From Anaerolineales bacterium UBA3499 (lineage in GTDB: Bacteria; Chloroflexota; Anaerolineae; Anaerolineales; UBA11657): a DNA stretch of 64,000 nucleotides. How positions within the stretch are numbered: the stretch's first letter is position 1; every line of letters starts with the position of its first letter. Shown here piece by piece: positions 1 to 64,000 of the stretch. Location: positions 11,715 through 75,714 of the forward strand of contig DFQC01000005.1 of NCBI GenBank assembly GCA_002377585.1, in the 5' to 3' direction. The notes beneath the pieces were generated by a model. That model did no database searches, was not told where the DNA came from, and saw only the letters and a list, made by a program, of their open reading frames with translations. Both the position numbers and the translations under genes were made by a program.

Positions 1-112
1 CTACGTAAAGTAAATGTTCAAACATTTCAAGAAGAAATAAAGCTAGAATTGGGTGGTGAATCAATCTGATTAGACTAATTTCCTAACAGGAAAATTGAAT
101 TATTTTGTAACT

Positions 113-1117
113 CTATCCACCTATATATGACATCTCTACACGCGATATTTGTTGTGTTTGCTCGCTACGCAACTCAGAATAGCGATCATCTCTATTCCTC
201 CATAATGACGCTACTGTATCAACTATTTTCTCGTCGGGCGTATCACCTCTTAATAAGGCACGCACGTCATATCCTGATGAAGCAAACAAACATGTGAACA
301 ATTCTCCTCTAGCTGACAATCGCAACCTACTACAATCACCACAAAATGGCTGTGAAACCGAGGATATCAACCCAATCTCACCACTCCCATCTGTATATTG
401 CCAACGACTAGCCACTTCACCTAGATAGTTAGGAGCTATAGGTTCAATTGGTAGTTGTGATCCAATAATCTCCACAATTTCTGATGATGGAACTACTTCA
501 TCTAACTTCCATCCATTGCTATCTCCAACATCCATATATTCTATGAAACGAAGAATATGTCCACTATCTCTAAAATATTTTGCCATTGGAACAATACTTT
601 CAAGATTAACACTGCGCATTACAACCATATTGATCTTTATAGGAGTCAATCCGGCGGATGCAGCATTATCAATACCGTTTATCACTTCATCAACAGAAAA
701 ATCTACGTCATTAAGTGATGAAAATGTATCATTATTTAGAGAATCGAGACTAATGGTGATACGTTGCAAACCAGCAGTCTTAAGTGCTAAACACTTGTCT
801 TCTGTTAGAAGTGCTCCATTTGTAGTAAGCGTCAAATCCAAATCCGGAATAAGAGCCAACATTTTTATCAAATGATCAATATCTTTTCGTAATAATGGTT
901 CGCCACCAGTAATACGCACTTTAGTAATTCCTAGATTAACGAGCAATCTAACGAAACGAACAATTTCCTCATACGATAACATTTCACTTCTGGCTAGATA
1001 ATTGTAATCCGAACCAAAAACCTCTTTAGGCATACAATAGACGCATCGAAAGTTACAGCGGTCTGTAACTGAGATGCGCAAATCTTTTAATGGGCGAGAA
1101 AATGTGTCTAAAGTCAT
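113..1117 (-). CDS. moaA: GTP 3',8-cyclase MoaA (radical SAM, molybdenum cofactor biosynthesis)
   Basis: 334-aa ORF; radical-SAM motif CNFRCVYC near N-terminus, second-cluster region FCGDCSRLRL, C-terminal GG tail as in MoaA. Confidence 0.9.
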   Translation of the reverse strand: MTLDTFSRPLKDLRISVTDRCNFRCVYCMPKEVFGSDYNYLARSEMLSYEEIVRFVRLLVNLGITKVRITGGEPLLRKDIDHLIKMLALIPDLDLTLTTNGALLTEDKCLALKTAGLQRITISLDSLNNDTFSSLNDVDFSVDEVINGIDNAASAGLTPIKINMVVMRSVNLESIVPMAKYFRDSGHILRFIEYMDVGDSNGWKLDEVVPSSEIVEIIGSQLPIEPIAPNYLGEVASRWQYTDGSGEIGLISSVSQPFCGDCSRLRLSARGELFTCLFASSGYDVRALLRGDTPDEKIVDTVASLWRNRDDRYSELRSEQTQQISRVEMSYIGG

Positions 1118-1191
1118 AGTGTTGTAATCCGCTCAATACAAATGATACCACCCATCTAAATTTCGGTAGTGATTAGTATAATTACCATAAT

Positions 1192-3576
1192 ATGACAATA
1201 CATATGAAATCGTTTCAAGCACTAGAGATGCCACTAGTATTAGAACAACTAGCTGAGCATTGCCAATTCTCTGCAGGCAGAGAATTGGCAATGAATCTGC
1301 TCCCTACTAATAATCTTGATGTAGCCCAACACCTGCAAACTGAAACTGCTGAAGCCAGAATATTCTTGAACAATCATCAGAATGTTAGTGTAGAAAATGC
1401 ATTTGATGTGCGAAAAGAGATTGCTAAATCTAGATTATCTGCAACATTACAACCTATAGAACTTGTGCGTATTAGAAGCACACTGTCCTCATCGCGAGAA
1501 CTAAAAAAATCTATATTGGGAGCCACCAACAAAAGTAAGATTCTATCTAAACAAGCTAAAATGATCGTTGATTTGCCAGAATTAGAAGATGATATCGATT
1601 GCTGCCTTAATGATCAAGCAGAAGTACTTAGTACAGCTTCAAAAGTATTGGCGGATTTGCGTGACCAAATCAAAAATACAAACAATGAGCTGCTACAAAA
1701 GCTTGAGCATATAACTAATAGCCCTAACAATACAAAATTTTTACAAGAATCGATAGTAACACAACGATCGGACCGCTATGTCATATTATTAAAATCCAAC
1801 TTTAAGGGTCGTATACCTGGAATCATACATGGAGAGTCTACCTCGGGGTCCACACTATTTGTAGAACCCATTATCACAGTAGAACTAAACAATCAATTGC
1901 AACAATTACGAATTTCCGAACAGAAAGAGATTATTCGTATCTTACGTAAGCTGTCTGAAAAAGTTGCTAAGTATGGGTACAAAATTGAGAAGAATATCGA
2001 ATCAATAGCTAACATCGATTTAGCTTTTGCTCGCGCACTATATGCTGAAGCAATTACTGCCACGCAACCAACATTGCTTACTTGGACCGAAATAAAAGAG
2101 CGAGTTTCAGACAATAATAGTCATGGTTGCCCCATTAAGTTAATAGGAGCTAGACATCCATTGTTGTCGAAAAATGATGTGGTTGCCATTGATTTTGTAC
2201 TAGACAACCGTACTAATGTGATAGTGATTACAGGTCCAAATACCGGAGGTAAAACGGTTTGTCTGAAGACAATTGGGTTACTATCTTTGATGGCAGCAAG
2301 TGGTCTACATATCCCAGTAGAACCAGGATCAGAACTTCCTATATTCAACGGAGTCTTTGCAGACATAGGAGATGAGCAATCTATCAAACAGAGTCTGTCC
2401 ACATTTTCTTCTCACATAAACAATATTAAGGATGTGTTAGAAAATATCGACTATCGATCATTAGTACTCCTTGACGAAATAGGAGCTGGTACAGACCCTG
2501 ACGAAGGATCAGCACTGGCACAAGCTTTGTTAGAATATGTTATAAAAATTAAATCCACAGCTATAGTTACCACCCATTATCAACGTCTGAAGCTTTTCTC
2601 ACACAATACTAATGGGGTCCAAAATGCCAGCGTGGACTTCAATCCTAAAACACTGGAACCGTCTTATAAACTAACAATAGGACTGCCTGGAAGATCTAAC
2701 GCACTCACAATTGCTAAGAATCTAAAGATACCAGAACAAATAATTGATCGTGCTAGACAATTATTAAATCATTTAGACAAAAAAGCGGATTCGCTACTTG
2801 CTGACATATATGAATATCGTGAAACAGCAATTAAAGTTCACAAACAACACCTGAAGACAACACAACAATTGGAAACACAAAAATCAGAGTTACAAATGCG
2901 GCTAGATAATATAGATCAAGAGAGACGCACCATTCTATTAGATGGACGCAAGCAAGTAGAAAAAGAATTGCTGAGTATACGTAAAGAAATCAAGAAAATA
3001 CGTGTGAATTTAAAAAACCCCAAATTGCCTAATCAAGATTTGAAAGACTTGGAAAAAAGTATTAAAGACTTGGAAGACAAACCTATAATGTCACCAAAGA
3101 ACAGTAACCCTTATTACGATAGCACACCACCAAAAGATATACGTATAGGAGATTATGTATATATTACGAGGTTACGAACCAACGGAGTAGTTGTTAGATT
3201 GCAAAATGGCGAAGCCGAAGTGCAAATAGGACGTCTACGTCTAAAATCACTGATAGATGAGTTGCAACTAAAGAAAAACACTGATGATGACCGCAATACC
3301 AAAACCAAAATAGTTGATAAGTCAATCGAATCTCCCGGAATGGAATTGCACTTAAGGGGACAACGTATAGAGGATGGACTAGAGAATTTAGATGATTATC
3401 TGACTGATGCAATCATAGCAGAATTACCATGGGTGCGCATCATACACGGCAAAGGAACAGGAAAACTGCGAGAAGCAGTACGAAAGACACTCAAAGCACA
3501 CCCTGAAGTAAAATCGTTTCGCAGAGGAGAACAAGGAGAAGGCGGTGATGGCGTTACAGTCGCTATACTAGACTAA
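1192..3576 (+). CDS. mutS2: Endonuclease MutS2 (MutS-family ATPase with C-terminal Smr domain)
   Basis: 794-aa ORF; Walker A GPNTGGKT, Walker B LLDEIGAGTDP, long charged coiled-coil, C-terminal Smr (LHLRGQR...IHGKGTGKLR). Confidence 0.9.
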   Translation: MTIHMKSFQALEMPLVLEQLAEHCQFSAGRELAMNLLPTNNLDVAQHLQTETAEARIFLNNHQNVSVENAFDVRKEIAKSRLSATLQPIELVRIRSTLSSSRELKKSILGATNKSKILSKQAKMIVDLPELEDDIDCCLNDQAEVLSTASKVLADLRDQIKNTNNELLQKLEHITNSPNNTKFLQESIVTQRSDRYVILLKSNFKGRIPGIIHGESTSGSTLFVEPIITVELNNQLQQLRISEQKEIIRILRKLSEKVAKYGYKIEKNIESIANIDLAFARALYAEAITATQPTLLTWTEIKERVSDNNSHGCPIKLIGARHPLLSKNDVVAIDFVLDNRTNVIVITGPNTGGKTVCLKTIGLLSLMAASGLHIPVEPGSELPIFNGVFADIGDEQSIKQSLSTFSSHINNIKDVLENIDYRSLVLLDEIGAGTDPDEGSALAQALLEYVIKIKSTAIVTTHYQRLKLFSHNTNGVQNASVDFNPKTLEPSYKLTIGLPGRSNALTIAKNLKIPEQIIDRARQLLNHLDKKADSLLADIYEYRETAIKVHKQHLKTTQQLETQKSELQMRLDNIDQERRTILLDGRKQVEKELLSIRKEIKKIRVNLKNPKLPNQDLKDLEKSIKDLEDKPIMSPKNSNPYYDSTPPKDIRIGDYVYITRLRTNGVVVRLQNGEAEVQIGRLRLKSLIDELQLKKNTDDDRNTKTKIVDKSIESPGMELHLRGQRIEDGLENLDDYLTDAIIAELPWVRIIHGKGTGKLREAVRKTLKAHPEVKSFRRGEQGEGGDGVTVAILD

Positions 3577-3627
3577 AAGATTGACTAGAAGGAACATGGA
3601 ACAGTTACACCTTACGAAACAAGCTAC

Positions 3628-4503
3628 TTATGGCAAACTTCTTTCCAACCGCAAATTGTCGAGAATCTTAGATACTGAGTAACTTCGGTTAAGTACGTAG
3701 AAATGTATACCTGACACTCCCGAGTCCCATAAACCTTGTACTTGACGAGTGGCATACTCTACACCCATTGCTCTAGCACCATCATTGTCATTTTCGTACT
3801 TTGCCAATTGCATTTCTAAATCTAGGGGAATACGTGCACCACACAACCTAGTAAATTTACGAATCTGATTAGAGCTTAACACTGGCAGCACTCCCGGTAT
3901 AATAGGAACATTGATACCAATAGCTCTTGCTTTATCTACAAAACGGAAAAAATCATCATTATCGTAAAATAACTGTGTTATTAGAAAATCAGCTCCATTT
4001 TCAACCTTCAATTTTGCATAATGAATGTCATGATCAAAACTCACTGCTTCAGGATGACCCTCAGGATAACAAGCAGCCCCAATACCAAAAGAATATATCC
4101 TATTTATATGACTTATCAAATCTGATGCGTGTTCGAATCCACTATCGGCAGTCAAGTTTATTTGCTGATTATTAGGCAAATCTCCTCGTAGAGCAATAAT
4201 ATTTTCAATAGTAGAATCTTCCAACCGCTCTAAAATCCCATCCAATTCTTTCACAGTATGTCCTACACAAGTTAGGTGAGCCATTACTTCCACGTCATAC
4301 TGTATTTGTGCTTTAGTCGTAAGCTCTTCGCTAAACTTCCTAGTTGAACCCCCAGCACCATACGTAACTGAAATAAAATCGGGTGAATAAGATTGTAGAG
4401 ACTCTATTTTATTGAGTACCGCATTAATGCCTGTAGCTTCTCTCGGAGGGAAAAATTCGAATGAGATTGTACGGGTCTTGGTAAGAATATCTTGTATTTT
4501 CAA
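3628..4503 (-). CDS. metF: 5,10-methylenetetrahydrofolate reductase
   Basis: 291-aa ORF; MTHFR-family signatures ISFEFFPPR and SVTYGAGGST; typical length. Confidence 0.85.
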   Translation of the reverse strand: MKIQDILTKTRTISFEFFPPREATGINAVLNKIESLQSYSPDFISVTYGAGGSTRKFSEELTTKAQIQYDVEVMAHLTCVGHTVKELDGILERLEDSTIENIIALRGDLPNNQQINLTADSGFEHASDLISHINRIYSFGIGAACYPEGHPEAVSFDHDIHYAKLKVENGADFLITQLFYDNDDFFRFVDKARAIGINVPIIPGVLPVLSSNQIRKFTRLCGARIPLDLEMQLAKYENDNDGARAMGVEYATRQVQGLWDSGVSGIHFYVLNRSYSVSKILDNLRLERSLP

Positions 4504-4607
4504 ACTAAAACCCTGATCCTATTGTGGTAAACCATATTTATTGGTCAATATAGTAACAATATCTGATTATAACCCCAATGAATAGCACTCACAAACAATA
4601 CAAAAGC

Positions 4608-5234
4608 CTACTTTGTCAAAAATCTTTCGCGCAACAAATATATAGCACGATTAAAAAACCGCACCCTAGCAAGTAACATAATACACATTACAGCAGCGAA
4701 CATCAACGGTTGGCGTATATCTGATTTTACTGCCCAAATATAGTGAGCTACAGCTAGTACGCCTGTCAAGTACACAAGTCTATGTAACATCTTCCAGTAC
4801 TTTCCTAATCGACGGATCCAACCATGAGTGGAGGTAACAGCTAACGGCACCAATGTGAAATATGCTAAAAGACCTAATATAACATACGGCTTCTTGAATA
4901 CAGATGAACGAAGAAGTTCGATATCAAATCCATAATCCAAACCAACAAATACCAAAAGATGTAAGCTTGCATACATGAAAGCATATAATCCTAAACTACG
5001 CCGAAACTGAAGAAGACTGTGTAATCCGAACCATTTCCTAATTGGAGTAATTGACAGAACAAGGACCAAAAATATTAAGGCTGGTTTTCCTGTACGAATC
5101 GTGATGTCTTGAATTGGATTAACACTTAGATTGTCATAACCCAGGTCATAAAAAAGCATAACCAATGGCAATAAAGCACATATATGTAAAATTATTCGAA
5201 TATATTTACTCATAAAACCAATAATACTATCCAT
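4608..5234 (-). CDS. msrQ: Protein-methionine-sulfoxide reductase heme-binding membrane subunit (YedZ/MsrQ family)
   Basis: 208-aa polytopic membrane ORF with conserved His in TM helices, immediately downstream of the msrP homologue. Confidence 0.75.
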   Translation of the reverse strand: MDSIIGFMSKYIRIILHICALLPLVMLFYDLGYDNLSVNPIQDITIRTGKPALIFLVLVLSITPIRKWFGLHSLLQFRRSLGLYAFMYASLHLLVFVGLDYGFDIELLRSSVFKKPYVILGLLAYFTLVPLAVTSTHGWIRRLGKYWKMLHRLVYLTGVLAVAHYIWAVKSDIRQPLMFAAVMCIMLLARVRFFNRAIYLLRERFLTK

Positions 5235-5298
5235 GAAACCGCCTAATGCACCACATTAAACCATCTGAAATATTTAGTATAACTATCTTAACCAAATC

Positions 5299-6249
5299 CT
5301 AAAAATTATATTGCAAGTCCATATTGGAATAAAGAGAATCAACTTGTTCTGCATAGCCATTAAATAACATTGTGTCTCTACGTCCCATTTCACCTATACG
5401 TCTCTCTGTATCCTGTGACCAACGTGGATGATGCACGTTTGGATTAACATTTGCATAGAATCCATATTCATTGGGAGCAGCTTTCATCCACAATGATACA
5501 GGTTGTTGGTCAACTAAATCTATGCGAACAATGCTCTTGATGCTTTTAAAGCCGTATTTCCAAGGTACGACTAACCTCAAAGGAGCACCATTTTGAGGCA
5601 GCAGTGTACGACCATATATACCTGTGGCTAATATCGTCAAGTCATGAGCAGCTTCGTCAAGACGAAGTCCTTCAACGTACGGCCATGAGTACCAGCGATC
5701 ATTCTGCCCTGGAAACTGTACAGGGTCATACAAGGTTTCGAATCGAACATAACGCGCATTCATTGTAGGTTCGACCTCATCCAGCAATCTCCTTAATGGA
5801 AACCCCATCCAGGGCACAATCATGGACCAGCCTTCCACACAGCGCAGTCTATATACCCGTTCCTCTTGGTCAAACTTGGTTAACAGATTTTCCACCTGGT
5901 ACCGACCTGGGTTTTTGACCAACCCACCTACATCTATCTCCCATGGCGATATTTTTAAATCCTGTGCCATCACAGCAACCCGCTCTTTATTGACTGAAAA
6001 TTCATAGAAATTATTGTAATTAGTAATCGATGTATAGCTTGTCCAACTTTCACCCAACTCATCTACACCAATACTTGTATTATCTACATCTAAGCTCACA
6101 TCAGTAGAGTCGCTTTGCTTGGCACAAGCAGTAATCACTGATGCTCCTAACGCCATTTTGCTAGCTCTCGACATAAACTTGCGTCTCGATACATATATAT
6201 GCTCAGGCGTAATCTCCGAAGAACGAATAATACTCATAATTAATTTCAC
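5299..6249 (-). CDS. msrP: Protein-methionine-sulfoxide reductase catalytic subunit (YedY/MsrP, sulfite-oxidase-family molybdopterin enzyme)
   Basis: 316-aa ORF; twin-arginine signal (SRRKFMSRAS), oxidoreductase molybdopterin-binding domain resembling E. coli YedY; paired with msrQ. Confidence 0.8.
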   Translation of the reverse strand: MKLIMSIIRSSEITPEHIYVSRRKFMSRASKMALGASVITACAKQSDSTDVSLDVDNTSIGVDELGESWTSYTSITNYNNFYEFSVNKERVAVMAQDLKISPWEIDVGGLVKNPGRYQVENLLTKFDQEERVYRLRCVEGWSMIVPWMGFPLRRLLDEVEPTMNARYVRFETLYDPVQFPGQNDRWYSWPYVEGLRLDEAAHDLTILATGIYGRTLLPQNGAPLRLVVPWKYGFKSIKSIVRIDLVDQQPVSLWMKAAPNEYGFYANVNPNVHHPRWSQDTERRIGEMGRRDTMLFNGYAEQVDSLYSNMDLQYNF

Positions 6250-6340
6250 CCAAATATCTATCTCAATTTAATCTAATTATAGAACACCAAATATATCTAA
6301 AGTGATGCAATAGTGATGCCTAAAATAGTACAATACTTAC

Positions 6341-7363
6341 ATGACTTCACCCAATGTATCAATCCTGATGCCAGTACGTAACGCAGCTAATACCCTACAA
6401 GAAACGTTAGAAAGTATTCAATCTCAAACCTTGGCAGATTTTGAGTTGATCGCCGTAAATGATGGGTCAGATGATGATACAAGTAAAATTTTGCATGCCT
6501 ACTCTACAAATGACAAACGGATTAAAGCAGTGGACATAGTGAATGGTGGCATAATCAAAGCTCTAAATCATGGTCTAGCACTTTGCCAAAGCAATTTTGT
6601 TGCTCGAATGGATGCAGATGATCTGCTACATCCTAAAAGATTGGAAATGCAACTGAAACACCTACAGGATAATCCAAGACTTAGTATCACAAGCTGCCTA
6701 GCCAAGCCATTCCCTCACAATTCTTATAACAAAGGCTTTCATCGTTATGTTGATTGGCTTAATTCATTAACAACCAGCTCGGAAATATATCGCGACATTT
6801 TTGTAGAGAGCCCTGTCCCACATCCATCAGTCATGCTTAGAAAGAAAGAGTTACAAAGTCTTGGAGGATACAAAGATAATGGATGGGCGGAAGACTATGA
6901 CCTCTGGCTACGATATTTTATTGCGGGTAAACAAATCAGTAAAATACCTCAAGTTCTACTTTACTGGCGAGATCATCCGAACCGCACAAGTCGAACAGAC
7001 TCTCGATATTCAGTTGAAAATTTTCTAAAAGCTAAAGTGTATTATTTACTGCGTGGACCACTATTAAACCGAGAGACTATAATTATTTGGGGTGCTGGAC
7101 AAATGGGAAAACGAATATCAAAACACCTTATACGTAGTGAGGTGCCGGTAAGTGTTTTTCTCGATATTAATCCTAAAAAAATTGGTCAAAAACTACGTGG
7201 GCGACCAATTTGCTCAGCAAACCGATTACCGAACTTGTGGAAACAGTCTACCCGACCTATCGTACTAGTATCCGTGGGGTCGCATGGTGCCCGGAACCTG
7301 ATACGAAATCAAATGCAGGAGTGGGGTTTTAATGAAACTGAGGATTATTGGTGCGTAGCCTAA
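6341..7363 (+). CDS. Family 2 glycosyltransferase with C-terminal Rossmann-like (GxGxxG) extension
   Basis: 340-aa ORF; GT-A N-terminus VSILMPVRNA, DxD-like MDADD; C-terminal ~100 aa with WGAGQMG dinucleotide-fold motif. Confidence 0.75.
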   Translation: MTSPNVSILMPVRNAANTLQETLESIQSQTLADFELIAVNDGSDDDTSKILHAYSTNDKRIKAVDIVNGGIIKALNHGLALCQSNFVARMDADDLLHPKRLEMQLKHLQDNPRLSITSCLAKPFPHNSYNKGFHRYVDWLNSLTTSSEIYRDIFVESPVPHPSVMLRKKELQSLGGYKDNGWAEDYDLWLRYFIAGKQISKIPQVLLYWRDHPNRTSRTDSRYSVENFLKAKVYYLLRGPLLNRETIIIWGAGQMGKRISKHLIRSEVPVSVFLDINPKKIGQKLRGRPICSANRLPNLWKQSTRPIVLVSVGSHGARNLIRNQMQEWGFNETEDYWCVA

Positions 7364-7392
7364 ACAATGTAGTTATGCAGCATATCAATAAA

Positions 7393-8211
7393 TCAGTCCT
7401 GTAACCCAAGGCTATAAACATCCTTTCTCAACCAACCGCTCTTTTTTGCAACCTCTTTTGAAGCTTCCGAAAGCGTCTTTCCGGACATAGTAGCAATTTC
7501 CAACGATTGCAATACTTGAGCATTGCTCCATTTAGCAACAATCTCCTTTGGACAGCCACCTACAACTAAAGTAATTTCACCCCTGACCAAACCATTAAAA
7601 TGCTGCTGGGCAGATCTGACATCGCCACGAAACATTTCCTCATGCATCTTAGTTAATTCGCGCCCCACAGCTATAGGCCGATTTCCTAACTCTATTTCAA
7701 TATCGCTAAGCGACTCTTGAAGCCTGTGTGGCGCCTCAAAAAAAACCAAGGTGCGTTCTTCTGTAGAGTTATCAGATAACATACGCTTCCGCTCAGATGA
7801 CTTCCGCGGTAGAAATCCTAGATAAACAAAAGCATCTGTTGGCAATCCTGATACCGATAGTGCAGCTAGCAATGCCGAAGGCCCTGGTATAGGACGGACC
7901 TCATAACCAGCTTCTAAGGCAGCTACAATCAGTTGATATCCTGGATCTGAAATTGTTGGCATACCGCTATCAGAAATTAGTGCAACATCACCACGAGACA
8001 ATGCTGACAGGATGCTGTCAATCTTTTTTAGTTTGTTGTGTTCAAAATAGCTGGTTAGAGCGGTATTAATATTAAAATAGGATAGTAATTTTTTTGAACG
8101 CCGCGTATCTTCAGCAGCCACAAGACCAACTTCGCCCAAAATACGTATTGCGCGAGGACTCAGATCTTCAAGGTTACCAATCGGCGTCGCTACAATGTAG
8201 AGTATACCCAT
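7393..8211 (-). CDS. rsmI: 16S rRNA (cytidine1402-2'-O)-methyltransferase
   Basis: 272-aa ORF; N-terminus LYIVATPIGNLEDLSPRA and tetrapyrrole-methylase fold typical of RsmI. Confidence 0.85.
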   Translation of the reverse strand: MGILYIVATPIGNLEDLSPRAIRILGEVGLVAAEDTRRSKKLLSYFNINTALTSYFEHNKLKKIDSILSALSRGDVALISDSGMPTISDPGYQLIVAALEAGYEVRPIPGPSALLAALSVSGLPTDAFVYLGFLPRKSSERKRMLSDNSTEERTLVFFEAPHRLQESLSDIEIELGNRPIAVGRELTKMHEEMFRGDVRSAQQHFNGLVRGEITLVVGGCPKEIVAKWSNAQVLQSLEIATMSGKTLSEASKEVAKKSGWLRKDVYSLGLQD

Positions 8212-8229
8212 AATTACTGCGTATTAACA

Positions 8230-8898
8230 TTACTGACTCCAGACAAAATTGACCAGTATTAAGTTGCGATCACAATCATCAAATGTACTCACTGGATAAC
8301 TCTCTGAAACTGGATTCCCAAATACATCCAACAACTGTACCGTGTACAGCATATCAGTTGCAACCGGGGCACTGGCTAATGTAACCTCATAACCAGCTGG
8401 TCCAAATTCAGTCTTGGTGCCGATAAGAGCATCTTTGGAGAACCCATCTGGTCCCTCGACATGAACAATCAAATCCTCCGCCGCATTACCCTGAACATCA
8501 AAGACAGTACCAGCCACACCTAACCAATCACACCCAAGTTCAGGGTAAGCAAACTGACTTGTGTGCCCTATACTACCTTCCTGTAATACATAGTTATAAA
8601 CTGTAACAGGTTCTACAACTGAGGTTGCAGTCGGAGCAATAGTAGGTTCAGGTTGAATTACAATTGCGGTAGGAGGAACATTGGTATTAGTTGGCACCAA
8701 TGTGGGTATAGAAGTAGATGTAGGAACTGGTGTTTCTGTCGCCAAGATGGCACGTACAGGCACCCGTGGCGGTGGAAATGGATTGATAAATGATTGTGGA
8801 TCGACAAATATATATAGATAAATCCCACCAACCATCATTGTTGCATAAATCAGCGCAGAGGTTAGTACATCTAAGATAGGGCGTCTACGTTTACGCAT
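8230..8898 (-). CDS. Hypothetical membrane-anchored protein with Pro/Thr-rich linker
   Basis: 222-aa ORF; basic N-terminus plus one TM helix, PT-rich spacer, ~120-aa C-terminal domain with two Cys; no family recognised. Confidence 0.5.
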   Translation of the reverse strand: MRKRRRPILDVLTSALIYATMMVGGIYLYIFVDPQSFINPFPPPRVPVRAILATETPVPTSTSIPTLVPTNTNVPPTAIVIQPEPTIAPTATSVVEPVTVYNYVLQEGSIGHTSQFAYPELGCDWLGVAGTVFDVQGNAAEDLIVHVEGPDGFSKDALIGTKTEFGPAGYEVTLASAPVATDMLYTVQLLDVFGNPVSESYPVSTFDDCDRNLILVNFVWSQ

Positions 8899-8925
8899 AA
8901 ACCAACTCCTGTCTTCTATACAATA

Positions 8926-9870
8926 TCACTGTATAAATTTCTCTATTACGGCTTGCGACCTCAAATCAGCAAGCCAACGATCAAGTGTTGTTCTTCTTAC
9001 TACTATAGCGGTATTGGGTGTCAGCTCCCGTTCCAAGTTACGATCTATGGTCTGAATTATATGGAAACCAATCTCAGTCTCCACAATATCCCCCAACTGT
9101 CCTGGGTCCAAACTAAATGCTTCCGCTTCCAAAGCTAACATCGTAAGTAGTCCTCTTGGAAACCATCCTAAATCTCCACCATTCATGCTTGTACTACGAT
9201 CAAGCGAGTGTAAAGATGCTATGGTTGCAAAATCCGCGCCAGAAATGATTTTACTACGTAAATCCTCCGCTTGTTCCCTAGTAGCCACCACTATATGACG
9301 CGCATTTACCTGTTCAGCATGAGTTCCTACATCATTCAGCACTAACTCTCGCACTTTTGTAGCAAACAATTGCTCCTCCAGATAAGCCTGGAATTCGACC
9401 TCAGTGTAAATGTTCTCATCTAACCACTGCTCAAATCCAGTCTGACCACCACGCGCGGATACACTATCTGCATAAGCTTCCTCTAACTGCCGATTTGTTA
9501 CTGTTATACCCTGTTCATGTGCAGTTTGAATAATCAACTCAGACATTATCAACTGCTCTAGTACATCAATAGAATATGTATCAATTTTTGCAGTTGATAG
9601 TTCCGATTTTTGTAGAGCAGTTTCATAACGCAGTACCTCACGCTCATATCGATCTTCAAAAATGGGGACTGTATTTACTGTAGCAACAATGAGTTCATCA
9701 TCGGCTACCACTGTATTAGTTACTTGCGGCTCAATATGCTGCTCTTCACCACTGTTGTCTGCTACTGGATCATCGCTGCCCCCATTAGTTATAAACTGAC
9801 AGGAACTGAGTAGACAACAAGCAATAATGCTAGCAAATATAAGGTAGAAGTTTTTCAAATAAATGTACAC
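8926..9870 (-). CDS. Peptidyl-prolyl cis-trans isomerase, PrsA/SurA-like parvulin lipoprotein
   Basis: 314-aa ORF; signal peptide ending in lipobox-like LLSSC; parvulin rotamase region (ARHIVV...GGDLGWFPRG). Confidence 0.75.
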   Translation of the reverse strand: MYIYLKNFYLIFASIIACCLLSSCQFITNGGSDDPVADNSGEEQHIEPQVTNTVVADDELIVATVNTVPIFEDRYEREVLRYETALQKSELSTAKIDTYSIDVLEQLIMSELIIQTAHEQGITVTNRQLEEAYADSVSARGGQTGFEQWLDENIYTEVEFQAYLEEQLFATKVRELVLNDVGTHAEQVNARHIVVATREQAEDLRSKIISGADFATIASLHSLDRSTSMNGGDLGWFPRGLLTMLALEAEAFSLDPGQLGDIVETEIGFHIIQTIDRNLERELTPNTAIVVRRTTLDRWLADLRSQAVIEKFIQ

Positions 9871-9896
9871 ATATATATTGAATTAAGCGGACAACA

Positions 9897-10769
9897 TTAT
9901 AGCAAATCCTGTTGGTTTTTTTTATTTTGATTGATTGCAAATTCCATGAAGGAAGTTGGGGGTCTTTGTAACAAATTTCTCAACACATGCGAGCTGCCCC
10001 AAAAACCATATAAATCGTAATATGAAAACATCTTCATTAGAGATTCGAGCGAATAAGCACTCAAACCAACATCGTTTGCTTGAGTCTTCCATTCATCTAA
10101 ACTTATTTGTTGCACATATATAGAGCGGTTTATAGCTTCACTTAATATTGTAGCCTGCTCTTGATAGCTCAATACATCTGGACCACACAGCTCATATATT
10201 GCGCCAATATGATCTCGTTCGCAAAGTACAAGTGCAGCCGCATCAGCAACATCTTTCAAATCAACTGGGCTACCCTTAGATTCAGGTGAGTACGGTACGC
10301 GTATTATCCCCTGTTGCATAATGTTTCGCCATTCAGCTAGAATGTTCTGCATATATGCTGCAGGTTGCAGTATTGTATATGGTATACCAGAAGTAAAGAG
10401 GGCCTCTTCCACACGCATCTTTTGCCAGTGATGAGGCATTGCCTGAACCTGAGGATGTAAAACAGAATGAAACACAAATTGACTCAGATCAGAATTTTTA
10501 GCAGCTGATATCATTGCCAATCCAATACTAAGCTCATCGGGATGCATATTAGGACATATATGATATACAGCTCTGATACCCTCAAACAAATTACTAAGCA
10601 TAGACTCTACAGTCATATCTCCTACAACAATATCAATGTCATAAAGTGAAGACATTAATTCGCGCTGTGTTTCATTTCGAACTAATGTCCTAACATTCTG
10701 TCCATTAGCTAATAAAGCTCGAACGACCGCCTGACCCGTTTTACCTGCAGCACCGGTCACTAAAATCAT
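9897..10769 (-). CDS. NmrA-family NAD(P)-binding oxidoreductase
   Basis: 290-aa ORF; N-terminal Rossmann motif MILVTGAAGKTGQAV, NmrA-like length; 5 nt downstream of the aminotransferase gene. Confidence 0.7.
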   Translation of the reverse strand: MILVTGAAGKTGQAVVRALLANGQNVRTLVRNETQRELMSSLYDIDIVVGDMTVESMLSNLFEGIRAVYHICPNMHPDELSIGLAMISAAKNSDLSQFVFHSVLHPQVQAMPHHWQKMRVEEALFTSGIPYTILQPAAYMQNILAEWRNIMQQGIIRVPYSPESKGSPVDLKDVADAAALVLCERDHIGAIYELCGPDVLSYQEQATILSEAINRSIYVQQISLDEWKTQANDVGLSAYSLESLMKMFSYYDLYGFWGSSHVLRNLLQRPPTSFMEFAINQNKKNQQDLL

Positions 10770-10774
10770 AAAAT

Positions 10775-12076
10775 CTAAAACTCCTCCTGCACTTTAGCAA
10801 ACGCATGATCCAAAATTACAAGAGCCTCTTCTACGTGCTCATTAGTAGCAGTAAGAGGAGGTGAAATACGCAGTACATTACTGTAAAGACCCCCTTTACC
10901 TATTAACAATCCGTACATTCGGGTATGTTCAAAAATCTTGGCCACAGCATCTGGTGCCGGCTCTTTAGTTTTACGATCTTTCACTAGTTCTATCCCTTGC
11001 ATCAAACCTTTCCCACGCACATCTCCTATAAGAGGATACTTTTCCCAAAGTCGATCTAATCCTGATTGTAGACGTGAGCCCACATCCTTAACGTGGTTTG
11101 GATTAGCCTCTGTTTCCATAACCTCTATAGTTCCTAGAGAGGCAGCACATGACACAGGATTACCACCAAATGTGCTAATAGTCATTCCTTTGCCAACTAG
11201 CTCGGCTGCAATCTCAAGAGTTGTAATTGTATTACCCATGGGCATCCCACCAGCTATGCCCTTTGCCATAGTCATTATGTCTGGTTCCACACCCCAATGT
11301 TCAATACCAAACCAATGTTGTCCGGTACGTCCAAATCCAGTCTGCACCTCATCACATATAAATAAACCACCATAGTGTTTAACTATTTCTGACGCTATTT
11401 TAAAATACTCCTTAGGAGGAGTTATAAACCCACCGACACCTTGTATTGGTTCCACCATAAAACCTGCTATACGCCCCGAAGTGGTCGTCTTTATTAAATC
11501 TTCTATATCTTCCGCACATGCAACTCCACACTCGGGATAGGTCATCTTTAATGGGCATCGGTAGCAGTATGGACTTATAGCATGGTTTATTCCAGGTATC
11601 TGGCTGGGTCCTACCCGCCACTCAGATTGCCCTATAAGTCCCATAGCCAAAGCAGATCTTCCACTATATCCATGTCGCAATGCAATTATTTCCTGCTCAC
11701 CAGTATAGGCTTTCGCTAACATAATGGCGGTTTCATTAGCTTCCGTCCCTGAATTGGTAAAAAATGAGGTTTGTAATTCTCCAGGTGCAATAGATGCGAT
11801 TTTCTCTGCCAAAGTTACATGATTTTCATGCGGATAAAGTGTAGAAGTGTGAACTAGCTTTCTAATTTGCTCACGCATTTTTTCAACAACCAATGGATGA
11901 TTGTGACCGACACTGTTGGTAAGAATACCTGCAAAAAAATCAAGGTACTTATTGCCTTCTACGTCCCAAACATATAATCCATCACCATAATCCAATGGTA
12001 AAGGATCAGTATAATAGAGTAAGTGGTTAGGCCACAAATATTCTTCCTGTTTTGCAAGAATCTCGTTTTTTTTCAT
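10775..12076 (-). CDS. Class III PLP-dependent aminotransferase (omega-amino acid / beta-alanine-type)
   Basis: 433-aa ORF; class-III features (FTNSGTEANE, DEVQTGFGRTG, PLP-lysine context MTMAKGIAGG). Confidence 0.8.
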   Translation of the reverse strand: MKKNEILAKQEEYLWPNHLLYYTDPLPLDYGDGLYVWDVEGNKYLDFFAGILTNSVGHNHPLVVEKMREQIRKLVHTSTLYPHENHVTLAEKIASIAPGELQTSFFTNSGTEANETAIMLAKAYTGEQEIIALRHGYSGRSALAMGLIGQSEWRVGPSQIPGINHAISPYCYRCPLKMTYPECGVACAEDIEDLIKTTTSGRIAGFMVEPIQGVGGFITPPKEYFKIASEIVKHYGGLFICDEVQTGFGRTGQHWFGIEHWGVEPDIMTMAKGIAGGMPMGNTITTLEIAAELVGKGMTISTFGGNPVSCAASLGTIEVMETEANPNHVKDVGSRLQSGLDRLWEKYPLIGDVRGKGLMQGIELVKDRKTKEPAPDAVAKIFEHTRMYGLLIGKGGLYSNVLRISPPLTATNEHVEEALVILDHAFAKVQEEF

Positions 12077-12186
12077 TGTAATCCTCCACGCACCACAATT
12101 ATGTTGGAAAACCGACGAAATATATCTACTTTTGAAAGCATTATCGAGTATTCAACATGACCATCTACATCCTAACAGTTGCCTCA

Positions 12187-13032
12187 TCAGGAAGCTACTA
12201 TACCATCATACATATCAGGACGTCGATCTCGATAGAATTGCCATGTATTACGTACATCCTGAATTAGATCCAAGTTCAATTCACGTACCACTAATTCATC
12301 AGCATCTTCACTCGCAACATCTCCCACAAATTGACCTTTGGGATCACAAAAATACGATTGACCATAATAATTATTTGTACCAAACTCAGCCTCTATACCT
12401 ACCCTATTTATTGTGCCAACAAAATATCCATTAGCTATAGCATGTGAGGTCTGTTCTATCTTCCACAAATGTTGTGAGAGTCCACGTGATGTAGCTGAGG
12501 GAATAAAAACTATCTCTGCTCCATTCAATCCCAACAGACGTGCTCCTTCGGGAAAATGTCGATCGTAGCAAATATAAACTCCTATTCTTCCGACTGAAGT
12601 TTCGAAAACTGGATAACCTGTATTGCCAGGACGAAAATAAAATTTTTCCCAAAATCCTGCCAAATGCGGCAAATGAGTCTTGCGATATTTACCTAAAAAG
12701 GTGCCATCAGAGTCAATTACTACACCAGTATTGTAATATATACCGGCATCATCCTTCTCATACAGTGGAACGATCAGCACTATTTTATGCTTGGCTGCAA
12801 TCTCCTGCATTAAAATTGTAGTAGGACCATCAGGCACCGGCTCTGACCACGAATAATGAACTGCATCCTGCACCTGACAAAAATATGGACTATAAAAAAG
12901 TTCTTGGAAACACATTACTTCAGCACCTTGCAAAGCTGCTTGTTCCACATAGTTCACATGTTTATCAATCATTGTTTGTTTATCGCCAGTATAAGCACAC
13001 TGCAACAGGGCACTTCGCACGATCCTAGTCAT
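12187..13032 (-). CDS. Carbon-nitrogen hydrolase, beta-ureidopropionase (N-carbamoyl-beta-alanine amidohydrolase)-like
   Basis: 281-aa ORF; nitrilase-superfamily E-K-C triad contexts (CFQELF, YRKTHLP, VYICYDRHFPE); by-eye similarity to the core of animal/bacterial beta-alanine synthase. Confidence 0.7.
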   Translation of the reverse strand: MTRIVRSALLQCAYTGDKQTMIDKHVNYVEQAALQGAEVMCFQELFYSPYFCQVQDAVHYSWSEPVPDGPTTILMQEIAAKHKIVLIVPLYEKDDAGIYYNTGVVIDSDGTFLGKYRKTHLPHLAGFWEKFYFRPGNTGYPVFETSVGRIGVYICYDRHFPEGARLLGLNGAEIVFIPSATSRGLSQHLWKIEQTSHAIANGYFVGTINRVGIEAEFGTNNYYGQSYFCDPKGQFVGDVASEDADELVVRELNLDLIQDVRNTWQFYRDRRPDMYDGIVAS

Positions 13033-13115
13033 ATAATGTCTCCATATCTTGTTAATACATTGTTGTAAGGTTGATAACCATTGAGCAAGAGTTTAGTACA
13101 TATTGATAGCAATTA

Positions 13116-13154
13116 CCAAAAAGAGGGTGCAATGTTATTACACATTGCACCCTC
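13116..13154 (-). terminator. Rho-independent terminator after the permease gene
   Basis: Perfect 13-bp inverted repeat GAGGGTGCAATGT / ACATTGCACCCTC (13123-13135 / 13142-13154), 6-nt loop. On the minus strand it is followed by TTTTTGG (plus-strand CCAAAAA at 13116-13122). Confidence 0.65.
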
Positions 13155-13203
13155 ATACTCTCTAATAAATTGTCCTATATGTCAGCAATTAATACATTTG
13201 CTA

Positions 13204-14565
13204 TTAGGATTCTGTTGACGGTTTAAATATCAGAAAGATGGCGTTCATGAAAATACCCATTACTGCAGCTGTAGCAATAGCGGGAAGACCATTAGGAAAT
13301 ACACCTTGCAAGAACGAAATTGGTAAAAAGCCGCCTTCAAAACCAATGTTACCTCCAATACCAACTACCATAATCACGGCACCCACTGCTAGATTGCGAG
13401 GCACAAACATGTTGACTTTGTGTTCTTGCATCAAAGCAATTCCTTGCATACCAACCACACCGAACAAGTATATTGCCAATCCGCCGGTCACTGCTATCGG
13501 CACTGATTGTACTAAACCTGATAGCTTTCCTATAAACCCTAGCAATACTGCTATGACGCCGGCTGAAATCAATGCTGGTCCTGAGTAGTTCCGTGTAATT
13601 GCCATGAGTGAATTATTCTCACCGTAGTTTGTACCAGCTGTAGCACCAGTTAAACCCTTCAAGAAATCGTCAATTCCATCGAGTATAAGATTGAAACCAA
13701 CATACTCAGCCAAATTTGATTTCTCTCTGCCTGCCTCTTCTGCAGTGCGGTCAACATAAAGTCCTATCTGATATAGATGAGCCGTAGATTCAGGTATGGT
13801 TGCAATAGCCATAATTGCGATACTGAAAATTGCAGTACTTACCATAGCACCACTAAAAACCGGAAAAGTGAAGTGTGGAATTTGGAACCATGCTGCGGCA
13901 CCGACCGCACCCATATTAAGGGAACCTGGATCGATAACAGAAGATATCAGACAACCACCAACTGCTCCAAGAAGCACTGGCAACATTCCTATAAATCCCT
14001 TGCCTTGCAGATATACTGAGAACAACACAGTAACCAACAAAGTAGACAATGCTACTCCCCAGTTAGCCCCAGCCATATCAAGAGCAGCAAATGCCAGACC
14101 GAAGCCTATAATGGCTGCAACTGAGCCTGTAACCACCGGGGGCAAAACTTGGTCAAGTTTCGCTTTACCTACAGACCTAATAATCATACCTATGATTATG
14201 TTCAGGACTCCAGTTACAACGATACCTGCCTGCATTGTGCTGATGACATTATCAGGTACGGGCACACCAAACTCAGGAAGACCACCCGTCATTTGGGTAA
14301 CAATTGCTAGATATGCAGCTATGTAACTGAAACTTGATCCATAAAACAAAGGTATAAAAGTACCTAGCCTCCACTTAGACAGTGTCAGCGCAACAACTGT
14401 ACCGACACCAGAAACCACTAAAACAGTACCTACATGGAATCCTGTAAGCGCTGCGACAAAAATTGTCGCAGGAAACATAGTCAACACGTGCTGGAAACCA
14501 AGCAAAACTAACTCGCCAAACGGAGGAACATCGTTTGGAAGATATGTCTTGACAGAATTTGTCAT
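13204..14565 (-). CDS. NCS2/NAT-family nucleobase permease, uracil (UraA/PyrP)-type
   Basis: 453-aa polytopic ORF; NAT signature region TNYGENNSLMAITRNYS closely resembles UraA YGENIGVMAIT (Glu rather than the Gln of xanthine/urate carriers). Confidence 0.85.
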   Translation of the reverse strand: MTNSVKTYLPNDVPPFGELVLLGFQHVLTMFPATIFVAALTGFHVGTVLVVSGVGTVVALTLSKWRLGTFIPLFYGSSFSYIAAYLAIVTQMTGGLPEFGVPVPDNVISTMQAGIVVTGVLNIIIGMIIRSVGKAKLDQVLPPVVTGSVAAIIGFGLAFAALDMAGANWGVALSTLLVTVLFSVYLQGKGFIGMLPVLLGAVGGCLISSVIDPGSLNMGAVGAAAWFQIPHFTFPVFSGAMVSTAIFSIAIMAIATIPESTAHLYQIGLYVDRTAEEAGREKSNLAEYVGFNLILDGIDDFLKGLTGATAGTNYGENNSLMAITRNYSGPALISAGVIAVLLGFIGKLSGLVQSVPIAVTGGLAIYLFGVVGMQGIALMQEHKVNMFVPRNLAVGAVIMVVGIGGNIGFEGGFLPISFLQGVFPNGLPAIATAAVMGIFMNAIFLIFKPSTES

Positions 14566-14747
14566 GATTTGTCTCCTTATTAGATTAAAAACACTATGAA
14601 CTGGCCATTAATTAGAAAACTTATTAATAACTATTAAGTAAACACCACTGCCAAGCAAAAGTTGCGGAGCCCGTAATCTTACTCAATACTTAGTCGATGA
14701 TATTTCGAGGGATCAAACCTTACAATGTTCGCTAGAAAAGTAGGTTG

Positions 14748-15974
14748 CTAGTATACAAGCTCACCACTTTCTGCAATTATACGACCATGATTAATCACAT
14801 ATTTAGGTGCACGATGAAATCTTAGAGATTCGATTGTAGTAGGAACATCCAGCACAACCAATGAAGCTGCAGAACCCACTTCTAGTTTGTGTGTCGCCAA
14901 ACCCATAGCTTTGGCAGCGCTGGAAGTAATCATGTCATACAAACAATCCATATCCTCTTTCGTAGTCATCCACAACAAATGAGATGCTAAAAATGCCACT
15001 TCTAACATATTGTTCTGACCATATGGATAATATGCATCGCTAATATCATCTTGCCCCAGACACACTAACACTTCTTTTTCAAGCAGATCCTTAACACGAA
15101 CATGCAAAGGGCCAGTATGTGGATCAGTTACTATACCAATACTATTGTCTTTTAAGAGTCTAACCAAATCACTATGGTAACTATCTGGATAAAGTGCCAT
15201 AGCTCTAGCATGATGTGCTAAAACACGACCTTCCCAACCAACCTTCTTCGTAGTCATAGCTAACATTTCCAATGTGCGTAATTTCGCATCACCAACATCG
15301 TCGACCAACATACTAATTGGAGCATCGAATTGAGTTGCAATAGAAAACATTGCATCTATATGACTCTGGGCATCGGAGTCACTATGTTCAATCCAGGGAA
15401 TGCCACCAACCACGTCTGCTCCCATTGACATGGCCTCACGAACCAATATGTCAGCACCTGGCTCCTTGACAACTCCATCTTGCGGAAATGCCACCACCTG
15501 AATGTCAACAATATTGCGAAATTCCTCTCTCAACTCAAGTAGAGCAAATACACCTTCTAGTTTGGCCTTATTATCAACATCCGCAAATGCGCGAATGTGG
15601 GTATTACCATGTATCGCAGCCCAACGTAGAGCAATCCGTACATTTTCAATAATCCAAGATCTATCATATTGTGTTTTTACTCTTGAAGCCAGCTCGATAG
15701 CTGTAGCTGCTGCTGCCATTTGATTCTGATGGTATTTTTCAAGTGCCAATTCATCCAATCGATCCAATGTGAATACCTTGTCTAAGTGAAGATGTGGATT
15801 CACGAAAGACTCGGTTACAAGATTGCTTTCAGCATCAAGTTCAACTTCGGCTACAGGAACATCATTTTTTGATATTGCTGCAATTTTCCCATTTGTTACA
15901 CCAATATGGTACACACTATCTGGTTTACGTCTTAAACGGGCATTTTTTATAGCTAGATCAAATTTAGTACTCAT
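14748..15974 (-). CDS. Metal-dependent amidohydrolase, cytosine deaminase (CodA)/AtzC-like
   Basis: 408-aa ORF; HxH motif in CodA-like context (ESFVNPHLHLDKVFT), amidohydrolase barrel length. Confidence 0.7.
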   Translation of the reverse strand: MSTKFDLAIKNARLRRKPDSVYHIGVTNGKIAAISKNDVPVAEVELDAESNLVTESFVNPHLHLDKVFTLDRLDELALEKYHQNQMAAAATAIELASRVKTQYDRSWIIENVRIALRWAAIHGNTHIRAFADVDNKAKLEGVFALLELREEFRNIVDIQVVAFPQDGVVKEPGADILVREAMSMGADVVGGIPWIEHSDSDAQSHIDAMFSIATQFDAPISMLVDDVGDAKLRTLEMLAMTTKKVGWEGRVLAHHARAMALYPDSYHSDLVRLLKDNSIGIVTDPHTGPLHVRVKDLLEKEVLVCLGQDDISDAYYPYGQNNMLEVAFLASHLLWMTTKEDMDCLYDMITSSAAKAMGLATHKLEVGSAASLVVLDVPTTIESLRFHRAPKYVINHGRIIAESGELVY

Positions 15975-15986
15975 AATATAGGACTC

Positions 15987-16892
15987 CTAATTCAAACTTA
16001 TATGATCGCTCAAACAATCAATCGATAACAAAAAACCTGCCAAAGCATCAGCACCCGACGTATGTCCAAGTGACAAAATATCCATACATGCCCGGGTCAC
16101 ATCTGTAACATTTTCTTTGCATAGAACATCTACAAGCGCATGCCAGTGCTCGCAAGCGTGCCCATTAGCTGACTCTTGCAACATGGCTCCGGACAACATA
16201 GTCGTATGAGATGCAGCAGCAGCTGCAATTGTACGTGACCACCTTGCAGCATCCTTTTGATTAAATATAGACCACAATGCATACATAACACCCACTAAAA
16301 AATCGTCGCCTGCTGGCGTCAAACCAACGCCTAATCCTGCCATATTTGCAGCACTCACATATATTTTTTGTATGTTGCCGCTGACAATTCCTCGATACAA
16401 TTGTTGAGCAGCCTCAGCTACCTTGGTACATACGTACCCCACATTGTCCTTATTTGAACATAACATTGAGCTGAGGCTCTCATCCGAAGCGTTGTTCTGT
16501 ACAGTCAAATATAAATCACGAATATTTTTATTAAAACGATGTGGGCGATCCTTAGGGTAATCCCAATCTACGCGAGCAGACCATAGTGTAGCTTCACTAA
16601 AATCGATTGTCGTCGTATTGACAGTCAAACTATTTTTGCCAACAACAACAGGAGTACCAACAGATAACATTTTTTCTAAACTAAACGGCAATTCCTCAAG
16701 CACCATCGCAAACGGTCCGTTCCCGATTTTATTATGAACAACAGCAATAAATCTACCTTGTTCGTCTATCAAATTGCATACTCTCTCAAAACTTGAAAAT
16801 ACGTGAGCCTTGTTGTTGCTTGATAACCATTCTGCCGCTCCTGTAGAATACGACTGAGATAACAATTGCATTCTATTTCGCAGCTTCAACAA
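15987..16892 (-). CDS. DUF2877-family protein (E. coli YlbF/AllH-like)
   Basis: 301-aa ORF; motifs GLGVGLTPAGDDFLVG and LGHTSGADALAG that I associate with YlbF/DUF2877; co-operonic with FdrA and DUF1116 homologues. The ORF start overlaps the coxL 3' end; an alternative ATG lies at 16871. Confidence 0.55.
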   Translation of the reverse strand: MLKLRNRMQLLSQSYSTGAAEWLSSNNKAHVFSSFERVCNLIDEQGRFIAVVHNKIGNGPFAMVLEELPFSLEKMLSVGTPVVVGKNSLTVNTTTIDFSEATLWSARVDWDYPKDRPHRFNKNIRDLYLTVQNNASDESLSSMLCSNKDNVGYVCTKVAEAAQQLYRGIVSGNIQKIYVSAANMAGLGVGLTPAGDDFLVGVMYALWSIFNQKDAARWSRTIAAAAASHTTMLSGAMLQESANGHACEHWHALVDVLCKENVTDVTRACMDILSLGHTSGADALAGFLLSIDCLSDHISLN

Positions 16893-19212
16893 TTTCCCAA
16901 AGCATGCTAGGACTCAGTGGAATTTCTGTAATCTCTACTTCTGAATCGAACAATGCGTCTTCAATCGCTTGCGCAAAAAGTGCGCCTACGGGAATTGCCC
17001 CAGCTTCTCCTGCACCCTTGATTCCCATTGGATTTAACGGGGATGGGGTAGTAACATGATCTGATTCAATGTTCGGAACATCTAATGCAGTTGGAAGAAG
17101 ATAATCCATGAACGAAGCATTAAGCAATTGACCGCTTTCGTCAAACATTAATTTCTCGTAGAATGCATTACCTATACCTTGAGCAACCCCACCCTGAATC
17201 TGGCCTTCCAAAATCATAGGATTAATCACTTCTCCACAGTCATGAACTACCACATACTTCTTTATATCAACCAACATTGTTTCAGGATCGACTTCAACAA
17301 TCATGGCATGAATACCATTAGCAGTAGCGCCTCGTTCTGGACCAAAGTAATTGGTTGCCTCTAAACCTGGTTCAGTGCCCGGCTTAACAGCACCACGCAT
17401 GGGGTTGGCTCTTCTTGCTAGCTCTCCTAGACCTATACTCCTCTCGTGATCTGATTGTACCCTAGCTACTCCACCTACTAATTCCACTACCTCTTCCTCT
17501 GCCTCCAAAGCATCGACTGCCATCTTTAGTGCTTTAGCCCGAACATCACGCGCGGCTTCATTAAACGCATTTCCCGCAACCACAGCACCACGACTTGCAA
17601 ATGTCCCAGCGCCCCAATAAAACTGATCAGTATCACCAGTGACTATATCTACATCTGACACATCCACCCCTAGCTGGTCAGCAACTATTTGTGCAAAACT
17701 TGTCAAATGGCCTTGCCCTTGAGTGCCGACACCTGTCACCGCAGTCACTTTACCACTAGCTTGGACTTGTACTCGTGCTCCTTCATATGGCCCAATACCT
17801 GTGCCTTCCACATAAGCAACTATACCTAAACCCACATAACGTCCTTCAGATTGCAAAGCCGGCTGGGTTTCTTTGACAAATGTTTCATAATCTATCATGT
17901 CCAGCGCCTTCTTCATTGATGGATCATAGTTCCCACTATCATAAATTAATGGGGCAAAATCCTGGTAAATAATTTCATTGTTATATGGGAACTGATCAGG
18001 CTCAATAAAATTTCTGCGACGTATTTCTGCCCTGTCAATTCCCATTGTACGAGCAGCTATATCTAACAATCTTTCCATCACAAATACTCCATGCTGTCTG
18101 CCGGCACCTCGATATGGTGTGACAATTGGAAAATTAGTGAAAACAGCATCGAATTCGCTATAATAATTTGGGATATGATACGGACCTAGTAAAGTGCATT
18201 GACTGTTTATTGGAACAGTTAATCCGTAGGGCGCATATGCACCTGCATCATGTAAAAACTTATCCCATACTCCCAGAATGAGCCCACTTGAATCCATAGC
18301 TATTTCAGCTGTATGTATCTGACTCCGCTCCTGTGTAGTAGCGAAAAAATTTTCCGACCGATCTTCTATCCATTTAATCGGACGTCCTATTTTCATAGCA
18401 GCCCATGGTAATAACACTTCTTCCTGATAAAACATCATAATCTTGGGGCCAAATCCGCCACCTATAAAAGGAGCGATTACACGCACCTGATTCTCTGAAA
18501 GCTGGAGCATTTCTGCTAGACCATTACGAATAGGGATGGGAGCCTGAGTTGTATCCCAGATAGTCAGGCGCTGAGCTCGCCTATCCCAACTAGCCACAAT
18601 ACCACGGTTCTCCATAGCTGCGGCTGCACCATGATCATAAATAAACTCACGCTTTAAAACACATGCTGCTTCCTTTGCGGCCTCAAAATAATCACCTTTT
18701 GTCTGCACCACATGTGCACAAAGATTACTATCTAAGTCATCATGCACAAGTGCACAATCTGCTTCTAAAGCAGTGCTCAAATCTGCCACCACAGAAAGCG
18801 GATCATAATCGACGTATATATCCTGCAAGGCATCTTCAGCTATGTAACGATCTTCAGCTAACACCATTACTAGGGGTTCGCCTACAAACCTTACTTTTTC
18901 TTTTGCCAAGGGAACTTGTGTCCGTTGATTAAACACAATATCCTCTATAGGAGGAGGTGGTACTAATAAAGGTCCAGGCTGCCAGTAATCACCTAAATCT
19001 GCTGCAGTATACACGGCAACAACTCCTTCACGCTGTAATGCCTGTGAAACATCGATACTCACAATTCGCGCGTGAGCATAAGTGCTTCGCAAAAACGCTG
19101 CATGTAACATTTCCGGCAGCTGAACATCGTCTACAAATAACGCCTGACCAGTTAATAGTTGAGGATCTTCATTGCGTACAATAGGTTGTCCGAAAAACCG
19201 AGTAGAACCCAT
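16873..19212 (-). CDS. Molybdopterin-binding large subunit of a xanthine-dehydrogenase/CoxL-family hydroxylase (form-II-CoxL-like active-site loop)
   Basis: 779-aa ORF; GGGFGPK motif, active-site loop PYRGAGR (18097-18117), C-terminal KGAGEAG with conserved Glu. Confidence 0.85.
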   Translation of the reverse strand: MGSTRFFGQPIVRNEDPQLLTGQALFVDDVQLPEMLHAAFLRSTYAHARIVSIDVSQALQREGVVAVYTAADLGDYWQPGPLLVPPPPIEDIVFNQRTQVPLAKEKVRFVGEPLVMVLAEDRYIAEDALQDIYVDYDPLSVVADLSTALEADCALVHDDLDSNLCAHVVQTKGDYFEAAKEAACVLKREFIYDHGAAAAMENRGIVASWDRRAQRLTIWDTTQAPIPIRNGLAEMLQLSENQVRVIAPFIGGGFGPKIMMFYQEEVLLPWAAMKIGRPIKWIEDRSENFFATTQERSQIHTAEIAMDSSGLILGVWDKFLHDAGAYAPYGLTVPINSQCTLLGPYHIPNYYSEFDAVFTNFPIVTPYRGAGRQHGVFVMERLLDIAARTMGIDRAEIRRRNFIEPDQFPYNNEIIYQDFAPLIYDSGNYDPSMKKALDMIDYETFVKETQPALQSEGRYVGLGIVAYVEGTGIGPYEGARVQVQASGKVTAVTGVGTQGQGHLTSFAQIVADQLGVDVSDVDIVTGDTDQFYWGAGTFASRGAVVAGNAFNEAARDVRAKALKMAVDALEAEEEVVELVGGVARVQSDHERSIGLGELARRANPMRGAVKPGTEPGLEATNYFGPERGATANGIHAMIVEVDPETMLVDIKKYVVVHDCGEVINPMILEGQIQGGVAQGIGNAFYEKLMFDESGQLLNASFMDYLLPTALDVPNIESDHVTTPSPLNPMGIKGAGEAGAIPVGALFAQAIEDALFDSEVEITEIPLSPSMLWEIVEAAK

Positions 19213-19227
19213 CAGATTTACCTCTTG

Positions 19228-20895
19228 TCACTCCCTAAAAGCCACAAATCGACCCCAGCATGAAGCCAACTCCATTCCTTTTTGTACAAAACACCCGACA
19301 AAGTATCGACCACTTTCCATATTTGCTAATGCACCACCCAAATTTTCAGCATGAACAATACCTTTAGGAAACAAGTTGAGATGCATATCTTGATAGTATT
19401 GATCTAAAGGATACATTTCATCCCAATCTTTACCAAATCGTTCGTTGAGTTTCTTTTCTGCCTCATCAAACGTTTTGGGGTGAAACACTCTTTGAATGGT
19501 ATTCATAGGATGTTCCATTGCCACACAATCTATCCCTATCCATTTGATCTTCTTTTCTATACACCAATCAGCAAAATCTGGAGATGGTCCAGGATGTTTG
19601 ATCATATAACGAAACTCATTAGAATCTGGGCTATTCCAACCATACTTACAATACCCTGTCTTTATAATAAGGATGTCATTCTCATGCACATCTACAGCTT
19701 CCTCTATCATCTCAGGAGTATATACACTGGAGTCACTAACCTTATCTGAAATATCAGCTACCGCTCCTGCACCAACCCAATAGTCCAAAGGGGTTTCGCC
19801 TATACTTCTACCACTGATGCTAAAATGTTTTTCGCCGTCCATATGAGTAGCTAAATGAAAGCTAGCCCGACAATTCGCATTGTTTCGACCCATACCAAAG
19901 TTGTGACCTCCAACACGCTTTGTGTAATCAATACTTAAGGGTATGTAATTCGCCCATTGAGGAGTCTGCACACTAAATGGTAAGGTCATATCCAACATCT
20001 CAGCAGTTCCCATAGCAGCAAAGAAGTTGGATGATTCCATTCCATCAGGCGGCAATATAGCTACTGCACGTGACCACGCTGATTCAACCTCCATGAACGG
20101 CAATGGCTGTACCATTACCCAAGCACGCTGATTGCCAATTTCATTGATTTGCCCACCAAGAGACTCAGCCAATAACATGCCTGATTTTGGCATAGTGACA
20201 TGCGTTAACTCATAGTACCAATCCTGAGGAAACAATTCATCCCAATCCTTACCATATACTTCTTGTGCTTTAGCTTGTGCTTTCTCAAATTCCCGTTCAT
20301 GCATATAACGCAAATTGGTGTTCATAGGATGCTCTGCACATCCACAATCCACACCAATTAATTTTATGTTCATGTCCATTGCCCAATCAAAAAATTCTGG
20401 CGAAGGCCCAGGATGCCGAAGATAAAACCCGAACTCCTTATTTTCTATGCCACCTTGTGCAGATTCGTTTAACACATCAGGTTGATCATACCCATACTTG
20501 TGATATCCCGTATTGATTATCAAAATATCGCCCGATTTAACTTCCGCTCGACTCGTTATCATTTCTGGTGTATATAAACTATAGTCGGAAACATCATCAG
20601 AAATATCTACAACCACGCCTTCACCACATAAATCACTCAATGGAATATCAGCAATAGCTCGTTCTCCAGAATGAAAAGCACGAGGTCCTACGAGATGAGT
20701 ACCAGTGTTATTGCTCCATTCAATCAATTGACCATTTGCACCTTGACCGCCAATGAAAGAGCCCGTAAGCCTCTTAAAAAACTGTATCTGCAAAGGCATC
20801 TCTCCCGGCCACGGTGGTGTAAAAATACTCATTGCTTGAGTCAGGTCAAACCATCTTGCATCAGTCATTAAGCGGATAAATTTGTCACTTTGCAT
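19228..20895 (-). CDS. Fused tandem cyclase-family (kynurenine formamidase/isatin hydrolase-like) metal-dependent hydrolase
   Basis: 555-aa ORF made of two homologous ~275-aa halves (e.g. HPGPSPEFFDWAMDMNIKLIGVDCGCAEHPMNT vs HPGPSPDFADWCIEKKIKWIGIDCVAMEHPMNT). The C-terminal half keeps an HxxTHxDxxxH-like motif (FHLATHMDGEKH); the N-terminal half is degenerate (NNTGTHLVGPRAFH). Confidence 0.7.
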   Translation of the reverse strand: MQSDKFIRLMTDARWFDLTQAMSIFTPPWPGEMPLQIQFFKRLTGSFIGGQGANGQLIEWSNNTGTHLVGPRAFHSGERAIADIPLSDLCGEGVVVDISDDVSDYSLYTPEMITSRAEVKSGDILIINTGYHKYGYDQPDVLNESAQGGIENKEFGFYLRHPGPSPEFFDWAMDMNIKLIGVDCGCAEHPMNTNLRYMHEREFEKAQAKAQEVYGKDWDELFPQDWYYELTHVTMPKSGMLLAESLGGQINEIGNQRAWVMVQPLPFMEVESAWSRAVAILPPDGMESSNFFAAMGTAEMLDMTLPFSVQTPQWANYIPLSIDYTKRVGGHNFGMGRNNANCRASFHLATHMDGEKHFSISGRSIGETPLDYWVGAGAVADISDKVSDSSVYTPEMIEEAVDVHENDILIIKTGYCKYGWNSPDSNEFRYMIKHPGPSPDFADWCIEKKIKWIGIDCVAMEHPMNTIQRVFHPKTFDEAEKKLNERFGKDWDEMYPLDQYYQDMHLNLFPKGIVHAENLGGALANMESGRYFVGCFVQKGMELASCWGRFVAFRE

Positions 20896-20938
20896 CTAAA
20901 TCTCCTTTGTTAAACACCATTCACTCAAGTTACACTTT

Positions 20939-22195
20939 TCACACTAAACCATAATGCTCTGCATAAGAGACCAAAGCATCTTCAAATACATTCATTGGAG
21001 GTCGTACTAATCCAGCTCCTACCTGACCAACTCCCGCATCCCTATGAGCAATACCTGTGTTTATACGAGGAGTGATACCCAACTCTACCACTTTGCGGAT
21101 ATCGACTCCGACTGGAGTTCCACGGAAATTCAGTGCTGGGATAGTAAAATGACTGTGCTCAGATACCGTAATCTCGTACATTTCCATAGTAGCATTTATA
21201 GCGTCTTGTGGTGTGCCACTAACAAACGCAACGATTGCTGGCGCAGAAGCCATGGCAAAACCACCGATTCCAACCGTCTCGGTAATGGTACTATCACCTA
21301 TATCACCACTAGCATCCTCAGCAGTAAAACCCGGAAAATACAGACCGTCTGGCTGTCCAACTGGACCTGTAAACCACTTATCTCCTAAGCCACTTATACG
21401 AATCCCTAGTTCAGTACCATTACGAGCCATGATTGTCATTAATGTACTACCATCGACACCATGAGCAGCATCAGCCATAGATTTGCACGCAGCCATTACA
21501 GGATTTAACACACTCAGTGCATTGTCTGCCAGAAATTGTAGCGCTTCGGAAGCAATATTACTATCAATAGCAAGTTTGGTGACCATAGGAGCAAGTTTTG
21601 CAGTATAAAGAATTGATCCCGCTTTATTTCGATTATGACCTTCATCACCCATATGTAATGATTCTGATAGCAACTGTCGAACATCTATTCCATTTTCGCT
21701 CTTCACAAGAGCTTCCGACAAGACCGGAGCCAAAACATCATTCATCCAACGCAATTTTGTGATCACATCATCGCTAAATGCTCCATACCTAAGTACCTTT
21801 CCATATCCTTCGTTTAGATTACTATAGGCAACGTTGCCATGAGTAGTATTAGTCACCTCATAGACTTTCATAGATGCAGTCGTAACTCCAGCCATTGGAC
21901 CAACACTACTGTGCTCGTGGCACGGAGCAAACTTGACTTCACCTGCTTCTACCATACTTACTGCATCAGTTTCATTATCAACCAGGCCTTCAAATATTAA
22001 TCCACCTATCACAGCCCCTTGCATTGGACCAGACATTTGTTCCCACTCAACGGGAGGACCTGCATGCAGCAGCAAATTGTCCTCCATATTTGGAATAACA
22101 TCCCTAGCAGTAGCAATGCCTGTAAGAATAGGACGCGCTGACATCATACGTTCTACAGCTATATCATTTGCTTGATCAATTTTGATTTTTGCCAA
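20939..22195 (-). CDS. DUF1116-family protein (E. coli YlbE/AllG-like)
   Basis: 418-aa ORF; long collinear similarity by eye to E. coli YlbE (LLHAGPP..W..M.GPM.GA, NLNEG.GKV.R.GA, GDS.ITET.GIGG, DIRKVVE.GITP.INTGIAH). Confidence 0.85.
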   Translation of the reverse strand: MAKIKIDQANDIAVERMMSARPILTGIATARDVIPNMEDNLLLHAGPPVEWEQMSGPMQGAVIGGLIFEGLVDNETDAVSMVEAGEVKFAPCHEHSSVGPMAGVTTASMKVYEVTNTTHGNVAYSNLNEGYGKVLRYGAFSDDVITKLRWMNDVLAPVLSEALVKSENGIDVRQLLSESLHMGDEGHNRNKAGSILYTAKLAPMVTKLAIDSNIASEALQFLADNALSVLNPVMAACKSMADAAHGVDGSTLMTIMARNGTELGIRISGLGDKWFTGPVGQPDGLYFPGFTAEDASGDIGDSTITETVGIGGFAMASAPAIVAFVSGTPQDAINATMEMYEITVSEHSHFTIPALNFRGTPVGVDIRKVVELGITPRINTGIAHRDAGVGQVGAGLVRPPMNVFEDALVSYAEHYGLV

Positions 22196-22207
22196 AATTA
22201 CCTCCTA

Positions 22208-23926
22208 TTAGCTTTTCATCTTTGCCAATAAATCCATTAGATTGTCTTTCCCTTGAGCAGGTGGCTGCCAATCAACATGGATTGCCTCAGCGCCTTGTCT
22301 GATTAAACTTTCGTAGAAAGATTCTAATCCTACATTTATGGCCGCCAAAGATTGTCCGGAACTATCCAATACAACCGGTCTTAAGCTCGCTTTTGAGGTT
22401 GTGTTCAATCCGGAAATTATGTTACCAACATAAATTGCCGCCTCATCAGCGTTAGTTTCTATGTGCGCACCTGCTTTCCTCAATATATTTGTTTGAGCAA
22501 CTACATCTTGCGGGTCACTTACGGTTCCAACCACCAATACAACTACTTCCAAGTGACGTCCCGAGCGACGTGCTAGTGATTTGGCCTCAGATATAATCGG
22601 CGCTAATTCGGCCGCAGGGTTTGAGTGTGATCCATAGCCAAGTACTACGTCCAACAATATTACTGCTGTCTCTGGGTCAGCAGCTTCTTGCTTAAAACGC
22701 CTCAAACGCAAATCCGAATCTATCATTGGGTGTAACCGACCAATGGTAAATTCGTCCTCTCCCATATCTATAATTGTATGCTTATGACTAGATGCATGAT
22801 CATCCAGTTTGTATGACTCATCGATAGGAATATTAGAATAAACCCCTGTAGTAAATGCACGCAGGACCAACAAAGTCTCATAAGCCAGAGTACCGCCTGA
22901 AAACAGGCCGCGTATATAGCGCTGTGAAGACGCAAATTTCTTTTGAGAATCCGACTTCATATTAGTGGAAAGGTCCAACTTGTCACATAACTCAATCGCT
23001 AACTTGGCTGCTTCACGTAAGGTAGATGCAAAAAACACATTGCCTATTTGATAGGCTGGGGGAGCATAACCTAGAAAATTAACAACCACCGGTTTTTCTA
23101 GTGCATGCAGTACTTGCATCAACTCCATTGCAGAACGCGATGAGATTGGTTTAGACGTTAATATTATGACCTTAGTATTTGTGTCTCTGTTAAGCACATC
23201 TAGCGCCTGTCGAGAAGTAATACCTCCAACCTGCTGATTCAAATCACGTCCACCAGTACCAATAGCATTGGTTATACCAGAACCTAAGTTGTCAATAGTC
23301 ACGGTTAAAGCCTGTAGTCCTGTACCTGATGCAGCCACAATACCTACCGAACCTGATTGGCTTTGATTTGCAAAACCTAAACCCACTCCATCAATCACAG
23401 CAGTCCCACAATCTGGACCCATAACCAACAATCCTTTGTCTGCTGCCATTGTCTTTAACGACACTTCATCTTCCAGAGAAACGTTGTCACTATAAAGAAA
23501 AACGTGTTTGCCAAAACCAAGAGCTTCACGTGCAACCCCTGCAGCATAACGTCCAGGAACAGAAACTATAACCCATTGACTGTTTGGTAATGTTCTAACA
23601 GCCATATCCAGACTACGAGGACGAAACTCCTGATCATCTGCTATCAACTTACGTTTATTTAGTAATACATCTACATGTTTAAGTGCAGCTGATGCTTGGG
23701 ATACACTGTCAGCCTTAACTGCAATAATGAGGTCCTCTGCCACAGCGATTCTGCAGGAACTCGGTAGTAGTCCACTCTGATCTAACACATCCTTATTAGC
23801 CTGCGTACCCATCATTACTCCAGCATCAAGCACACCATCTAATTCAAGCATACCTTTTTGCAGCTGCATTAACACCACTGAGTCGAAGTATGTACCAGAC
23901 CGTATTTCACCAGTTACGTTTGTCAT
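22208..23926 (-). CDS. FdrA-family protein (succinyl-CoA-synthetase-alpha-like; E. coli FdrA/AllF-like)
   Basis: 572-aa ORF; collinear with E. coli FdrA by eye (YFDSVVLMQL, VMMGTQANK, SDNVSLEDEVSLKT..KGLLVMGPDCGTA, ASGTGLQ, AIGTGGRDL, RLHPMID). Confidence 0.85.
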   Translation of the reverse strand: MTNVTGEIRSGTYFDSVVLMQLQKGMLELDGVLDAGVMMGTQANKDVLDQSGLLPSSCRIAVAEDLIIAVKADSVSQASAALKHVDVLLNKRKLIADDQEFRPRSLDMAVRTLPNSQWVIVSVPGRYAAGVAREALGFGKHVFLYSDNVSLEDEVSLKTMAADKGLLVMGPDCGTAVIDGVGLGFANQSQSGSVGIVAASGTGLQALTVTIDNLGSGITNAIGTGGRDLNQQVGGITSRQALDVLNRDTNTKVIILTSKPISSRSAMELMQVLHALEKPVVVNFLGYAPPAYQIGNVFFASTLREAAKLAIELCDKLDLSTNMKSDSQKKFASSQRYIRGLFSGGTLAYETLLVLRAFTTGVYSNIPIDESYKLDDHASSHKHTIIDMGEDEFTIGRLHPMIDSDLRLRRFKQEAADPETAVILLDVVLGYGSHSNPAAELAPIISEAKSLARRSGRHLEVVVLVVGTVSDPQDVVAQTNILRKAGAHIETNADEAAIYVGNIISGLNTTSKASLRPVVLDSSGQSLAAINVGLESFYESLIRQGAEAIHVDWQPPAQGKDNLMDLLAKMKS

Positions 23927-23943
23927 ATATAACCAATAAATTC

Positions 23944-25245
23944 TTATATAAGTACTGACTCTATTTGTGATGCCAGAAAAAATAGAGTCTCATCTTTTCC
24001 AAAACGACCCGTTAATTGCAACCCAAAGGGCAATCTATCGCCATTCTTGCCAGAGGGCATTCCTATAGTAGGCAAACCACTATGGGTCCAAGGTAAATTC
24101 ATTACGGGATCACCAGTGCTGTCCAACCCATTAGGAGCTACTCCAGGAGCCGAAGGAGATATCCACAAATCTATCTGATTCCGATCCATTAATGCAGTCA
24201 ATTCCTTTCGCAACGTAGACCTACCTTGAAGAGCAACATTTAAATCATGTTCCGAAACTGATTGACCTCTTAATATCAATTCAACAGTTTTGGGATGATA
24301 CTTATTAGTATAACTCGCAAACCAATTCTCATGAACACTCGCTGCTTCGGCAGCCACTAGTAAATTATGTCTAACAAATATATCTTCAAAATCAAGCATG
24401 GCAGTGACTGATTTTATGTCAAACCCAGCGTTAGCAAGTCGATCACAAGTAGCATAAAATTGCATCGTGCCTTCATCAGAAACATTGTCCAGATAAACGC
24501 CTTCTGGTACACCTAAACTTATAGATTGGTTTTCCTTCGTGTCTGTTATTTCTGTGTTCCACTTCTCAACCAACTGTGTAGCTGCACATGCAGCGGTGGC
24601 AACATCAGGAGCAAAAGTACCAACATGATCTACTGAAGGAGATAAAGGTATCACACCAGACCGAGAAATACGATCATAGGTTGGTTTATATCCAACAACA
24701 CCGCAAAAAGCAGCGGGGCGAGTAATTGATCCTATGGTTTGTGTACCTAATGATAGAAGGCATAATCCCGAGCTTACAGCAGCTGCTGATCCGCTACTAG
24801 ATCCACCAGGAGTACATAAAATATTATGTGGGTTCCTTGTAGGGCCAGGTGCAAAGTAAGCGAATTCGGTGGTAATCGTTTTACCTATTACTAGAGCCCC
24901 TGCCTTCTTTAGAAGCGTCACACTTTCAGCTTCAGTGCCTTGCAAAACATCTGTAGGAACATTGCTACCAGCACTAGTAATGTGACCATCTACATGAAAT
25001 ATATCTTTCACTCCTACAATTAATCCAAAAAGAGGAGGACGGTTTTTTGGATCTGGATACTGTTCAAACAATGCTCTAGCTTCAATGCGCAAGCGATTGA
25101 AACGTTCTGACTCAGGAACAAAAGCATATACTTCCTGCTCTTTTAATATAAAGTGGCTTTCCAATTGTTCCAAATAATCTAGGAAATTATTAAAACTACC
25201 GTTCTTGAAACTAGACAATGAACCATTTACCACTGATGACAACAT
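23944..25245 (-). CDS. Amidase-signature (AS) family amidase
   Basis: 433-aa ORF; GGSSSGSAAAV signature with Ser-cisSer-Lys context (GVKDIF). Its start shares nt 25245 with the stop of the 2Fe-2S subunit gene. Confidence 0.85.
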   Translation of the reverse strand: MLSSVVNGSLSSFKNGSFNNFLDYLEQLESHFILKEQEVYAFVPESERFNRLRIEARALFEQYPDPKNRPPLFGLIVGVKDIFHVDGHITSAGSNVPTDVLQGTEAESVTLLKKAGALVIGKTITTEFAYFAPGPTRNPHNILCTPGGSSSGSAAAVSSGLCLLSLGTQTIGSITRPAAFCGVVGYKPTYDRISRSGVIPLSPSVDHVGTFAPDVATAACAATQLVEKWNTEITDTKENQSISLGVPEGVYLDNVSDEGTMQFYATCDRLANAGFDIKSVTAMLDFEDIFVRHNLLVAAEAASVHENWFASYTNKYHPKTVELILRGQSVSEHDLNVALQGRSTLRKELTALMDRNQIDLWISPSAPGVAPNGLDSTGDPVMNLPWTHSGLPTIGMPSGKNGDRLPFGLQLTGRFGKDETLFFLASQIESVLI

Positions 25246-25721
25246 TATGAATCACGCTCCAAATATAGTTTCACAGCATTCACTATGTTTTGATAACCAG
25301 TACACCTACACAAATTTCCAGATATGGCAGCCCGAATTTCTTCTTCCGATGGACTCGGGTTATCATCTAGAAAAGGAATGAGGCTCATCAATATACCTGG
25401 AGTACAAAACCCACATTGCAACCCATGTGCTTCGCGGAATGCTTCTTGAAGGGGATGTAAATCAGTTGCTTTGGTTGCCATACCTTCTACTGTGGTTATT
25501 TGCTGTCCGTGTACCTGTACTGCAAACATCAAGCATGACCTGACAGATATTCCATTTAATATCACAGTGCAGGCCCCGCAAACACCATGTTCGCAACCAA
25601 CATGCGTGCCTGTCAAACCAAGTTCGTGACGTATAAAATCACTTAACAACATGCGCGCTTCTACAGAAGATGTATGTTTTGTGCCATTAATAGTAACCTT
25701 TATCAAATGATTGTCACTCAT
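25245..25721 (-). CDS. [2Fe-2S] small subunit of the Mo-hydroxylase (CoxS/XdhC-iron-sulfur type)
   Basis: 158-aa ORF; plant-type cluster CEHGVCGACTV..C and second cluster CGFCTPG...CRCTGY. Confidence 0.9.
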   Translation of the reverse strand: MSDNHLIKVTINGTKHTSSVEARMLLSDFIRHELGLTGTHVGCEHGVCGACTVILNGISVRSCLMFAVQVHGQQITTVEGMATKATDLHPLQEAFREAHGLQCGFCTPGILMSLIPFLDDNPSPSEEEIRAAISGNLCRCTGYQNIVNAVKLYLERDS

Positions 25722-26596
25722 GTTTCTTTAGCCCGCCCATATGCTAATTTCAATGCTCGCTTAGTTAGTATGCAAGCTAAATGCCTCTGGTAATTTACCG
25801 TAGCATGTAAACTTTCCATCGGCATAATCTCCTCTTCTGAAGCTTTGTTAGCAACTTGACTTATCAGTTCATCCGATAGAGTTTCTCCAACCAGCATATC
25901 AGCTGACTGCTTTGCTTCCAGAGGTGCATCTGATAGATTCAAATACACCAAACGGGCCTTCCTACAAATATAATCACTATCTAACGTTATCACTGCTGCT
26001 ATACCGGCCATGGCGTAATCTCCCGACCGACGAGAAACCTCTAGAAATGCCCACCCAGTAGAGGCCGCATGAAAAGGCACTTCTAATTCAACCAATATTT
26101 CACTAGAGTCAATAGCAGTTTCAAAATACCCTCTAAAAAAATCATCGCTATTAATCCAACGCGATCCATTGGTGGATTGGACCCGAAATCTGGACTTGGT
26201 AGCTAAAGCTACTACCGGAAGCTCGGCAGCTGGATCCGCGTGAGCTATATTCCCACCTACAGTACCTCTATTACGTATCTGAGGATGAGCAATGTAGGGA
26301 AGAGATTCATGTAATAAAGAAACTCTATCAGCAATTAAAGGATCATCCTCAACTTCACTTAGTCGAGTCATAGCACCAATATGTAAAACTGCACTCTCCT
26401 TGGAGGATATATAAGAGAGTTCTGCCAGCAAGTTTAAGTCAAGCAGCACAGTAGGTTGCATTATACGGAAATTCATAGCCGGAATTAGACTCTGCCCACC
26501 TGCCAGAATTCTGGCTTCATCACCATACTGTGCTTTCAGCACCAATGCTTCTTCCAATGACTCAGGTGCATAATATTTGAAGCTTGCTGGTTTCAT
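25718..26596 (-). CDS. FAD-binding medium subunit of the Mo-hydroxylase (CoxM type)
   Basis: 292-aa ORF; FAD-binding PCMH domain (LAGGQSLIP, GTVGGNIAHADP); 4-nt overlap with the downstream small-subunit gene. Confidence 0.85.
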   Translation of the reverse strand: MKPASFKYYAPESLEEALVLKAQYGDEARILAGGQSLIPAMNFRIMQPTVLLDLNLLAELSYISSKESAVLHIGAMTRLSEVEDDPLIADRVSLLHESLPYIAHPQIRNRGTVGGNIAHADPAAELPVVALATKSRFRVQSTNGSRWINSDDFFRGYFETAIDSSEILVELEVPFHAASTGWAFLEVSRRSGDYAMAGIAAVITLDSDYICRKARLVYLNLSDAPLEAKQSADMLVGETLSDELISQVANKASEEEIMPMESLHATVNYQRHLACILTKRALKLAYGRAKET

Positions 26597-26770
26597 TTAT
26601 GTTTTGGTCATGTAAGTAATTTCTAGAGACATTGTATAATGCCGTACCAATGCAATTTATCACACAATCCCGAATATAATTTATCTTACCGTAAGGATTT
26701 GCGATTATATCATTAACAGTGTGACCATTTATCAAAGTTTATACAATCTAGATTTGTAGCGAGGAATAGC

Positions 26771-27973
26771 ATGAGTGTGGCAAACAATCTACTTAAAAAC
26801 ATATGTGTAGTTGATCTAACACGAGTATTAGCAGGACCATATTGCACAATGATGTTGGGAGATCTAGGAGCAGATGTAATAAAAATCGAGGTTCCTGGCA
26901 GAGGTGATGATACTCGTCATTGGGGACCTCCATTTACAGAAGGGGGTGAGTCCGCATATTATCTAAGTGCTAATCGCAACAAACGTAGTCTGACACTAAA
27001 TCTAAAATCAGCACAAGGATTGGAAATCCTCAAAAAATTGATTGCTAAAGGTGATGTGCTTGTAGATAATTTTAAGACAGGAACACTATCGCGCTGGGGA
27101 TTAGATTACGAGACTTTACAAGAAATCCGTCCTGGATTGATATATTGCACAGTTACTGGATACGGCTACACTGGCCCTTATAGCTCTAGACCAGGCTATG
27201 ACTTAATAGTACAGGCCACAGGAGGCTTTATGAGCATCACTGGACCAGAAAATGGCGATCCGAGCAGAGCCGGAGTTGCAATTGCTGACATCAGCACAGG
27301 AATGTTTGCATCAAACGCCATTCTTGCGGCACTATATTCACGCGAAAAAACCGGTGAGGGACAACGTATAGATATGTCATTGCTTGACAGTCAAGTAGCT
27401 CTATTATCTTACGCAGCTACCAATTATTTCGTTTCGGGCTCAATTACTAATAGACTAGGCAATGCCCATCCGAACATCGTTCCTTATCAATCATTCAAGG
27501 CTCAAGATATGCACTTTGTTCTAGCAGTCGGGAACGATAAACAATGGGAAATATTTTGCAAATCCATCAATAAGCCTGAATGGATTGATGATGAAAAATA
27601 CTCAACAAACGCACTTCGCGTCAACAACAGGAGACAGTTGATAGATCAACTTAACAAATTGTTCGCAACGCAGAATGCAGGATACTGGTTGGAGATATTT
27701 GATAAAGTTGGTTTACCATCAGGTCCAATCAATGAACTGGATAAAGTATTTGAAAATGAACAGATAAAGTCACGTGAAATGCAGATTGAGCTACCTCATT
27801 CCATAGACAATAAAGTCACTCTCCTTAATTCTCCGATTAAGATTCCCACATCTCCTACCAAAACACACAAAGCACCACCAACCCTAGGAGAACACACTGA
27901 AGAAATACTAAAGGAAAAAATTGGCCTTGATCAAGATGCTGTAGCCAAACTTAGGGATGAGGGAATATTGTGA
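26771..27973 (+). CDS. Family III CoA-transferase (CaiB/BaiF family)
   Basis: 400-aa ORF; typical N-terminus VVDLTRVLAGPYCTMMLGDLGADVIKIE and GNAHPNIVPY region. Confidence 0.85.
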   Translation: MSVANNLLKNICVVDLTRVLAGPYCTMMLGDLGADVIKIEVPGRGDDTRHWGPPFTEGGESAYYLSANRNKRSLTLNLKSAQGLEILKKLIAKGDVLVDNFKTGTLSRWGLDYETLQEIRPGLIYCTVTGYGYTGPYSSRPGYDLIVQATGGFMSITGPENGDPSRAGVAIADISTGMFASNAILAALYSREKTGEGQRIDMSLLDSQVALLSYAATNYFVSGSITNRLGNAHPNIVPYQSFKAQDMHFVLAVGNDKQWEIFCKSINKPEWIDDEKYSTNALRVNNRRQLIDQLNKLFATQNAGYWLEIFDKVGLPSGPINELDKVFENEQIKSREMQIELPHSIDNKVTLLNSPIKIPTSPTKTHKAPPTLGEHTEEILKEKIGLDQDAVAKLRDEGIL

Positions 27974-29053
27974 TTAAATAGATACGCCTACAATATCCCC
28001 AACACTATCCACACCTAAATTCTCTAGCTCGTTAGCGATCCCTAGCTTTATTTGACGGATAAGCCCAGGACCACGATAAACTAAACCTGTATACACTTGT
28101 ACCAAACTAGCACCTGATCGAATTTTATCCAAAGCAGCTCTAGAGCTGTCAATGCCACCAACCCCAATAATCGGAAGTTGTCCACCGGTCTGCCTGTAAA
28201 TATGCCGAATAATATTGTTGGATCTATCATGTAATGGTCTACCACTAAGACCACCTTTTTCAATATGCCTTGGATAACTTAGTCCACCACGATTAAGACT
28301 ACTGTTGGTCGCTATCAAACCAGAGACACCATGCCTAACAACTATATCCAACAAATTATCAAGATCCGAAATTGTAATATCAGGACTAATCTTTACAAGC
28401 AAAGGTCTATCAGGACACACTTCTGCATGAAGCTCCATGACGGGCAACAAAAACCCCTCTAGTAGTTCGTGTCCTTGCAATGCCCTTAAACCTGGAGTAT
28501 TGGGCGAACTTATATTTACAACTAGATAGTCAACTAGATGTTGAAGTCTATCAATCATCTTAGTGTAGTCAGACACTGATTGTTCTAGAGCAGTATCACT
28601 CCCCTTCCCAATATTTAGGCCTAAACGAATGCTCCTGGGCTTTGCAAGTCTTGGAGCGACTGTCTCCATACCATGATTTGGAAATCCCATACGGTTTATC
28701 AAAGCGCTATCTTCTGACAGCCGAAATATACGAGGACGTTGATTTCCATACTGAGAACTTGGAGTAATTGTCCCTACCTCTACATGTCCAGCTCCCAGAA
28801 TACCAAGTCCATCTACCGCTATGGCATTTTTGTCATAACCTGCTGCAATACCTACCGGATTTACAAATCGTAAGCCAAACACACTCGTAACAAGTCGTGG
28901 GTTATTGTAATCAAACAAGTGATTTAACCAGCGACGCACTGGTTTAAATTTAGGCGCTACTGACAGCAAATACAAGGATATATTATGAGCAATTTCGGGG
29001 TCTAATCTAAATAAAACATGGCGCAGTGCTCTATATCCTGACTGCTGCATCAC
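27974..29053 (-). CDS. pyrD: Dihydroorotate dehydrogenase (quinone), class 2
   Basis: 359-aa ORF; N-terminal membrane-association extension, MGFPNHG, catalytic-Ser context VNISSPNTPGLR, C-terminal GGI...GASLVQ.YTG. Confidence 0.9.
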   Translation of the reverse strand: MMQQSGYRALRHVLFRLDPEIAHNISLYLLSVAPKFKPVRRWLNHLFDYNNPRLVTSVFGLRFVNPVGIAAGYDKNAIAVDGLGILGAGHVEVGTITPSSQYGNQRPRIFRLSEDSALINRMGFPNHGMETVAPRLAKPRSIRLGLNIGKGSDTALEQSVSDYTKMIDRLQHLVDYLVVNISSPNTPGLRALQGHELLEGFLLPVMELHAEVCPDRPLLVKISPDITISDLDNLLDIVVRHGVSGLIATNSSLNRGGLSYPRHIEKGGLSGRPLHDRSNNIIRHIYRQTGGQLPIIGVGGIDSSRAALDKIRSGASLVQVYTGLVYRGPGLIRQIKLGIANELENLGVDSVGDIVGVSI

Positions 29054-29059
29054 AATATC

Positions 29060-30460
29060 CTAAGAAGACGAAGACAAATAGTTCATGGCAGCACTGTACT
29101 GCTCTGATTTAATAGAGTCAGATAATTTCCATTCATCTAGCAATTCCCGCATAGTAAACGCAGCGTGCAACTTATATCCATGAGAAGCCAATATTTTCTC
29201 AGCACCCTGTTCTCGATCTATGAGCACAACCACATCTTTAACTAGCATCCCTGCCGCCTGTAAGATATTAATCGTCTCAAACTTACTTTCACCGGAAGTC
29301 ACCAAATCATCCATCACTACCACAGTATCTCCTACCTCAAACACACCTTCTATTTCAGCTCCCGTACCATAATCTTTCACTTCTCGCCTAGGATATATCA
29401 ATGAAGCATCGGTATTTAAAGCTACAGCAGTACCAATAGGCAATGCGGCATATGGTATAGCTGCTATGCAATTAAATTCTAAATTCACCAACATTGAACT
29501 TATCACATCAGCAACCAAGCGAAGCACATTAGGAAAAGATGACAAACGGCGCAGGTCTATATAGAATGGTGATTGTATACCAGATTTAAGAGTAAATTCG
29601 CCAAACCGGACACATCCGGACTCAAGAAGACCGTCTCCAATCCCCTTAGAGTAATAGTTTTGCTTCTTTTTATCAGATGAGTGCCGCTCGGAATTTATAC
29701 TATCACGTAATTCTTTAGCAACTTTTCCTGGATTGGATGAAGATGATATTGAACGTGAAACATTGATTAATATACCCATATTGTCTTCTCTCAAACCAGC
29801 CTGTATCGCAGCAGCCAAATTGCCACCTTGCATACCTACACCTGGACAAAGAAACCATAAAGTCGGCGCAACTTGCCGTACAATTTCAACAGCGTGAGGA
29901 TCAGTGGCACCAACAACTAGTCCAAGATTGTTATACTGACTCCAATTCTGTGCCTGCCTAGCAACATGCATATACAGATACTCTCCATTACTCTTCAAGC
30001 TTTGGAAGTCATTAGAACCATCGTTTGAAGTTTTACATAAGACAAACACACCTGAATCAGGACGCTCAACAAAAGGGGTAATTGAATCAGATCCCAAATA
30101 AGGGCTATACGTCACTGCGTCCACTCCTAAATAATCGAAAATAGATCTTGCATAGGCCTGTGCCGTACTAGCAATATCACCGCGCTTTGCATCTAGAATC
30201 ACCGGAATACCATCTGGTACACTGTTAATTACTTCATATAAAGCAGCTATACCTTCTGCACCAAAAGCCTCAAAGAAAGCACTGTTTGGTTTGAAAGCAC
30301 AGGCATACTCTGCACATTCTTCAATTATCTTAATGCAATATTCTCTAGCTGATATAGGGGAAGGCTTTAATAGTAGCTCAGGATGAGGGTCTAATCCAAC
30401 ACATAGTAGAGAGTTAGATTCTTTACACCTACTCTCTAAGTAATCGAAAAAAGCCTTCAC
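29060..30460 (-). CDS. pyrF/pyrE: Bifunctional orotidine-5'-phosphate decarboxylase (N-terminal, type 2) / orotate phosphoribosyltransferase (C-terminal)
   Basis: 466-aa ORF; N-half LCVGLDPHPELL and ILDAKRGDIASTA (DxKxxD) of long-type PyrF; C-half FGEFTLKSGIQSPFYIDLR and PRPP motif VVVMDDLVTSGES of PyrE. Confidence 0.85.
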   Translation of the reverse strand: MKAFFDYLESRCKESNSLLCVGLDPHPELLLKPSPISAREYCIKIIEECAEYACAFKPNSAFFEAFGAEGIAALYEVINSVPDGIPVILDAKRGDIASTAQAYARSIFDYLGVDAVTYSPYLGSDSITPFVERPDSGVFVLCKTSNDGSNDFQSLKSNGEYLYMHVARQAQNWSQYNNLGLVVGATDPHAVEIVRQVAPTLWFLCPGVGMQGGNLAAAIQAGLREDNMGILINVSRSISSSSNPGKVAKELRDSINSERHSSDKKKQNYYSKGIGDGLLESGCVRFGEFTLKSGIQSPFYIDLRRLSSFPNVLRLVADVISSMLVNLEFNCIAAIPYAALPIGTAVALNTDASLIYPRREVKDYGTGAEIEGVFEVGDTVVVMDDLVTSGESKFETINILQAAGMLVKDVVVLIDREQGAEKILASHGYKLHAAFTMRELLDEWKLSDSIKSEQYSAAMNYLSSSS

Positions 30461-31422
30461 TATACTTTTCCAAAAACTAACGCTAGCAAAGCCATACGCA
30501 CATACATTCCATATTCCATTTGCCTAAAATAGGCAGCACGCGGATCCTCATCGACTGCTCTGCTTATCTCATCCACTCGTGGTAGTGGATGCATAACAAT
30601 CATGCGCTCTTTTGCAATATCCATTGTATCAACGTTTACCGCATAGCTCCGATTAACTTTTTCATAAAGGGATTTATCGACAAACCGCTCTTGTTGTACT
30701 CGGGTAACGTACAGCACATCAGTTTCAGAAATAATTGAATCCAAATCCACATGCTTACAAGGTCCCACACCACTTTCAATTAAGCTATCAACTAATGCAT
30801 CTGGTGCTTTCAAGAGGTCCGGGGCAACAAAATGCAATTTTACATCATATAAAGCTAACAGTCTTGCTAATGAGTGTACTGTACGACCATACTTCAAGTC
30901 ACCAAGCATAGTGACAGTAAGACCATCGATAGTGCCCAATTCCTCAACAATTGTAAATATATCCAATAAAGCTTGGGTGGGATGTTCTCCTATTCCGTCT
31001 CCAGCATTTATTATGGGTTTCTCAGACACCTCTGCAGCAATATCAGCCGATCCTTCATCTGGGTGCCGTAACACAACGGCATCCGAGTAAGACCCCATGC
31101 TACGTATTGTATCTCGTAACTCTTCACCTTTAGATACAGATGAAAAAGTAACATTATTTATCTGGATAACATTACCGCCAAGACGCTGTGTTGCTGCAGC
31201 AAAAGAAGAAGACGTTCGCGTTGAAGGTTCATAAAATAGGTTAGCTAGAAGTTTGCCTTTAAGTACATCTGATGTACCCTCTTTGCGAACCATTCTCCGC
31301 ATTTCACGCGCTACATCAAAAATAATGTCGAGATCATGATGATTGAATTGCTTAACCGACAGTATGTCCATTCCATCAAAACGAGAAATACCTTCATCTG
31401 GAAGTACATTTATTCGATCCAT
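30460..31422 (-). CDS. pyrB: Aspartate carbamoyltransferase catalytic subunit
   Basis: 320-aa ORF; carbamoyl-P motif [27 protein letters not shown]. Confidence 0.9.
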
Positions 31423-31486
31423 ACTGATCCCATGTGATTTGACATTGTCTAGTTTACTAATCTTAATCGATATGATACTACTATTG

Positions 31487-32554
31487 CTATTGATTCACGT
31501 TTTTGCCATATCGAATATGTTGTAAGACCTCTCCTCTATCATATACTGTTTTATTGCGTAGCACTACTTTCTTTAGCCGACCTTGTAAATGCCATCCCTC
31601 AAAGGGACTCCAGCCACAACGTGAATAAAACTGAGACGCTTTGACTTCCCATTTCTCGTGCACATCTACTTCAATCCATGTTTCCGGTTGAGGTGCTAAT
31701 CCAAATATCCTGGCAGGATTGGTGTACATAAGTTCTGTCAATCGCTCCATAGTGAGTCTACCTTCGCTTACCGCACCAAGCATTAGTGCCAAGCTTGTCT
31801 CTAGACCCGGAAACCCTGGTGGTGAATTCAGGCTGTCTTTTTCTAGTAATGTATGAGGCGCATGATCAGTGGCAATACAATCAACAACACCATCAGTTAT
31901 TGCTTGCCATAAAGCATCCTGATCAATGATAGTATTTAATCCCGGACTAACCATATAACGACCTTCCCTTATGCTGTCAATATCAGTATTGGTCATAAAC
32001 AAATGGTGAGGAGTCACTTCGCAGGTAACTGCTAAACCTCGTTCTCGCGCAGCTCTGATCAAATCAATTTCCTCTTTACGACTAACATGACAAATATGAA
32101 CTGAGCGACGATGTAACACTGCTAACATTAGTACTGCTGCGGTCATATAAGTTTCTGCATGACATAGCACCGGTCTATTACTAGGCCATGAAGATATATG
32201 AGAATTGACAATATGTAACCCATCTAATCGTAGATCACCAAATGTATCATTCAAATAAAGTTTCAAACCTGAAGCCTTATCTGACAACGCAGAAACAGTA
32301 GCAGTGTTTTTGCTGGTACCGGCAACATGAATTCCATAATCACAATGTACCCTCCCATGTGCGGCATCCAATATAGTCTCAAGACTACTTGAATCCGTAA
32401 TAGGAGGCGATGTGTTTGGCATAGCGAGTACGCAAGTGTATCCGCCAGCTAACGCGCTAGCAGTACCGCTATACCAATCCTCTTTATATGTGTGTCCTGG
32501 ATCCCTTAAGTGCACATGTGGATCTATAAGTCCTGGCAAACGAATCAAAGACAC
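31487..32554 (-). CDS. pyrC: Dihydroorotase
   Basis: 355-aa ORF; [15 protein letters not shown] metal motif, amidohydrolase fold; first gene of the pyr string. Confidence 0.8.
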
Positions 32555-32579
32555 TGATTAATCACCAAAAATGACGAGT

Positions 32580-33836
32580 TTATTCATAAGAATTGTCCAA
32601 CATCTCCATCACATGCATCACAGGAATTTCATTATTAATAACGCGCAAATGAGATTCAATTTGTGTAATGCAACCAATATTGGTAGTCACCAAACCACTG
32701 GCGCCAGTTTCTACTACTTTTGCCGCTTTTCGAGCTCCCAATTGCTCAGCAATTTCTGGCTGTTCAATATTGTAGATGCCTGCCGAACCACAACATGTCT
32801 CTCCATCAGAAAGATCCACAACCTCTAGATCAGGCACCTGATCCATCAACCGCCGAGGTGCATCTCTTACGCCCTGCGCATGAGACAAATGACAAGCATC
32901 ATGATACGCAACCTTCTTGAGATTTGTTGGACCAGGTAAGTGAGACAAACCCAAATCGTCCAAAAAAACAGTGGCATCCTGCACCTTGTTAGCGAAATCT
33001 CTTGCTATTGATAATTCGCTAGTGTTGTTAAACAGCATTTCATATTCACTAATACCCGAGCCACACCCAGCAGCTGTGGTAAGTACGACATCGACATCAC
33101 TAGGAAAAACCTGCAAATTCCTCAATGCTAACTTTCTAGATTTCTCGAGTGATCCCGAGTGCAATGTCAAAGCTCCGCAACACCCCTGCCCTCTGGGTAC
33201 AACCACTTCAACCCCATTCTTACTAAGCACTCGTACAGTAGCTTCATTTATTCCAGGCGCTAGCACAGACTGTACACATCCTTGCATTAGAGCAACACGC
33301 GCACGCCTCTTGCCTATAGCAGCAACAATATCTGGAATATGATTAGAGGTTGGCACATTTGATGGCAACAACTCAAGGATTGTAGCGATTTTTTTGGGTA
33401 ACACTGCTTTGAACAATTTGGCAAACATACCAAGTAACATAGCCACCCGAAAACGGGCAGGATAAGGCATTGTCTCTAGAACAATCTGTCTCAACCATGT
33501 ATCCAATATACTGCCATTGGTTCTGTTATTTTCTGCATAAGAGCGAAACAAAATAAGTAAATCCCCATACGGCACGTCTGGAGGACAAGCCGTTGTACAA
33601 GCCATACAGCCTAGGCACCGGTCCACGAATGGTTGTGCTTCTTGTACAGACAATGTTCCTTCTAATACATTTTTCATCAACAATATGCGCCCGCGTGGCG
33701 AATCCATCTCCTGACCAAGCACCTGATATGTCGGACAAGCTGGCAGACAAAAACCACAGTGCACACATGACTTAACTGCACTTGCCATAATGCCTCCATT
33801 AGGGCCTAATCTGTCAACAGGAATATTGTGTTGCAT
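32580..33836 (-). CDS. glcF: Glycolate oxidase iron-sulfur subunit (GlcF-type, 2x4Fe-4S plus CCG domains)
   Basis: 418-aa ORF; CVHCGFCLPACP and CLGCMACTTACP ferredoxin motifs, two Cys-rich CCG regions. Confidence 0.75.
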   Translation of the reverse strand: MQHNIPVDRLGPNGGIMASAVKSCVHCGFCLPACPTYQVLGQEMDSPRGRILLMKNVLEGTLSVQEAQPFVDRCLGCMACTTACPPDVPYGDLLILFRSYAENNRTNGSILDTWLRQIVLETMPYPARFRVAMLLGMFAKLFKAVLPKKIATILELLPSNVPTSNHIPDIVAAIGKRRARVALMQGCVQSVLAPGINEATVRVLSKNGVEVVVPRGQGCCGALTLHSGSLEKSRKLALRNLQVFPSDVDVVLTTAAGCGSGISEYEMLFNNTSELSIARDFANKVQDATVFLDDLGLSHLPGPTNLKKVAYHDACHLSHAQGVRDAPRRLMDQVPDLEVVDLSDGETCCGSAGIYNIEQPEIAEQLGARKAAKVVETGASGLVTTNIGCITQIESHLRVINNEIPVMHVMEMLDNSYE

Positions 33837-34918
33837 TATAGAGGTAAGAACCTTCCTTCAGGATCAAAGGCACTTTTTACTTTGTCAGCAAAGATGCTAA
33901 TGGTCGAAGACGTTCCTAGCCAAGGTGTTTCCGGACTACCTATAATCAGTAAACCTCCTAAACCCAAACCAGACAAAATTGTATCTATCTCTTGAGTAGT
34001 TCCGGACCAGCCAATCCAAGCAACGTTGCCACCGACGCTATATTTACGATGTGATTTGCTATTAGTAAGACACTTATCTAGTTGAGGAATAAGATTAGGC
34101 ATAATGGGAACTTTGATTAAAGAATAGTCGTCAGGTAACCACAAAAATTCTCTTATATGTTCCCACAGATCAAGTTCCACATCTCCTAGTATTATTTTGG
34201 CACCATCTCTATACTCCGACAACCGTTCTAACCTATTGTTCAAAGTGGTAGACAATCCTCCCAACCTTGCCCTCACAATCCCGTTAGATTCCAAGTCAAG
34301 AGCAAACAAGTCAATTGGAGTACGCGTCATCTCTTTGACAAAATCTACGGCATCATCAATATCACCACAGTCCCATTCGACAGTACCAAAACTATTCATA
34401 TTAGGAAAAACCTTCAATGTTATTTCTGAGATAATACCAAATCTTCCCAAACTACCTATCATTAATTTCGGAAAGTCAAATCCTGCTACATTTTTCACAA
34501 CTTTAGCACCACCACTGATTATTTCTCCAGCACCTGAGACCCACTCTAAACCTAAAACAAAGTCTCGGGCACCACCAAATCGGTAACAACCAGGCCCACT
34601 TAATCCAGTAGCTAATGTACCGCCTATGGTAGATCCAATATTAGCCATTGGTGGATCAAATGGAAGCCACTGTCCATTTTCTACTAGCATCTCGGTTATA
34701 TCTTTTAGTGATGTGCCTGATAAAGCAGTAAAGATGAATTCTTCGGGCCGATATTCCAATATGCCTGAAAGATTAGAAAGATCTATTACAGTCCCGTTAG
34801 CACTAGAAGTTGACAAAGCAGTTTTCGTGCCACCACCACGTATCAACATTGGAGTCGATGCTGTATTTACAGCCTCCTGCACCTCGCTTACTGATTTAGG
34901 TTCCAGCACTTTTTCCAA
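33836..34918 (-). CDS. glcE: Glycolate oxidase FAD-binding subunit GlcE
   Basis: 360-aa ORF; FAD-binding PCMH domain (RGGGTK), position between glcD and glcF; 1-nt overlap with glcF. Confidence 0.75.
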   Translation of the reverse strand: MEKVLEPKSVSEVQEAVNTASTPMLIRGGGTKTALSTSSANGTVIDLSNLSGILEYRPEEFIFTALSGTSLKDITEMLVENGQWLPFDPPMANIGSTIGGTLATGLSGPGCYRFGGARDFVLGLEWVSGAGEIISGGAKVVKNVAGFDFPKLMIGSLGRFGIISEITLKVFPNMNSFGTVEWDCGDIDDAVDFVKEMTRTPIDLFALDLESNGIVRARLGGLSTTLNNRLERLSEYRDGAKIILGDVELDLWEHIREFLWLPDDYSLIKVPIMPNLIPQLDKCLTNSKSHRKYSVGGNVAWIGWSGTTQEIDTILSGLGLGGLLIIGSPETPWLGTSSTISIFADKVKSAFDPEGRFLPL

Positions 34919-34966
34919 TCCGCTTTTGAATACAGCAGAGATGCATTTTCAAGTTATTTGTAAACA

Positions 34967-36361
34967 TCATATACCCGGCAGCCGGTCTACAGGAAACATC
35001 TTACCAGCATTAGCAATACCTTTTGGATCAAATTCGTTAGTCAACTTTAGCATTTGATTAATATCCTGATCCGAAAACATATCTGTCATCAAATGACGTT
35101 TTTCCATGCCCACACCATGCTCTCCAGTAATTGCACCTCCACGCCGAACACACATTTTGACAATCTCACTTGCAACGGCTTCAGCTTTCTCAAGCATGCC
35201 GTCTTCCTTATTGTCAAATAGAACATTAGGGTGAAGATTGCCATCTCCAGCATGAAATACATTAGCAACCCTGACTCCATATTCCTGACTTAGGGAATCT
35301 ATTTCAGCCAATGCTGCACCAAGCTGATTGCGTGGCACTACACCATCTTGCACAATGTATGCTGGACTAATCTTGCCAAGTGCGCCAAAAGCTCCTTTTC
35401 TACCTTTCCAAATTAAGCTGCGTTCTATTTCATTTCTCGCACTTCTAACATTATATGCACCTGACTTGCTGACAATTTCTTGTAAATTCACAAATTCTTC
35501 TTCAACTGCAGAGGACTCGCCCTCTAGCTCTACGATTAATACCGCTCCAGCATCAATTGGATATCCACCATTAACAAATTCTTCTACTGCCCTTACAGTT
35601 AGATTGTCCATTATTTCCATCGCACCTGGCAACAAACCAGAAGCAACAATAGCTGCAACAGCATCTCCTGCTAGCTCCATACTAGGATAAGCAGCCAGTA
35701 CAGTCCTATACGCTTCAGGAATTGGTAATAGACGTAGTGTAATCTCCAATGCTATACCCAACAAACCCTCGGAACCTACAAACAATCCGACCAAATCAGG
35801 ACCTACGTTCTCAAGACTTGATCCGCCTAATTCCACTAAATTTCCATCAGGCAATACAGCTTTGATTCCCATGACATGATTGCTAGTCATACCATATTTA
35901 AGGCAATGGGCACCGCCGGAATTAAATGCGACATTACCTCCAATAGTACATACACCTTGGCTAGATGGATCAGGGGCATAATAGAGACCATAAGAGCGTG
36001 CTGCGTCCGACACATTTTTATTTATCACACCTGATTCAACAACTGCTATGCGCTGTTCTATATCCAGACTCAGTATGCGGTTTAGACGGTTCAATCCAAT
36101 TACAATTCCATCGGTGTTTGGTAACGAACCGCCCGAAAGACTAGTGCCACTACCTCGTGCAACAAAAGGCACACTGTACCGATGACATAATTGGACTATG
36201 TCAACCACTTCAGATTGTTGCTCCGGCAAAACAACTGCTCGAGGAAGCGCCTTGAAAGCCGTCAACCCATCTGATTCATATGGAATCAATTCAGATTTCG
36301 CAGTCAAAATCTGATCCCGCGTGAGCATTTTACTCAGTTCATCGACAAAATCACTAAACAT
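34967..36361 (-). CDS. glcD: Glycolate oxidase subunit GlcD (FAD-linked oxidase)
   Basis: 464-aa ORF; FAD-linked oxidase N- and C-terminal domains ([27 protein letters not shown]). Confidence 0.8.
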
Positions 36362-36371
36362 CTAGATTATT

Positions 36372-37394
36372 CTAATTCTTCCTGTAATATATTGTTGTTA
36401 TCTCGGCCATTATGGCGAGTGCTATCTCTTGTGGAGAACGCCCTCCAATGTCTAATCCAATAGGTGCTGATAGTCTGTCGATATCTTTTTGTTTTAGTCC
36501 TGCTTCAAACAGACGTTTTAACCTTGATGCATTAGTAGTCTGACTGCCAAGAGCCCCAACATAAAATGCTTGGCTAGGCAATGCTTTGACTAAAGCTATA
36601 TCATCTATCTTAGGGTCATGAGTTAATACTGCGACCGCTGTAGAACTATTTAACTCAAGCTCGTCTAATGCACTATCTGGCCATGACTGAAGCAGTAAAT
36701 CAACATGTGGGAATCGGTCTTCACTACCAAATGAACGTCGCGGGTCAATCACTATTGTACGGTAACCAATCATCTTTGCTATTTCAGATAGTGGTATAGC
36801 AATATGCACTCCACCTATCAATATAAGTGTAAGAGGAGCTGATACCACCTCAACGAACAATTCAATGCTATTCTGTAATTTAACTGTTTTTGAAGCACCT
36901 TGCTGTAACGAGTATCTAGCAACACTTAAAGCATCATTATCTAAGTTAGAGTTAATACTACCTGTTTGATCACCATTTTCAGTGACAACCATCTGACGTC
37001 CAAGTATATTTTTGGAACCACCAATGACAGTGATTGTGACAAGATTTTCATTGTCTGAAGCCCTAATAGCACGAAATACATCCTCATTTAGCAATTGTAC
37101 AAACACGGATATTGTGCCACCACATGCTAGACCTACTTCCCATGCTGTATCATCTGTAACTCCAAATTCCAATAGGCTAGATTGACCGGTGTTAAACACC
37201 TGTTTAGCAGCTTCTACAATAGCACCCTCAACACAACCCCCACTTACTGAACCGCACATTTTGCCGTTAGCAGTAAGCGCCATCTTGGCTCCAACACCAC
37301 GTGGGGCTGATCCCCAAGTATCCACAACTGTAGCTAATACTACATCCTGCCCTTCAGATATCCAGCTATCTAACTCCAGTATTATATCTTTCAC
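36372..37394 (-). CDS. xdhC: XdhC/CoxI-family molybdenum-hydroxylase maturation (Moco sulfuration/insertion) accessory protein
   Basis: 340-aa ORF; N-terminal XdhC_CoxI region (VLATVVDTWGSAPRGVGAKM) and C-terminal Rossmann-like domain. Confidence 0.8.
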   Translation of the reverse strand: MKDIILELDSWISEGQDVVLATVVDTWGSAPRGVGAKMALTANGKMCGSVSGGCVEGAIVEAAKQVFNTGQSSLLEFGVTDDTAWEVGLACGGTISVFVQLLNEDVFRAIRASDNENLVTITVIGGSKNILGRQMVVTENGDQTGSINSNLDNDALSVARYSLQQGASKTVKLQNSIELFVEVVSAPLTLILIGGVHIAIPLSEIAKMIGYRTIVIDPRRSFGSEDRFPHVDLLLQSWPDSALDELELNSSTAVAVLTHDPKIDDIALVKALPSQAFYVGALGSQTTNASRLKRLFEAGLKQKDIDRLSAPIGLDIGGRSPQEIALAIMAEITTIYYRKN

Positions 37395-37451
37395 AAAAAC
37401 TACCTCAATCCAAAATAGCTACAAGGTCATATCTAAATTCCAACTTCCATT

Positions 37452-37952
37452 TTACCCATAAGAATTCAAATCTATAATCTGAGGCGAATGTCCACAACCA
37501 TTAATAAAATGTACCAAATCTGATGAACGAATAGTAGTAGTAGATGTGTTCTCTAAGGGATGAAAGTTCAATAACTCGTGTTCCAAAATATTACAGTCCA
37601 GTACTACATTGACACACTTTTCGTAATCATTAATGAGCGCAAATGGTGTGACTGACCCAGCTTTTACACCAAGCACTTCTCCCAATATATTTTCCGGACA
37701 AAAGGACAGATGTCCAGACCCTATCAGATGTCGCAATTTTTTCAGATCTACCATAGCATCTTCTAAAGTAACCAATAACCACAATTTCTTAGATTTGTCC
37801 CTTAAAAACAGATTCTTACAATGCCCGCCATCAATATCTCCACGTATTGATTGACTTTGCTCTACTGTAAATACAGGTCTATGTTCGAATGTGGTCACAG
37901 GTATGTCCAACTCGCACAATCTATTAAACAGGTCAGCCTTTGTAGCTACCAT
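37452..37952 (-). CDS. Prolyl-tRNA synthetase-associated (YbaK/ProX-type) aminoacyl-tRNA deacylase domain protein
   Basis: 166-aa ORF; HCKNLFLRDKSKKLWL and GSVTPFAL motifs of the ProX/PrdX family. Confidence 0.7.
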   Translation of the reverse strand: MVATKADLFNRLCELDIPVTTFEHRPVFTVEQSQSIRGDIDGGHCKNLFLRDKSKKLWLLVTLEDAMVDLKKLRHLIGSGHLSFCPENILGEVLGVKAGSVTPFALINDYEKCVNVVLDCNILEHELLNFHPLENTSTTTIRSSDLVHFINGCGHSPQIIDLNSYG

Positions 37953-38039
37953 GGCACCTTTCCAAAGAATTACTCACAGAAGGTAAATCGCAGGAAAACA
38001 TTTGTAGTTCAAGTCATTTTCCTGAATTTAACAATAAAT

Positions 38040-40073
38040 TCAACTTTGCACCATGTCGCGAATATGTTCGACCACCTCCGGATTTGCTAAAGTTGTTATA
38101 TCGCCAACATCGGTCGTATTAGAAATGGAAGCGAGGACACGCCGCATGATTTTTCCTGACCGAGTTTTAGGCATGTCAGGCACAATCCAGACATTTTTAG
38201 GTCTGGCAATCTTGCCAATTTCGGTTTCAATTGCAAGTACTATTGCTTTTTCAAGATCCTTGCTGGCTTGCACTCTAGGTTGCAGCGAAACATAGACATC
38301 AGGCACTGTCCCTTTCAGATCATCTGAAACCGGCACAACAGCTGCTTCTGCCAGTTCAGGAATAGTCATACAGGCCGACTCCAGCTCTTTAGTACCTAGC
38401 CTATGACCCGCAACATTGATAACATCATCGACTCGACCCAATATACGATAATAACCATCCGAACTCTGTGTAGCAGCATCACCTGGAAAGTACGGCCAGT
38501 CACGCCAATCTTTACTTTCTGGATTCTTACAGTATTTCTGATAGTAAGTTTTGACATAGCGGTCACGGTCTCCCCATATGGTTTGCAATCCACCTGGCCA
38601 CGGATTCTGTATACAAATGTTGCCAGCTATACCACTACCTTCCGCTACTGTATTTCCATCTTCATCATAAATCACCGGATGTATCCCAGGCATCGCCGGA
38701 CCAGCACTACCTGGTTTCATAGCGTGGAGAGCAGGCATTGTGCTACACAAAAACCCTCCTGTCTCAGTCTGCCACCAAGTATCCACGACAGCAGCTTTGC
38801 CTTTACCAATAACGTCATAGTACCAACGCCACACCTCTGGTTCAATTGGTTCACCAACTGTAGTCATATGCTTAAACTCAAAATTATATTTTTTCGGTTC
38901 GTCAGGCCCAGATTTGCGCAACATACGTACCGTAGTAGGTGCTGTATGGAAAATATTTACACCTAAACGCTCAGCGATGCGCCAAGGTCGACCAGCATCT
39001 GGAAAAGTTGGTACACCTTCATACATGACACTGGTAGCAGCTAGCGCCAATGGACCATACACTATATATGAGTGTCCAGTAATCCAACCAATGTCAGCCA
39101 TACACCAGTACACATCTTCAGGATGTATATCCTGAACATATTTTGAAGTACCAGCCACATAGGTAAGATAACCACCGATACTATGTTGACATCCTTTAGG
39201 CTTGCCTGTAGTACCGCTGGTATACATCAAAAAGAGGGGAGCATCCGCATCTAACTCTACAGGATCAACTCTAACACCGCTAAACTTTGATAAATGTTCA
39301 TCTATGAAAAAATCACGGTCCGGCTTCATAGGAACCTCTGATTGATATGCGTCTGGATAACGCCTCCAGACCAACACCTTGTCGACAATTTGCCCAGCAT
39401 CACTTGCTACTTTAACTGCCTCATCAGCCTTAACTTTGTGATCCAACATTTTGCCATTACGATAATAGCCATCAGTAGTGATAAGAATTGAACTGCCTGA
39501 ATCGGCAATCCTTTCACCACAAGCCTTGCCACTAAACCCACCAAAAACTACCGAGTGAATAATACCCAGGCGAGCACAAGCAAGCATCACAACAGGAAGC
39601 TCAGTAGACATTGGCATATGAATTGTTACACGATCACCTGTGTTAAGTCCTGCAAAATCACGTAAAAGAGCAGCTGTCTCATTCACTCGTACATAAAGCT
39701 CTTGATATGTAACAATCTCATGTGGCTCGTGCTCAAGTTCAGGCACAAACACAATCGCGGCTTTATTTCGATTTGCAACCAGATGACGATCTACACAATT
39801 GTAGCTAGCATTGATTTTTCCTCCTACAAACCATTTCCAACAAGGAGCATCACTAGCATCAAATGTTGTATCCCATCTTTTGTACCAGCTTAATAAATCA
39901 GCGTATTCATGAAAACATTCAGGAAAATTATCCAGACCAAAACGATTATAGATACCTTGGTCCGTCATATTAGCTTGCGCTACAAATTCATCGCTAGGAT
40001 GAAAATATTGTTCTTCTTGCCAATGTACGGCAATTTGTGCTTCCGTTACCTTTCCGTGATCTTTATTGTTCAT
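38040..40073 (-). CDS. acs: Acetyl-CoA synthetase (AMP-forming acetate--CoA ligase family)
   Basis: 677-aa ORF; AMP-binding motif YTSGTTGKPKG, TWWQTETGG, C-terminal RSGKIMRR. Confidence 0.85.
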   Translation of the reverse strand: MNNKDHGKVTEAQIAVHWQEEQYFHPSDEFVAQANMTDQGIYNRFGLDNFPECFHEYADLLSWYKRWDTTFDASDAPCWKWFVGGKINASYNCVDRHLVANRNKAAIVFVPELEHEPHEIVTYQELYVRVNETAALLRDFAGLNTGDRVTIHMPMSTELPVVMLACARLGIIHSVVFGGFSGKACGERIADSGSSILITTDGYYRNGKMLDHKVKADEAVKVASDAGQIVDKVLVWRRYPDAYQSEVPMKPDRDFFIDEHLSKFSGVRVDPVELDADAPLFLMYTSGTTGKPKGCQHSIGGYLTYVAGTSKYVQDIHPEDVYWCMADIGWITGHSYIVYGPLALAATSVMYEGVPTFPDAGRPWRIAERLGVNIFHTAPTTVRMLRKSGPDEPKKYNFEFKHMTTVGEPIEPEVWRWYYDVIGKGKAAVVDTWWQTETGGFLCSTMPALHAMKPGSAGPAMPGIHPVIYDEDGNTVAEGSGIAGNICIQNPWPGGLQTIWGDRDRYVKTYYQKYCKNPESKDWRDWPYFPGDAATQSSDGYYRILGRVDDVINVAGHRLGTKELESACMTIPELAEAAVVPVSDDLKGTVPDVYVSLQPRVQASKDLEKAIVLAIETEIGKIARPKNVWIVPDMPKTRSGKIMRRVLASISNTTDVGDITTLANPEVVEHIRDMVQS

Positions 40074-40310
40074 GGTTGTAATCCTTTAATCCTAATAAGT
40101 AGTGCCATGAAAGTGTCTAGCTACTTTAGCACAACGATACCGAATTGCAAATATGTGTGTCAAGTTAAAACTTTGTTAGCGGCAACTTAAAGACAAGAGG
40201 TTCATTCACCAACATAATTTGGGGGGAAGCGCGCGATATGTTATTATCACTCGCAACAAATACTGGATAACAGTAGCACTCGACTATTTCAAGTACAGGA
40301 AATATTAGTA

Positions 40311-40622
40311 TTGATTATAAAATTCTACTCGACACTCAGAAATATTGCGGGAGCGAAAGCTGTTGAAATCAATATTCCCAACGGGACGACAATTCAACAA
40401 TTAGCTACCAAAATTGTTGAGCTTTATCCTAATATGCGTAGAGATTTACTGGATGACAATGGGAAAATACATGGTCATGTTCATATATTTGTTGATGGAC
40501 TTGATGTGCTATTTCTAAGCAATAACACATCCGAGATAATATCCAATGACAGTGTAGTGGATGTTTTCCACGCAATAGGAGGTGGAAATTACCATATTAA
40601 TATTGTAGTTTGTTTAGGTTAA
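40311..40622 (+). CDS. MoaD/ThiS-family ubiquitin-fold sulfur-carrier-like protein with 11-residue extension after the GG(G) motif
   Basis: 103-aa ORF (TTG start); beta-grasp pattern ...DSVVDVFHAIGGG followed by NYHINIVVCLG before the stop. Confidence 0.55.
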   Translation: MIIKFYSTLRNIAGAKAVEINIPNGTTIQQLATKIVELYPNMRRDLLDDNGKIHGHVHIFVDGLDVLFLSNNTSEIISNDSVVDVFHAIGGGNYHINIVVCLG

Positions 40623-40706
40623 GTTTATAAGAATCGTACGGTTTATTCTTTCAAAAGCCGATGTTTGCCTTTAAATCAATGTAAATATCTTGCTATACAT
40701 TCACAA

Positions 40707-42308
40707 CTATGAAGAGTTAATCGAACACTCTACTTTTTCCAATACAGCAATAGTATATTCTTGATCAAGCAGTTCTTGTAAATCGGACAATTTATCACCT
40801 CTAACTTCTATAATATTATCTTTCGCTGGCTCTCTAGATGCATTCAACAGATAAGCCCATCGATACATTCCGTCATATTTTTCTCTGGTAATACCTCGCA
40901 CCAAATTCATATCCGAATCATGAACCCAATTTACGATAAGATCGGGGCACAATGCAAGCACGTAGTCAGCATCATATTTGTTGTGTCCCACCTCAAAAAA
41001 TGTAGTTTGAGTACGTGCTATATATCTATCATTCAGACCAAGCATGTCAATTGTTTTAAGTCCAGAGTAATATGGGATCTTTCCAGCAGCCTCTACTGCT
41101 AACAACGCACCCTTATAATTCTCGCCAAGATACCGACCTAACTCAATATTACGATCGTATTTCTCAAATGTATATATAAATCTATCATCTAATACAACCA
41201 TGCGTAATTGAAGCACAACAAACAAACTAATGAGAAATATGCGACCATATGTCTTTAATTCTGGGCCAATATGCCTGAAGAACATTACAATTCCAAGAGG
41301 ATAAAGTACAACAAGAAATCTTTCTACAAAATGATCAGCACCTATATAAATCCAATAGGCTAACCAAAGCGGAACAAATACCGTGTCAAAACCATATAAC
41401 TGATTTCTTTCACCTTGACCAACCCGTCTATATCCAATGATTAACTGCGCAACAACAAAAATGAAGGTCAACAAATATACAAAAAGACCTTCATTCATGG
41501 CGATTCCCCAAAGCTGACGAATAGCAAAAAACACGCGTTCAACAAAAGGACCAGAAACTTTTGCATAATAAGTGTTAGGAAGTAGGTCTCCATAATAACT
41601 CAACCGCCAGGCTGAATACATAACCATAGTCCCAACAAACGTAATAGACGACCAGAGAGCAACTTTATAACGTCCTCGAATGACCACATAGGCAATAGCA
41701 ATAGCAGCAATAATAAATCCATCAGCTCTGGACATAATTATTGCAACTATCAGAACACTAAACAACACTGCTTTATTAATATGATCATGTGCAACTTGTT
41801 CAATAGCCACTAGGATCAATAATGTAACAAGAAGCACCAGAGCCGTTTCCATTCCTGACCCTACCCATATCCACAAAGGAGGAGTGAGAGCAAACAGCAA
41901 TGCAGCTAGCGACCCATTAACATGTCCAAAACGGGCATAAGCATATCGCGCAAACACATATAAACCAACAACAGCAAAAACAATATTCAAAACAACGGAC
42001 ACAAGATAAATATTTTTTGCTGCTCCTAACAAAAACACTGGGGTCAACACTAGAACATATAGTAAGTTTGAATACCCCTCTACCCGATCACCCGGGTTAA
42101 ACACTAGCCCATGCCCTTCGGCAAAATTCTTGGCATATCTATAGGAAATATAGGCATCATCCGTCCCCCATGCATCTCCACTCCAGTCATAATGAAAATA
42201 ACCCAGATAAGAATGAGCAGCACAACCCAATACCAATAAGATTGCAGAAACATGTACCAACCAATATCGATTGATTGGCAAAAACCAAGATTTAGAATTC
42301 ATTTGCAA
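40707..42308 (-). CDS. Polytopic membrane protein, GT-C-fold glycosyltransferase-like (arabinofuranosyl/ArnT-like)
   Basis: 533-aa ORF; more than 10 predicted TM helices, acidic first-loop motif [32 protein letters not shown], ~130-aa soluble C-terminus. Confidence 0.45.
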
Positions 42309-42383
42309 TAATACTAAACATGAACAAGTATCTAATTTTATACCGTACTCTTTAAATTTTTTCTGATGTATTACAGTCCAAGC

Positions 42384-42827
42384 TCATTTTTCAATACGTA
42401 ACACTACACAATCAAAAAATTCACCTACTAATTTTTTGGTAACGCCTGGTGCTAGACGCATAGCTAGACTTGCAATACGACCCATAATTTGCACGTTAGC
42501 CTCCCAATACAGCTCGGTTACGTTAGGTTCTGATTCATTGAGTGTCATTGTGCCCTCCACCTCTGCTGCGCTACCGGGCGCACTGCCCCTAGCGCGCATT
42601 TTTGCGCGATTAGGTTCATCTAATTCTATCCACTCAACATCCATTGCAAAACTCACCTTAACTGCCCCAAGAGCAATACCAACATTTGTGCGGAACTGCT
42701 TGTCTGGAACAACAACTTCCACCTCCTGCACTCCTGGTGCACATTGACTAACTAAATGTGGATCAGTTAAAAACTCCCAGACAGTCTCTCTTTTAGATTT
42801 TATAAGTACACTACCATCAAAATTCAT
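42384..42827 (-). CDS. coxG: SRPBCC-fold CoxG-family protein (carbon monoxide dehydrogenase subunit G-like)
   Basis: 147-aa ORF; CoxG-like pattern (VWEFLTDPHLVSQCAPGV..., ...KLVGEFF). Confidence 0.7.
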   Translation of the reverse strand: MNFDGSVLIKSKRETVWEFLTDPHLVSQCAPGVQEVEVVVPDKQFRTNVGIALGAVKVSFAMDVEWIELDEPNRAKMRARGSAPGSAAEVEGTMTLNESEPNVTELYWEANVQIMGRIASLAMRLAPGVTKKLVGEFFDCVVLRIEK

Positions 42828-42994
42828 CGCTTCCTCCGAAAATATCCTAATAATGACTTTATAATATAACCAGAACTATACAATTCTACCTCACATTACA
42901 ACCAACATTGTATAAACCAGTATGTTAATGAAAATATAATGAAAATCATCTATAATCACTGAAAATATAGTTATACCAGAAGGAGAGTATCTGA

Positions 42995-44023
42995 ATGAAC
43001 GTTGCAAATCTTGTAAGTGTATTGGCCAGCATATCTTGGCTATTACTGATAGGTAGCATACTGTTCGCTGGCGCAAGTGTGGCCCGCGGAGGACGTGCAA
43101 AATCGTTTGCTAGCTTGGTCATAGGAACTTTAGCTCTTGCCCTTGTGCTCTCAACAATCAGCCAAGGTTTAGTGTTCATACAACCAGAATCGCGTGCGGT
43201 GGTTATCAGTGCTCTACGTCAAACAGGAATAAGAAGTCAAGCGCTTCAACCTGGTTTACGTTTTATAACACCATTTTTTGAAGATGTCGTAATCTATCCA
43301 ATAGCAAAACAAACATATACGATGTCCGGAGCGGCAGCAGAAGGTCAAATAAGCGGCGACGACTCGATAGTAGCTCGTACCTCGGATGGTCAAGAAGTGC
43401 GTATAGATGCCTCAGTGATATTCTCAATAGATCCAACACAAGTAGTCGATGTACACATCGAATGGCAAAACCGTTATGTTGACGGACTGGTTCGTCCACA
43501 ACTTCGTGGTATAGCACGAGACTCAGCAGCACGATATGGAGTTGAAGATATATACAGCCTTAAACGTGATGATCTTGCAATAGAAATTGAAGACGCATTA
43601 CGTATTACTTTAGATGATAATGGGCTAATTCTGGATGACTTTGTCCTAAGAAATATCACCTTCACCGCAGAATATGCTGCTGTTATTGAACAGAAACAAA
43701 TAGCGGAACAAGAAGTTCAGCGCCAGGCCTTTGTAGTAAAACAGCGAGAACAGGAGGCTGAGCAGCTGCGACAGAAATCCAAAGGTGAAGCCGATGCTGC
43801 TGTTATTGCATCAGAAGGTAAAGCTAAGGCAATATTGGTAGAGGCAGAAGCTCAAGCAGAAGCATTACGACAACTTGGTGAAGCCCTTAAGACAAGTCCT
43901 GACCTAATACAATACACTTATGTACAAGAGTTAAGCGATGATGTGGAAGTCATGTTGCTACCAGCCAATAGTCCTTATCTCTTCAATCTACCTGAACTTA
44001 ATAATATGGGTGATAACGACTAA
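42995..44023 (+). CDS. SPFH/band-7 (prohibitin/HflC-like) membrane protein
   Basis: 342-aa ORF; N-terminal TM segments, SPFH domain, Ala/Glu/Gln-rich coiled-coil (QREQEAEQLRQKSKGEADA); AGGAG RBS upstream. Confidence 0.85.
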   Translation: MNVANLVSVLASISWLLLIGSILFAGASVARGGRAKSFASLVIGTLALALVLSTISQGLVFIQPESRAVVISALRQTGIRSQALQPGLRFITPFFEDVVIYPIAKQTYTMSGAAAEGQISGDDSIVARTSDGQEVRIDASVIFSIDPTQVVDVHIEWQNRYVDGLVRPQLRGIARDSAARYGVEDIYSLKRDDLAIEIEDALRITLDDNGLILDDFVLRNITFTAEYAAVIEQKQIAEQEVQRQAFVVKQREQEAEQLRQKSKGEADAAVIASEGKAKAILVEAEAQAEALRQLGEALKTSPDLIQYTYVQELSDDVEVMLLPANSPYLFNLPELNNMGDND

Positions 44024-44043
44024 AGCTATATATGATTTACAAC

Positions 44044-44079
44044 AAAAAAAGGGCCTCTATCTCATAGGCCCTTTTTTTT
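44044..44079. terminator. Bidirectional intrinsic terminator between the SPFH gene and tRNA-Ser
   Basis: A7-GGGCC-(11-nt loop)-GGCCC-T8; stem arms at 44051-44055 and 44067-44071, flanked by an A-run and a T-run. Confidence 0.7.
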
Positions 44080-44090
44080 GTTGTAACAAG

Positions 44091-44177
44091 CGGAGAGGGT
44101 GGGATTCGAACCCACGGTGACCGTAAGGCCACAACGCTTTTCGAGAGCGCCCCGTTCGTCCACTCCGGCACCTCTCC
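44091..44177 (-). tRNA. tRNA-Ser (anticodon CGA), class II with long variable arm; no encoded CCA
   Basis: Hand-folded reverse complement: acceptor GGAGAGG/CCTCTCC, anticodon stem GCGCT/AGCGT with loop CTCGAAA, long variable arm, T-arm GTGGG-TTCGAAT-CCCAC, discriminator G followed by CTT. Confidence 0.93.
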
Positions 44178-44211
44178 CAAAATAGCGATTATATATGATA
44201 TCCGTTAGTTG

Positions 44212-45360
44212 TCATGGAACAATATCGCGAAGCACTCTCAGTATCTCCTTTCCATACTCTTTGCGTCGCCAAGGTCCTAAATCCTGAGTCGATCTCAGCT
44301 CTGTATGATTGACCGGATTCTGCTTAGCCAAGTTCCACAACACCTCTCGAGCGACAATTACATCGGAAGCTACACCTCGTTTCCTAGCACGTAATTTGCG
44401 CCACTCCCTTAGAGAATCATATCGAAGAGATATCAATGGATCAATTCTTCTAATTTTTGGTCTAGGTGGATGCTCAGCATGCTCACCACGCCTAATTGCG
44501 CTCAGTATGCCTTTTTGATAGCGTCTAATCTGACCTGAAGTCATACCTTTAATAGAGCTTAGTGCATGAACATTCGGAGGACGCTCCTTGGCAATATCCA
44601 AAAGTACAGCGTTACCGATGATACGAAATGAAGGCACATCCCTCATGGATGCAATCCTTTCACGATACTTGTATAGCTCGCATAACACAGCACTATTTTT
44701 GCCGCTAAGTTTACGTGCTCCCGCAATTTGCCAGAAATCATTAGATGACCAACTACTACCTTGTTTGCGGATTTTTCGAATACTTGCTTCAGAGATCCGT
44801 TCAAATTCTTCGTACACCTCAGGCAATTGACACAGTTTACGAATAGTAGCTTCTAAATGATCACGCAATTTCAACAAATAGTGGGTATCTAATTGTGCAT
44901 AAGACAATTGATCGTCATTTAATGGTCTTACAGCCCAATTAGCACGCTGAAACTTCTTGTTGATTGGTATTGAATAATGCTTGGACAAAATTGAAGCTAG
45001 ACCCACTTTCTCCCAACCCAACGTTCTCGCAGCCACCATAGTATCGAAAAGACCATTTACCTTCCAGCCAAAGTCACGCCATAAACCAATCAGGTCATAC
45101 TCAGCCGCATGAAACACCTTCTCTATACACGGATTGGAAAATACTGAACTCAATATGTCAATATTTCCAACAGCAAAAGGATCAACAATGAAATCTTCTT
45201 GCCGAGTCGAAAATTGAATCAGACACACTTTTTCCCTATAAGCGTGCAGAGAGTTAGATTCAGTATCTACTGCTATGACTCGTTCACGATTTAGCTTGCC
45301 AACAACAGAATTTAAGCAATCATCTGTAAATACCAACCGAGCCGGTTTAATGTCATTCAT
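44212..45360 (-). CDS. rnd: Ribonuclease D (DEDD 3'-5' exonuclease plus HRDC domain)
   Basis: Exonuclease motifs (IAVDTESN, AAEYDL, YAQLDTHYL) and C-terminal HRDC-like region. I prefer the internal ATG at 45360 (MNDIKPARLVF) because the longer ORF (to 45474) runs through the divergent promoter and into the Rieske gene start. Confidence 0.8.
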   Translation of the reverse strand: MNDIKPARLVFTDDCLNSVVGKLNRERVIAVDTESNSLHAYREKVCLIQFSTRQEDFIVDPFAVGNIDILSSVFSNPCIEKVFHAAEYDLIGLWRDFGWKVNGLFDTMVAARTLGWEKVGLASILSKHYSIPINKKFQRANWAVRPLNDDQLSYAQLDTHYLLKLRDHLEATIRKLCQLPEVYEEFERISEASIRKIRKQGSSWSSNDFWQIAGARKLSGKNSAVLCELYKYRERIASMRDVPSFRIIGNAVLLDIAKERPPNVHALSSIKGMTSGQIRRYQKGILSAIRRGEHAEHPPRPKIRRIDPLISLRYDSLREWRKLRARKRGVASDVIVAREVLWNLAKQNPVNHTELRSTQDLGPWRRKEYGKEILRVLRDIVP

Positions 45361-45390
45361 ATATTCTAGAATTATGATTACATTTAGTCG

Positions 45391-45414
45391 ATTGTCAACG
45401 TCAATGTTGACAAT
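45391..45414. promoter_or_regulatory. Perfect 9-bp inverted repeat ATTGTCAAC-N6-GTTGACAAT carrying two divergent TTGACA -35 hexamers
   Basis: Plus strand: TTGACA 45407-45412, 17-nt spacer, TAAATT 45430-45435, AGGAG RBS, ATG 45468. Minus strand: TTGACA (complement of 45393-45398), 16-nt spacer, CATAAT (complement of 45371-45376). Confidence 0.35.
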
Positions 45415-45467
45415 CAATAACCTTTGTGCTAAATTGTTCAATCTAAGGTAAGAGGAGTAAATACGAT

Positions 45468-46100
45468 ATGACAACAGCCAACGTAGCTACCCCAGCAGCC
45501 CCGCTTACACGTAGAGAGTTCCTATACTATGTCTGGGGAGCATCAATTGCTCTGTTCATGGCAGAAATGGGTGGTGCGTTGATTTGGTTTGCGTTGCCTC
45601 GATTTAAGGAAGGAGAGTTTGGAGGAGTAATTACTTTACCTATCTCCGACCTACCAACACCTGACTCAGGTCCTAAAGATTTGCCCGATGTACGTATCTG
45701 GCTTGTGAACCTAGGTGAGGGACGCATTGAAGACAACCGGCAACCCGGAGAATACACAGTCAATGGTGGAGTGCGAGCCCTATACAAAATATGCGTACAC
45801 TTAGGTTGTCTATATAAATGGGTACCTACCAACGACCGTTTTGAGTGTCCATGTCATGGTTCAAAGTATTTAGCAAGCGGGTCCCGTATAGACGGACCAG
45901 CAACGCGCAATTTAGACTCCTTTCCAATTGAATTCGTAGATGATGATGGCAATGTACTTGCACAGAGTAGTACAACAGGAACTGGAAAATCGGAAGAAGG
46001 TGGTGCACTGGCAATACCTTCAGGAGCTGTCGCGATACGAATAGATACAGGTCAGCGAGTTGAAGGCGCACCAAACACTCAACCAGGTGGTGGGATATAG
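45468..46100 (+). CDS. Rieske [2Fe-2S] subunit of a cytochrome bc/b6f-type complex
   Basis: 210-aa ORF; Tat-like N-terminus (TRREFLYYVWG), cluster boxes CVHLGC and CPCHGS. Confidence 0.85.
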   Translation: MTTANVATPAAPLTRREFLYYVWGASIALFMAEMGGALIWFALPRFKEGEFGGVITLPISDLPTPDSGPKDLPDVRIWLVNLGEGRIEDNRQPGEYTVNGGVRALYKICVHLGCLYKWVPTNDRFECPCHGSKYLASGSRIDGPATRNLDSFPIEFVDDDGNVLAQSSTTGTGKSEEGGALAIPSGAVAIRIDTGQRVEGAPNTQPGGGI

Positions 46101-46141
46101 TGTCGCCACATTTTTGTAAATAGTCACAGGAGAACTAATTT

Positions 46142-47707
46142 ATGTCTCTCTTCCGCATACATGCACCAATCCTTGATGACATCAGATCAGATGGATTGAT
46201 GCCTACTCTTATAGCAAAAACAGACGAAGTTGTAACTCGTCTAACTGCTGGGTTAAATGTAGAAGAAATACGATCTGTTCTGAGAGGTGATCCACCCAAA
46301 CGACCCAACCCGCGTGTTAAACCACATGCTGATGGGTTTTGGATGCATATGCGTCCAACATATTTTCACGAAAAAGTAATGACACTATACCCAACCTTCA
46401 GGTTGGGATGGCTATCTGTATACTTTCTCGTATTTGAGACGATCACTGGTCTCGTACTAATGCTATGGTATACGCCATCGCCACTAAGAGCTTTCGAGGA
46501 CATGCAGAATATAATGAGCAATGTACCTCTTGGCTTGATGATGAGAGATCTGCACCGTTTAGGTGCCGAATTCATGGTCATGGTAGTGCTACTACATATG
46601 TTAAGAACTTTCATCACAGGTAGCTACAAAAAACCACGACAATTTACTTGGTTCACTGGTGGTGTACTACTACTACTAACTTTGTTCCTTAGTTTTTCTG
46701 GATATCTACTGCCATGGGACCAACTTTCCCTATGGGCAGTAACAATTGGTGCTTCCATGGCTGAGGCCACCCCAGTAATTGGTCGTGAAGTTAATTTGCT
46801 GGTCCGTGGAGGTCCAGATTTTGGAGCAAATGGTTTACTACGATTCTACCTACTACATGTCTTCGCTCTTCCATTAATAGCTTTCATATTTCTAGGTGTT
46901 CATTATTACAAAGTAATTATTCACGGACATTCCCTACCTCCTAAAGAAGAGGAGATAGGTGAAGATACGGCTCGCAAAGTACCAATGGAAAAGCGCAGTT
47001 ACTTCCTACCTGATGTACTTACTAAAGAAGTATATTGGATAGTTATTTGGACTGCGCTACTTATATTGATGGTTACTGTCGGAAATTGGCATGCACCATT
47101 AGAGCCCCATGCAGATTCCCAAGTAACTCCGCTACACACGACTGCGCCTTGGTATTTTCTATGGTTACAAGGTATGTTGAAGCTAGGTGACAAGGTATTT
47201 TGGGGTGTTATCGCCCCAGGCATCCTCGTAAATTTTGTGTTTGTAATGCCATATTTAGAGGTGGGTCCAAGTCGCCGATACATACATAGACGAGTAGGTC
47301 TATCAGTTTGTGCGATCAGTGTCATTGCTTTTTCAATACTCACATATATGGGTACTCCATACCATGCAGTTTCATCATCCCCAGATCAAGAAATAGTAGC
47401 AGCACTTGTACCACAAACCCATCCTGGGCCTGTTCGTACTGCCTCATTTGATGAACTACTACCAGGGGAGTACTCGTCAGACAAATGGAATTCAGCACCT
47501 ACAGAGAACCTGCGTGAAATAATGGAAACTTTTGACTATGAAATAAACAAGTATGGTAGTGAACTTCCTGGCGCAGTAGGGATAATGAATATAGTAGACT
47601 GGCAAGTTGGACTGAAAAAAGTTACCCTAAGCGTAGTTTGGAACAATGGAGAAGAAACTTTCACTCAAAATGTGTATGTACATGAAGATTCAAAACATGG
47701 ACACTAA
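46142..47707 (+). CDS. Cytochrome b (fused b6-like plus subunit-IV-like) with N- and C-terminal extensions
   Basis: 521-aa ORF; heme ligands H138/H152 (13 residues between) and H239/H254 (14 residues between, b6-type); Qo-loop motif APWY at 47144-47155. Confidence 0.85.
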   Translation: MSLFRIHAPILDDIRSDGLMPTLIAKTDEVVTRLTAGLNVEEIRSVLRGDPPKRPNPRVKPHADGFWMHMRPTYFHEKVMTLYPTFRLGWLSVYFLVFETITGLVLMLWYTPSPLRAFEDMQNIMSNVPLGLMMRDLHRLGAEFMVMVVLLHMLRTFITGSYKKPRQFTWFTGGVLLLLTLFLSFSGYLLPWDQLSLWAVTIGASMAEATPVIGREVNLLVRGGPDFGANGLLRFYLLHVFALPLIAFIFLGVHYYKVIIHGHSLPPKEEEIGEDTARKVPMEKRSYFLPDVLTKEVYWIVIWTALLILMVTVGNWHAPLEPHADSQVTPLHTTAPWYFLWLQGMLKLGDKVFWGVIAPGILVNFVFVMPYLEVGPSRRYIHRRVGLSVCAISVIAFSILTYMGTPYHAVSSSPDQEIVAALVPQTHPGPVRTASFDELLPGEYSSDKWNSAPTENLREIMETFDYEINKYGSELPGAVGIMNIVDWQVGLKKVTLSVVWNNGEETFTQNVYVHEDSKHGH

Positions 47708-47710
47708 AAT

Positions 47711-48574
47711 ATGACTTGGCGAACTGTTGTCGGTACCCTAGCTACATTTGTCACAACTGTCGTTATAGCCTTCTGGTTAATTAACGAACCGGCTCGCATG
47801 AAAGAAGCAGAAGAGGGGTTTGCAGGCAGATCCATGGAAGCTGGAGCAGCGATATACGAAAACAATTGTACACGCTGCCATGGTCCAGCAGGTGGAGGAT
47901 TAGTAGGACTGGCTCCAGCAATCAACAACCCTGCACTTTTTGATGGAACTAGACTTGCTGAAGTCGGTTGGGCAGGAAGCTTGCATGACTTTGTGTACTC
48001 CACAATATCCGGAGGACGGCCATTGGCTTCTTCAGGCACAACATGGCCACAACGAATGCCAACTTGGAGCACAGAATATGGCGGACCGCTTCGACACGAC
48101 CAAGTGCGAGATGTCACAGCATTCGTGTTAAACTGGGGAAGAGCATACGAGGAAGGTATTACCGCACTGCAAAATCCTGAAACAGCAACAACTTCAATGG
48201 AACCCATTGATGCAGTTGGTATAGATATAAACACACCCGAATTGCCGCCTGGCAATCCTGACGACGGTGAAGCTCTTACTGTCTCACTGGGTTGCACTGC
48301 GTGCCACATTCAAACCGAAGTCGGACCAGCTTGGCTGGCAGAAAATCACCCTGACGGCACGGGAATTGGCACAAGAGCAGGCGAACGCATTGTTGCTGCA
48401 GACTATACTGGTGCTGCTACCACAGCCGAACAATACTTACGAGAGTCAATAGTACGCACTAATGAATATGTAGTCGAAGGATACGAACCCGGCATAATGG
48501 TCGCCACATATGGAGAAACTCTAACTGCACAAAACCTGTCAGATATAATTTCATATCTAATCACACTGAAATAA
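47711..48574 (+). CDS. Membrane-anchored diheme c-type cytochrome
   Basis: 287-aa ORF; N-terminal TM helix, two CxxCH motifs (CTRCH, CTACH); starts 3 nt after the cytochrome b stop. Confidence 0.75.
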   Translation: MTWRTVVGTLATFVTTVVIAFWLINEPARMKEAEEGFAGRSMEAGAAIYENNCTRCHGPAGGGLVGLAPAINNPALFDGTRLAEVGWAGSLHDFVYSTISGGRPLASSGTTWPQRMPTWSTEYGGPLRHDQVRDVTAFVLNWGRAYEEGITALQNPETATTSMEPIDAVGIDINTPELPPGNPDDGEALTVSLGCTACHIQTEVGPAWLAENHPDGTGIGTRAGERIVAADYTGAATTAEQYLRESIVRTNEYVVEGYEPGIMVATYGETLTAQNLSDIISYLITLK

Positions 48575-48623
48575 ACAGTCTTTCATCAGGATCATAACTC
48601 CATTGAAAAATGCAATATAAAAA

Positions 48624-48658
48624 CCGGCACAATTCTAATCAGTCTGTGCCGGTTTTTT
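48624..48658 (+). terminator. Rho-independent terminator after the bc-complex operon
   Basis: 8-bp stem CCGGCACA / TGTGCCGG (48624-48631 / 48645-48652) followed by T6 (48653-48658). Confidence 0.75.
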
Positions 48659-48759
48659 ATTACATGTTACTAACAATTTTAAGTTAAAGTTACATCCATA
48701 CAACATAAAGTGTAAAGAAATCTTGTGTTCTTCAGGTACAATTAAACAAATTACATATT

Positions 48760-49275
48760 ATGACTTCATATAAAGAGCCAACAACACAATCAAATCGTCA
48801 GCGTAACAAATTTCTGTTAGGCGGTTTTCTAATAATAAGCGCAATCATATATCTTATTGCCAGCACTACTCAAAGTACCAGTAAGTATTATTACACAGTT
48901 GATGAGTTAGTCGTCGAACAAGCAGCTGCTATAGGAGAGAACGTCCGTATATCAGGAGCAGTAATTGGGGATTCTATTAGCTATGATGCAGACAACTTAA
49001 CTCTGCAGTTTACAGTAGCACATGTTCCTGGTGACTCGGATGAGATTGTAGCTAAAGGTGGTCTTGCTAGAGTACTTCATGAGGCTATTGCAAACCCCAA
49101 CAAAGCACGTCTTAGAATATCCTACCAGGGTCCAATGCCTGATTTACTAAGAGACGAAGCCCAAGCAATTATGGATGGGCATTTGAATAAAGATAATGTT
49201 TTCGTAGCTGACACACTACTACTAAAATGTCCAACAAAATACGAAGACGAATTACCAAATCAAACCAACAACTAA
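48760..49275 (+). CDS. ccmE: Cytochrome c maturation heme chaperone CcmE, CxxxY variant
   Basis: 171-aa ORF; N-terminal anchor, OB-fold region (VRISGAVIGDSI, YQGPMPDLLRDEAQAIMDG). The heme-attachment position reads LLKCPTKY (Cys 49228-49230, Tyr 49240-49242) instead of canonical HxxxY. Confidence 0.8.
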   Translation: MTSYKEPTTQSNRQRNKFLLGGFLIISAIIYLIASTTQSTSKYYYTVDELVVEQAAAIGENVRISGAVIGDSISYDADNLTLQFTVAHVPGDSDEIVAKGGLARVLHEAIANPNKARLRISYQGPMPDLLRDEAQAIMDGHLNKDNVFVADTLLLKCPTKYEDELPNQTNN

Positions 49276-49321
49276 CAGGCACTCGCAATTGTTAGATCAC
49301 CGTATATGAGCTATTTCTCTA

Positions 49322-51370
49322 ATGATTGTTAACCTTGGTTATACAGCTTTACTACTAGCATTATTATGCTCATTTTATGCCATAGTATCAGCAAGAGTAT
49401 ATATCAACAATAATAAATTACAGTGGGTTGACTCAGCACGTAATGCAGTATTATCTGTATGGTTTCTTCTTACATTAGCTTGTCTTATCCTTGTCTACCT
49501 TCTAACTAACGAACATTTTGAAATCGAGTATGTAGCTAGCGTATCTAGCCGAGCAATGCCTTGGTACCTAAAAGCAACTGCGCTATGGGGAGGACAAGCT
49601 GGAAGCCTACTATTCTGGTCCTGGTTAATGTCTTCCTACACTGGAATAATGATGTTGCGGGACTGGAGCAACGAACGTGACTTGCAGCCATATGTAATCA
49701 CTGCAAGCATGCTCACTCTTGCATTTTTCGTTAGCTTGAATGTGTTTGTGGAAAATCCATTCAATGTTCTCTGGATTGATTCCTTTGGCAATATTACCTC
49801 ATCTATGACGAGACCAGATGCAAACCTTATGTTTACTCCAAATGACGGAGCAGGGCTCAATCCTCTATTACGCCATCCTGGGATGATTATTCATCCTCCA
49901 ATGTTATATCTCGGTTTCGTCGGCTTTGTAATACCTTATAGTTTTGCTATCGGAGCTCTTGCAGTCGGCCGCACGGACGGGGTCTGGATACGAGCCACAC
50001 GTCGATGGACTCTTATTGCCTGGCTATTTCTATCGCTAGGACTCTTATTAGGTGGTCGTTGGGCTTATGATGTGCTGGGATGGGGTGGCTACTGGGGATG
50101 GGACCCCGTAGAGATAGCTGCTTTTATGCCGTGGCTCACTGGAACAGCCTTTCTACACTCAGTAATTATTCAAGAAAAACATGGTATGTTCAAAAGATGG
50201 AATATGATTTTAATAATATTGACTTATGCATTGGTGATATTTGGAACATTTCTTACTAGATCAGGAGTGCTATCCTCTGTCCATGCCTTTGCCCAAAGCT
50301 CAATAGGTCCTCTGTTTTTTATTTTTATAACAGTAACTTTTACTATTTCATTGTTGTTGCTTTTTCGTGGCTGGGAATCTCTAGCATCTAGAAAAACCCT
50401 TACAAGCTGGTTATCACGTGAAGGTATGTTTTTGCTAAACAATCTGCTATTTATGGGAATATTGGTAGCGTGCTTTTGGGGAGTTATATATCCACTCATC
50501 TCAGAGATTATCACTGGACAGAAAGTGACCGTAGGACCACCATTTTACGAGCGTACTACTGGACCACAATTCGCTGCATTACTGTTGTTAATGGGCATAG
50601 TACCCTTAGTAGCCTGGAGAATCACTACGGTCAACCGAATTGGCCATCTAATATGGAAGCCAACGATAATATCTTTGTTGGTACCAATAATGTCTATAAT
50701 TTCGGGTATATTTAATTTTGCAGCCTTACTTAGCCTTTGGCTAGCAAGCCTTGTATTTTGCGTAACAATATATGAATTCTATCGAGGAGCTATCGCACGA
50801 AGTAAATCTAGCGGCAACATCTTTTTCATTTCTTTGTGGCAGCTCATATCAAGAAATCGTCGTCGTTATGGAGGATATATAGTGCACTTAGGTATTGTGT
50901 TTATGGCAGTTGGAATTATTGGTGTTGAGATGTTCCAGACTGAAACTCAAGGTACCTTAGCTATTGAAGAACGAATGAGTTTAGAGGACTACTCGTTAGT
51001 GTACAAAGATCTAGATGAATACCCGGAAAACGACGGGCGCTTTGTTACTAAAGCAACACTAGATGTATACAAGAACAACAAATTAATTGGTGAATTAGAA
51101 CCAAGACGCGACTATTATAATATAAGTCAACAAAGAATGACTATTCCGGATGTTTACAGCACGCTGGAAGGAGACCTATACGTTTTGCTCATTGACTGGA
51201 AGCCTGTTGGACCGCAACAGGCCACATTTAAGGTCTATCTTAATCCTCTTATCAATTGGATATGGATAGGTGGATTTCTCTTTATACTTGGCACGCTGGT
51301 AGCTACGTGGCCTGACCAGCGTGATAGACACATAATCACAAACAACAAATCTATCGCACAACCCTTTTGA
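49322..51370 (+). CDS. ccmF: Cytochrome c-type biogenesis protein CcmF (heme lyase component)
   Basis: 682-aa polytopic ORF; WWD motif WGGYWGWDPVE and conserved His-containing helices. Confidence 0.9.
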   Translation: MIVNLGYTALLLALLCSFYAIVSARVYINNNKLQWVDSARNAVLSVWFLLTLACLILVYLLTNEHFEIEYVASVSSRAMPWYLKATALWGGQAGSLLFWSWLMSSYTGIMMLRDWSNERDLQPYVITASMLTLAFFVSLNVFVENPFNVLWIDSFGNITSSMTRPDANLMFTPNDGAGLNPLLRHPGMIIHPPMLYLGFVGFVIPYSFAIGALAVGRTDGVWIRATRRWTLIAWLFLSLGLLLGGRWAYDVLGWGGYWGWDPVEIAAFMPWLTGTAFLHSVIIQEKHGMFKRWNMILIILTYALVIFGTFLTRSGVLSSVHAFAQSSIGPLFFIFITVTFTISLLLLFRGWESLASRKTLTSWLSREGMFLLNNLLFMGILVACFWGVIYPLISEIITGQKVTVGPPFYERTTGPQFAALLLLMGIVPLVAWRITTVNRIGHLIWKPTIISLLVPIMSIISGIFNFAALLSLWLASLVFCVTIYEFYRGAIARSKSSGNIFFISLWQLISRNRRRYGGYIVHLGIVFMAVGIIGVEMFQTETQGTLAIEERMSLEDYSLVYKDLDEYPENDGRFVTKATLDVYKNNKLIGELEPRRDYYNISQQRMTIPDVYSTLEGDLYVLLIDWKPVGPQQATFKVYLNPLINWIWIGGFLFILGTLVATWPDQRDRHIITNNKSIAQPF

Positions 51371-51431
51371 GTGACATATGATTACATATCATACTCCAAC
51401 GTTTGTGTGACAAAAAGATTGGGTTAAACGC

Positions 51432-51923
51432 ATGGAAATAAAGTGGATCACCAAATCAATTTTGTTGGTTATGTTATTAACATGTATTCCATTTAATAAA
51501 ACCCCTAATGTCTTAGCCCAAGACATTAACCCAACCGATGATGAAGTTAATGCAATTAGCAAGCAATTGTACTGCCCAGTCTGTGAAAGTATTCCCTTAG
51601 ACGCTTGTGGTACCCAAGCCTGTATTCAGTGGCGAGATACTATAAGGGCAAAGCTGACAGACGGGTGGTCTGAAGAAGAAATTAAACAATATTTTTCCGA
51701 CCAGTATGGTATACGAGTGCTAGCAGAACCACCAGTAGACGGTTTCAATAAACTTCTGTGGTATCTACCACCATCCTTGTTTCTAATTGGAGCACTGCTC
51801 GTAACACGTTTACTCTCTAATACTAAAAACAAACTACATGTACAGCATGAGACAACATCAAATATAGAAAATGCGAATCATTATGTAGAGAGAATAGAGC
51901 ACGACTTCAAAAAATGGCAATGA
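51432..51923 (+). CDS. ccmH: Cytochrome c-type biogenesis protein CcmH/NrfF family
   Basis: 163-aa ORF; signal peptide, redox motif LYCPVCES (canonical LRCxxC), downstream YGIRVLAEPP plus TM anchor. Confidence 0.75.
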   Translation: MEIKWITKSILLVMLLTCIPFNKTPNVLAQDINPTDDEVNAISKQLYCPVCESIPLDACGTQACIQWRDTIRAKLTDGWSEEEIKQYFSDQYGIRVLAEPPVDGFNKLLWYLPPSLFLIGALLVTRLLSNTKNKLHVQHETTSNIENANHYVERIEHDFKKWQ

Positions 51924-52489
51924 GCAGAACCAATCCACCAAAACTTGGTCAATCACATATTACAGTTCAACAGCGCAAAAATAGACTAGGGCAACTTGCC
52001 GTGTGGATATTACTTGCGGCATTGTTGGTTTTTGTTGCGATCAAGTTGTTCCAAACAAGTCTTGGCCCAGTTCGATCAGGAAAACCACCTGATTTCACAA
52101 TAACCACTTTTAATGACCAAACATATACTCTTTCAGACCTCGAAGGAAAAATTATAGTTATCAACTTCTGGGCTTCATGGTGTGATCCATGTAAAGCAGA
52201 AGCTGCAGACCTGGAGATGCTGTGGCGTGATTATAAAGATAAAGATGTGCTATTGTTAGGAATAGATTATGCAGATACCGAAAAGGAAGCTCTCGATTAC
52301 TTGAGTACATGGGACATTACATATCCAAACGGCCCAGATGTGGGGACAACAATCTCTCAATCGTACCGCATAAGGGGAGTGCCAGAGACGTACATAGTAG
52401 CCCAGAATGGATTGCTAGCCAAATCGTTTATAGGGCCAATCAACTACGAAAATGTAGAGGTTGTTCTGGAAGCACTACTAGACAAATAA
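51914..52489 (+). CDS. ccmG: Thiol:disulfide oxidoreductase CcmG/DsbE/ResA (TlpA-like thioredoxin)
   Basis: 191-aa ORF; N-terminal anchor, WASWCDPCK active site, GVPETY motif. Confidence 0.8.
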   Translation: MAMSRTNPPKLGQSHITVQQRKNRLGQLAVWILLAALLVFVAIKLFQTSLGPVRSGKPPDFTITTFNDQTYTLSDLEGKIIVINFWASWCDPCKAEAADLEMLWRDYKDKDVLLLGIDYADTEKEALDYLSTWDITYPNGPDVGTTISQSYRIRGVPETYIVAQNGLLAKSFIGPINYENVEVVLEALLDK

Positions 52490-52496
52490 TTCAACC

Positions 52497-52778
52497 ATGA
52501 TTCTACTTTTTCTCATACTACAGGTCACATTGATTGCTGCAGCAATAATATTTATAATCAGACCTTTTTTCCTGTCCGACAATCGAAAACCAGATATGAA
52601 CAATAGTAACTACAGTCTTCACGAACAACACACTAGACTAATTGAATCTTTACACGATCTTGATTTTGATCATCGCACAGAAAAAATCACCACTGAAGAT
52701 TACACTACTGCACGTAATAATATAATAAATGAAGGCATTAATTTGCTTCGTAAAATAGACGATACACACGAAATATAA
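52497..52778 (+). CDS. Small membrane protein resembling the N-terminal module of CcmI (no TPR domain)
   Basis: 93-aa ORF; N-terminal TM helix ending IIRPFF, then a charged helix (LIESLHDLDFDHRTEKITTEDYTTARNNII) like the CcmI N-terminus; located inside the ccm cluster. Confidence 0.4.
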   Translation: MILLFLILQVTLIAAAIIFIIRPFFLSDNRKPDMNNSNYSLHEQHTRLIESLHDLDFDHRTEKITTEDYTTARNNIINEGINLLRKIDDTHEI

Positions 52779-52784
52779 ACTAGT

Positions 52785-53483
52785 ATGATTAATGTCAAAT
52801 CTGTTTCCAAATCTTTTGGTATGAAAGAAGTACTTAGAGACATCAATTTAGACATAGAGCCTGGTGAATTTACTGCAATTGTCGGGCCCAATGGATCAGG
52901 TAAGTCTACTCTGTTACGCATAATATCTACGTTGCTTCGCCCCAACAGCGGACAAGTTACCGTGGCTGGACTTGACTTAAGTACAAGAGCACATACAGTA
53001 CGTCAACTCCTTGGAGTAGTCTCACACCACACTTTACTTTACGACAACTTAACAGCATACGAAAATCTACTTTTCTACGCACACCTATACAATATGACCG
53101 ATTATGCAAAACGCATAAACATGGTACTTGATAAGGTAAATTTATCCGACTCCAAAGACACATTGGTACACACATATTCGCATGGCATGCAGCAAAGACT
53201 ATCAATCGCTAGAGCCATACTACACAATCCTAGAGTGATTTTATTTGATGAACCACACACTGGATTAGATCAAACCAACTCTATTAGATTGGACGAAATT
53301 CTTCAGTCAACATCAGCAGCAGGAAATACCGTAATGCTGATTACACACGATATAAAACATGCGCTAACGTTATGCGACAAAATCGTTGTACTACATAAAG
53401 GCAAAATAGTATATCAGGTAAGAACCACCCAAATATCATATGATGAATTCGCCAGTAATTACCATGAAATCACCAATGTATAA
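52785..53483 (+). CDS. ccmA: Heme exporter ATP-binding protein CcmA
   Basis: 232-aa ORF; Walker A GPNGSGKST, Walker B ILFDEP, signature-like SHGMQQRLS; followed by ccmB and ccmC. Confidence 0.8.
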   Translation: MINVKSVSKSFGMKEVLRDINLDIEPGEFTAIVGPNGSGKSTLLRIISTLLRPNSGQVTVAGLDLSTRAHTVRQLLGVVSHHTLLYDNLTAYENLLFYAHLYNMTDYAKRINMVLDKVNLSDSKDTLVHTYSHGMQQRLSIARAILHNPRVILFDEPHTGLDQTNSIRLDEILQSTSAAGNTVMLITHDIKHALTLCDKIVVLHKGKIVYQVRTTQISYDEFASNYHEITNV

Positions 53484-54177
53484 CAACGATAAACACCCAA
53501 CAACAGGCCAGTATTGGCGAACAGTCAAAACAATCATCTGGAAAGATCTAAGCATAGAAATGCGCAAGAAAACGCTCATAAGCGCACTCTTTATTTTTTC
53601 CGTCATGGTAACACTTGTTTTTACCTTTGCTCTCGATTTGGACAAATCGACCAAAGACAATGTTTCTGTTGGAGTACTCTGGGTAACATTTGTATTTTCA
53701 TCTACTTTAGGACTAAATCAAACATTTGCTAACGAAAAAAAACATGGGTCACTAGAAGGAATGCTTCTAGCGCCTATTGACCACACTGCTATTTTTGTTG
53801 GAAAATTTATTAGTACATACATTTTCGTAATCATCATAGAGATAATAATTATTCCCATGTTTTACTTTTTTTATGGTATATCATTGTTTTCTCCACTGTT
53901 CTTGCTAATAGTATTGCTTGGATCATTCGGATACACTTTAGTAGGCACCCTATTAACATCCATAGCAATAAGAACTCAAGTACGCGAAATCATGTTACCA
54001 ATACTACTGTTTCCTGTATCAATGCCAATAATAATAGCGTCTGTTCAATGTAGTAATGCAATCCTATCTGGAGCTAATTGGGGACAGTTCTCCAATGCAT
54101 TCAATCTAGTAATAGTTTACGATATAATATTCATTGGAGTAGCAATTATGACATTTGAGTACCTAATCCAGGAGTAA
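53440..54177 (+). CDS. ccmB: Heme exporter membrane protein CcmB
   Basis: 245-aa polytopic ORF overlapping the ccmA 3' end (true start may be the ATG at 53464 or 53476); position and topology as CcmB. Confidence 0.75.
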   Translation: MMNSPVITMKSPMYNNDKHPTTGQYWRTVKTIIWKDLSIEMRKKTLISALFIFSVMVTLVFTFALDLDKSTKDNVSVGVLWVTFVFSSTLGLNQTFANEKKHGSLEGMLLAPIDHTAIFVGKFISTYIFVIIIEIIIIPMFYFFYGISLFSPLFLLIVLLGSFGYTLVGTLLTSIAIRTQVREIMLPILLFPVSMPIIIASVQCSNAILSGANWGQFSNAFNLVIVYDIIFIGVAIMTFEYLIQE

Positions 54178-54187
54178 TAAGACTGAT

Positions 54188-54889
54188 ATGCTAAGATCAA
54201 ATCCGCGGCTAAAACTTATGACAGTTAGTTCGTTAATTCTAATTGTCCTTTCAATGTATATGGTGCTAATTTATGCACCTAGGGAAGTAATCATGGGTGA
54301 AATCCAACGTATTTTCTATTATCATGTATCTTCTGGATGGATAGCTGCATTAGCCTTTCTAGTCACTCTAATAACTAGTATCATGTTCTTAGCAACCCAA
54401 AATGAAAGGCACGATCACATTGCTATTTCTTCAGCAGAAATTGGGGTGATATTTACCACGATGAATATCGTCAGCGGATCTGTATGGGCAAGACCTGTCT
54501 GGAATACTTGGTGGACTTGGGACCCACGATTGACCACTGCTACAATAATGTGGCTTTTATATATTGCGTACCTATTTCTACATGCAGGACTAGAAGACCA
54601 TGATCGTAGACGACACATCACTGCTGTATATGGAATAGTTGCCTTTATCAGCGTACCACTAACATTTATGGCAATACGCATCTGGCGCACAATTCACCCA
54701 GTAGTAATTGGAAGTGCCGATCCAGACGCTGAAGGCCAATTTGACATGACTGCAAGAATGACCACAACATTGCTGTTCACTGTATCAACATTTACAGTAT
54801 TGTATTTTACTATTCTATGGCATAGAGTCAGAATCCAATCATTGTTCGAATATATGTCCAAGCTACAGCATCAAATGTACAATGATTAA
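54188..54889 (+). CDS. ccmC: Heme exporter protein CcmC
   Basis: 233-aa ORF; WWD motif WNTWWTWDPRLT, flanking conserved His (YYHVSSGW, RTIHP). Confidence 0.85.
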   Translation: MLRSNPRLKLMTVSSLILIVLSMYMVLIYAPREVIMGEIQRIFYYHVSSGWIAALAFLVTLITSIMFLATQNERHDHIAISSAEIGVIFTTMNIVSGSVWARPVWNTWWTWDPRLTTATIMWLLYIAYLFLHAGLEDHDRRRHITAVYGIVAFISVPLTFMAIRIWRTIHPVVIGSADPDAEGQFDMTARMTTTLLFTVSTFTVLYFTILWHRVRIQSLFEYMSKLQHQMYND

Positions 54890-54900
54890 AGGAGATACAG

Positions 54901-55074
54901 ATGTTACTTGAAAATTCACAGGTGGATACTTCTAATTATCTGTTACTAGGTTTTACAATACTGACAATTATAAGTGCTGGTTATTGCATCTACCTCTTCA
55001 ATCGTTTTAGCAAATTAAAACAACAAATATCAAAAACAGAAAAGTTAAACAGTATACATAATAAAGACGCATAA
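54901..55074 (+). CDS. Small single-TM protein in the CcmD position (not in the supplied ORF track)
   Basis: Hand-translated 57 aa MLLENSQVDTSNYLLLGFTILTIISAGYCIYLFNRFSKLKQQISKTEKLNSIHNKDA; AGGAG RBS 6-7 nt upstream; begins 11 nt after the ccmC stop; one TM helix followed by a basic tail, as in CcmD. Confidence 0.5.
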   Translation: MLLENSQVDTSNYLLLGFTILTIISAGYCIYLFNRFSKLKQQISKTEKLNSIHNKDA

Positions 55075-55158
55075 CTTGTTATAAGATAACTAATCTAACA
55101 TACGTCTACAGATTTTCAACCGTATAGATTGTTTGTCAAATTATCGGAGGCACTACTA

Positions 55159-56214
55159 ATGTTAGATGTAACACAAATTGAAAGCTTAGACTCTGACAAT
55201 ATGCTCGGACATATTGTCTCTCTTCCCAGCCAGATCACACAAGCATGGAATCATGGAATGAAATTACCATTGCCAGAGGTTAGTAATATTTCCAATATAG
55301 TGATACTAGGAATGGGAGGTTCAGCTATAGGAGGTTCACTACTACAAACACTTGTAGGACCCGAATGTAAAGTGCCAATAATATCTAACCGAGATTACGA
55401 AATACCATACTTTGTAGGCCCAAACAGTCTCGTAATAGCCTTATCTTATTCGGGCAACACTGAGGAAACCCTTACTGCTCTTGAATCAGCACAAAAACAG
55501 AACGCTCAAGTTGTTAGTATTTCCACCGGCGGACAAATATCCACATTAACTCAGAAAAACAATGGGTTGTCATGGGTTTATGATTATAAAAGTCAGCCAC
55601 GAGCAGCACTGGGTTACTCACTCATCCTTCCACTAGTATTGTTACATCGTCTAGGTTTAGCACGAGATTTTAGTGTCGACATAGCAGAAACACAAAACAT
55701 TCTGACTGATCAGAATAGTCAGTTAGGTGCACAGTCATCCTTAGCAACTAACCCTGCAAAACGTCTTGCTGGTCAGATGCTTGAAAGAATAATTTTAGTG
55801 TTTGCACCTGAGCCTCTGACACCTGTGGCACGCCGATGGCGTGGACAAATCGCCGAAAACAGCAAGGCATGGGCCCAATATGAAGAATTGCCAGAAATGA
55901 ACCATAACTCAGTAGTCGGTATTGAACAGCCCGAGTCATTTATTGACAAAACATTTGTATTGTTTATGAATTCACCCGCTGCACACCCACGCAACCAACT
56001 TCGCATTGACCTTACTCGCCAACTCTTCTTAGGGTCTGGATACAACACAGACTGCATTACTGCCCAAGGTAAATCTCGTATGGCACAAATGTTGTCCATG
56101 GTACATTACGGAGATTATGTAAGTCTCTATTTATCAATAGCATATGGCATTGATCCAACACCAGTACAAAATATTGCATGGTTAAAAGAAAATTTAGCAG
56201 AATCGTCAACGTAG
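55159..56214 (+). CDS. Bifunctional phosphoglucose/phosphomannose isomerase (SIS-domain, archaeal-type PGI/PMI)
   Basis: SIS motifs ILGMGGSAIGG and SYSGNTEET, C-terminal PGI/PMI-type domain. ATG at 55159 is preceded by GGAGG (55146-55150); the track ORF starts at a TTG at 55129. Confidence 0.75.
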   Translation: MLDVTQIESLDSDNMLGHIVSLPSQITQAWNHGMKLPLPEVSNISNIVILGMGGSAIGGSLLQTLVGPECKVPIISNRDYEIPYFVGPNSLVIALSYSGNTEETLTALESAQKQNAQVVSISTGGQISTLTQKNNGLSWVYDYKSQPRAALGYSLILPLVLLHRLGLARDFSVDIAETQNILTDQNSQLGAQSSLATNPAKRLAGQMLERIILVFAPEPLTPVARRWRGQIAENSKAWAQYEELPEMNHNSVVGIEQPESFIDKTFVLFMNSPAAHPRNQLRIDLTRQLFLGSGYNTDCITAQGKSRMAQMLSMVHYGDYVSLYLSIAYGIDPTPVQNIAWLKENLAESST

Positions 56215-56230
56215 ATCCGTTAGAATCAAC

Positions 56231-58558
56231 ATGACACTTGACCTAACTAGCTTACCGAAGATAGTTCGTCTGCAATTACGAATTAGACAATATCCCATTC
56301 TAGGCAAAGAAATCCGGAGAAAAATGCTGGATGAAATATTTCGTCGCGGAATCATAACTCCTGAGCAGATGGATAATGAGGTGCGTCAGAGATCTATCGA
56401 ATCCCAAGAATTAGACGGTCAGAACAAATCCCTAACGAAAGAGCCAGCTGAGATATGGAAAATACGCACAAGTCATGTACGCGATTATCTTACTGAGTTT
56501 TACTTTGCTTACAATCTACCAATGTATTTGTTCGATAACATCGTTAATACACTTGTTAAGAACCGTGCTGGTAATAAAAGCACAGTAAGCGACATAACAT
56601 ATAACCCCGAAATGGCTCCTTTAGACCTATTAATGGATCATGGCAAACAAATAGAGTCTCTAAACCCTGACGATCAACAGATATTTTCTCACCACTTGGC
56701 AGAAATAATAGTAGTAGCCATCAAGACAGTAGTCAGTGATAGACTGGAGTTTGTAGGTACCGCTAGGAAATGGTTCACAATTCAAGACCTGTTCAACATA
56801 CTTGACCGACGGATTGGCACAGGAAAAATAGGTGGCAAAGCAGCAGGTATTGAGCTAGCAAAAATTATGATGCAAGGCGACAACCAACTTGCTAGCGAGA
56901 TCAGTACACCTCAGTCGTATTTTGTTGCTACAGATGTATTTGATCAATTCAAAGACACAAATGAACTCACGTGGGTTATGAACCAAAAATATAGATCGGC
57001 AGATGAGATTAGAGAACTGTATCCTACAATTAAAGATAGGTTTAATGCTGGTTCGTTCCCAAATGACATTACTCAAGAACTACAAGATCTACTACAACGC
57101 CACAAAGGACAACCCATAATAGTAAGGTCATCCAGCCTATTAGAAGACTCTTATGGAACCTCCTTTGCAGGAAAATATCACAGCTATTTTTGCGCAAACC
57201 AAGCAAACGCCTCGGAAAACTTAGATTCACTGTCTAAAGCGATATCCAAAATATATGCGAGTGTTTATAGTCCAGATGCGCTGCTCTATCGAAAGAAAAT
57301 GGGATTATTAGATTACGACGAACGTATGGCAATACTAATCCAAGTAGTGGAGGGTGACATACATGGTAATTGGTATTATCCGCCAATTGCTGGAGTTGCT
57401 TTTAGCCAGAACCAATACCGGTGGACACCTCGCATTAATCCAGACGATGGATTAGTTCGTATGGTGTGTGGTCTTGGGACTCGCGCAGTGAACCAAACAA
57501 CGGACTATGCACGAATGATCGCATTAAGTCACCCCAACATTCGCCCGGAGTCGGGAGCTAACGCTATACAACATTACTCACAGAAAAAAATTGATGTTAT
57601 TAATTTGAAGACTAATAGTTTCGAAACTCAATCAATAACAAAAATACTACATGGGAAACTTAAATGGTTAAGGCTTGTAGCTATGCAAATCGCCGATGAT
57701 TATCTCAGCAAACTAATCACAATAAGTCCAAACATTGATTCTAAAACACTGGTGTTGACCTTTGACCAGCTGTTAGAACAAACCAATTTTGTTTCGCAAA
57801 TCAAGAGAATGCTACAGTATCTATCTAGACACTATAATGCAGCAGTAGATATTGAGTTCACCACCAAAATTGAATATAAGGAAAATAAACCAATAGCATC
57901 AATCTGTCTAGTGCAATGCAGACCACAAAGTCTTCGTACCGAAAATTCACCTGTAACAATACCGGCCGACCTACATAAAACACAAATCGTATTCAAATCT
58001 CACGGCATGGTCCAAGATGCACAGGTAGACAAAATAAGATTTGTAGTAATTGTACCAATCAGCGCATACGACTCCATTACAGATCCCACCCGAAAAACTC
58101 AAGTCGCTAGAATAATCGGACGACTCAACCACACACTGCGAGAAGAGAGATTTGTGCTAATCGGACCACACCGATGGGGGAGCAGCAACCCAGACTTAGG
58201 GGTCAAGGTGACTTATGCAGATGTGCACAACACTAAGATGCTAATTGAGCTGGTACCAGACAGTGGACGCAAGACAAGTGAACCATCATATGGAACTCAT
58301 TTTTTTCAAGATCTGGTTGAAGCTAACATATATCCACTAGCGATTAATCTAACACAAGATGAAGCTTACTTTGATGAATCAATGTTTAGCGATTCTCCAA
58401 ACTTGCTTGCCAAACTTAGCCCCAAAGATGCAAGCTATGCTGATTTAGTCAAAATATATGATATTCAAGAAATTACTAATGGCAACACACTAAGTGTAGT
58501 AATGGTCTCAAGCACGGAAAAATCAGTGGGGTTCATAAGTAATACTAACAAGAAGTAA
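56231..58558 (+). CDS. PEP/pyruvate-binding (PPDK_N ATP-grasp) domain protein without recognisable phosphohistidine swivel domain
   Basis: 775-aa ORF; central GGKAAG...IVRSSSLLEDSYGTSFAGKYHSY resembles the nucleotide-binding domain of PEP synthase/PPDK; C-terminus GPHRWGSSNPDLGV...SYGTHFFQDLVE. Confidence 0.6.
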   Translation: MTLDLTSLPKIVRLQLRIRQYPILGKEIRRKMLDEIFRRGIITPEQMDNEVRQRSIESQELDGQNKSLTKEPAEIWKIRTSHVRDYLTEFYFAYNLPMYLFDNIVNTLVKNRAGNKSTVSDITYNPEMAPLDLLMDHGKQIESLNPDDQQIFSHHLAEIIVVAIKTVVSDRLEFVGTARKWFTIQDLFNILDRRIGTGKIGGKAAGIELAKIMMQGDNQLASEISTPQSYFVATDVFDQFKDTNELTWVMNQKYRSADEIRELYPTIKDRFNAGSFPNDITQELQDLLQRHKGQPIIVRSSSLLEDSYGTSFAGKYHSYFCANQANASENLDSLSKAISKIYASVYSPDALLYRKKMGLLDYDERMAILIQVVEGDIHGNWYYPPIAGVAFSQNQYRWTPRINPDDGLVRMVCGLGTRAVNQTTDYARMIALSHPNIRPESGANAIQHYSQKKIDVINLKTNSFETQSITKILHGKLKWLRLVAMQIADDYLSKLITISPNIDSKTLVLTFDQLLEQTNFVSQIKRMLQYLSRHYNAAVDIEFTTKIEYKENKPIASICLVQCRPQSLRTENSPVTIPADLHKTQIVFKSHGMVQDAQVDKIRFVVIVPISAYDSITDPTRKTQVARIIGRLNHTLREERFVLIGPHRWGSSNPDLGVKVTYADVHNTKMLIELVPDSGRKTSEPSYGTHFFQDLVEANIYPLAINLTQDEAYFDESMFSDSPNLLAKLSPKDASYADLVKIYDIQEITNGNTLSVVMVSSTEKSVGFISNTNKK

Positions 58559-58608
58559 ATTGTGTTATGTAACTACTTTTATAGGAACAAACTAAACAAT
58601 ACAACCTA

Positions 58609-59550
58609 ATGTCAGCTTCTAATAGTACAAACAGGATAGTAACAATATATACTGATGGTGCCTGTGATCCAAATCCCGGACCAGGAGGATGGGCGGCAAT
58701 ACTCCTGTTTGGTACACACAGAAAAGAAATTTACGGTAATGTAGAAAAGACCACCAATAACCGTATGGAACTTCAAGCAACCATAGAGGCTTTACGTTAC
58801 CTTAAATCATCCTCTGTGGTTGAACTATACACTGATTCAGAATACATCCAAAAAGGAATTACTAAATGGATGACTATGTGGCAAGCACGAGGCTGGCGTA
58901 CAAGCAAGAAGCGACCAGTTGCAAATCAGGATCTTTGGCTAGAACTAGTCAGTGTAATGAAACAACATGAAGTAGTTTGGAAGTGGGTGAAAGGACACTC
59001 GGGAAACCCTCTAAATGAAGAGGTTGATACCTTAGCACGAAAATCTATATCGAGTATTAACCAAAACAACGTGGGTGATTCAATTCGTGCATTTACCGGT
59101 GCTTCTTGTATAGGGACTACAGGTCCAGGGGGGTGGACAGTATTATTGCTTCAAAACCAAGCAGTAAAAGTACTTTCAGGACAAGAGAAAATAACTACAG
59201 CCAATAGAATGCAACTCTTCTCCGCAGCACAAGCGATGAAGTCAGCACCAATTGCCAAACCCCTAGATATCTACACTACATCAAAGTATGTGCATCAAGG
59301 AGCTAGTAACTGGTTATCTAATTGGAGAACACAAGACTGGAAAACAAAATCAGGTGATACTGTAAAAAACCTGGATATGTGGAAACCCATCTCGCTAGAT
59401 ATTGACAGACTAGACATAAATTGGCACCTATGTAGCTCCAATAAGCCCATACCAGAAATGGACGCAGCACATTATCTGGCTAAAAATGCAGCATTAGGCA
59501 GTACCAACGATGAACTTAGAAAGTTGCTCGAGACCAAATATCAAATATAA
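58609..59550 (+). CDS. rnhA: Tandem RNase H type 1: intact N-terminal domain plus degenerate C-terminal copy
   Basis: 313-aa ORF. Domain 1 has D16 (YTDGAC), E54 (NNRMEL), D76 (YTDSEY), H130, D140. The homologous domain 2 (from ~59080) reads FTGASC, ANRMQL, YTTSKY. Confidence 0.8.
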   Translation: MSASNSTNRIVTIYTDGACDPNPGPGGWAAILLFGTHRKEIYGNVEKTTNNRMELQATIEALRYLKSSSVVELYTDSEYIQKGITKWMTMWQARGWRTSKKRPVANQDLWLELVSVMKQHEVVWKWVKGHSGNPLNEEVDTLARKSISSINQNNVGDSIRAFTGASCIGTTGPGGWTVLLLQNQAVKVLSGQEKITTANRMQLFSAAQAMKSAPIAKPLDIYTTSKYVHQGASNWLSNWRTQDWKTKSGDTVKNLDMWKPISLDIDRLDINWHLCSSNKPIPEMDAAHYLAKNAALGSTNDELRKLLETKYQI

Positions 59551-59561
59551 CCCCTTTTCTA

Positions 59562-60074
59562 TTAATTGGACATTTGTCTTTTGCCCACAATCTGAACGAA
59601 TGTTTTTTGGAGCTTTATGTATGTTACGCCAATTTCCTCAGGTAATACACGCGTCTCAGCAATGCTGGTCATAAAATTGGTGTCGCCAGACCACCTAGGT
59701 AAGACATGCGTATGCACATGATCTGGAACTCCTGCGCCAGCTGCTGAACCCATATTGACACCAATATTAAACCCATCAGGATTATATTCACATCGTAATG
59801 TTTTCACACACACCTGAGTTATAACAGCTAATTCTGTAACAGCAGCCTCTGACAACTCATCTATAGATGACAAATGTGCTATAGGAGCAATTAACAAATG
59901 TCCATTACTATAGGGATACTTATTTAGCATCACGAAAGTATGATCGCCTTTATAGATAATTAAATTTTCTACAGATGGCGCCTTATCAATGTTTATACAA
60001 AATAAACATCCTGTCACTGGATCAACATCCCCACGAAGATAGTCCATACGCCAAGGTGCCCACAATGTCTTCAT
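59562..60074 (-). CDS. HIT-family nucleotide hydrolase/phosphorylase (Ap4A phosphorylase-like)
   Basis: 170-aa ORF; N-terminus LWAPWRMDYL and histidine triad HVHTHVLPRW. Confidence 0.75.
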   Translation of the reverse strand: MKTLWAPWRMDYLRGDVDPVTGCLFCINIDKAPSVENLIIYKGDHTFVMLNKYPYSNGHLLIAPIAHLSSIDELSEAAVTELAVITQVCVKTLRCEYNPDGFNIGVNMGSAAGAGVPDHVHTHVLPRWSGDTNFMTSIAETRVLPEEIGVTYIKLQKTFVQIVGKRQMSN

Positions 60075-60137
60075 TATTTAACATTCTACCAGTTTCAAAC
60101 CATTTGACGTGCACAAATAGACCTTTAGAATATAGAT

Positions 60138-60932
60138 ATGAACTATAGAGACACTTTTTCATACACAACCATTTCTGAATCGCTAGTCGATGAACACTTC
60201 GGTCGTCCACTGTATTACTACAATACAATTGGCTCGACAAACATCGAGGCTAAAATCCTGGCAACAAGTGGATCTCCAGAAGGCACACTAATAGTAGCCG
60301 ATGAACAAACAGCAGGACGGGGTCGTTTTAATCGCCATTGGTCAACGCCTAAAGGTAGTGGCCTAGCTGTCAGCTTCATACTTAAATCTAGACTGTCAAA
60401 CCCTCAGATTAGCCAAATGCCAATGCTTGGCAGTCTAGCAACCGCATACGCAATTGAACAGTTATGCAATACGTCCCCTCAACTTAAATGGCCTAATGAC
60501 GTCTGGATTGAACAGAAAAAAATTGCTGGGATATTAGTAGAAACAAGTTATACCAAAAACTTACCTGAGTGGCTAATATTGGGTATAGGCGTCAATGTAA
60601 ATTCTGCACCTCTGAAAGTTACGAACCCTTATTACGATACATCATGCTTAGCAGACATAATAGGACATAAAGTTGATCGGGTAAATCTTCTACAGCGATT
60701 GGTGCACAATGTGGGATTGCTATACAACAAATTGGAAAAAAACTCTATCAGAAAGGAGTGGCAGAAGCGTATGCTCTGGAAAAATCAACACATAGAAGTT
60801 ATTGATTCCGACCAAAACCCAATTGAAGGTATAGCTTTAGGTATAGAACCAAACGGAGCTCTACTCTTACAACTACTCAGCGGAGAACATGTCAACATTT
60901 ACAGTGGAGAAATAAGATTGAGGTCAAACTAG
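60138..60932 (+). CDS. birA: Biotin--[acetyl-CoA-carboxylase] ligase (class I, no HTH domain)
   Basis: 264-aa ORF; GRGRFNRHWSTPKG biotin/ATP loop, KWPNDV, C-terminal SH3-like tail. Confidence 0.8.
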   Translation: MNYRDTFSYTTISESLVDEHFGRPLYYYNTIGSTNIEAKILATSGSPEGTLIVADEQTAGRGRFNRHWSTPKGSGLAVSFILKSRLSNPQISQMPMLGSLATAYAIEQLCNTSPQLKWPNDVWIEQKKIAGILVETSYTKNLPEWLILGIGVNVNSAPLKVTNPYYDTSCLADIIGHKVDRVNLLQRLVHNVGLLYNKLEKNSIRKEWQKRMLWKNQHIEVIDSDQNPIEGIALGIEPNGALLLQLLSGEHVNIYSGEIRLRSN

Positions 60933-61042
60933 CGCATCGAATATCTTAGGTGTGAATTTGCCAGGATTTTGTACGTAAAATTTTGCCAATTACATGATGA
61001 CATTGTACACTCATTCCAAATATAGATAAGGAACAACAATTA

Positions 61043-62161
61043 ATGAACAATGAATACCAATTCATCAAAGAAATACGTGAGCAACCGCACAAGATTTCCG
61101 AGAGCTTAATGCATGCAGACGAGAATCTCAAAGATATCGCTGAACGTTACTCACAAATAATTGACCGTGTAATCATGGTTGGATGTGGAGACCCTTACAT
61201 GCTCGGTATCGGAGCCACATACGCATTTGAAAAATGGGCACAATTACCATCTGAGTCAATAGAAGCAGCAGAGTTTGTCAGTTATCGCCACAACTTAATA
61301 AATGAACGCACATTAGTAATTCTGATATCATCATCCGGTAAAACCGTTAAGGTAATTGATGCAGCTCGCCTAGCGGCACAAAAAGGGGCTCCAAGATTCT
61401 CGCTAACTAACCTTAATCCAAGTCCAATAACCGATGAAACTGATGAGGTGATTCACACGCAAGCCGGATGGTCCGATTCGTTTCCAACCAAGCAAACCAC
61501 CACTGCACTGGCGAACCTATATGCACTAGCATTACATATGGCTGAAGCTCGAAAAACTTATTCCGATCAGCACATTGCTATGCTGCGACAGGAACTTTAT
61601 TCTGATATACCCAATGCAATTGCTGAATCACTCAAACTAGAGTCTCAAATGAAAGAACTAGCTGAAAATCTGATTACGGCGCCTATCTACACTTTCATTG
61701 GATCGGGACCCAACTGGCCAACAGCACAACTGGCAGCCGCTAAAATGAAAGAGACCAGTCAGAGTCGTGCTGAATCCACTAATCTGGAGGAATATGCTCA
61801 TCTTCATGCTCTATCATTAAGTGACGATGACCCTGTATTCGTTATAACGCGACCCGGAGATATCGGAGAGCGCGATAGACTAGTAAGTCAACACGTCAAA
61901 ACCAATCATGGCCAAATCATCGTCATTGGTACTGCACAAGATAAAGAATTGTGGACAGACTTGGAAGCTAAATATTACACCGTGCCTGAACATAGTGAAA
62001 TGTTTGGACCTCTGGTTGCTTGGATTCCCCTACAACTGTTTGCATACTTTACTGCAATAGCAAAGAATCGTAACCCTGATAGACCACCAGAGCGGGGTCC
62101 AATGGACTTTTTGCAAAAAATTATTTACACAAGCATGCTAGAAGGCTGGTTTGATCGTTAA
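61043..62161 (+). CDS. Double-SIS-domain sugar-phosphate isomerase/deglycase (GlmS isomerase-domain/FrlB-like)
   Basis: 372-aa ORF; starts IKEIREQP like the GlmS isomerase domain, no glutaminase domain, two SIS repeats (ISSSGKT). Confidence 0.7.
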   Translation: MNNEYQFIKEIREQPHKISESLMHADENLKDIAERYSQIIDRVIMVGCGDPYMLGIGATYAFEKWAQLPSESIEAAEFVSYRHNLINERTLVILISSSGKTVKVIDAARLAAQKGAPRFSLTNLNPSPITDETDEVIHTQAGWSDSFPTKQTTTALANLYALALHMAEARKTYSDQHIAMLRQELYSDIPNAIAESLKLESQMKELAENLITAPIYTFIGSGPNWPTAQLAAAKMKETSQSRAESTNLEEYAHLHALSLSDDDPVFVITRPGDIGERDRLVSQHVKTNHGQIIVIGTAQDKELWTDLEAKYYTVPEHSEMFGPLVAWIPLQLFAYFTAIAKNRNPDRPPERGPMDFLQKIIYTSMLEGWFDR

Positions 62162-62181
62162 TGTTAGAAAGACAATAAATT

Positions 62182-63126
62182 ATGTCAGCATCACAAGAGT
62201 TTGACTTAGTTGCATTAGGATGTACTACTCTCGAATTACTGTCCTGGGTTGATAGATATCCAGGAGCTAGTGATGGAATTCACACGGACAAACAATTGTG
62301 GACCGGTGGCGGCATGAGTGGCAACCTAGCTCATGCCGTAGCTCAACTGGGAGGACAAGTAGCATTACTAGCTGCAACTGGAAGTGATAGTATCGGGGAT
62401 AGAATGATAGACCAACTAAGGGTAGCAGGAGTCAATGTTGAATATCTCTTGAGAAGAGACAACACTTTGTCACAACTAACTGTACTCATGGTAACTTCTG
62501 ATTTAAAACGAGCCGGCCTAGTAATAACTTTACCGGCAGATTTACAGATCAAATCTTCCGAGATTCCAGATGATCTTCTGAAATCTGCTAGGGTATTCTT
62601 CACTGACATGGATCCAGCAAACACCGCTATTGACGTATCTGGTCGAGCAAAGGCATTAGGTATTCCAGTAGCATATGATCTACAAATGGCCCCTGAACGC
62701 ATAAACATCCCAGAGCATGCCAGAAACATCAACAAAATGCTTGATTTGTCAGACTATCTATTTGCAGACGAAGAAAATTTTCTTATGTGGGGAAATTATT
62801 CTGACCTGTCTACAGCAATCTCTGAAGTTTTGCACAAACACCCCGAAATGACTTTGCTTATTACTCAAGGTTCGGACGGTTCAGTAGTAGCAACGCAAAA
62901 ACAAACCATCGAAATAAATGCGTTTCCTATAGATGTAGTGGACTCTATAGGAGCAGGAGACGCATATCATGCCACCTTTTTGTATACCCATATTGCACTA
63001 GGTTGGTCTGTAAAAAAAGCTTGTATATATGGATCAGCGGCAGCATCTCTATCATGCACAAAAGCCGGCGCAAGAGATGGTCTACCTACTCTTGAAGAAA
63101 TAGATTATTTTGTAAATAGATCTTAA
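62182..63126 (+). CDS. PfkB-family carbohydrate kinase
   Basis: 314-aa ORF; ribokinase-fold motifs GGGMSGN and DSIGAGDAY. Confidence 0.75.
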   Translation: MSASQEFDLVALGCTTLELLSWVDRYPGASDGIHTDKQLWTGGGMSGNLAHAVAQLGGQVALLAATGSDSIGDRMIDQLRVAGVNVEYLLRRDNTLSQLTVLMVTSDLKRAGLVITLPADLQIKSSEIPDDLLKSARVFFTDMDPANTAIDVSGRAKALGIPVAYDLQMAPERINIPEHARNINKMLDLSDYLFADEENFLMWGNYSDLSTAISEVLHKHPEMTLLITQGSDGSVVATQKQTIEINAFPIDVVDSIGAGDAYHATFLYTHIALGWSVKKACIYGSAAASLSCTKAGARDGLPTLEEIDYFVNRS

Positions 63127-63216
63127 CATTAGAAGATTATGTTGCAACAAAATAGATGGTAGAATAATTACAATTCTGACTACTCCAATAGCTATAATTG
63201 AGGATTTTAAAAACCT

Positions 63217-63516
63217 ATGGCATCAACTATATCAACTAATGAAGTAGTGCGGATAGCACAACTTGCACGCCTGCATTTGACAAAAGATGAGATAAAGTCA
63301 TTCAGCAAGGACCTCTCCGAGATATTGAACTACATGCATCAGATTAACAAAGTAGATGTATCTAATGTCCGTCCAACTGACAATATGCTAGTCTCGAACA
63401 CAGTATTGAGACCGGATGTAGCCCAAGAATCTCTTTCTCTTGACCAACTACTCAACAACGCTACTGAAGTTAATAATGGCTATTTCAGTGTACCACCTAT
63501 ACTAGGTAAAGATTGA
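63217..63516 (+). CDS. gatC: Asp/Glu-tRNA(Asn/Gln) amidotransferase subunit C
   Basis: 99-aa ORF; typical GatC N-terminus (VVRIAQLARLHLTKDEI) and position upstream of gatA. Confidence 0.85.
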   Translation: MASTISTNEVVRIAQLARLHLTKDEIKSFSKDLSEILNYMHQINKVDVSNVRPTDNMLVSNTVLRPDVAQESLSLDQLLNNATEVNNGYFSVPPILGKD

Positions 63517-63546
63517 TACAGTGATATACAACAAATCTGCCAGAGA

Positions 63547-64000
63547 ATGTATGCTATGGACTTAGCTTTCCAATCCTTAGCCATGGTATCTGATTTGCTT
63601 AGTACTGGTGATATAACTAGTGTTGAACTAACTGAAGCATGTCTCACTCAAATTAATTCATCCGAGTCGAAATTAAACGCATTTGTAACTATAAGCTCTG
63701 ACTTAGCTATGCAGCAAGCAACCAATGCTGACATTACTTGGCAGAACTGGATAAATGGAAAGTCTAATAAAAAACCATCACCATTAAATGGTGTCCCCTT
63801 GGCTATAAAAGATGTTATCTGTGTTTCTAATATTGTTGCTACTGCCGGCTCAAAAATGCTAGAAGAATTTGTGCCGCCTTATGACTCAACCGCTAGTGAA
63901 CGTTTAAGAGATGCTGGTGCAATTTTTTTGGGGAAAACAAACACTGATGAGTTCGCAATGGGTTCCTCTACCGAAAACTCAGCATTTGGACCAACACACA
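63547..64000 (+). CDS. gatA: Glu-tRNA(Gln) amidotransferase subunit A (5' part; continues beyond the window)
   Basis: Hand-translated open frame from the ATG at 63547; GVPLAIKDVI...GKTNTDEFAMGSSTENSAFGPT matches the GatA amidase-signature N-terminal half. Confidence 0.85.
   Translation, partial: MYAMDLAFQSLAMVSDLLSTGDITSVELTEACLTQINSSESKLNAFVTISSDLAMQQATNADITWQNWINGKSNKKPSPLNGVPLAIKDVICVSNIVATAGSKMLEEFVPPYDSTASERLRDAGAIFLGKTNTDEFAMGSSTENSAFGPTH

What the first reader, a model, noticed from the sequence alone, without database searches (positions are those of the whole stretch)
14748..26596. Interleaved Mo-hydroxylase / FdrA-DUF1116-DUF2877 / AS-amidase / double-cyclase operon: candidate undescribed oxidative N-heterocycle (pyrimidine-type) ureide pathway
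SEEN: ten co-directional minus-strand genes are joined by overlaps or gaps of 45 nt or less. coxM/coxS overlap at 25718-25721, coxS and the amidase share nt 25245, and the coxL and DUF2877 ORFs overlap at 16873-16892. The three subunits of a CoxLMS/xanthine-dehydrogenase-family enzyme are split: M and S lie at 25.2-26.6 kb and L at 16.9-19.2 kb. The three homologues of E. coli fdrA, ylbE (DUF1116) and ylbF (DUF2877) are also split, so each set interrupts the other. An amidase-signature enzyme, a fused double cyclase-family hydrolase and a CodA/AtzC-like amidohydrolase sit in the same string. I see no carbamate kinase, barbiturase/cyanuric-acid hydrolase, allantoinase, uricase or dihydropyrimidine dehydrogenase in the window. 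ESTABLISHED: CoxLMS-type enzymes hydroxylate N-heterocycles, and the three-subunit uracil/thymine dehydrogenase of the oxidative pyrimidine pathway produces barbiturate. E. coli fdrA-ylbE-ylbF lie in the allantoin gene region; to my recollection (unverifiable here) they were reported to encode oxamate carbamoyltransferase (oxalurate + Pi -> carbamoyl phosphate + oxamate; renamed allFGH). Malonamidase E2 is an amidase-signature enzyme. Cyclase-family proteins are metal-dependent amide/lactam hydrolases (kynurenine formamidase, isatin hydrolase). INFERENCE: the proposed route starts with deamination and hydroxylation of a pyrimidine-like ring. The cyclase-type hydrolase then opens the ring to an N-carbamoyl acyl-amide such as ureidomalonate, the one-carbon homologue of oxalurate. 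The FdrA/DUF1116/DUF2877 enzyme performs phosphorolytic carbamoyl transfer, and the amidase hydrolyses the residual amide (e.g. malonamate). This would be a barbiturase- and ureidomalonase-independent route that I do not know to be described. The true substrate could equally be another heterocycle (purine-, nicotinate- or triazine-like).
Basis: partly seen in the sequence, partly recalled or inferred. Interest (0 to 1): 0.85.

Follow-up and report, generated by a model that had tools for sequence, protein, structure and literature searches.

The report
Undescribed nucleobase-breakdown operon, probably for uracil
A marine Chloroflexota bacterium, like many other bacteria, carries a conserved and so far undescribed operon that most likely oxidises uracil or thymine, opens the ring with a new kind of hydrolase, and recovers the ureido nitrogen as carbamoyl phosphate rather than urea.

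Summary
Nine tightly packed minus-strand genes (14748-26596) encode CoxM, CoxS, an amidase-signature amidase, AllF/FdrA-, AllG/DUF1116- and AllH/DUF2877-like proteins, a fused double cyclase, CoxL and a CodA/AtzC-like amidohydrolase. A nucleobase permease and a strong terminator complete the unit.

The association is not chance. Among 40 reference-genome loci with enough flank around the double cyclase, 32 carry AllG, 28 AllF and 28 CoxL, in at least three gene orders and several phyla.

New evidence favours a pyrimidine:
- The permease has UraA/RutG-type, not xanthine/urate-type, substrate residues.
- The amidase is closest to malonamidase E2.
- Other lineages replace it with a nitrilase-superfamily (CN-hydrolase) gene, consistent with a simple amide-hydrolysis step.
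- Neighbours include PsuG, nucleoside ABC transporters and methylmalonyl-CoA mutase.

CoxL lacks the CO-dehydrogenase cysteine. No carbamate kinase, barbiturase or allantoin gene is present. No paper describing this cluster was found.

Weak points are a conserved NmrA-like reductase with no role, a CodA-like protein lacking two catalytic residues, and actinomycete variants without the cyclase.

The parts
26771..27973 (+). Family III CoA-transferase, transcribed divergently from the operon. Proposed to activate the dicarboxylate end product (malonate or methylmalonate).
   Evidence: PF02515 at 437 bits. The best NCBIfam hit is succinate--glutarate CoA-transferase, below its cutoff. A homologue at 42-63% identity flanks the cluster in 15 other loci.
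26597..26770 (.). AT-rich divergent promoter region between CoxM and the CoA-transferase. It holds the inverted repeat TTGTATAA...TTATACAA.
   Evidence: Read directly from the sequence. No riboswitch was found.
25718..26596 (-). CoxM: FAD-binding medium subunit of the Mo-hydroxylase.
   Evidence: FAD_binding_5 and CO_deh_flav_C domains.
25245..25721 (-). CoxS: [2Fe-2S] small subunit of the Mo-hydroxylase.
   Evidence: Fer2 and Fer2_2 domains.
23944..25245 (-). Amidase-signature amidase resembling malonamidase E2. Proposed to hydrolyse malonamate (or methylmalonamate) to the acid plus NH3.
   Evidence: PF01425. The closest characterised structure is malonamidase E2, at 154 bits over its full length. 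It shares GVKDI, GGSSSGSAAAV and GTQTxGSxxRP, with the Arg three residues after the nucleophile Ser.
22208..23926 (-). AllF/FdrA-like subunit (resembles succinyl-CoA synthetase alpha).
   Evidence: NCBIfam FdrA at 514 bits, above its cutoff of 433. Matches PDB 3DMY. 36% identical to E. coli AllF and 42% to YahF.
20939..22195 (-). AllG/DUF1116-like subunit.
   Evidence: PF06545 at 301 bits. Matches PDB 3CLQ at 430 bits. 48% identical to E. coli AllG and 49% to YahG. Directly upstream of the cyclase in most loci.
19228..20895 (-). Fused double cyclase-family hydrolase. Proposed to be the ring-opening amidohydrolase.
   Evidence: Two PF04199 domains. The halves are 41% identical. The C-half keeps the metal motif HLATHMDGEKH; the N-half has the invariant variant NNTGTHLVGPRAFH. 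74-84% identical across phyla. Its fold matches only single-domain isatin hydrolase and kynurenine formamidase.
16873..19212 (-). CoxL: Mo-cofactor large subunit. Proposed N-heterocycle (uracil/thymine) hydroxylase.
   Evidence: Ald_Xan_dh_C and MoCoBD_1/2 domains. The loop is TPYRGAGR with no Cys, and GAGEAG contains a Glu. The loop is conserved in 54 of 54 cluster orthologues. Nearest solved structures are a CO dehydrogenase, quinoline 2-oxidoreductase and 6-hydroxypseudooxynicotine dehydrogenase.
15987..16871 (-). AllH/DUF2877-like subunit (start taken as the ATG at 16871).
   Evidence: PF11392 at 89 bits. The junction with CoxL reads TAG-A-ATG. Gene callers give 294 aa.
14748..15974 (-). 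CodA/AtzC-like amidohydrolase with an atypical active site. A peripheral member, found only in the closest relatives.
   Evidence: Amidohydro_3. AtzC 198 bits and CodA 187 bits in the PDB. CodA His214 aligns with Leu and Glu217 with Asp.
13204..14565 (-). NCS2 nucleobase permease of the uracil/pyrimidine type. Last gene of the transcription unit.
   Evidence: Xan_ur_permease. Best NCBIfam hits rank uracil permease, then RutG, then PbuX. It has the E-x-x-x-H and E-N motifs of UraA and RutG.
13118..13154 (-). Intrinsic-terminator-like hairpin: a perfect 13-bp stem followed by TTTTT.
12187..13032 (-). CN-hydrolase resembling N-carbamoyl amidases, in a downstream unit. Possibly associated.
   Evidence: PF00795. 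Resembles N-carbamoylputrescine amidase at 260 bits, below its cutoff.
10775..12076 (-). Class III aminotransferase in the downstream unit. Association is weak: it recurs only in close relatives.
   Evidence: PF00202.
9897..10769 (-). NmrA-like NAD(P)-dependent reductase. Its orthologues lie inside the cluster in other lineages. Its role is unexplained.
   Evidence: PF05368. Orthologues at 47-55% identity lie between the cyclase and CoxM in 24 loci. PDB relatives are generic reductases.
36372..37394 (-). XdhC-type Mo-cofactor insertion chaperone.
   Evidence: XdhC_CoxI and XdhC_C domains.
42384..42827 (-). CoxG-like SRPBCC protein. Homologues follow CoxL in the type-2 and type-3 clusters.
   Evidence: PF06240.
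27974..32554 (-). pyrC-like, pyrB, pyrF-pyrE fusion and pyrD: the de novo pyrimidine operon. It lies next to the cluster here and, rearranged, in L042 and L052. The ATCase is a possible consumer of carbamoyl phosphate.

Best explanation
This is a self-contained catabolic operon for an imported nucleobase, most probably uracil and/or thymine. It is a new, urea-free form of the oxidative pyrimidine pathway.

Proposed steps (all inferred; none assayed):
1. An NCS2 permease of the UraA/RutG type imports the base.
2. A CoxLMS-type molybdenum hydroxylase, matured with the nearby XdhC, hydroxylates C6 to give barbiturate or 5-methylbarbiturate. This enzyme is not a CO dehydrogenase.
3. The fused double cyclase-fold metallohydrolase opens the ring to the N-acylurea ureidomalonate. 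It appears to be a pseudo-dimer with one canonical metal site.
4. The AllF/AllG/AllH-like complex cleaves the acylurea with phosphate, giving carbamoyl phosphate plus malonamate. This copies the known reaction oxalurate + Pi = carbamoyl phosphate + oxamate.
5. A malonamidase-E2-like amidase releases NH3 and malonate (or methylmalonate).
6. The divergently transcribed family III CoA-transferase makes the CoA thioester.

No carbamate kinase is linked to the cluster. Carbamoyl phosphate is therefore probably used for biosynthesis, and the pyrB operon lies next door.

What is shown: gene content, conservation of the association, the sequence motifs and the family memberships. What is inferred: every substrate and every reaction. 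My confidence that the operon degrades an N-heterocycle through an acylurea that is cleaved by phosphate is about 0.75. My confidence that the substrate is specifically uracil or thymine is about 0.5.
For: - Family assignments for all genes.
- A single tightly coupled unit that ends at a perfect 13-bp terminator hairpin after the permease.
- Conservation: 506 GTDB species genomes encode the double cyclase. Of 40 loci with at least 6 kb on each side, 32 have AllG, 28 AllF, 28 CoxL and 25 all three. These occur in at least three gene orders, in Chloroflexota, Puniceispirillum, Verrucomicrobia and a PVC-group bacterium.
- The amidase slot is filled by an AS amidase in type-1 clusters and by a CN-hydrolase in type-2 clusters. 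The CN-hydrolase's top NCBIfam hits are formamidase, nitrilase, N-carbamoylputrescine amidase and aliphatic amidase, all far below their cutoffs. The swap is compatible with a simple primary-amide hydrolysis, as expected after an OXTCase-type cleavage.
- The AS amidase is closest to malonamidase E2, and its Arg sits three residues after the nucleophile Ser, as in that enzyme.
- The permease has E-x-x-x-H and E-N like UraA and RutG, not E..D/Q-N (XanQ) or E..M/Q-N (UacT). The same holds for type-2 and Embleya permeases.
- Neighbours include PsuG with Bmp nucleoside ABC transporters (L014, L026, L033), MeaB with methylmalonyl-CoA mutase (L018) and an NCS1 permease (L098).
- All 54 cluster CoxL orthologues carry TP[Y/V/F]RGAGR without the Cu-binding Cys, and the window protein has a Glu in GAGEAG.
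- The biochemistry of AllFGH is established (PMC11326118).
Against: - No substrate is demonstrated for any protein.
- An NmrA-like reductase is a conserved cluster member (24 loci) and has no role in the route.
- The CodA/AtzC-like protein lacks two CodA catalytic residues.
- Cultured actinomycetes carry triad + permease + CoxMSLG + CN-hydrolase without any cyclase and with a PucR-family regulator, a family named for purine catabolism.
- Some loci pair the cyclase and triad with an XdhA-like hydroxylase, either in addition to CoxLMS or in place of it.
- The cyclase also occurs alone beside transporters, so its substrate could be an imported compound rather than barbiturate.
- The only proven substrate of the triad is oxalurate, and the window's triad is no closer to AllFGH than to the uncharacterised YahEFG.
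- The cyclase model is only moderately confident (pLDDT 70.5), and the loops carrying the metal motifs are poorly resolved.
Confidence: 0.5

Rival explanations
1. An oxalurate route. The pathway ends in oxalurate itself, made from a purine-derived ureide or from a five-membered ring: hydroxylation, then NmrA-type dehydrogenation to parabanate, then ring opening by the cyclase in the manner of isatin hydrolase. The triad is then a true oxamate carbamoyltransferase, the amidase hydrolyses oxamate to oxalate, and the CoA-transferase makes oxalyl-CoA.
For: - Oxalurate is the only proven substrate of AllFGH.
- This route gives the conserved NmrA-like enzyme a role.
- By fold, the cyclase is closest to isatin hydrolase, which opens an alpha-keto-lactam.
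- The CoA-transferase also hits CoA:oxalate and formyl-CoA transferases at about 280-300 bits.
- The Embleya variant has a PucR-family regulator.
- Some loci carry an XdhA-like second hydroxylase.
Against: - Neither the window nor any of the 88 loci has an allantoinase, allantoate amidohydrolase, ureidoglycine aminohydrolase or ureidoglycolate dehydrogenase. No uricase domain was seen either.
- The permease residues are of the pyrimidine type, not the xanthine/urate type.
- The amidase is closest to malonamidase E2.
- The CoA-transferase scores higher against succinate--glutarate and mesaconate transferases than against the oxalate ones.
- No oxalyl-CoA decarboxylase was seen.
- No known natural substrate would yield parabanate through a Mo-hydroxylase.
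Confidence: 0.2
2. Another N-heterocycle is the substrate: a pyridine, pteridine, triazine or methylated base. The cyclase acts as a formamidase or lactamase, and the FdrA/DUF1116/DUF2877 complex carries out a related but different acyl-phosphate or CoA-dependent reaction rather than carbamoyl transfer.
For: - The CoxL relatives with solved structures act on quinoline and on nicotine-derived pyridines.
- FdrA has a succinyl-CoA-synthetase-alpha fold with a CoA-binding domain.
- The triad is as close to the uncharacterised YahEFG as to AllFGH.
- The CodA-like protein is as close to AtzC as to CodA.
- Cyclase genes standing alone lie near MttB-type methyltransferase genes in two loci.
Against: - All linked transporters belong to nucleobase or nucleoside families: NCS2 of the UraA type, NCS1 and Bmp ABC.
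- No ring-cleaving dioxygenase or monooxygenase typical of pyridine pathways is linked.
- The interchangeable small-amide amidase fits an acylurea cleavage.
- Triazine rings have no C-H for a Mo-hydroxylase to attack.
Confidence: 0.15
3. There is no joint pathway. CoxLMS is a divergent aerobic CO dehydrogenase used for energy, and the neighbouring nitrogen-catabolic genes are merely co-located.
For: - The best NCBIfam match of CoxL is 'CODH_aero_grp5', at 935.8 bits against a cutoff of 950.
- The top PDB hit is a CO dehydrogenase.
- CoxG and XdhC accessory genes are present.
Against: - The score is below the curated cutoff.
- The active-site loop is TPYRGAGR and lacks the Cu-binding Cys of (A/S)YRCS(F/L)R, in all 54 orthologues (motif definition from PMC13240472).
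- No CoxD/E/F genes lie in the window.
- Linkage to the cyclase and triad is conserved through several rearrangements and across phyla.
Confidence: 0.03

Closest known systems
Classical oxidative pyrimidine pathway: uracil/thymine dehydrogenase, barbiturase and ureidomalonase (Rhodococcus, Mycobacterium and Nocardia biochemistry)
   Same: The proposed first two transformations are the same: Mo/FAD/FeS three-subunit hydroxylation of uracil or thymine to a barbiturate, then hydrolytic ring opening to ureidomalonate. Malonate is the carbon product in both.
   Different: - No barbiturase (AtzD/TrzD 'Toblerone' fold) is present. A fused double cyclase-fold enzyme stands in its place.
- No urea-forming step and no urease are present. 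Instead, an AllFGH-type complex is proposed to cleave the ureide with phosphate to carbamoyl phosphate, and a separate amidase removes the second nitrogen.
- I found no paper that assigns genes to uracil/thymine dehydrogenase.
E. coli oxamate carbamoyltransferase AllFGH with carbamate kinase AllK (anaerobic allantoin pathway; PMC11326118)
   Same: The same three protein families occur together: FdrA/AllF, DUF1116/AllG and DUF2877/AllH. The same kind of reaction is proposed: N-acylurea + Pi gives carbamoyl phosphate plus a primary amide.
   Different: - Identities are only 36%, 48% and 25%, no closer than to the YahEFG paralogues.
- Neither the window nor any of 88 related loci has a linked carbamate kinase or any allB/C/D/E gene.
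- The subunit genes are split by other genes.
- The amide product is hydrolysed further here, whereas E. coli forms oxamate as the end product.
E. coli yahE-yahF-yahG-yahI-yahJ cluster (uncharacterised)
   Same: A paralogous triad lies next to an Amidohydro-family enzyme. The window's AllF and AllG are marginally closer to YahF (42%) and YahG (49%).
   Different: The yah cluster has a carbamate-kinase-like gene (yahI) and no Mo-hydroxylase or cyclase. The window's CodA-like protein is only 25% identical to YahJ. The function of yah is unknown.
Form II ('putative') CoxL and CoxL-type N-heterocycle hydroxylases (quinoline 2-oxidoreductase, nicotine and ketone dehydrogenases)
   Same: A three-subunit Mo-hydroxylase with an RGAGR-type active-site loop and no Cu-binding Cys. 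It is about equally distant from a CO dehydrogenase, quinoline 2-oxidoreductase and 6-hydroxypseudooxynicotine dehydrogenase.
   Different: It forms its own clade, 60-97% identical within the cluster-linked set and at most 47% identical to any plasmid or chromid homologue found. Placement in the canonical form II clade was not tested with a tree.
Cyclase-family metallohydrolases: kynurenine formamidase KynB and isatin hydrolase
   Same: The same fold, and the HxxTHxDxxxH-type metal motif is present in the C-terminal half. These enzymes hydrolyse amide or lactam bonds.
   Different: - It is a tandem fusion of two cyclase domains, 41% identical to each other. The N-terminal half carries a conserved non-canonical motif.
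- It is only about 16% identical to the solved enzymes.
- No two-domain member has been solved or characterised.
Malonamidase E2 (Bradyrhizobium japonicum)
   Same: It is the closest characterised structure, matched over its full length. The two share the catalytic Lys, the Ser-rich loop and the unusual GS-x-x-R-P spacing.
   Different: The match is moderate (154 bits), and an uncharacterised Thermus amidase scores equally. MAE2 does not work in pyrimidine catabolism.

Membership tests
Oxamate carbamoyltransferase AllFGH (OXTCase) | Three subunits from the FdrA/AllF, DUF1116/AllG and DUF2877/AllH families, encoded together | tested here: met
   PF00549/PF02629 and NCBIfam FdrA (514 bits, above the 433 cutoff), PF06545 (301 bits), PF11392 (89 bits). 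PDB 3DMY and 3CLQ are matched.
Oxamate carbamoyltransferase AllFGH (OXTCase) | A catabolic carbamate kinase (allK) in the same operon | tested here: not met
   tblastn with E. coli AllK and YahI gave no hit in the window or in 88 related loci. The only hit was 9 kb from the Embleya variant.
Oxamate carbamoyltransferase AllFGH (OXTCase) | Genomic context of allantoin catabolism (allB, allC, allD, allE) | tested here: not met
   E. coli AllC, AllD and AllE probes gave no hit. AllB hits only the PyrC-like dihydroorotase, at 26%.
Oxamate carbamoyltransferase AllFGH (OXTCase) | Orthology to AllFGH rather than to the YahEFG paralogues | tested here: inconclusive
   AllF 36% against YahF 42%; AllG 48% against YahG 49%; AllH 25% against YahE 29% over a partial alignment.
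Oxamate carbamoyltransferase AllFGH (OXTCase) | Catalysis of oxalurate + Pi = carbamoyl phosphate + oxamate | not testable with these tools
   Needs an enzyme assay.
Xanthine-oxidase-family Mo-hydroxylase (CoxLMS type) | An L subunit with the hammerhead and two MoCo-binding domains, an M subunit with an FAD domain, and an S subunit with two [2Fe-2S] domains | tested here: met
   A Glu is present in GAGEAG near the C terminus. XdhC is in the window.
Form I aerobic CO dehydrogenase | Active-site loop (A/S)YRCS(F/L)R with the Cu-binding Cys | tested here: not met
   The loop is TPYRGAGR, and no Cys occurs there in 54 of 54 orthologues. NCBIfam CODH models score below their cutoffs.
Classical oxidative pyrimidine pathway | Barbiturase of the AtzD/TrzD ring-opening amidase family | tested here: not met
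   No such domain appears in the Pfam hits of any gene in the window.
Classical oxidative pyrimidine pathway | A three-subunit uracil/thymine dehydrogenase | not testable with these tools
   A candidate CoxLMS is present. I found no reference sequence for the characterised enzyme.
Classical oxidative pyrimidine pathway | Ureidomalonase releasing urea | tested here: inconclusive
   An AS amidase is present, but it is closest to malonamidase E2. No urease is in the window.
Cyclase family (PF04199; KynB / isatin hydrolase) | Cyclase fold with the HxGTHxDxPxH metal-binding motif | tested here: met
   PF04199 is matched twice. The C-half has HLATHMDGEKH; the N-half has NNTGTHLVGPRAFH, so its motif is not met. 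Foldseek gives probability 1.0 to isatin hydrolase and KynB.
NCS2 uracil/pyrimidine permeases (UraA, RutG) | A TM8 Glu...His pair and a NAT signature motif beginning with Glu. That the E. coli UraA equivalents (E241, H245, E290) are the substrate-binding residues is recalled knowledge. | tested here: met
   The alignment with E. coli UraA, RutG, XanQ and UacT shows IPESTAHL and YGENNSLMAITR.
Malonamidase E2-type AS amidase | Ser-cisSer-Lys triad, plus an Arg three residues after the nucleophile Ser. That this Arg binds the substrate carboxylate is recalled knowledge. | tested here: met
   GVKDI, GGSSSGSAAAV and GTQTIGSITRPAA align with MAE2 GIKDI, GGSSSGSAAAV and GTQTGGSVIRPAA. Activity is not testable here.
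Cytosine deaminase CodA | Metal ligands HxH, His214 and Asp313, and the catalytic Glu217 | tested here: not met
   HxH, the Gln156 equivalent, the His246 equivalent and Asp-Asp are present. His214 aligns with Leu and Glu217 with Asp. NCBIfam scores are below their cutoffs.

The most novel reading that the evidence does not exclude
The cluster is the missing genetic basis of oxidative pyrimidine catabolism, in a previously unknown form that avoids urea and conserves carbamoyl phosphate. On this reading:
- A widespread clade of 'form II-like CoxL' proteins, easily mistaken for CO dehydrogenase in marine and soil metagenomes, is uracil/thymine dehydrogenase.
- A fused double cyclase is a new barbiturase.
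- An AllFGH paralogue is a ureidomalonate phosphorylase.
- The carbamoyl phosphate it makes feeds the adjacent pyrB operon, which would recycle the ureido group of non-salvageable pyrimidines into new nucleotides without needing urease.
Probability: 0.35. Interest if true: 0.85.

Novelty: new variant of a known kind. Interest (0 to 1): 0.72.

Why it matters
If the reading is correct, five things follow.

1. It would assign genes to uracil/thymine dehydrogenase. I found no paper that assigns genes to this enzyme.
2. It would give a second physiological role to the AllFGH-type transcarbamylase, discovered only in 2024. It would also offer a lead on the uncharacterised E. coli yahEFG genes.
3. 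It would give the first function for a two-domain cyclase-fold enzyme that is 74-84% identical across phyla and is encoded in more than 500 species genomes.
4. It would remove one clade of CoxL-like genes from environmental counts of CO oxidisers. It would also bear on the question, still described as unresolved in 2026, of what non-form-I CoxL proteins do.
5. It would describe a route by which oligotrophic marine bacteria recover both ring nitrogens of pyrimidines without urease.

Every prediction can be tested directly with purified proteins and commercially available substrates.

Tried and rejected
- **Literature.** Nine searches covered oxamate carbamoyltransferase/fdrA, DUF1116/DUF2877, barbiturase/ureidomalonase, barbituric acid with molybdenum, malonamate, uracil/thymine dehydrogenase names, form II coxL, the yah genes, and FdrA with cyclase or XDH clusters. 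None found a paper describing this cluster. The P. putida RB-TnSeq paper and the reductive uric acid paper were read and are not relevant.
- **Riboswitch.** An Rfam scan of 9-45 kb found only a tRNA.
- **Promoter scan.** Fewer sites than in shuffled sequence, so uninformative.
- **Carbamate kinase and allantoin genes.** Probed and absent.
- **Cyclase genes without the triad.** Examined for a telling neighbour. Only transporters and unrelated genes were found, plus MttB-type methyltransferase genes in two loci. No conclusion could be drawn.
- **Decarboxylases.** I looked for a thiamine-dependent or malonyl-CoA decarboxylase next to the variant clusters. The candidate ORFs turned out to be methionyl-tRNA synthetase, ABC transporter components and regulators. 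A Carboxyl_trans gene pair lies near the PVC-group and Embleya loci, but this is too weak to use.
- **Structure.** The AlphaFold model of the cyclase is only moderate (pLDDT 70.5), and the metal-motif loops are poorly defined, so I attempted no active-site inference. Foldseek found no two-domain relative.
- **CO dehydrogenase reading.** Rejected on the active-site loop and the conserved synteny.
- **CodA-like protein as an ordinary cytosine deaminase.** Rejected on the missing His214 and Glu217 equivalents.
- **One failed look-up.** The protein at window 5299-6249 was not on record.

Full report
**1. The observation**

The window comes from an uncultured marine Anaerolineales bacterium (Chloroflexota). 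The cyclase gene is 99% identical to that of MAG UBA3001. The same contig was assembled from several Tara Oceans samples.

Pfam and NCBIfam confirm each family:

| Gene | Coordinates | Evidence |
|---|---|---|
| CoxM | 25718-26596 | FAD_binding_5, CO_deh_flav_C |
| CoxS | 25245-25721 | two [2Fe-2S] domains |
| Amidase-signature (AS) amidase | 23944-25245 | PF01425 |
| FdrA/AllF | 22208-23926 | NCBIfam FdrA 514 bits (cutoff 433) |
| AllG/DUF1116 | 20939-22195 | PF06545, 301 bits |
| Double cyclase | 19228-20895 | 555 aa, two cyclase domains |
| CoxL | 16873-19212 | hammerhead and two MoCo-binding domains |
| AllH/DUF2877 | 15987-16892 | PF11392 |
| CodA/AtzC-like | 14748-15974 | Amidohydro_3 |

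The junctions are as described, with three corrections. First, there are nine ORFs, not ten. Second, the CoxL/AllH overlap depends on a TTG start; an ATG at 16871 gives the junction TAG-A-ATG, and gene callers use that start. Third, the unit continues into an NCS2 permease (13204-14565). Fifty bases after the permease stop lies a perfect 13-bp hairpin followed by TTTTT. The probable transcript therefore runs from 26596 to about 13120.

A family III CoA-transferase is transcribed divergently (26771-27973). A downstream unit holds a CN-hydrolase, a class III aminotransferase and an NmrA-like protein (9897-13032). Upstream lie pyrC-like, pyrB, pyrF-pyrE and pyrD. PyrD and PyrB score above their NCBIfam cutoffs, and PyrC is within 0.5 bit of its cutoff. 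Beyond these are GlcDEF-like genes, XdhC, an acetyl-CoA synthetase and CoxG. The rest of the window is housekeeping.

No carbamate kinase or allantoin gene is present, and no barbiturase, uricase or urease domain appears in any gene's Pfam list.

**2. Conservation**

The double cyclase is 74-84% identical across Chloroflexota, Acidobacteriota, the PVC group and others. A scan of one genome per GTDB species found it in 506 genomes. I compared the 80 best loci with all window proteins.

Of the 40 loci with at least 6 kb on each side of the cyclase:
- 32 carry AllG, usually immediately upstream.
- 28 carry AllF and 28 carry CoxL.
- 26 carry CoxS and 25 carry CoxM.
- 25 carry AllF, AllG and CoxL together.

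Three architectures recur:
- **T1 (as in the window):** CoxM-CoxS-AS amidase-AllF-AllG-cyclase-CoxL.
- **T2:** AllH (opposite strand), CoA-transferase, AllF, a CN-hydrolase, AllG, cyclase, NmrA, CoxM-CoxS-CoxL-CoxG, permease. This type includes a Puniceispirillum MAG.
- **T3:** AllF-AllG-cyclase, a second XdhA-like Mo-hydroxylase, NmrA, CoxMSL-CoxG.

A PVC-group contig has AllF and AllH with an NCS1 permease, divergent from AllG-cyclase-CoxMSL. The linkage therefore survives rearrangement and phylum boundaries. The interleaving itself is specific to T1.

Two cultured actinomycetes, Nonomuraea gerenzanensis and Embleya sp., carry AllH-AllF-AllG divergent from permease-CoxM-CoxS-CoxL-CoxG. Embleya also has a CN-hydrolase after CoxG and a PucR-family regulator between the two gene sets. 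Neither has the cyclase. Embleya has a carbamate kinase 9 kb away.

In some genomes the cyclase stands alone beside transporters.

**3. What the parts say**

*CoxL.* The active-site loop is TPYRGAGR. It lacks the Cu-binding cysteine that defines form I CO dehydrogenase (motif as given in PMC13240472). A Glu is present in GAGEAG. All 54 cluster-linked orthologues, and both actinomycete copies, have TP[Y/V/F]RGAGR. The nearest solved structures score about equally: a CO dehydrogenase, quinoline 2-oxidoreductase and 6-hydroxypseudooxynicotine dehydrogenase. The best NCBIfam model, 'CODH_aero_grp5', scores 935.8 bits against a cutoff of 950. Close relatives could therefore easily be annotated as CO dehydrogenase.

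*The triad.* AllG matches PDB 3CLQ and AllF matches E. coli FdrA 3DMY. Identities to E. coli AllF/G/H are 36%, 48% and 25%; to the uncharacterised YahF/G/E they are 42%, 49% and 29%. Purified AllFGH catalyses oxamate + carbamoyl phosphate = oxalurate + Pi and is needed for oxamate formation in vivo (PMC11326118). No carbamate kinase lies within 10 kb in any of the 88 related loci.

*The amidase.* The closest characterised structure is malonamidase E2, at 154 bits over its full length. That is clearly above GatA, biuret hydrolase and allophanate hydrolase. The alignment shares the catalytic Lys, the Ser-rich loop and GTQTxGS-x-x-R-P. The Arg lies three residues after the nucleophile Ser, as in MAE2; the other top hit has the usual GSIRIP spacing. 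In T2 clusters a nitrilase-superfamily gene occupies the same slot. Its best NCBIfam hits are formamidase, nitrilase, N-carbamoylputrescine amidase and aliphatic amidase, all far below their cutoffs. This swap of unrelated enzyme families is compatible with a simple primary-amide hydrolysis, which is what an OXTCase-type cleavage leaves behind. It does not establish it.

*The permease.* I aligned it with E. coli UraA, RutG, XanQ and UacT. It has IPESTAHL (an E...H pair) and YGENNSLMAITR (a NAT motif starting with E), like UraA and RutG. XanQ has E...D and Q-N, and UacT has E...M and Q-N. The T2 and Embleya permeases behave the same way. That these positions determine substrate choice is knowledge I recall from the transporter literature. 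The alignment itself is a tool result.

*The cyclase.* Its two halves are 41% identical. The C-terminal half keeps the cyclase metal motif (HLATHMDGEKH), which matches the single-domain Haloarcula homologue (HTGTHLDGEKH). The N-terminal half has NNTGTHLVGPRAFH, which is invariant in 25 homologues. The Haloarcula homologue lies near two NCS2 permeases. The AlphaFold model is moderate (pLDDT 70.5, pTM 0.76). Foldseek finds only single-domain isatin hydrolases, kynurenine formamidases and related hydrolases, at about 16% identity.

*The CodA-like protein.* It is as close to AtzC as to CodA. CodA His214 aligns with Leu and Glu217 with Asp. It recurs only in the window's closest relatives. It is a peripheral member and probably not an ordinary cytosine deaminase.

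*Neighbours elsewhere.* These include a PsuG-family gene (pseudouridine-5'-phosphate glycosidase, which releases uracil) with a Bmp nucleoside ABC transporter in L014, Bmp ABC transporters in L026 and L033, and MeaB with methylmalonyl-CoA mutase beside permease-AllG-cyclase in L018. The pyr operon adjoins the cluster again in L042 and L052, in a different arrangement.

**4. Most likely mechanism**

1. Uracil or thymine is imported.
2. CoxLMS hydroxylates C6, giving barbiturate or 5-methylbarbiturate.
3. The double cyclase opens the ring to ureidomalonate.
4. The AllFGH-like complex cleaves it with phosphate, giving carbamoyl phosphate and malonamate.
5. The MAE2-like amidase (or the CN-hydrolase in T2) releases ammonia and malonate or methylmalonate.
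6. The CoA-transferase makes the thioester.

Without carbamate kinase, carbamoyl phosphate would feed biosynthesis, and the adjacent ATCase is an obvious consumer. Compared with the classical pathway, this route needs neither barbiturase nor urease. All reactions are inferred.

I put about 0.75 on the general scheme: N-heterocycle hydroxylation, ring hydrolysis, acylurea phosphorolysis, then amide hydrolysis. I put about 0.5 on pyrimidines specifically.

**5. Rivals and loose ends**

The main rival is an oxalurate route from a purine-derived ureide or a five-membered ring via parabanate. It would give the conserved NmrA-like enzyme a job. It fits the resemblance to isatin hydrolase, the PucR-family regulator and the XdhA-like second hydroxylase. 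Against it stand the pyrimidine-type permease residues, the MAE2-like amidase and the absence of all allantoin genes (about 0.2).

A different heterocycle, with non-carbamoyl chemistry by the triad, remains possible (about 0.15). The CO dehydrogenase reading is essentially excluded (about 0.03).

Unexplained points:
- the role of NmrA;
- the conserved non-canonical N-terminal half of the cyclase;
- the actinomycete clusters without a cyclase;
- cyclase genes that stand alone beside transporters.

**6. Novelty**

Nine full-text searches found no description of this cluster and no gene assignment for uracil/thymine dehydrogenase. The activity of non-form-I CoxL is still described as unresolved in 2026, and the yah paralogues remain uncharacterised.

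I rate this a new variant of a known kind. The pathway logic is known and the enzyme families are known, but the combination is undescribed and two of the roles are new: a cyclase-fold ring hydrolase and a second substrate for the AllFGH type. Interest is 0.72. The cluster is widespread and conserved, every step is testable, and the work would assign genes to an enzyme that has none. The substrate assignment is still inference.

Noticed in passing
window 27974-32554; L042 10902-14464; L052 17240-21666: The de novo pyrimidine operon (pyrC-like, pyrB, pyrF-pyrE fusion, pyrD) lies directly beside the catabolic cluster in the window. It does so again in two other Anaerolineales genomes whose cluster has a different gene order. 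This could be inherited synteny, or a functional link through carbamoyl phosphate.
   Followed up: partly
window 14748-15974: The CodA/AtzC-like amidohydrolase keeps the HxH, Gln, His246 and Asp-Asp equivalents. It has Leu where CodA has the metal ligand His214, and Asp where CodA has the catalytic Glu217. It scores equally against AtzC and CodA structures.
   Followed up: partly
window 19228-20895 (residues 61-75 and 187-193): The N-terminal half of the double cyclase has lost the canonical metal motif. Its replacement, NNTGTHLVGPRAFH, and an EHPMN motif are invariant across 25 homologues. That suggests a second functional site rather than decay.
   Followed up: partly
window 26631-26750: The inverted repeat TTGTATAA ... 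TTATACAA, about 100 nt apart, lies in the AT-rich divergent promoter region between CoxM and the CoA-transferase. It may be a regulator binding site. No regulator gene lies in the cluster.
   Followed up: no
L033 12064-15793; L066 13071-15482; also L036, L037, L048, L049, L053, L058, L086: A second, XdhA-like Mo-hydroxylase with an RGFG loop sits beside the cyclase and triad. In some lineages it is additional to the CoxL-type enzyme, and in others it replaces it.
   Followed up: partly
L091 (Nonomuraea gerenzanensis) 5662-24164; L092 (Embleya sp.) 8833-24591: Cultured actinomycetes carry AllH-AllF-AllG divergent from NCS2 permease-CoxMSLG, without the cyclase. Embleya also has a CN-hydrolase after CoxG, a PucR-family regulator, XdhC, CoxE, and a carbamate kinase 9 kb away. 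These organisms could be used for experiments.
   Followed up: partly
L090 (E. coli K-12 335925-342507): E. coli yahE-yahF-yahG, with yahI (carbamate-kinase-like) and yahJ (amidohydrolase), form an uncharacterised paralogue of allFGHK. They are marginally closer to the window's triad than AllFGH is.
   Followed up: partly
L099 27-2757; L100 20498-21671: In two genomes where the double cyclase lacks the triad, it lies near corrinoid methyltransferase genes (MttB, DUF1638, RACo or a pterin-binding protein). L100 also has a single-domain cyclase directly upstream and a lone CoxL nearby.
   Followed up: no
window 16873-19212: CoxL scores 935.8 bits against NCBIfam 'CODH_aero_grp5', whose cutoff is 950. 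Slightly closer relatives would be auto-annotated as aerobic CO dehydrogenase although they lack the Cu-binding cysteine. This is a risk for environmental surveys of CO oxidisers.
   Followed up: partly
window 32580-36361: GlcF-, GlcE- and GlcD-like glycolate or D-lactate oxidase genes sit between the pyr genes and XdhC, on the same strand. L009 also has a GlcF homologue near its cluster. Any relation to the pathway is unknown.
   Followed up: no
window 113-1117 and 40311-40622: A MoaA-like radical SAM gene and a ThiS/MoaD-like gene are in the window. This fits a local need for Mo-cofactor supply.
   Followed up: no
window 40707-42308 and 8230-8898: Two ORFs of 533 aa and 222 aa have no Pfam or NCBIfam match. 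The first lies beside CoxG.
   Followed up: no
L098 1-1816; L092 32839-33996: Carboxyl-transferase (AccA/AccD or decarboxylase-type) genes lie near the cluster in a PVC-group bacterium and in Embleya. They could be a malonyl- or methylmalonyl-CoA decarboxylase, or simply housekeeping acetyl-CoA carboxylase.
   Followed up: no
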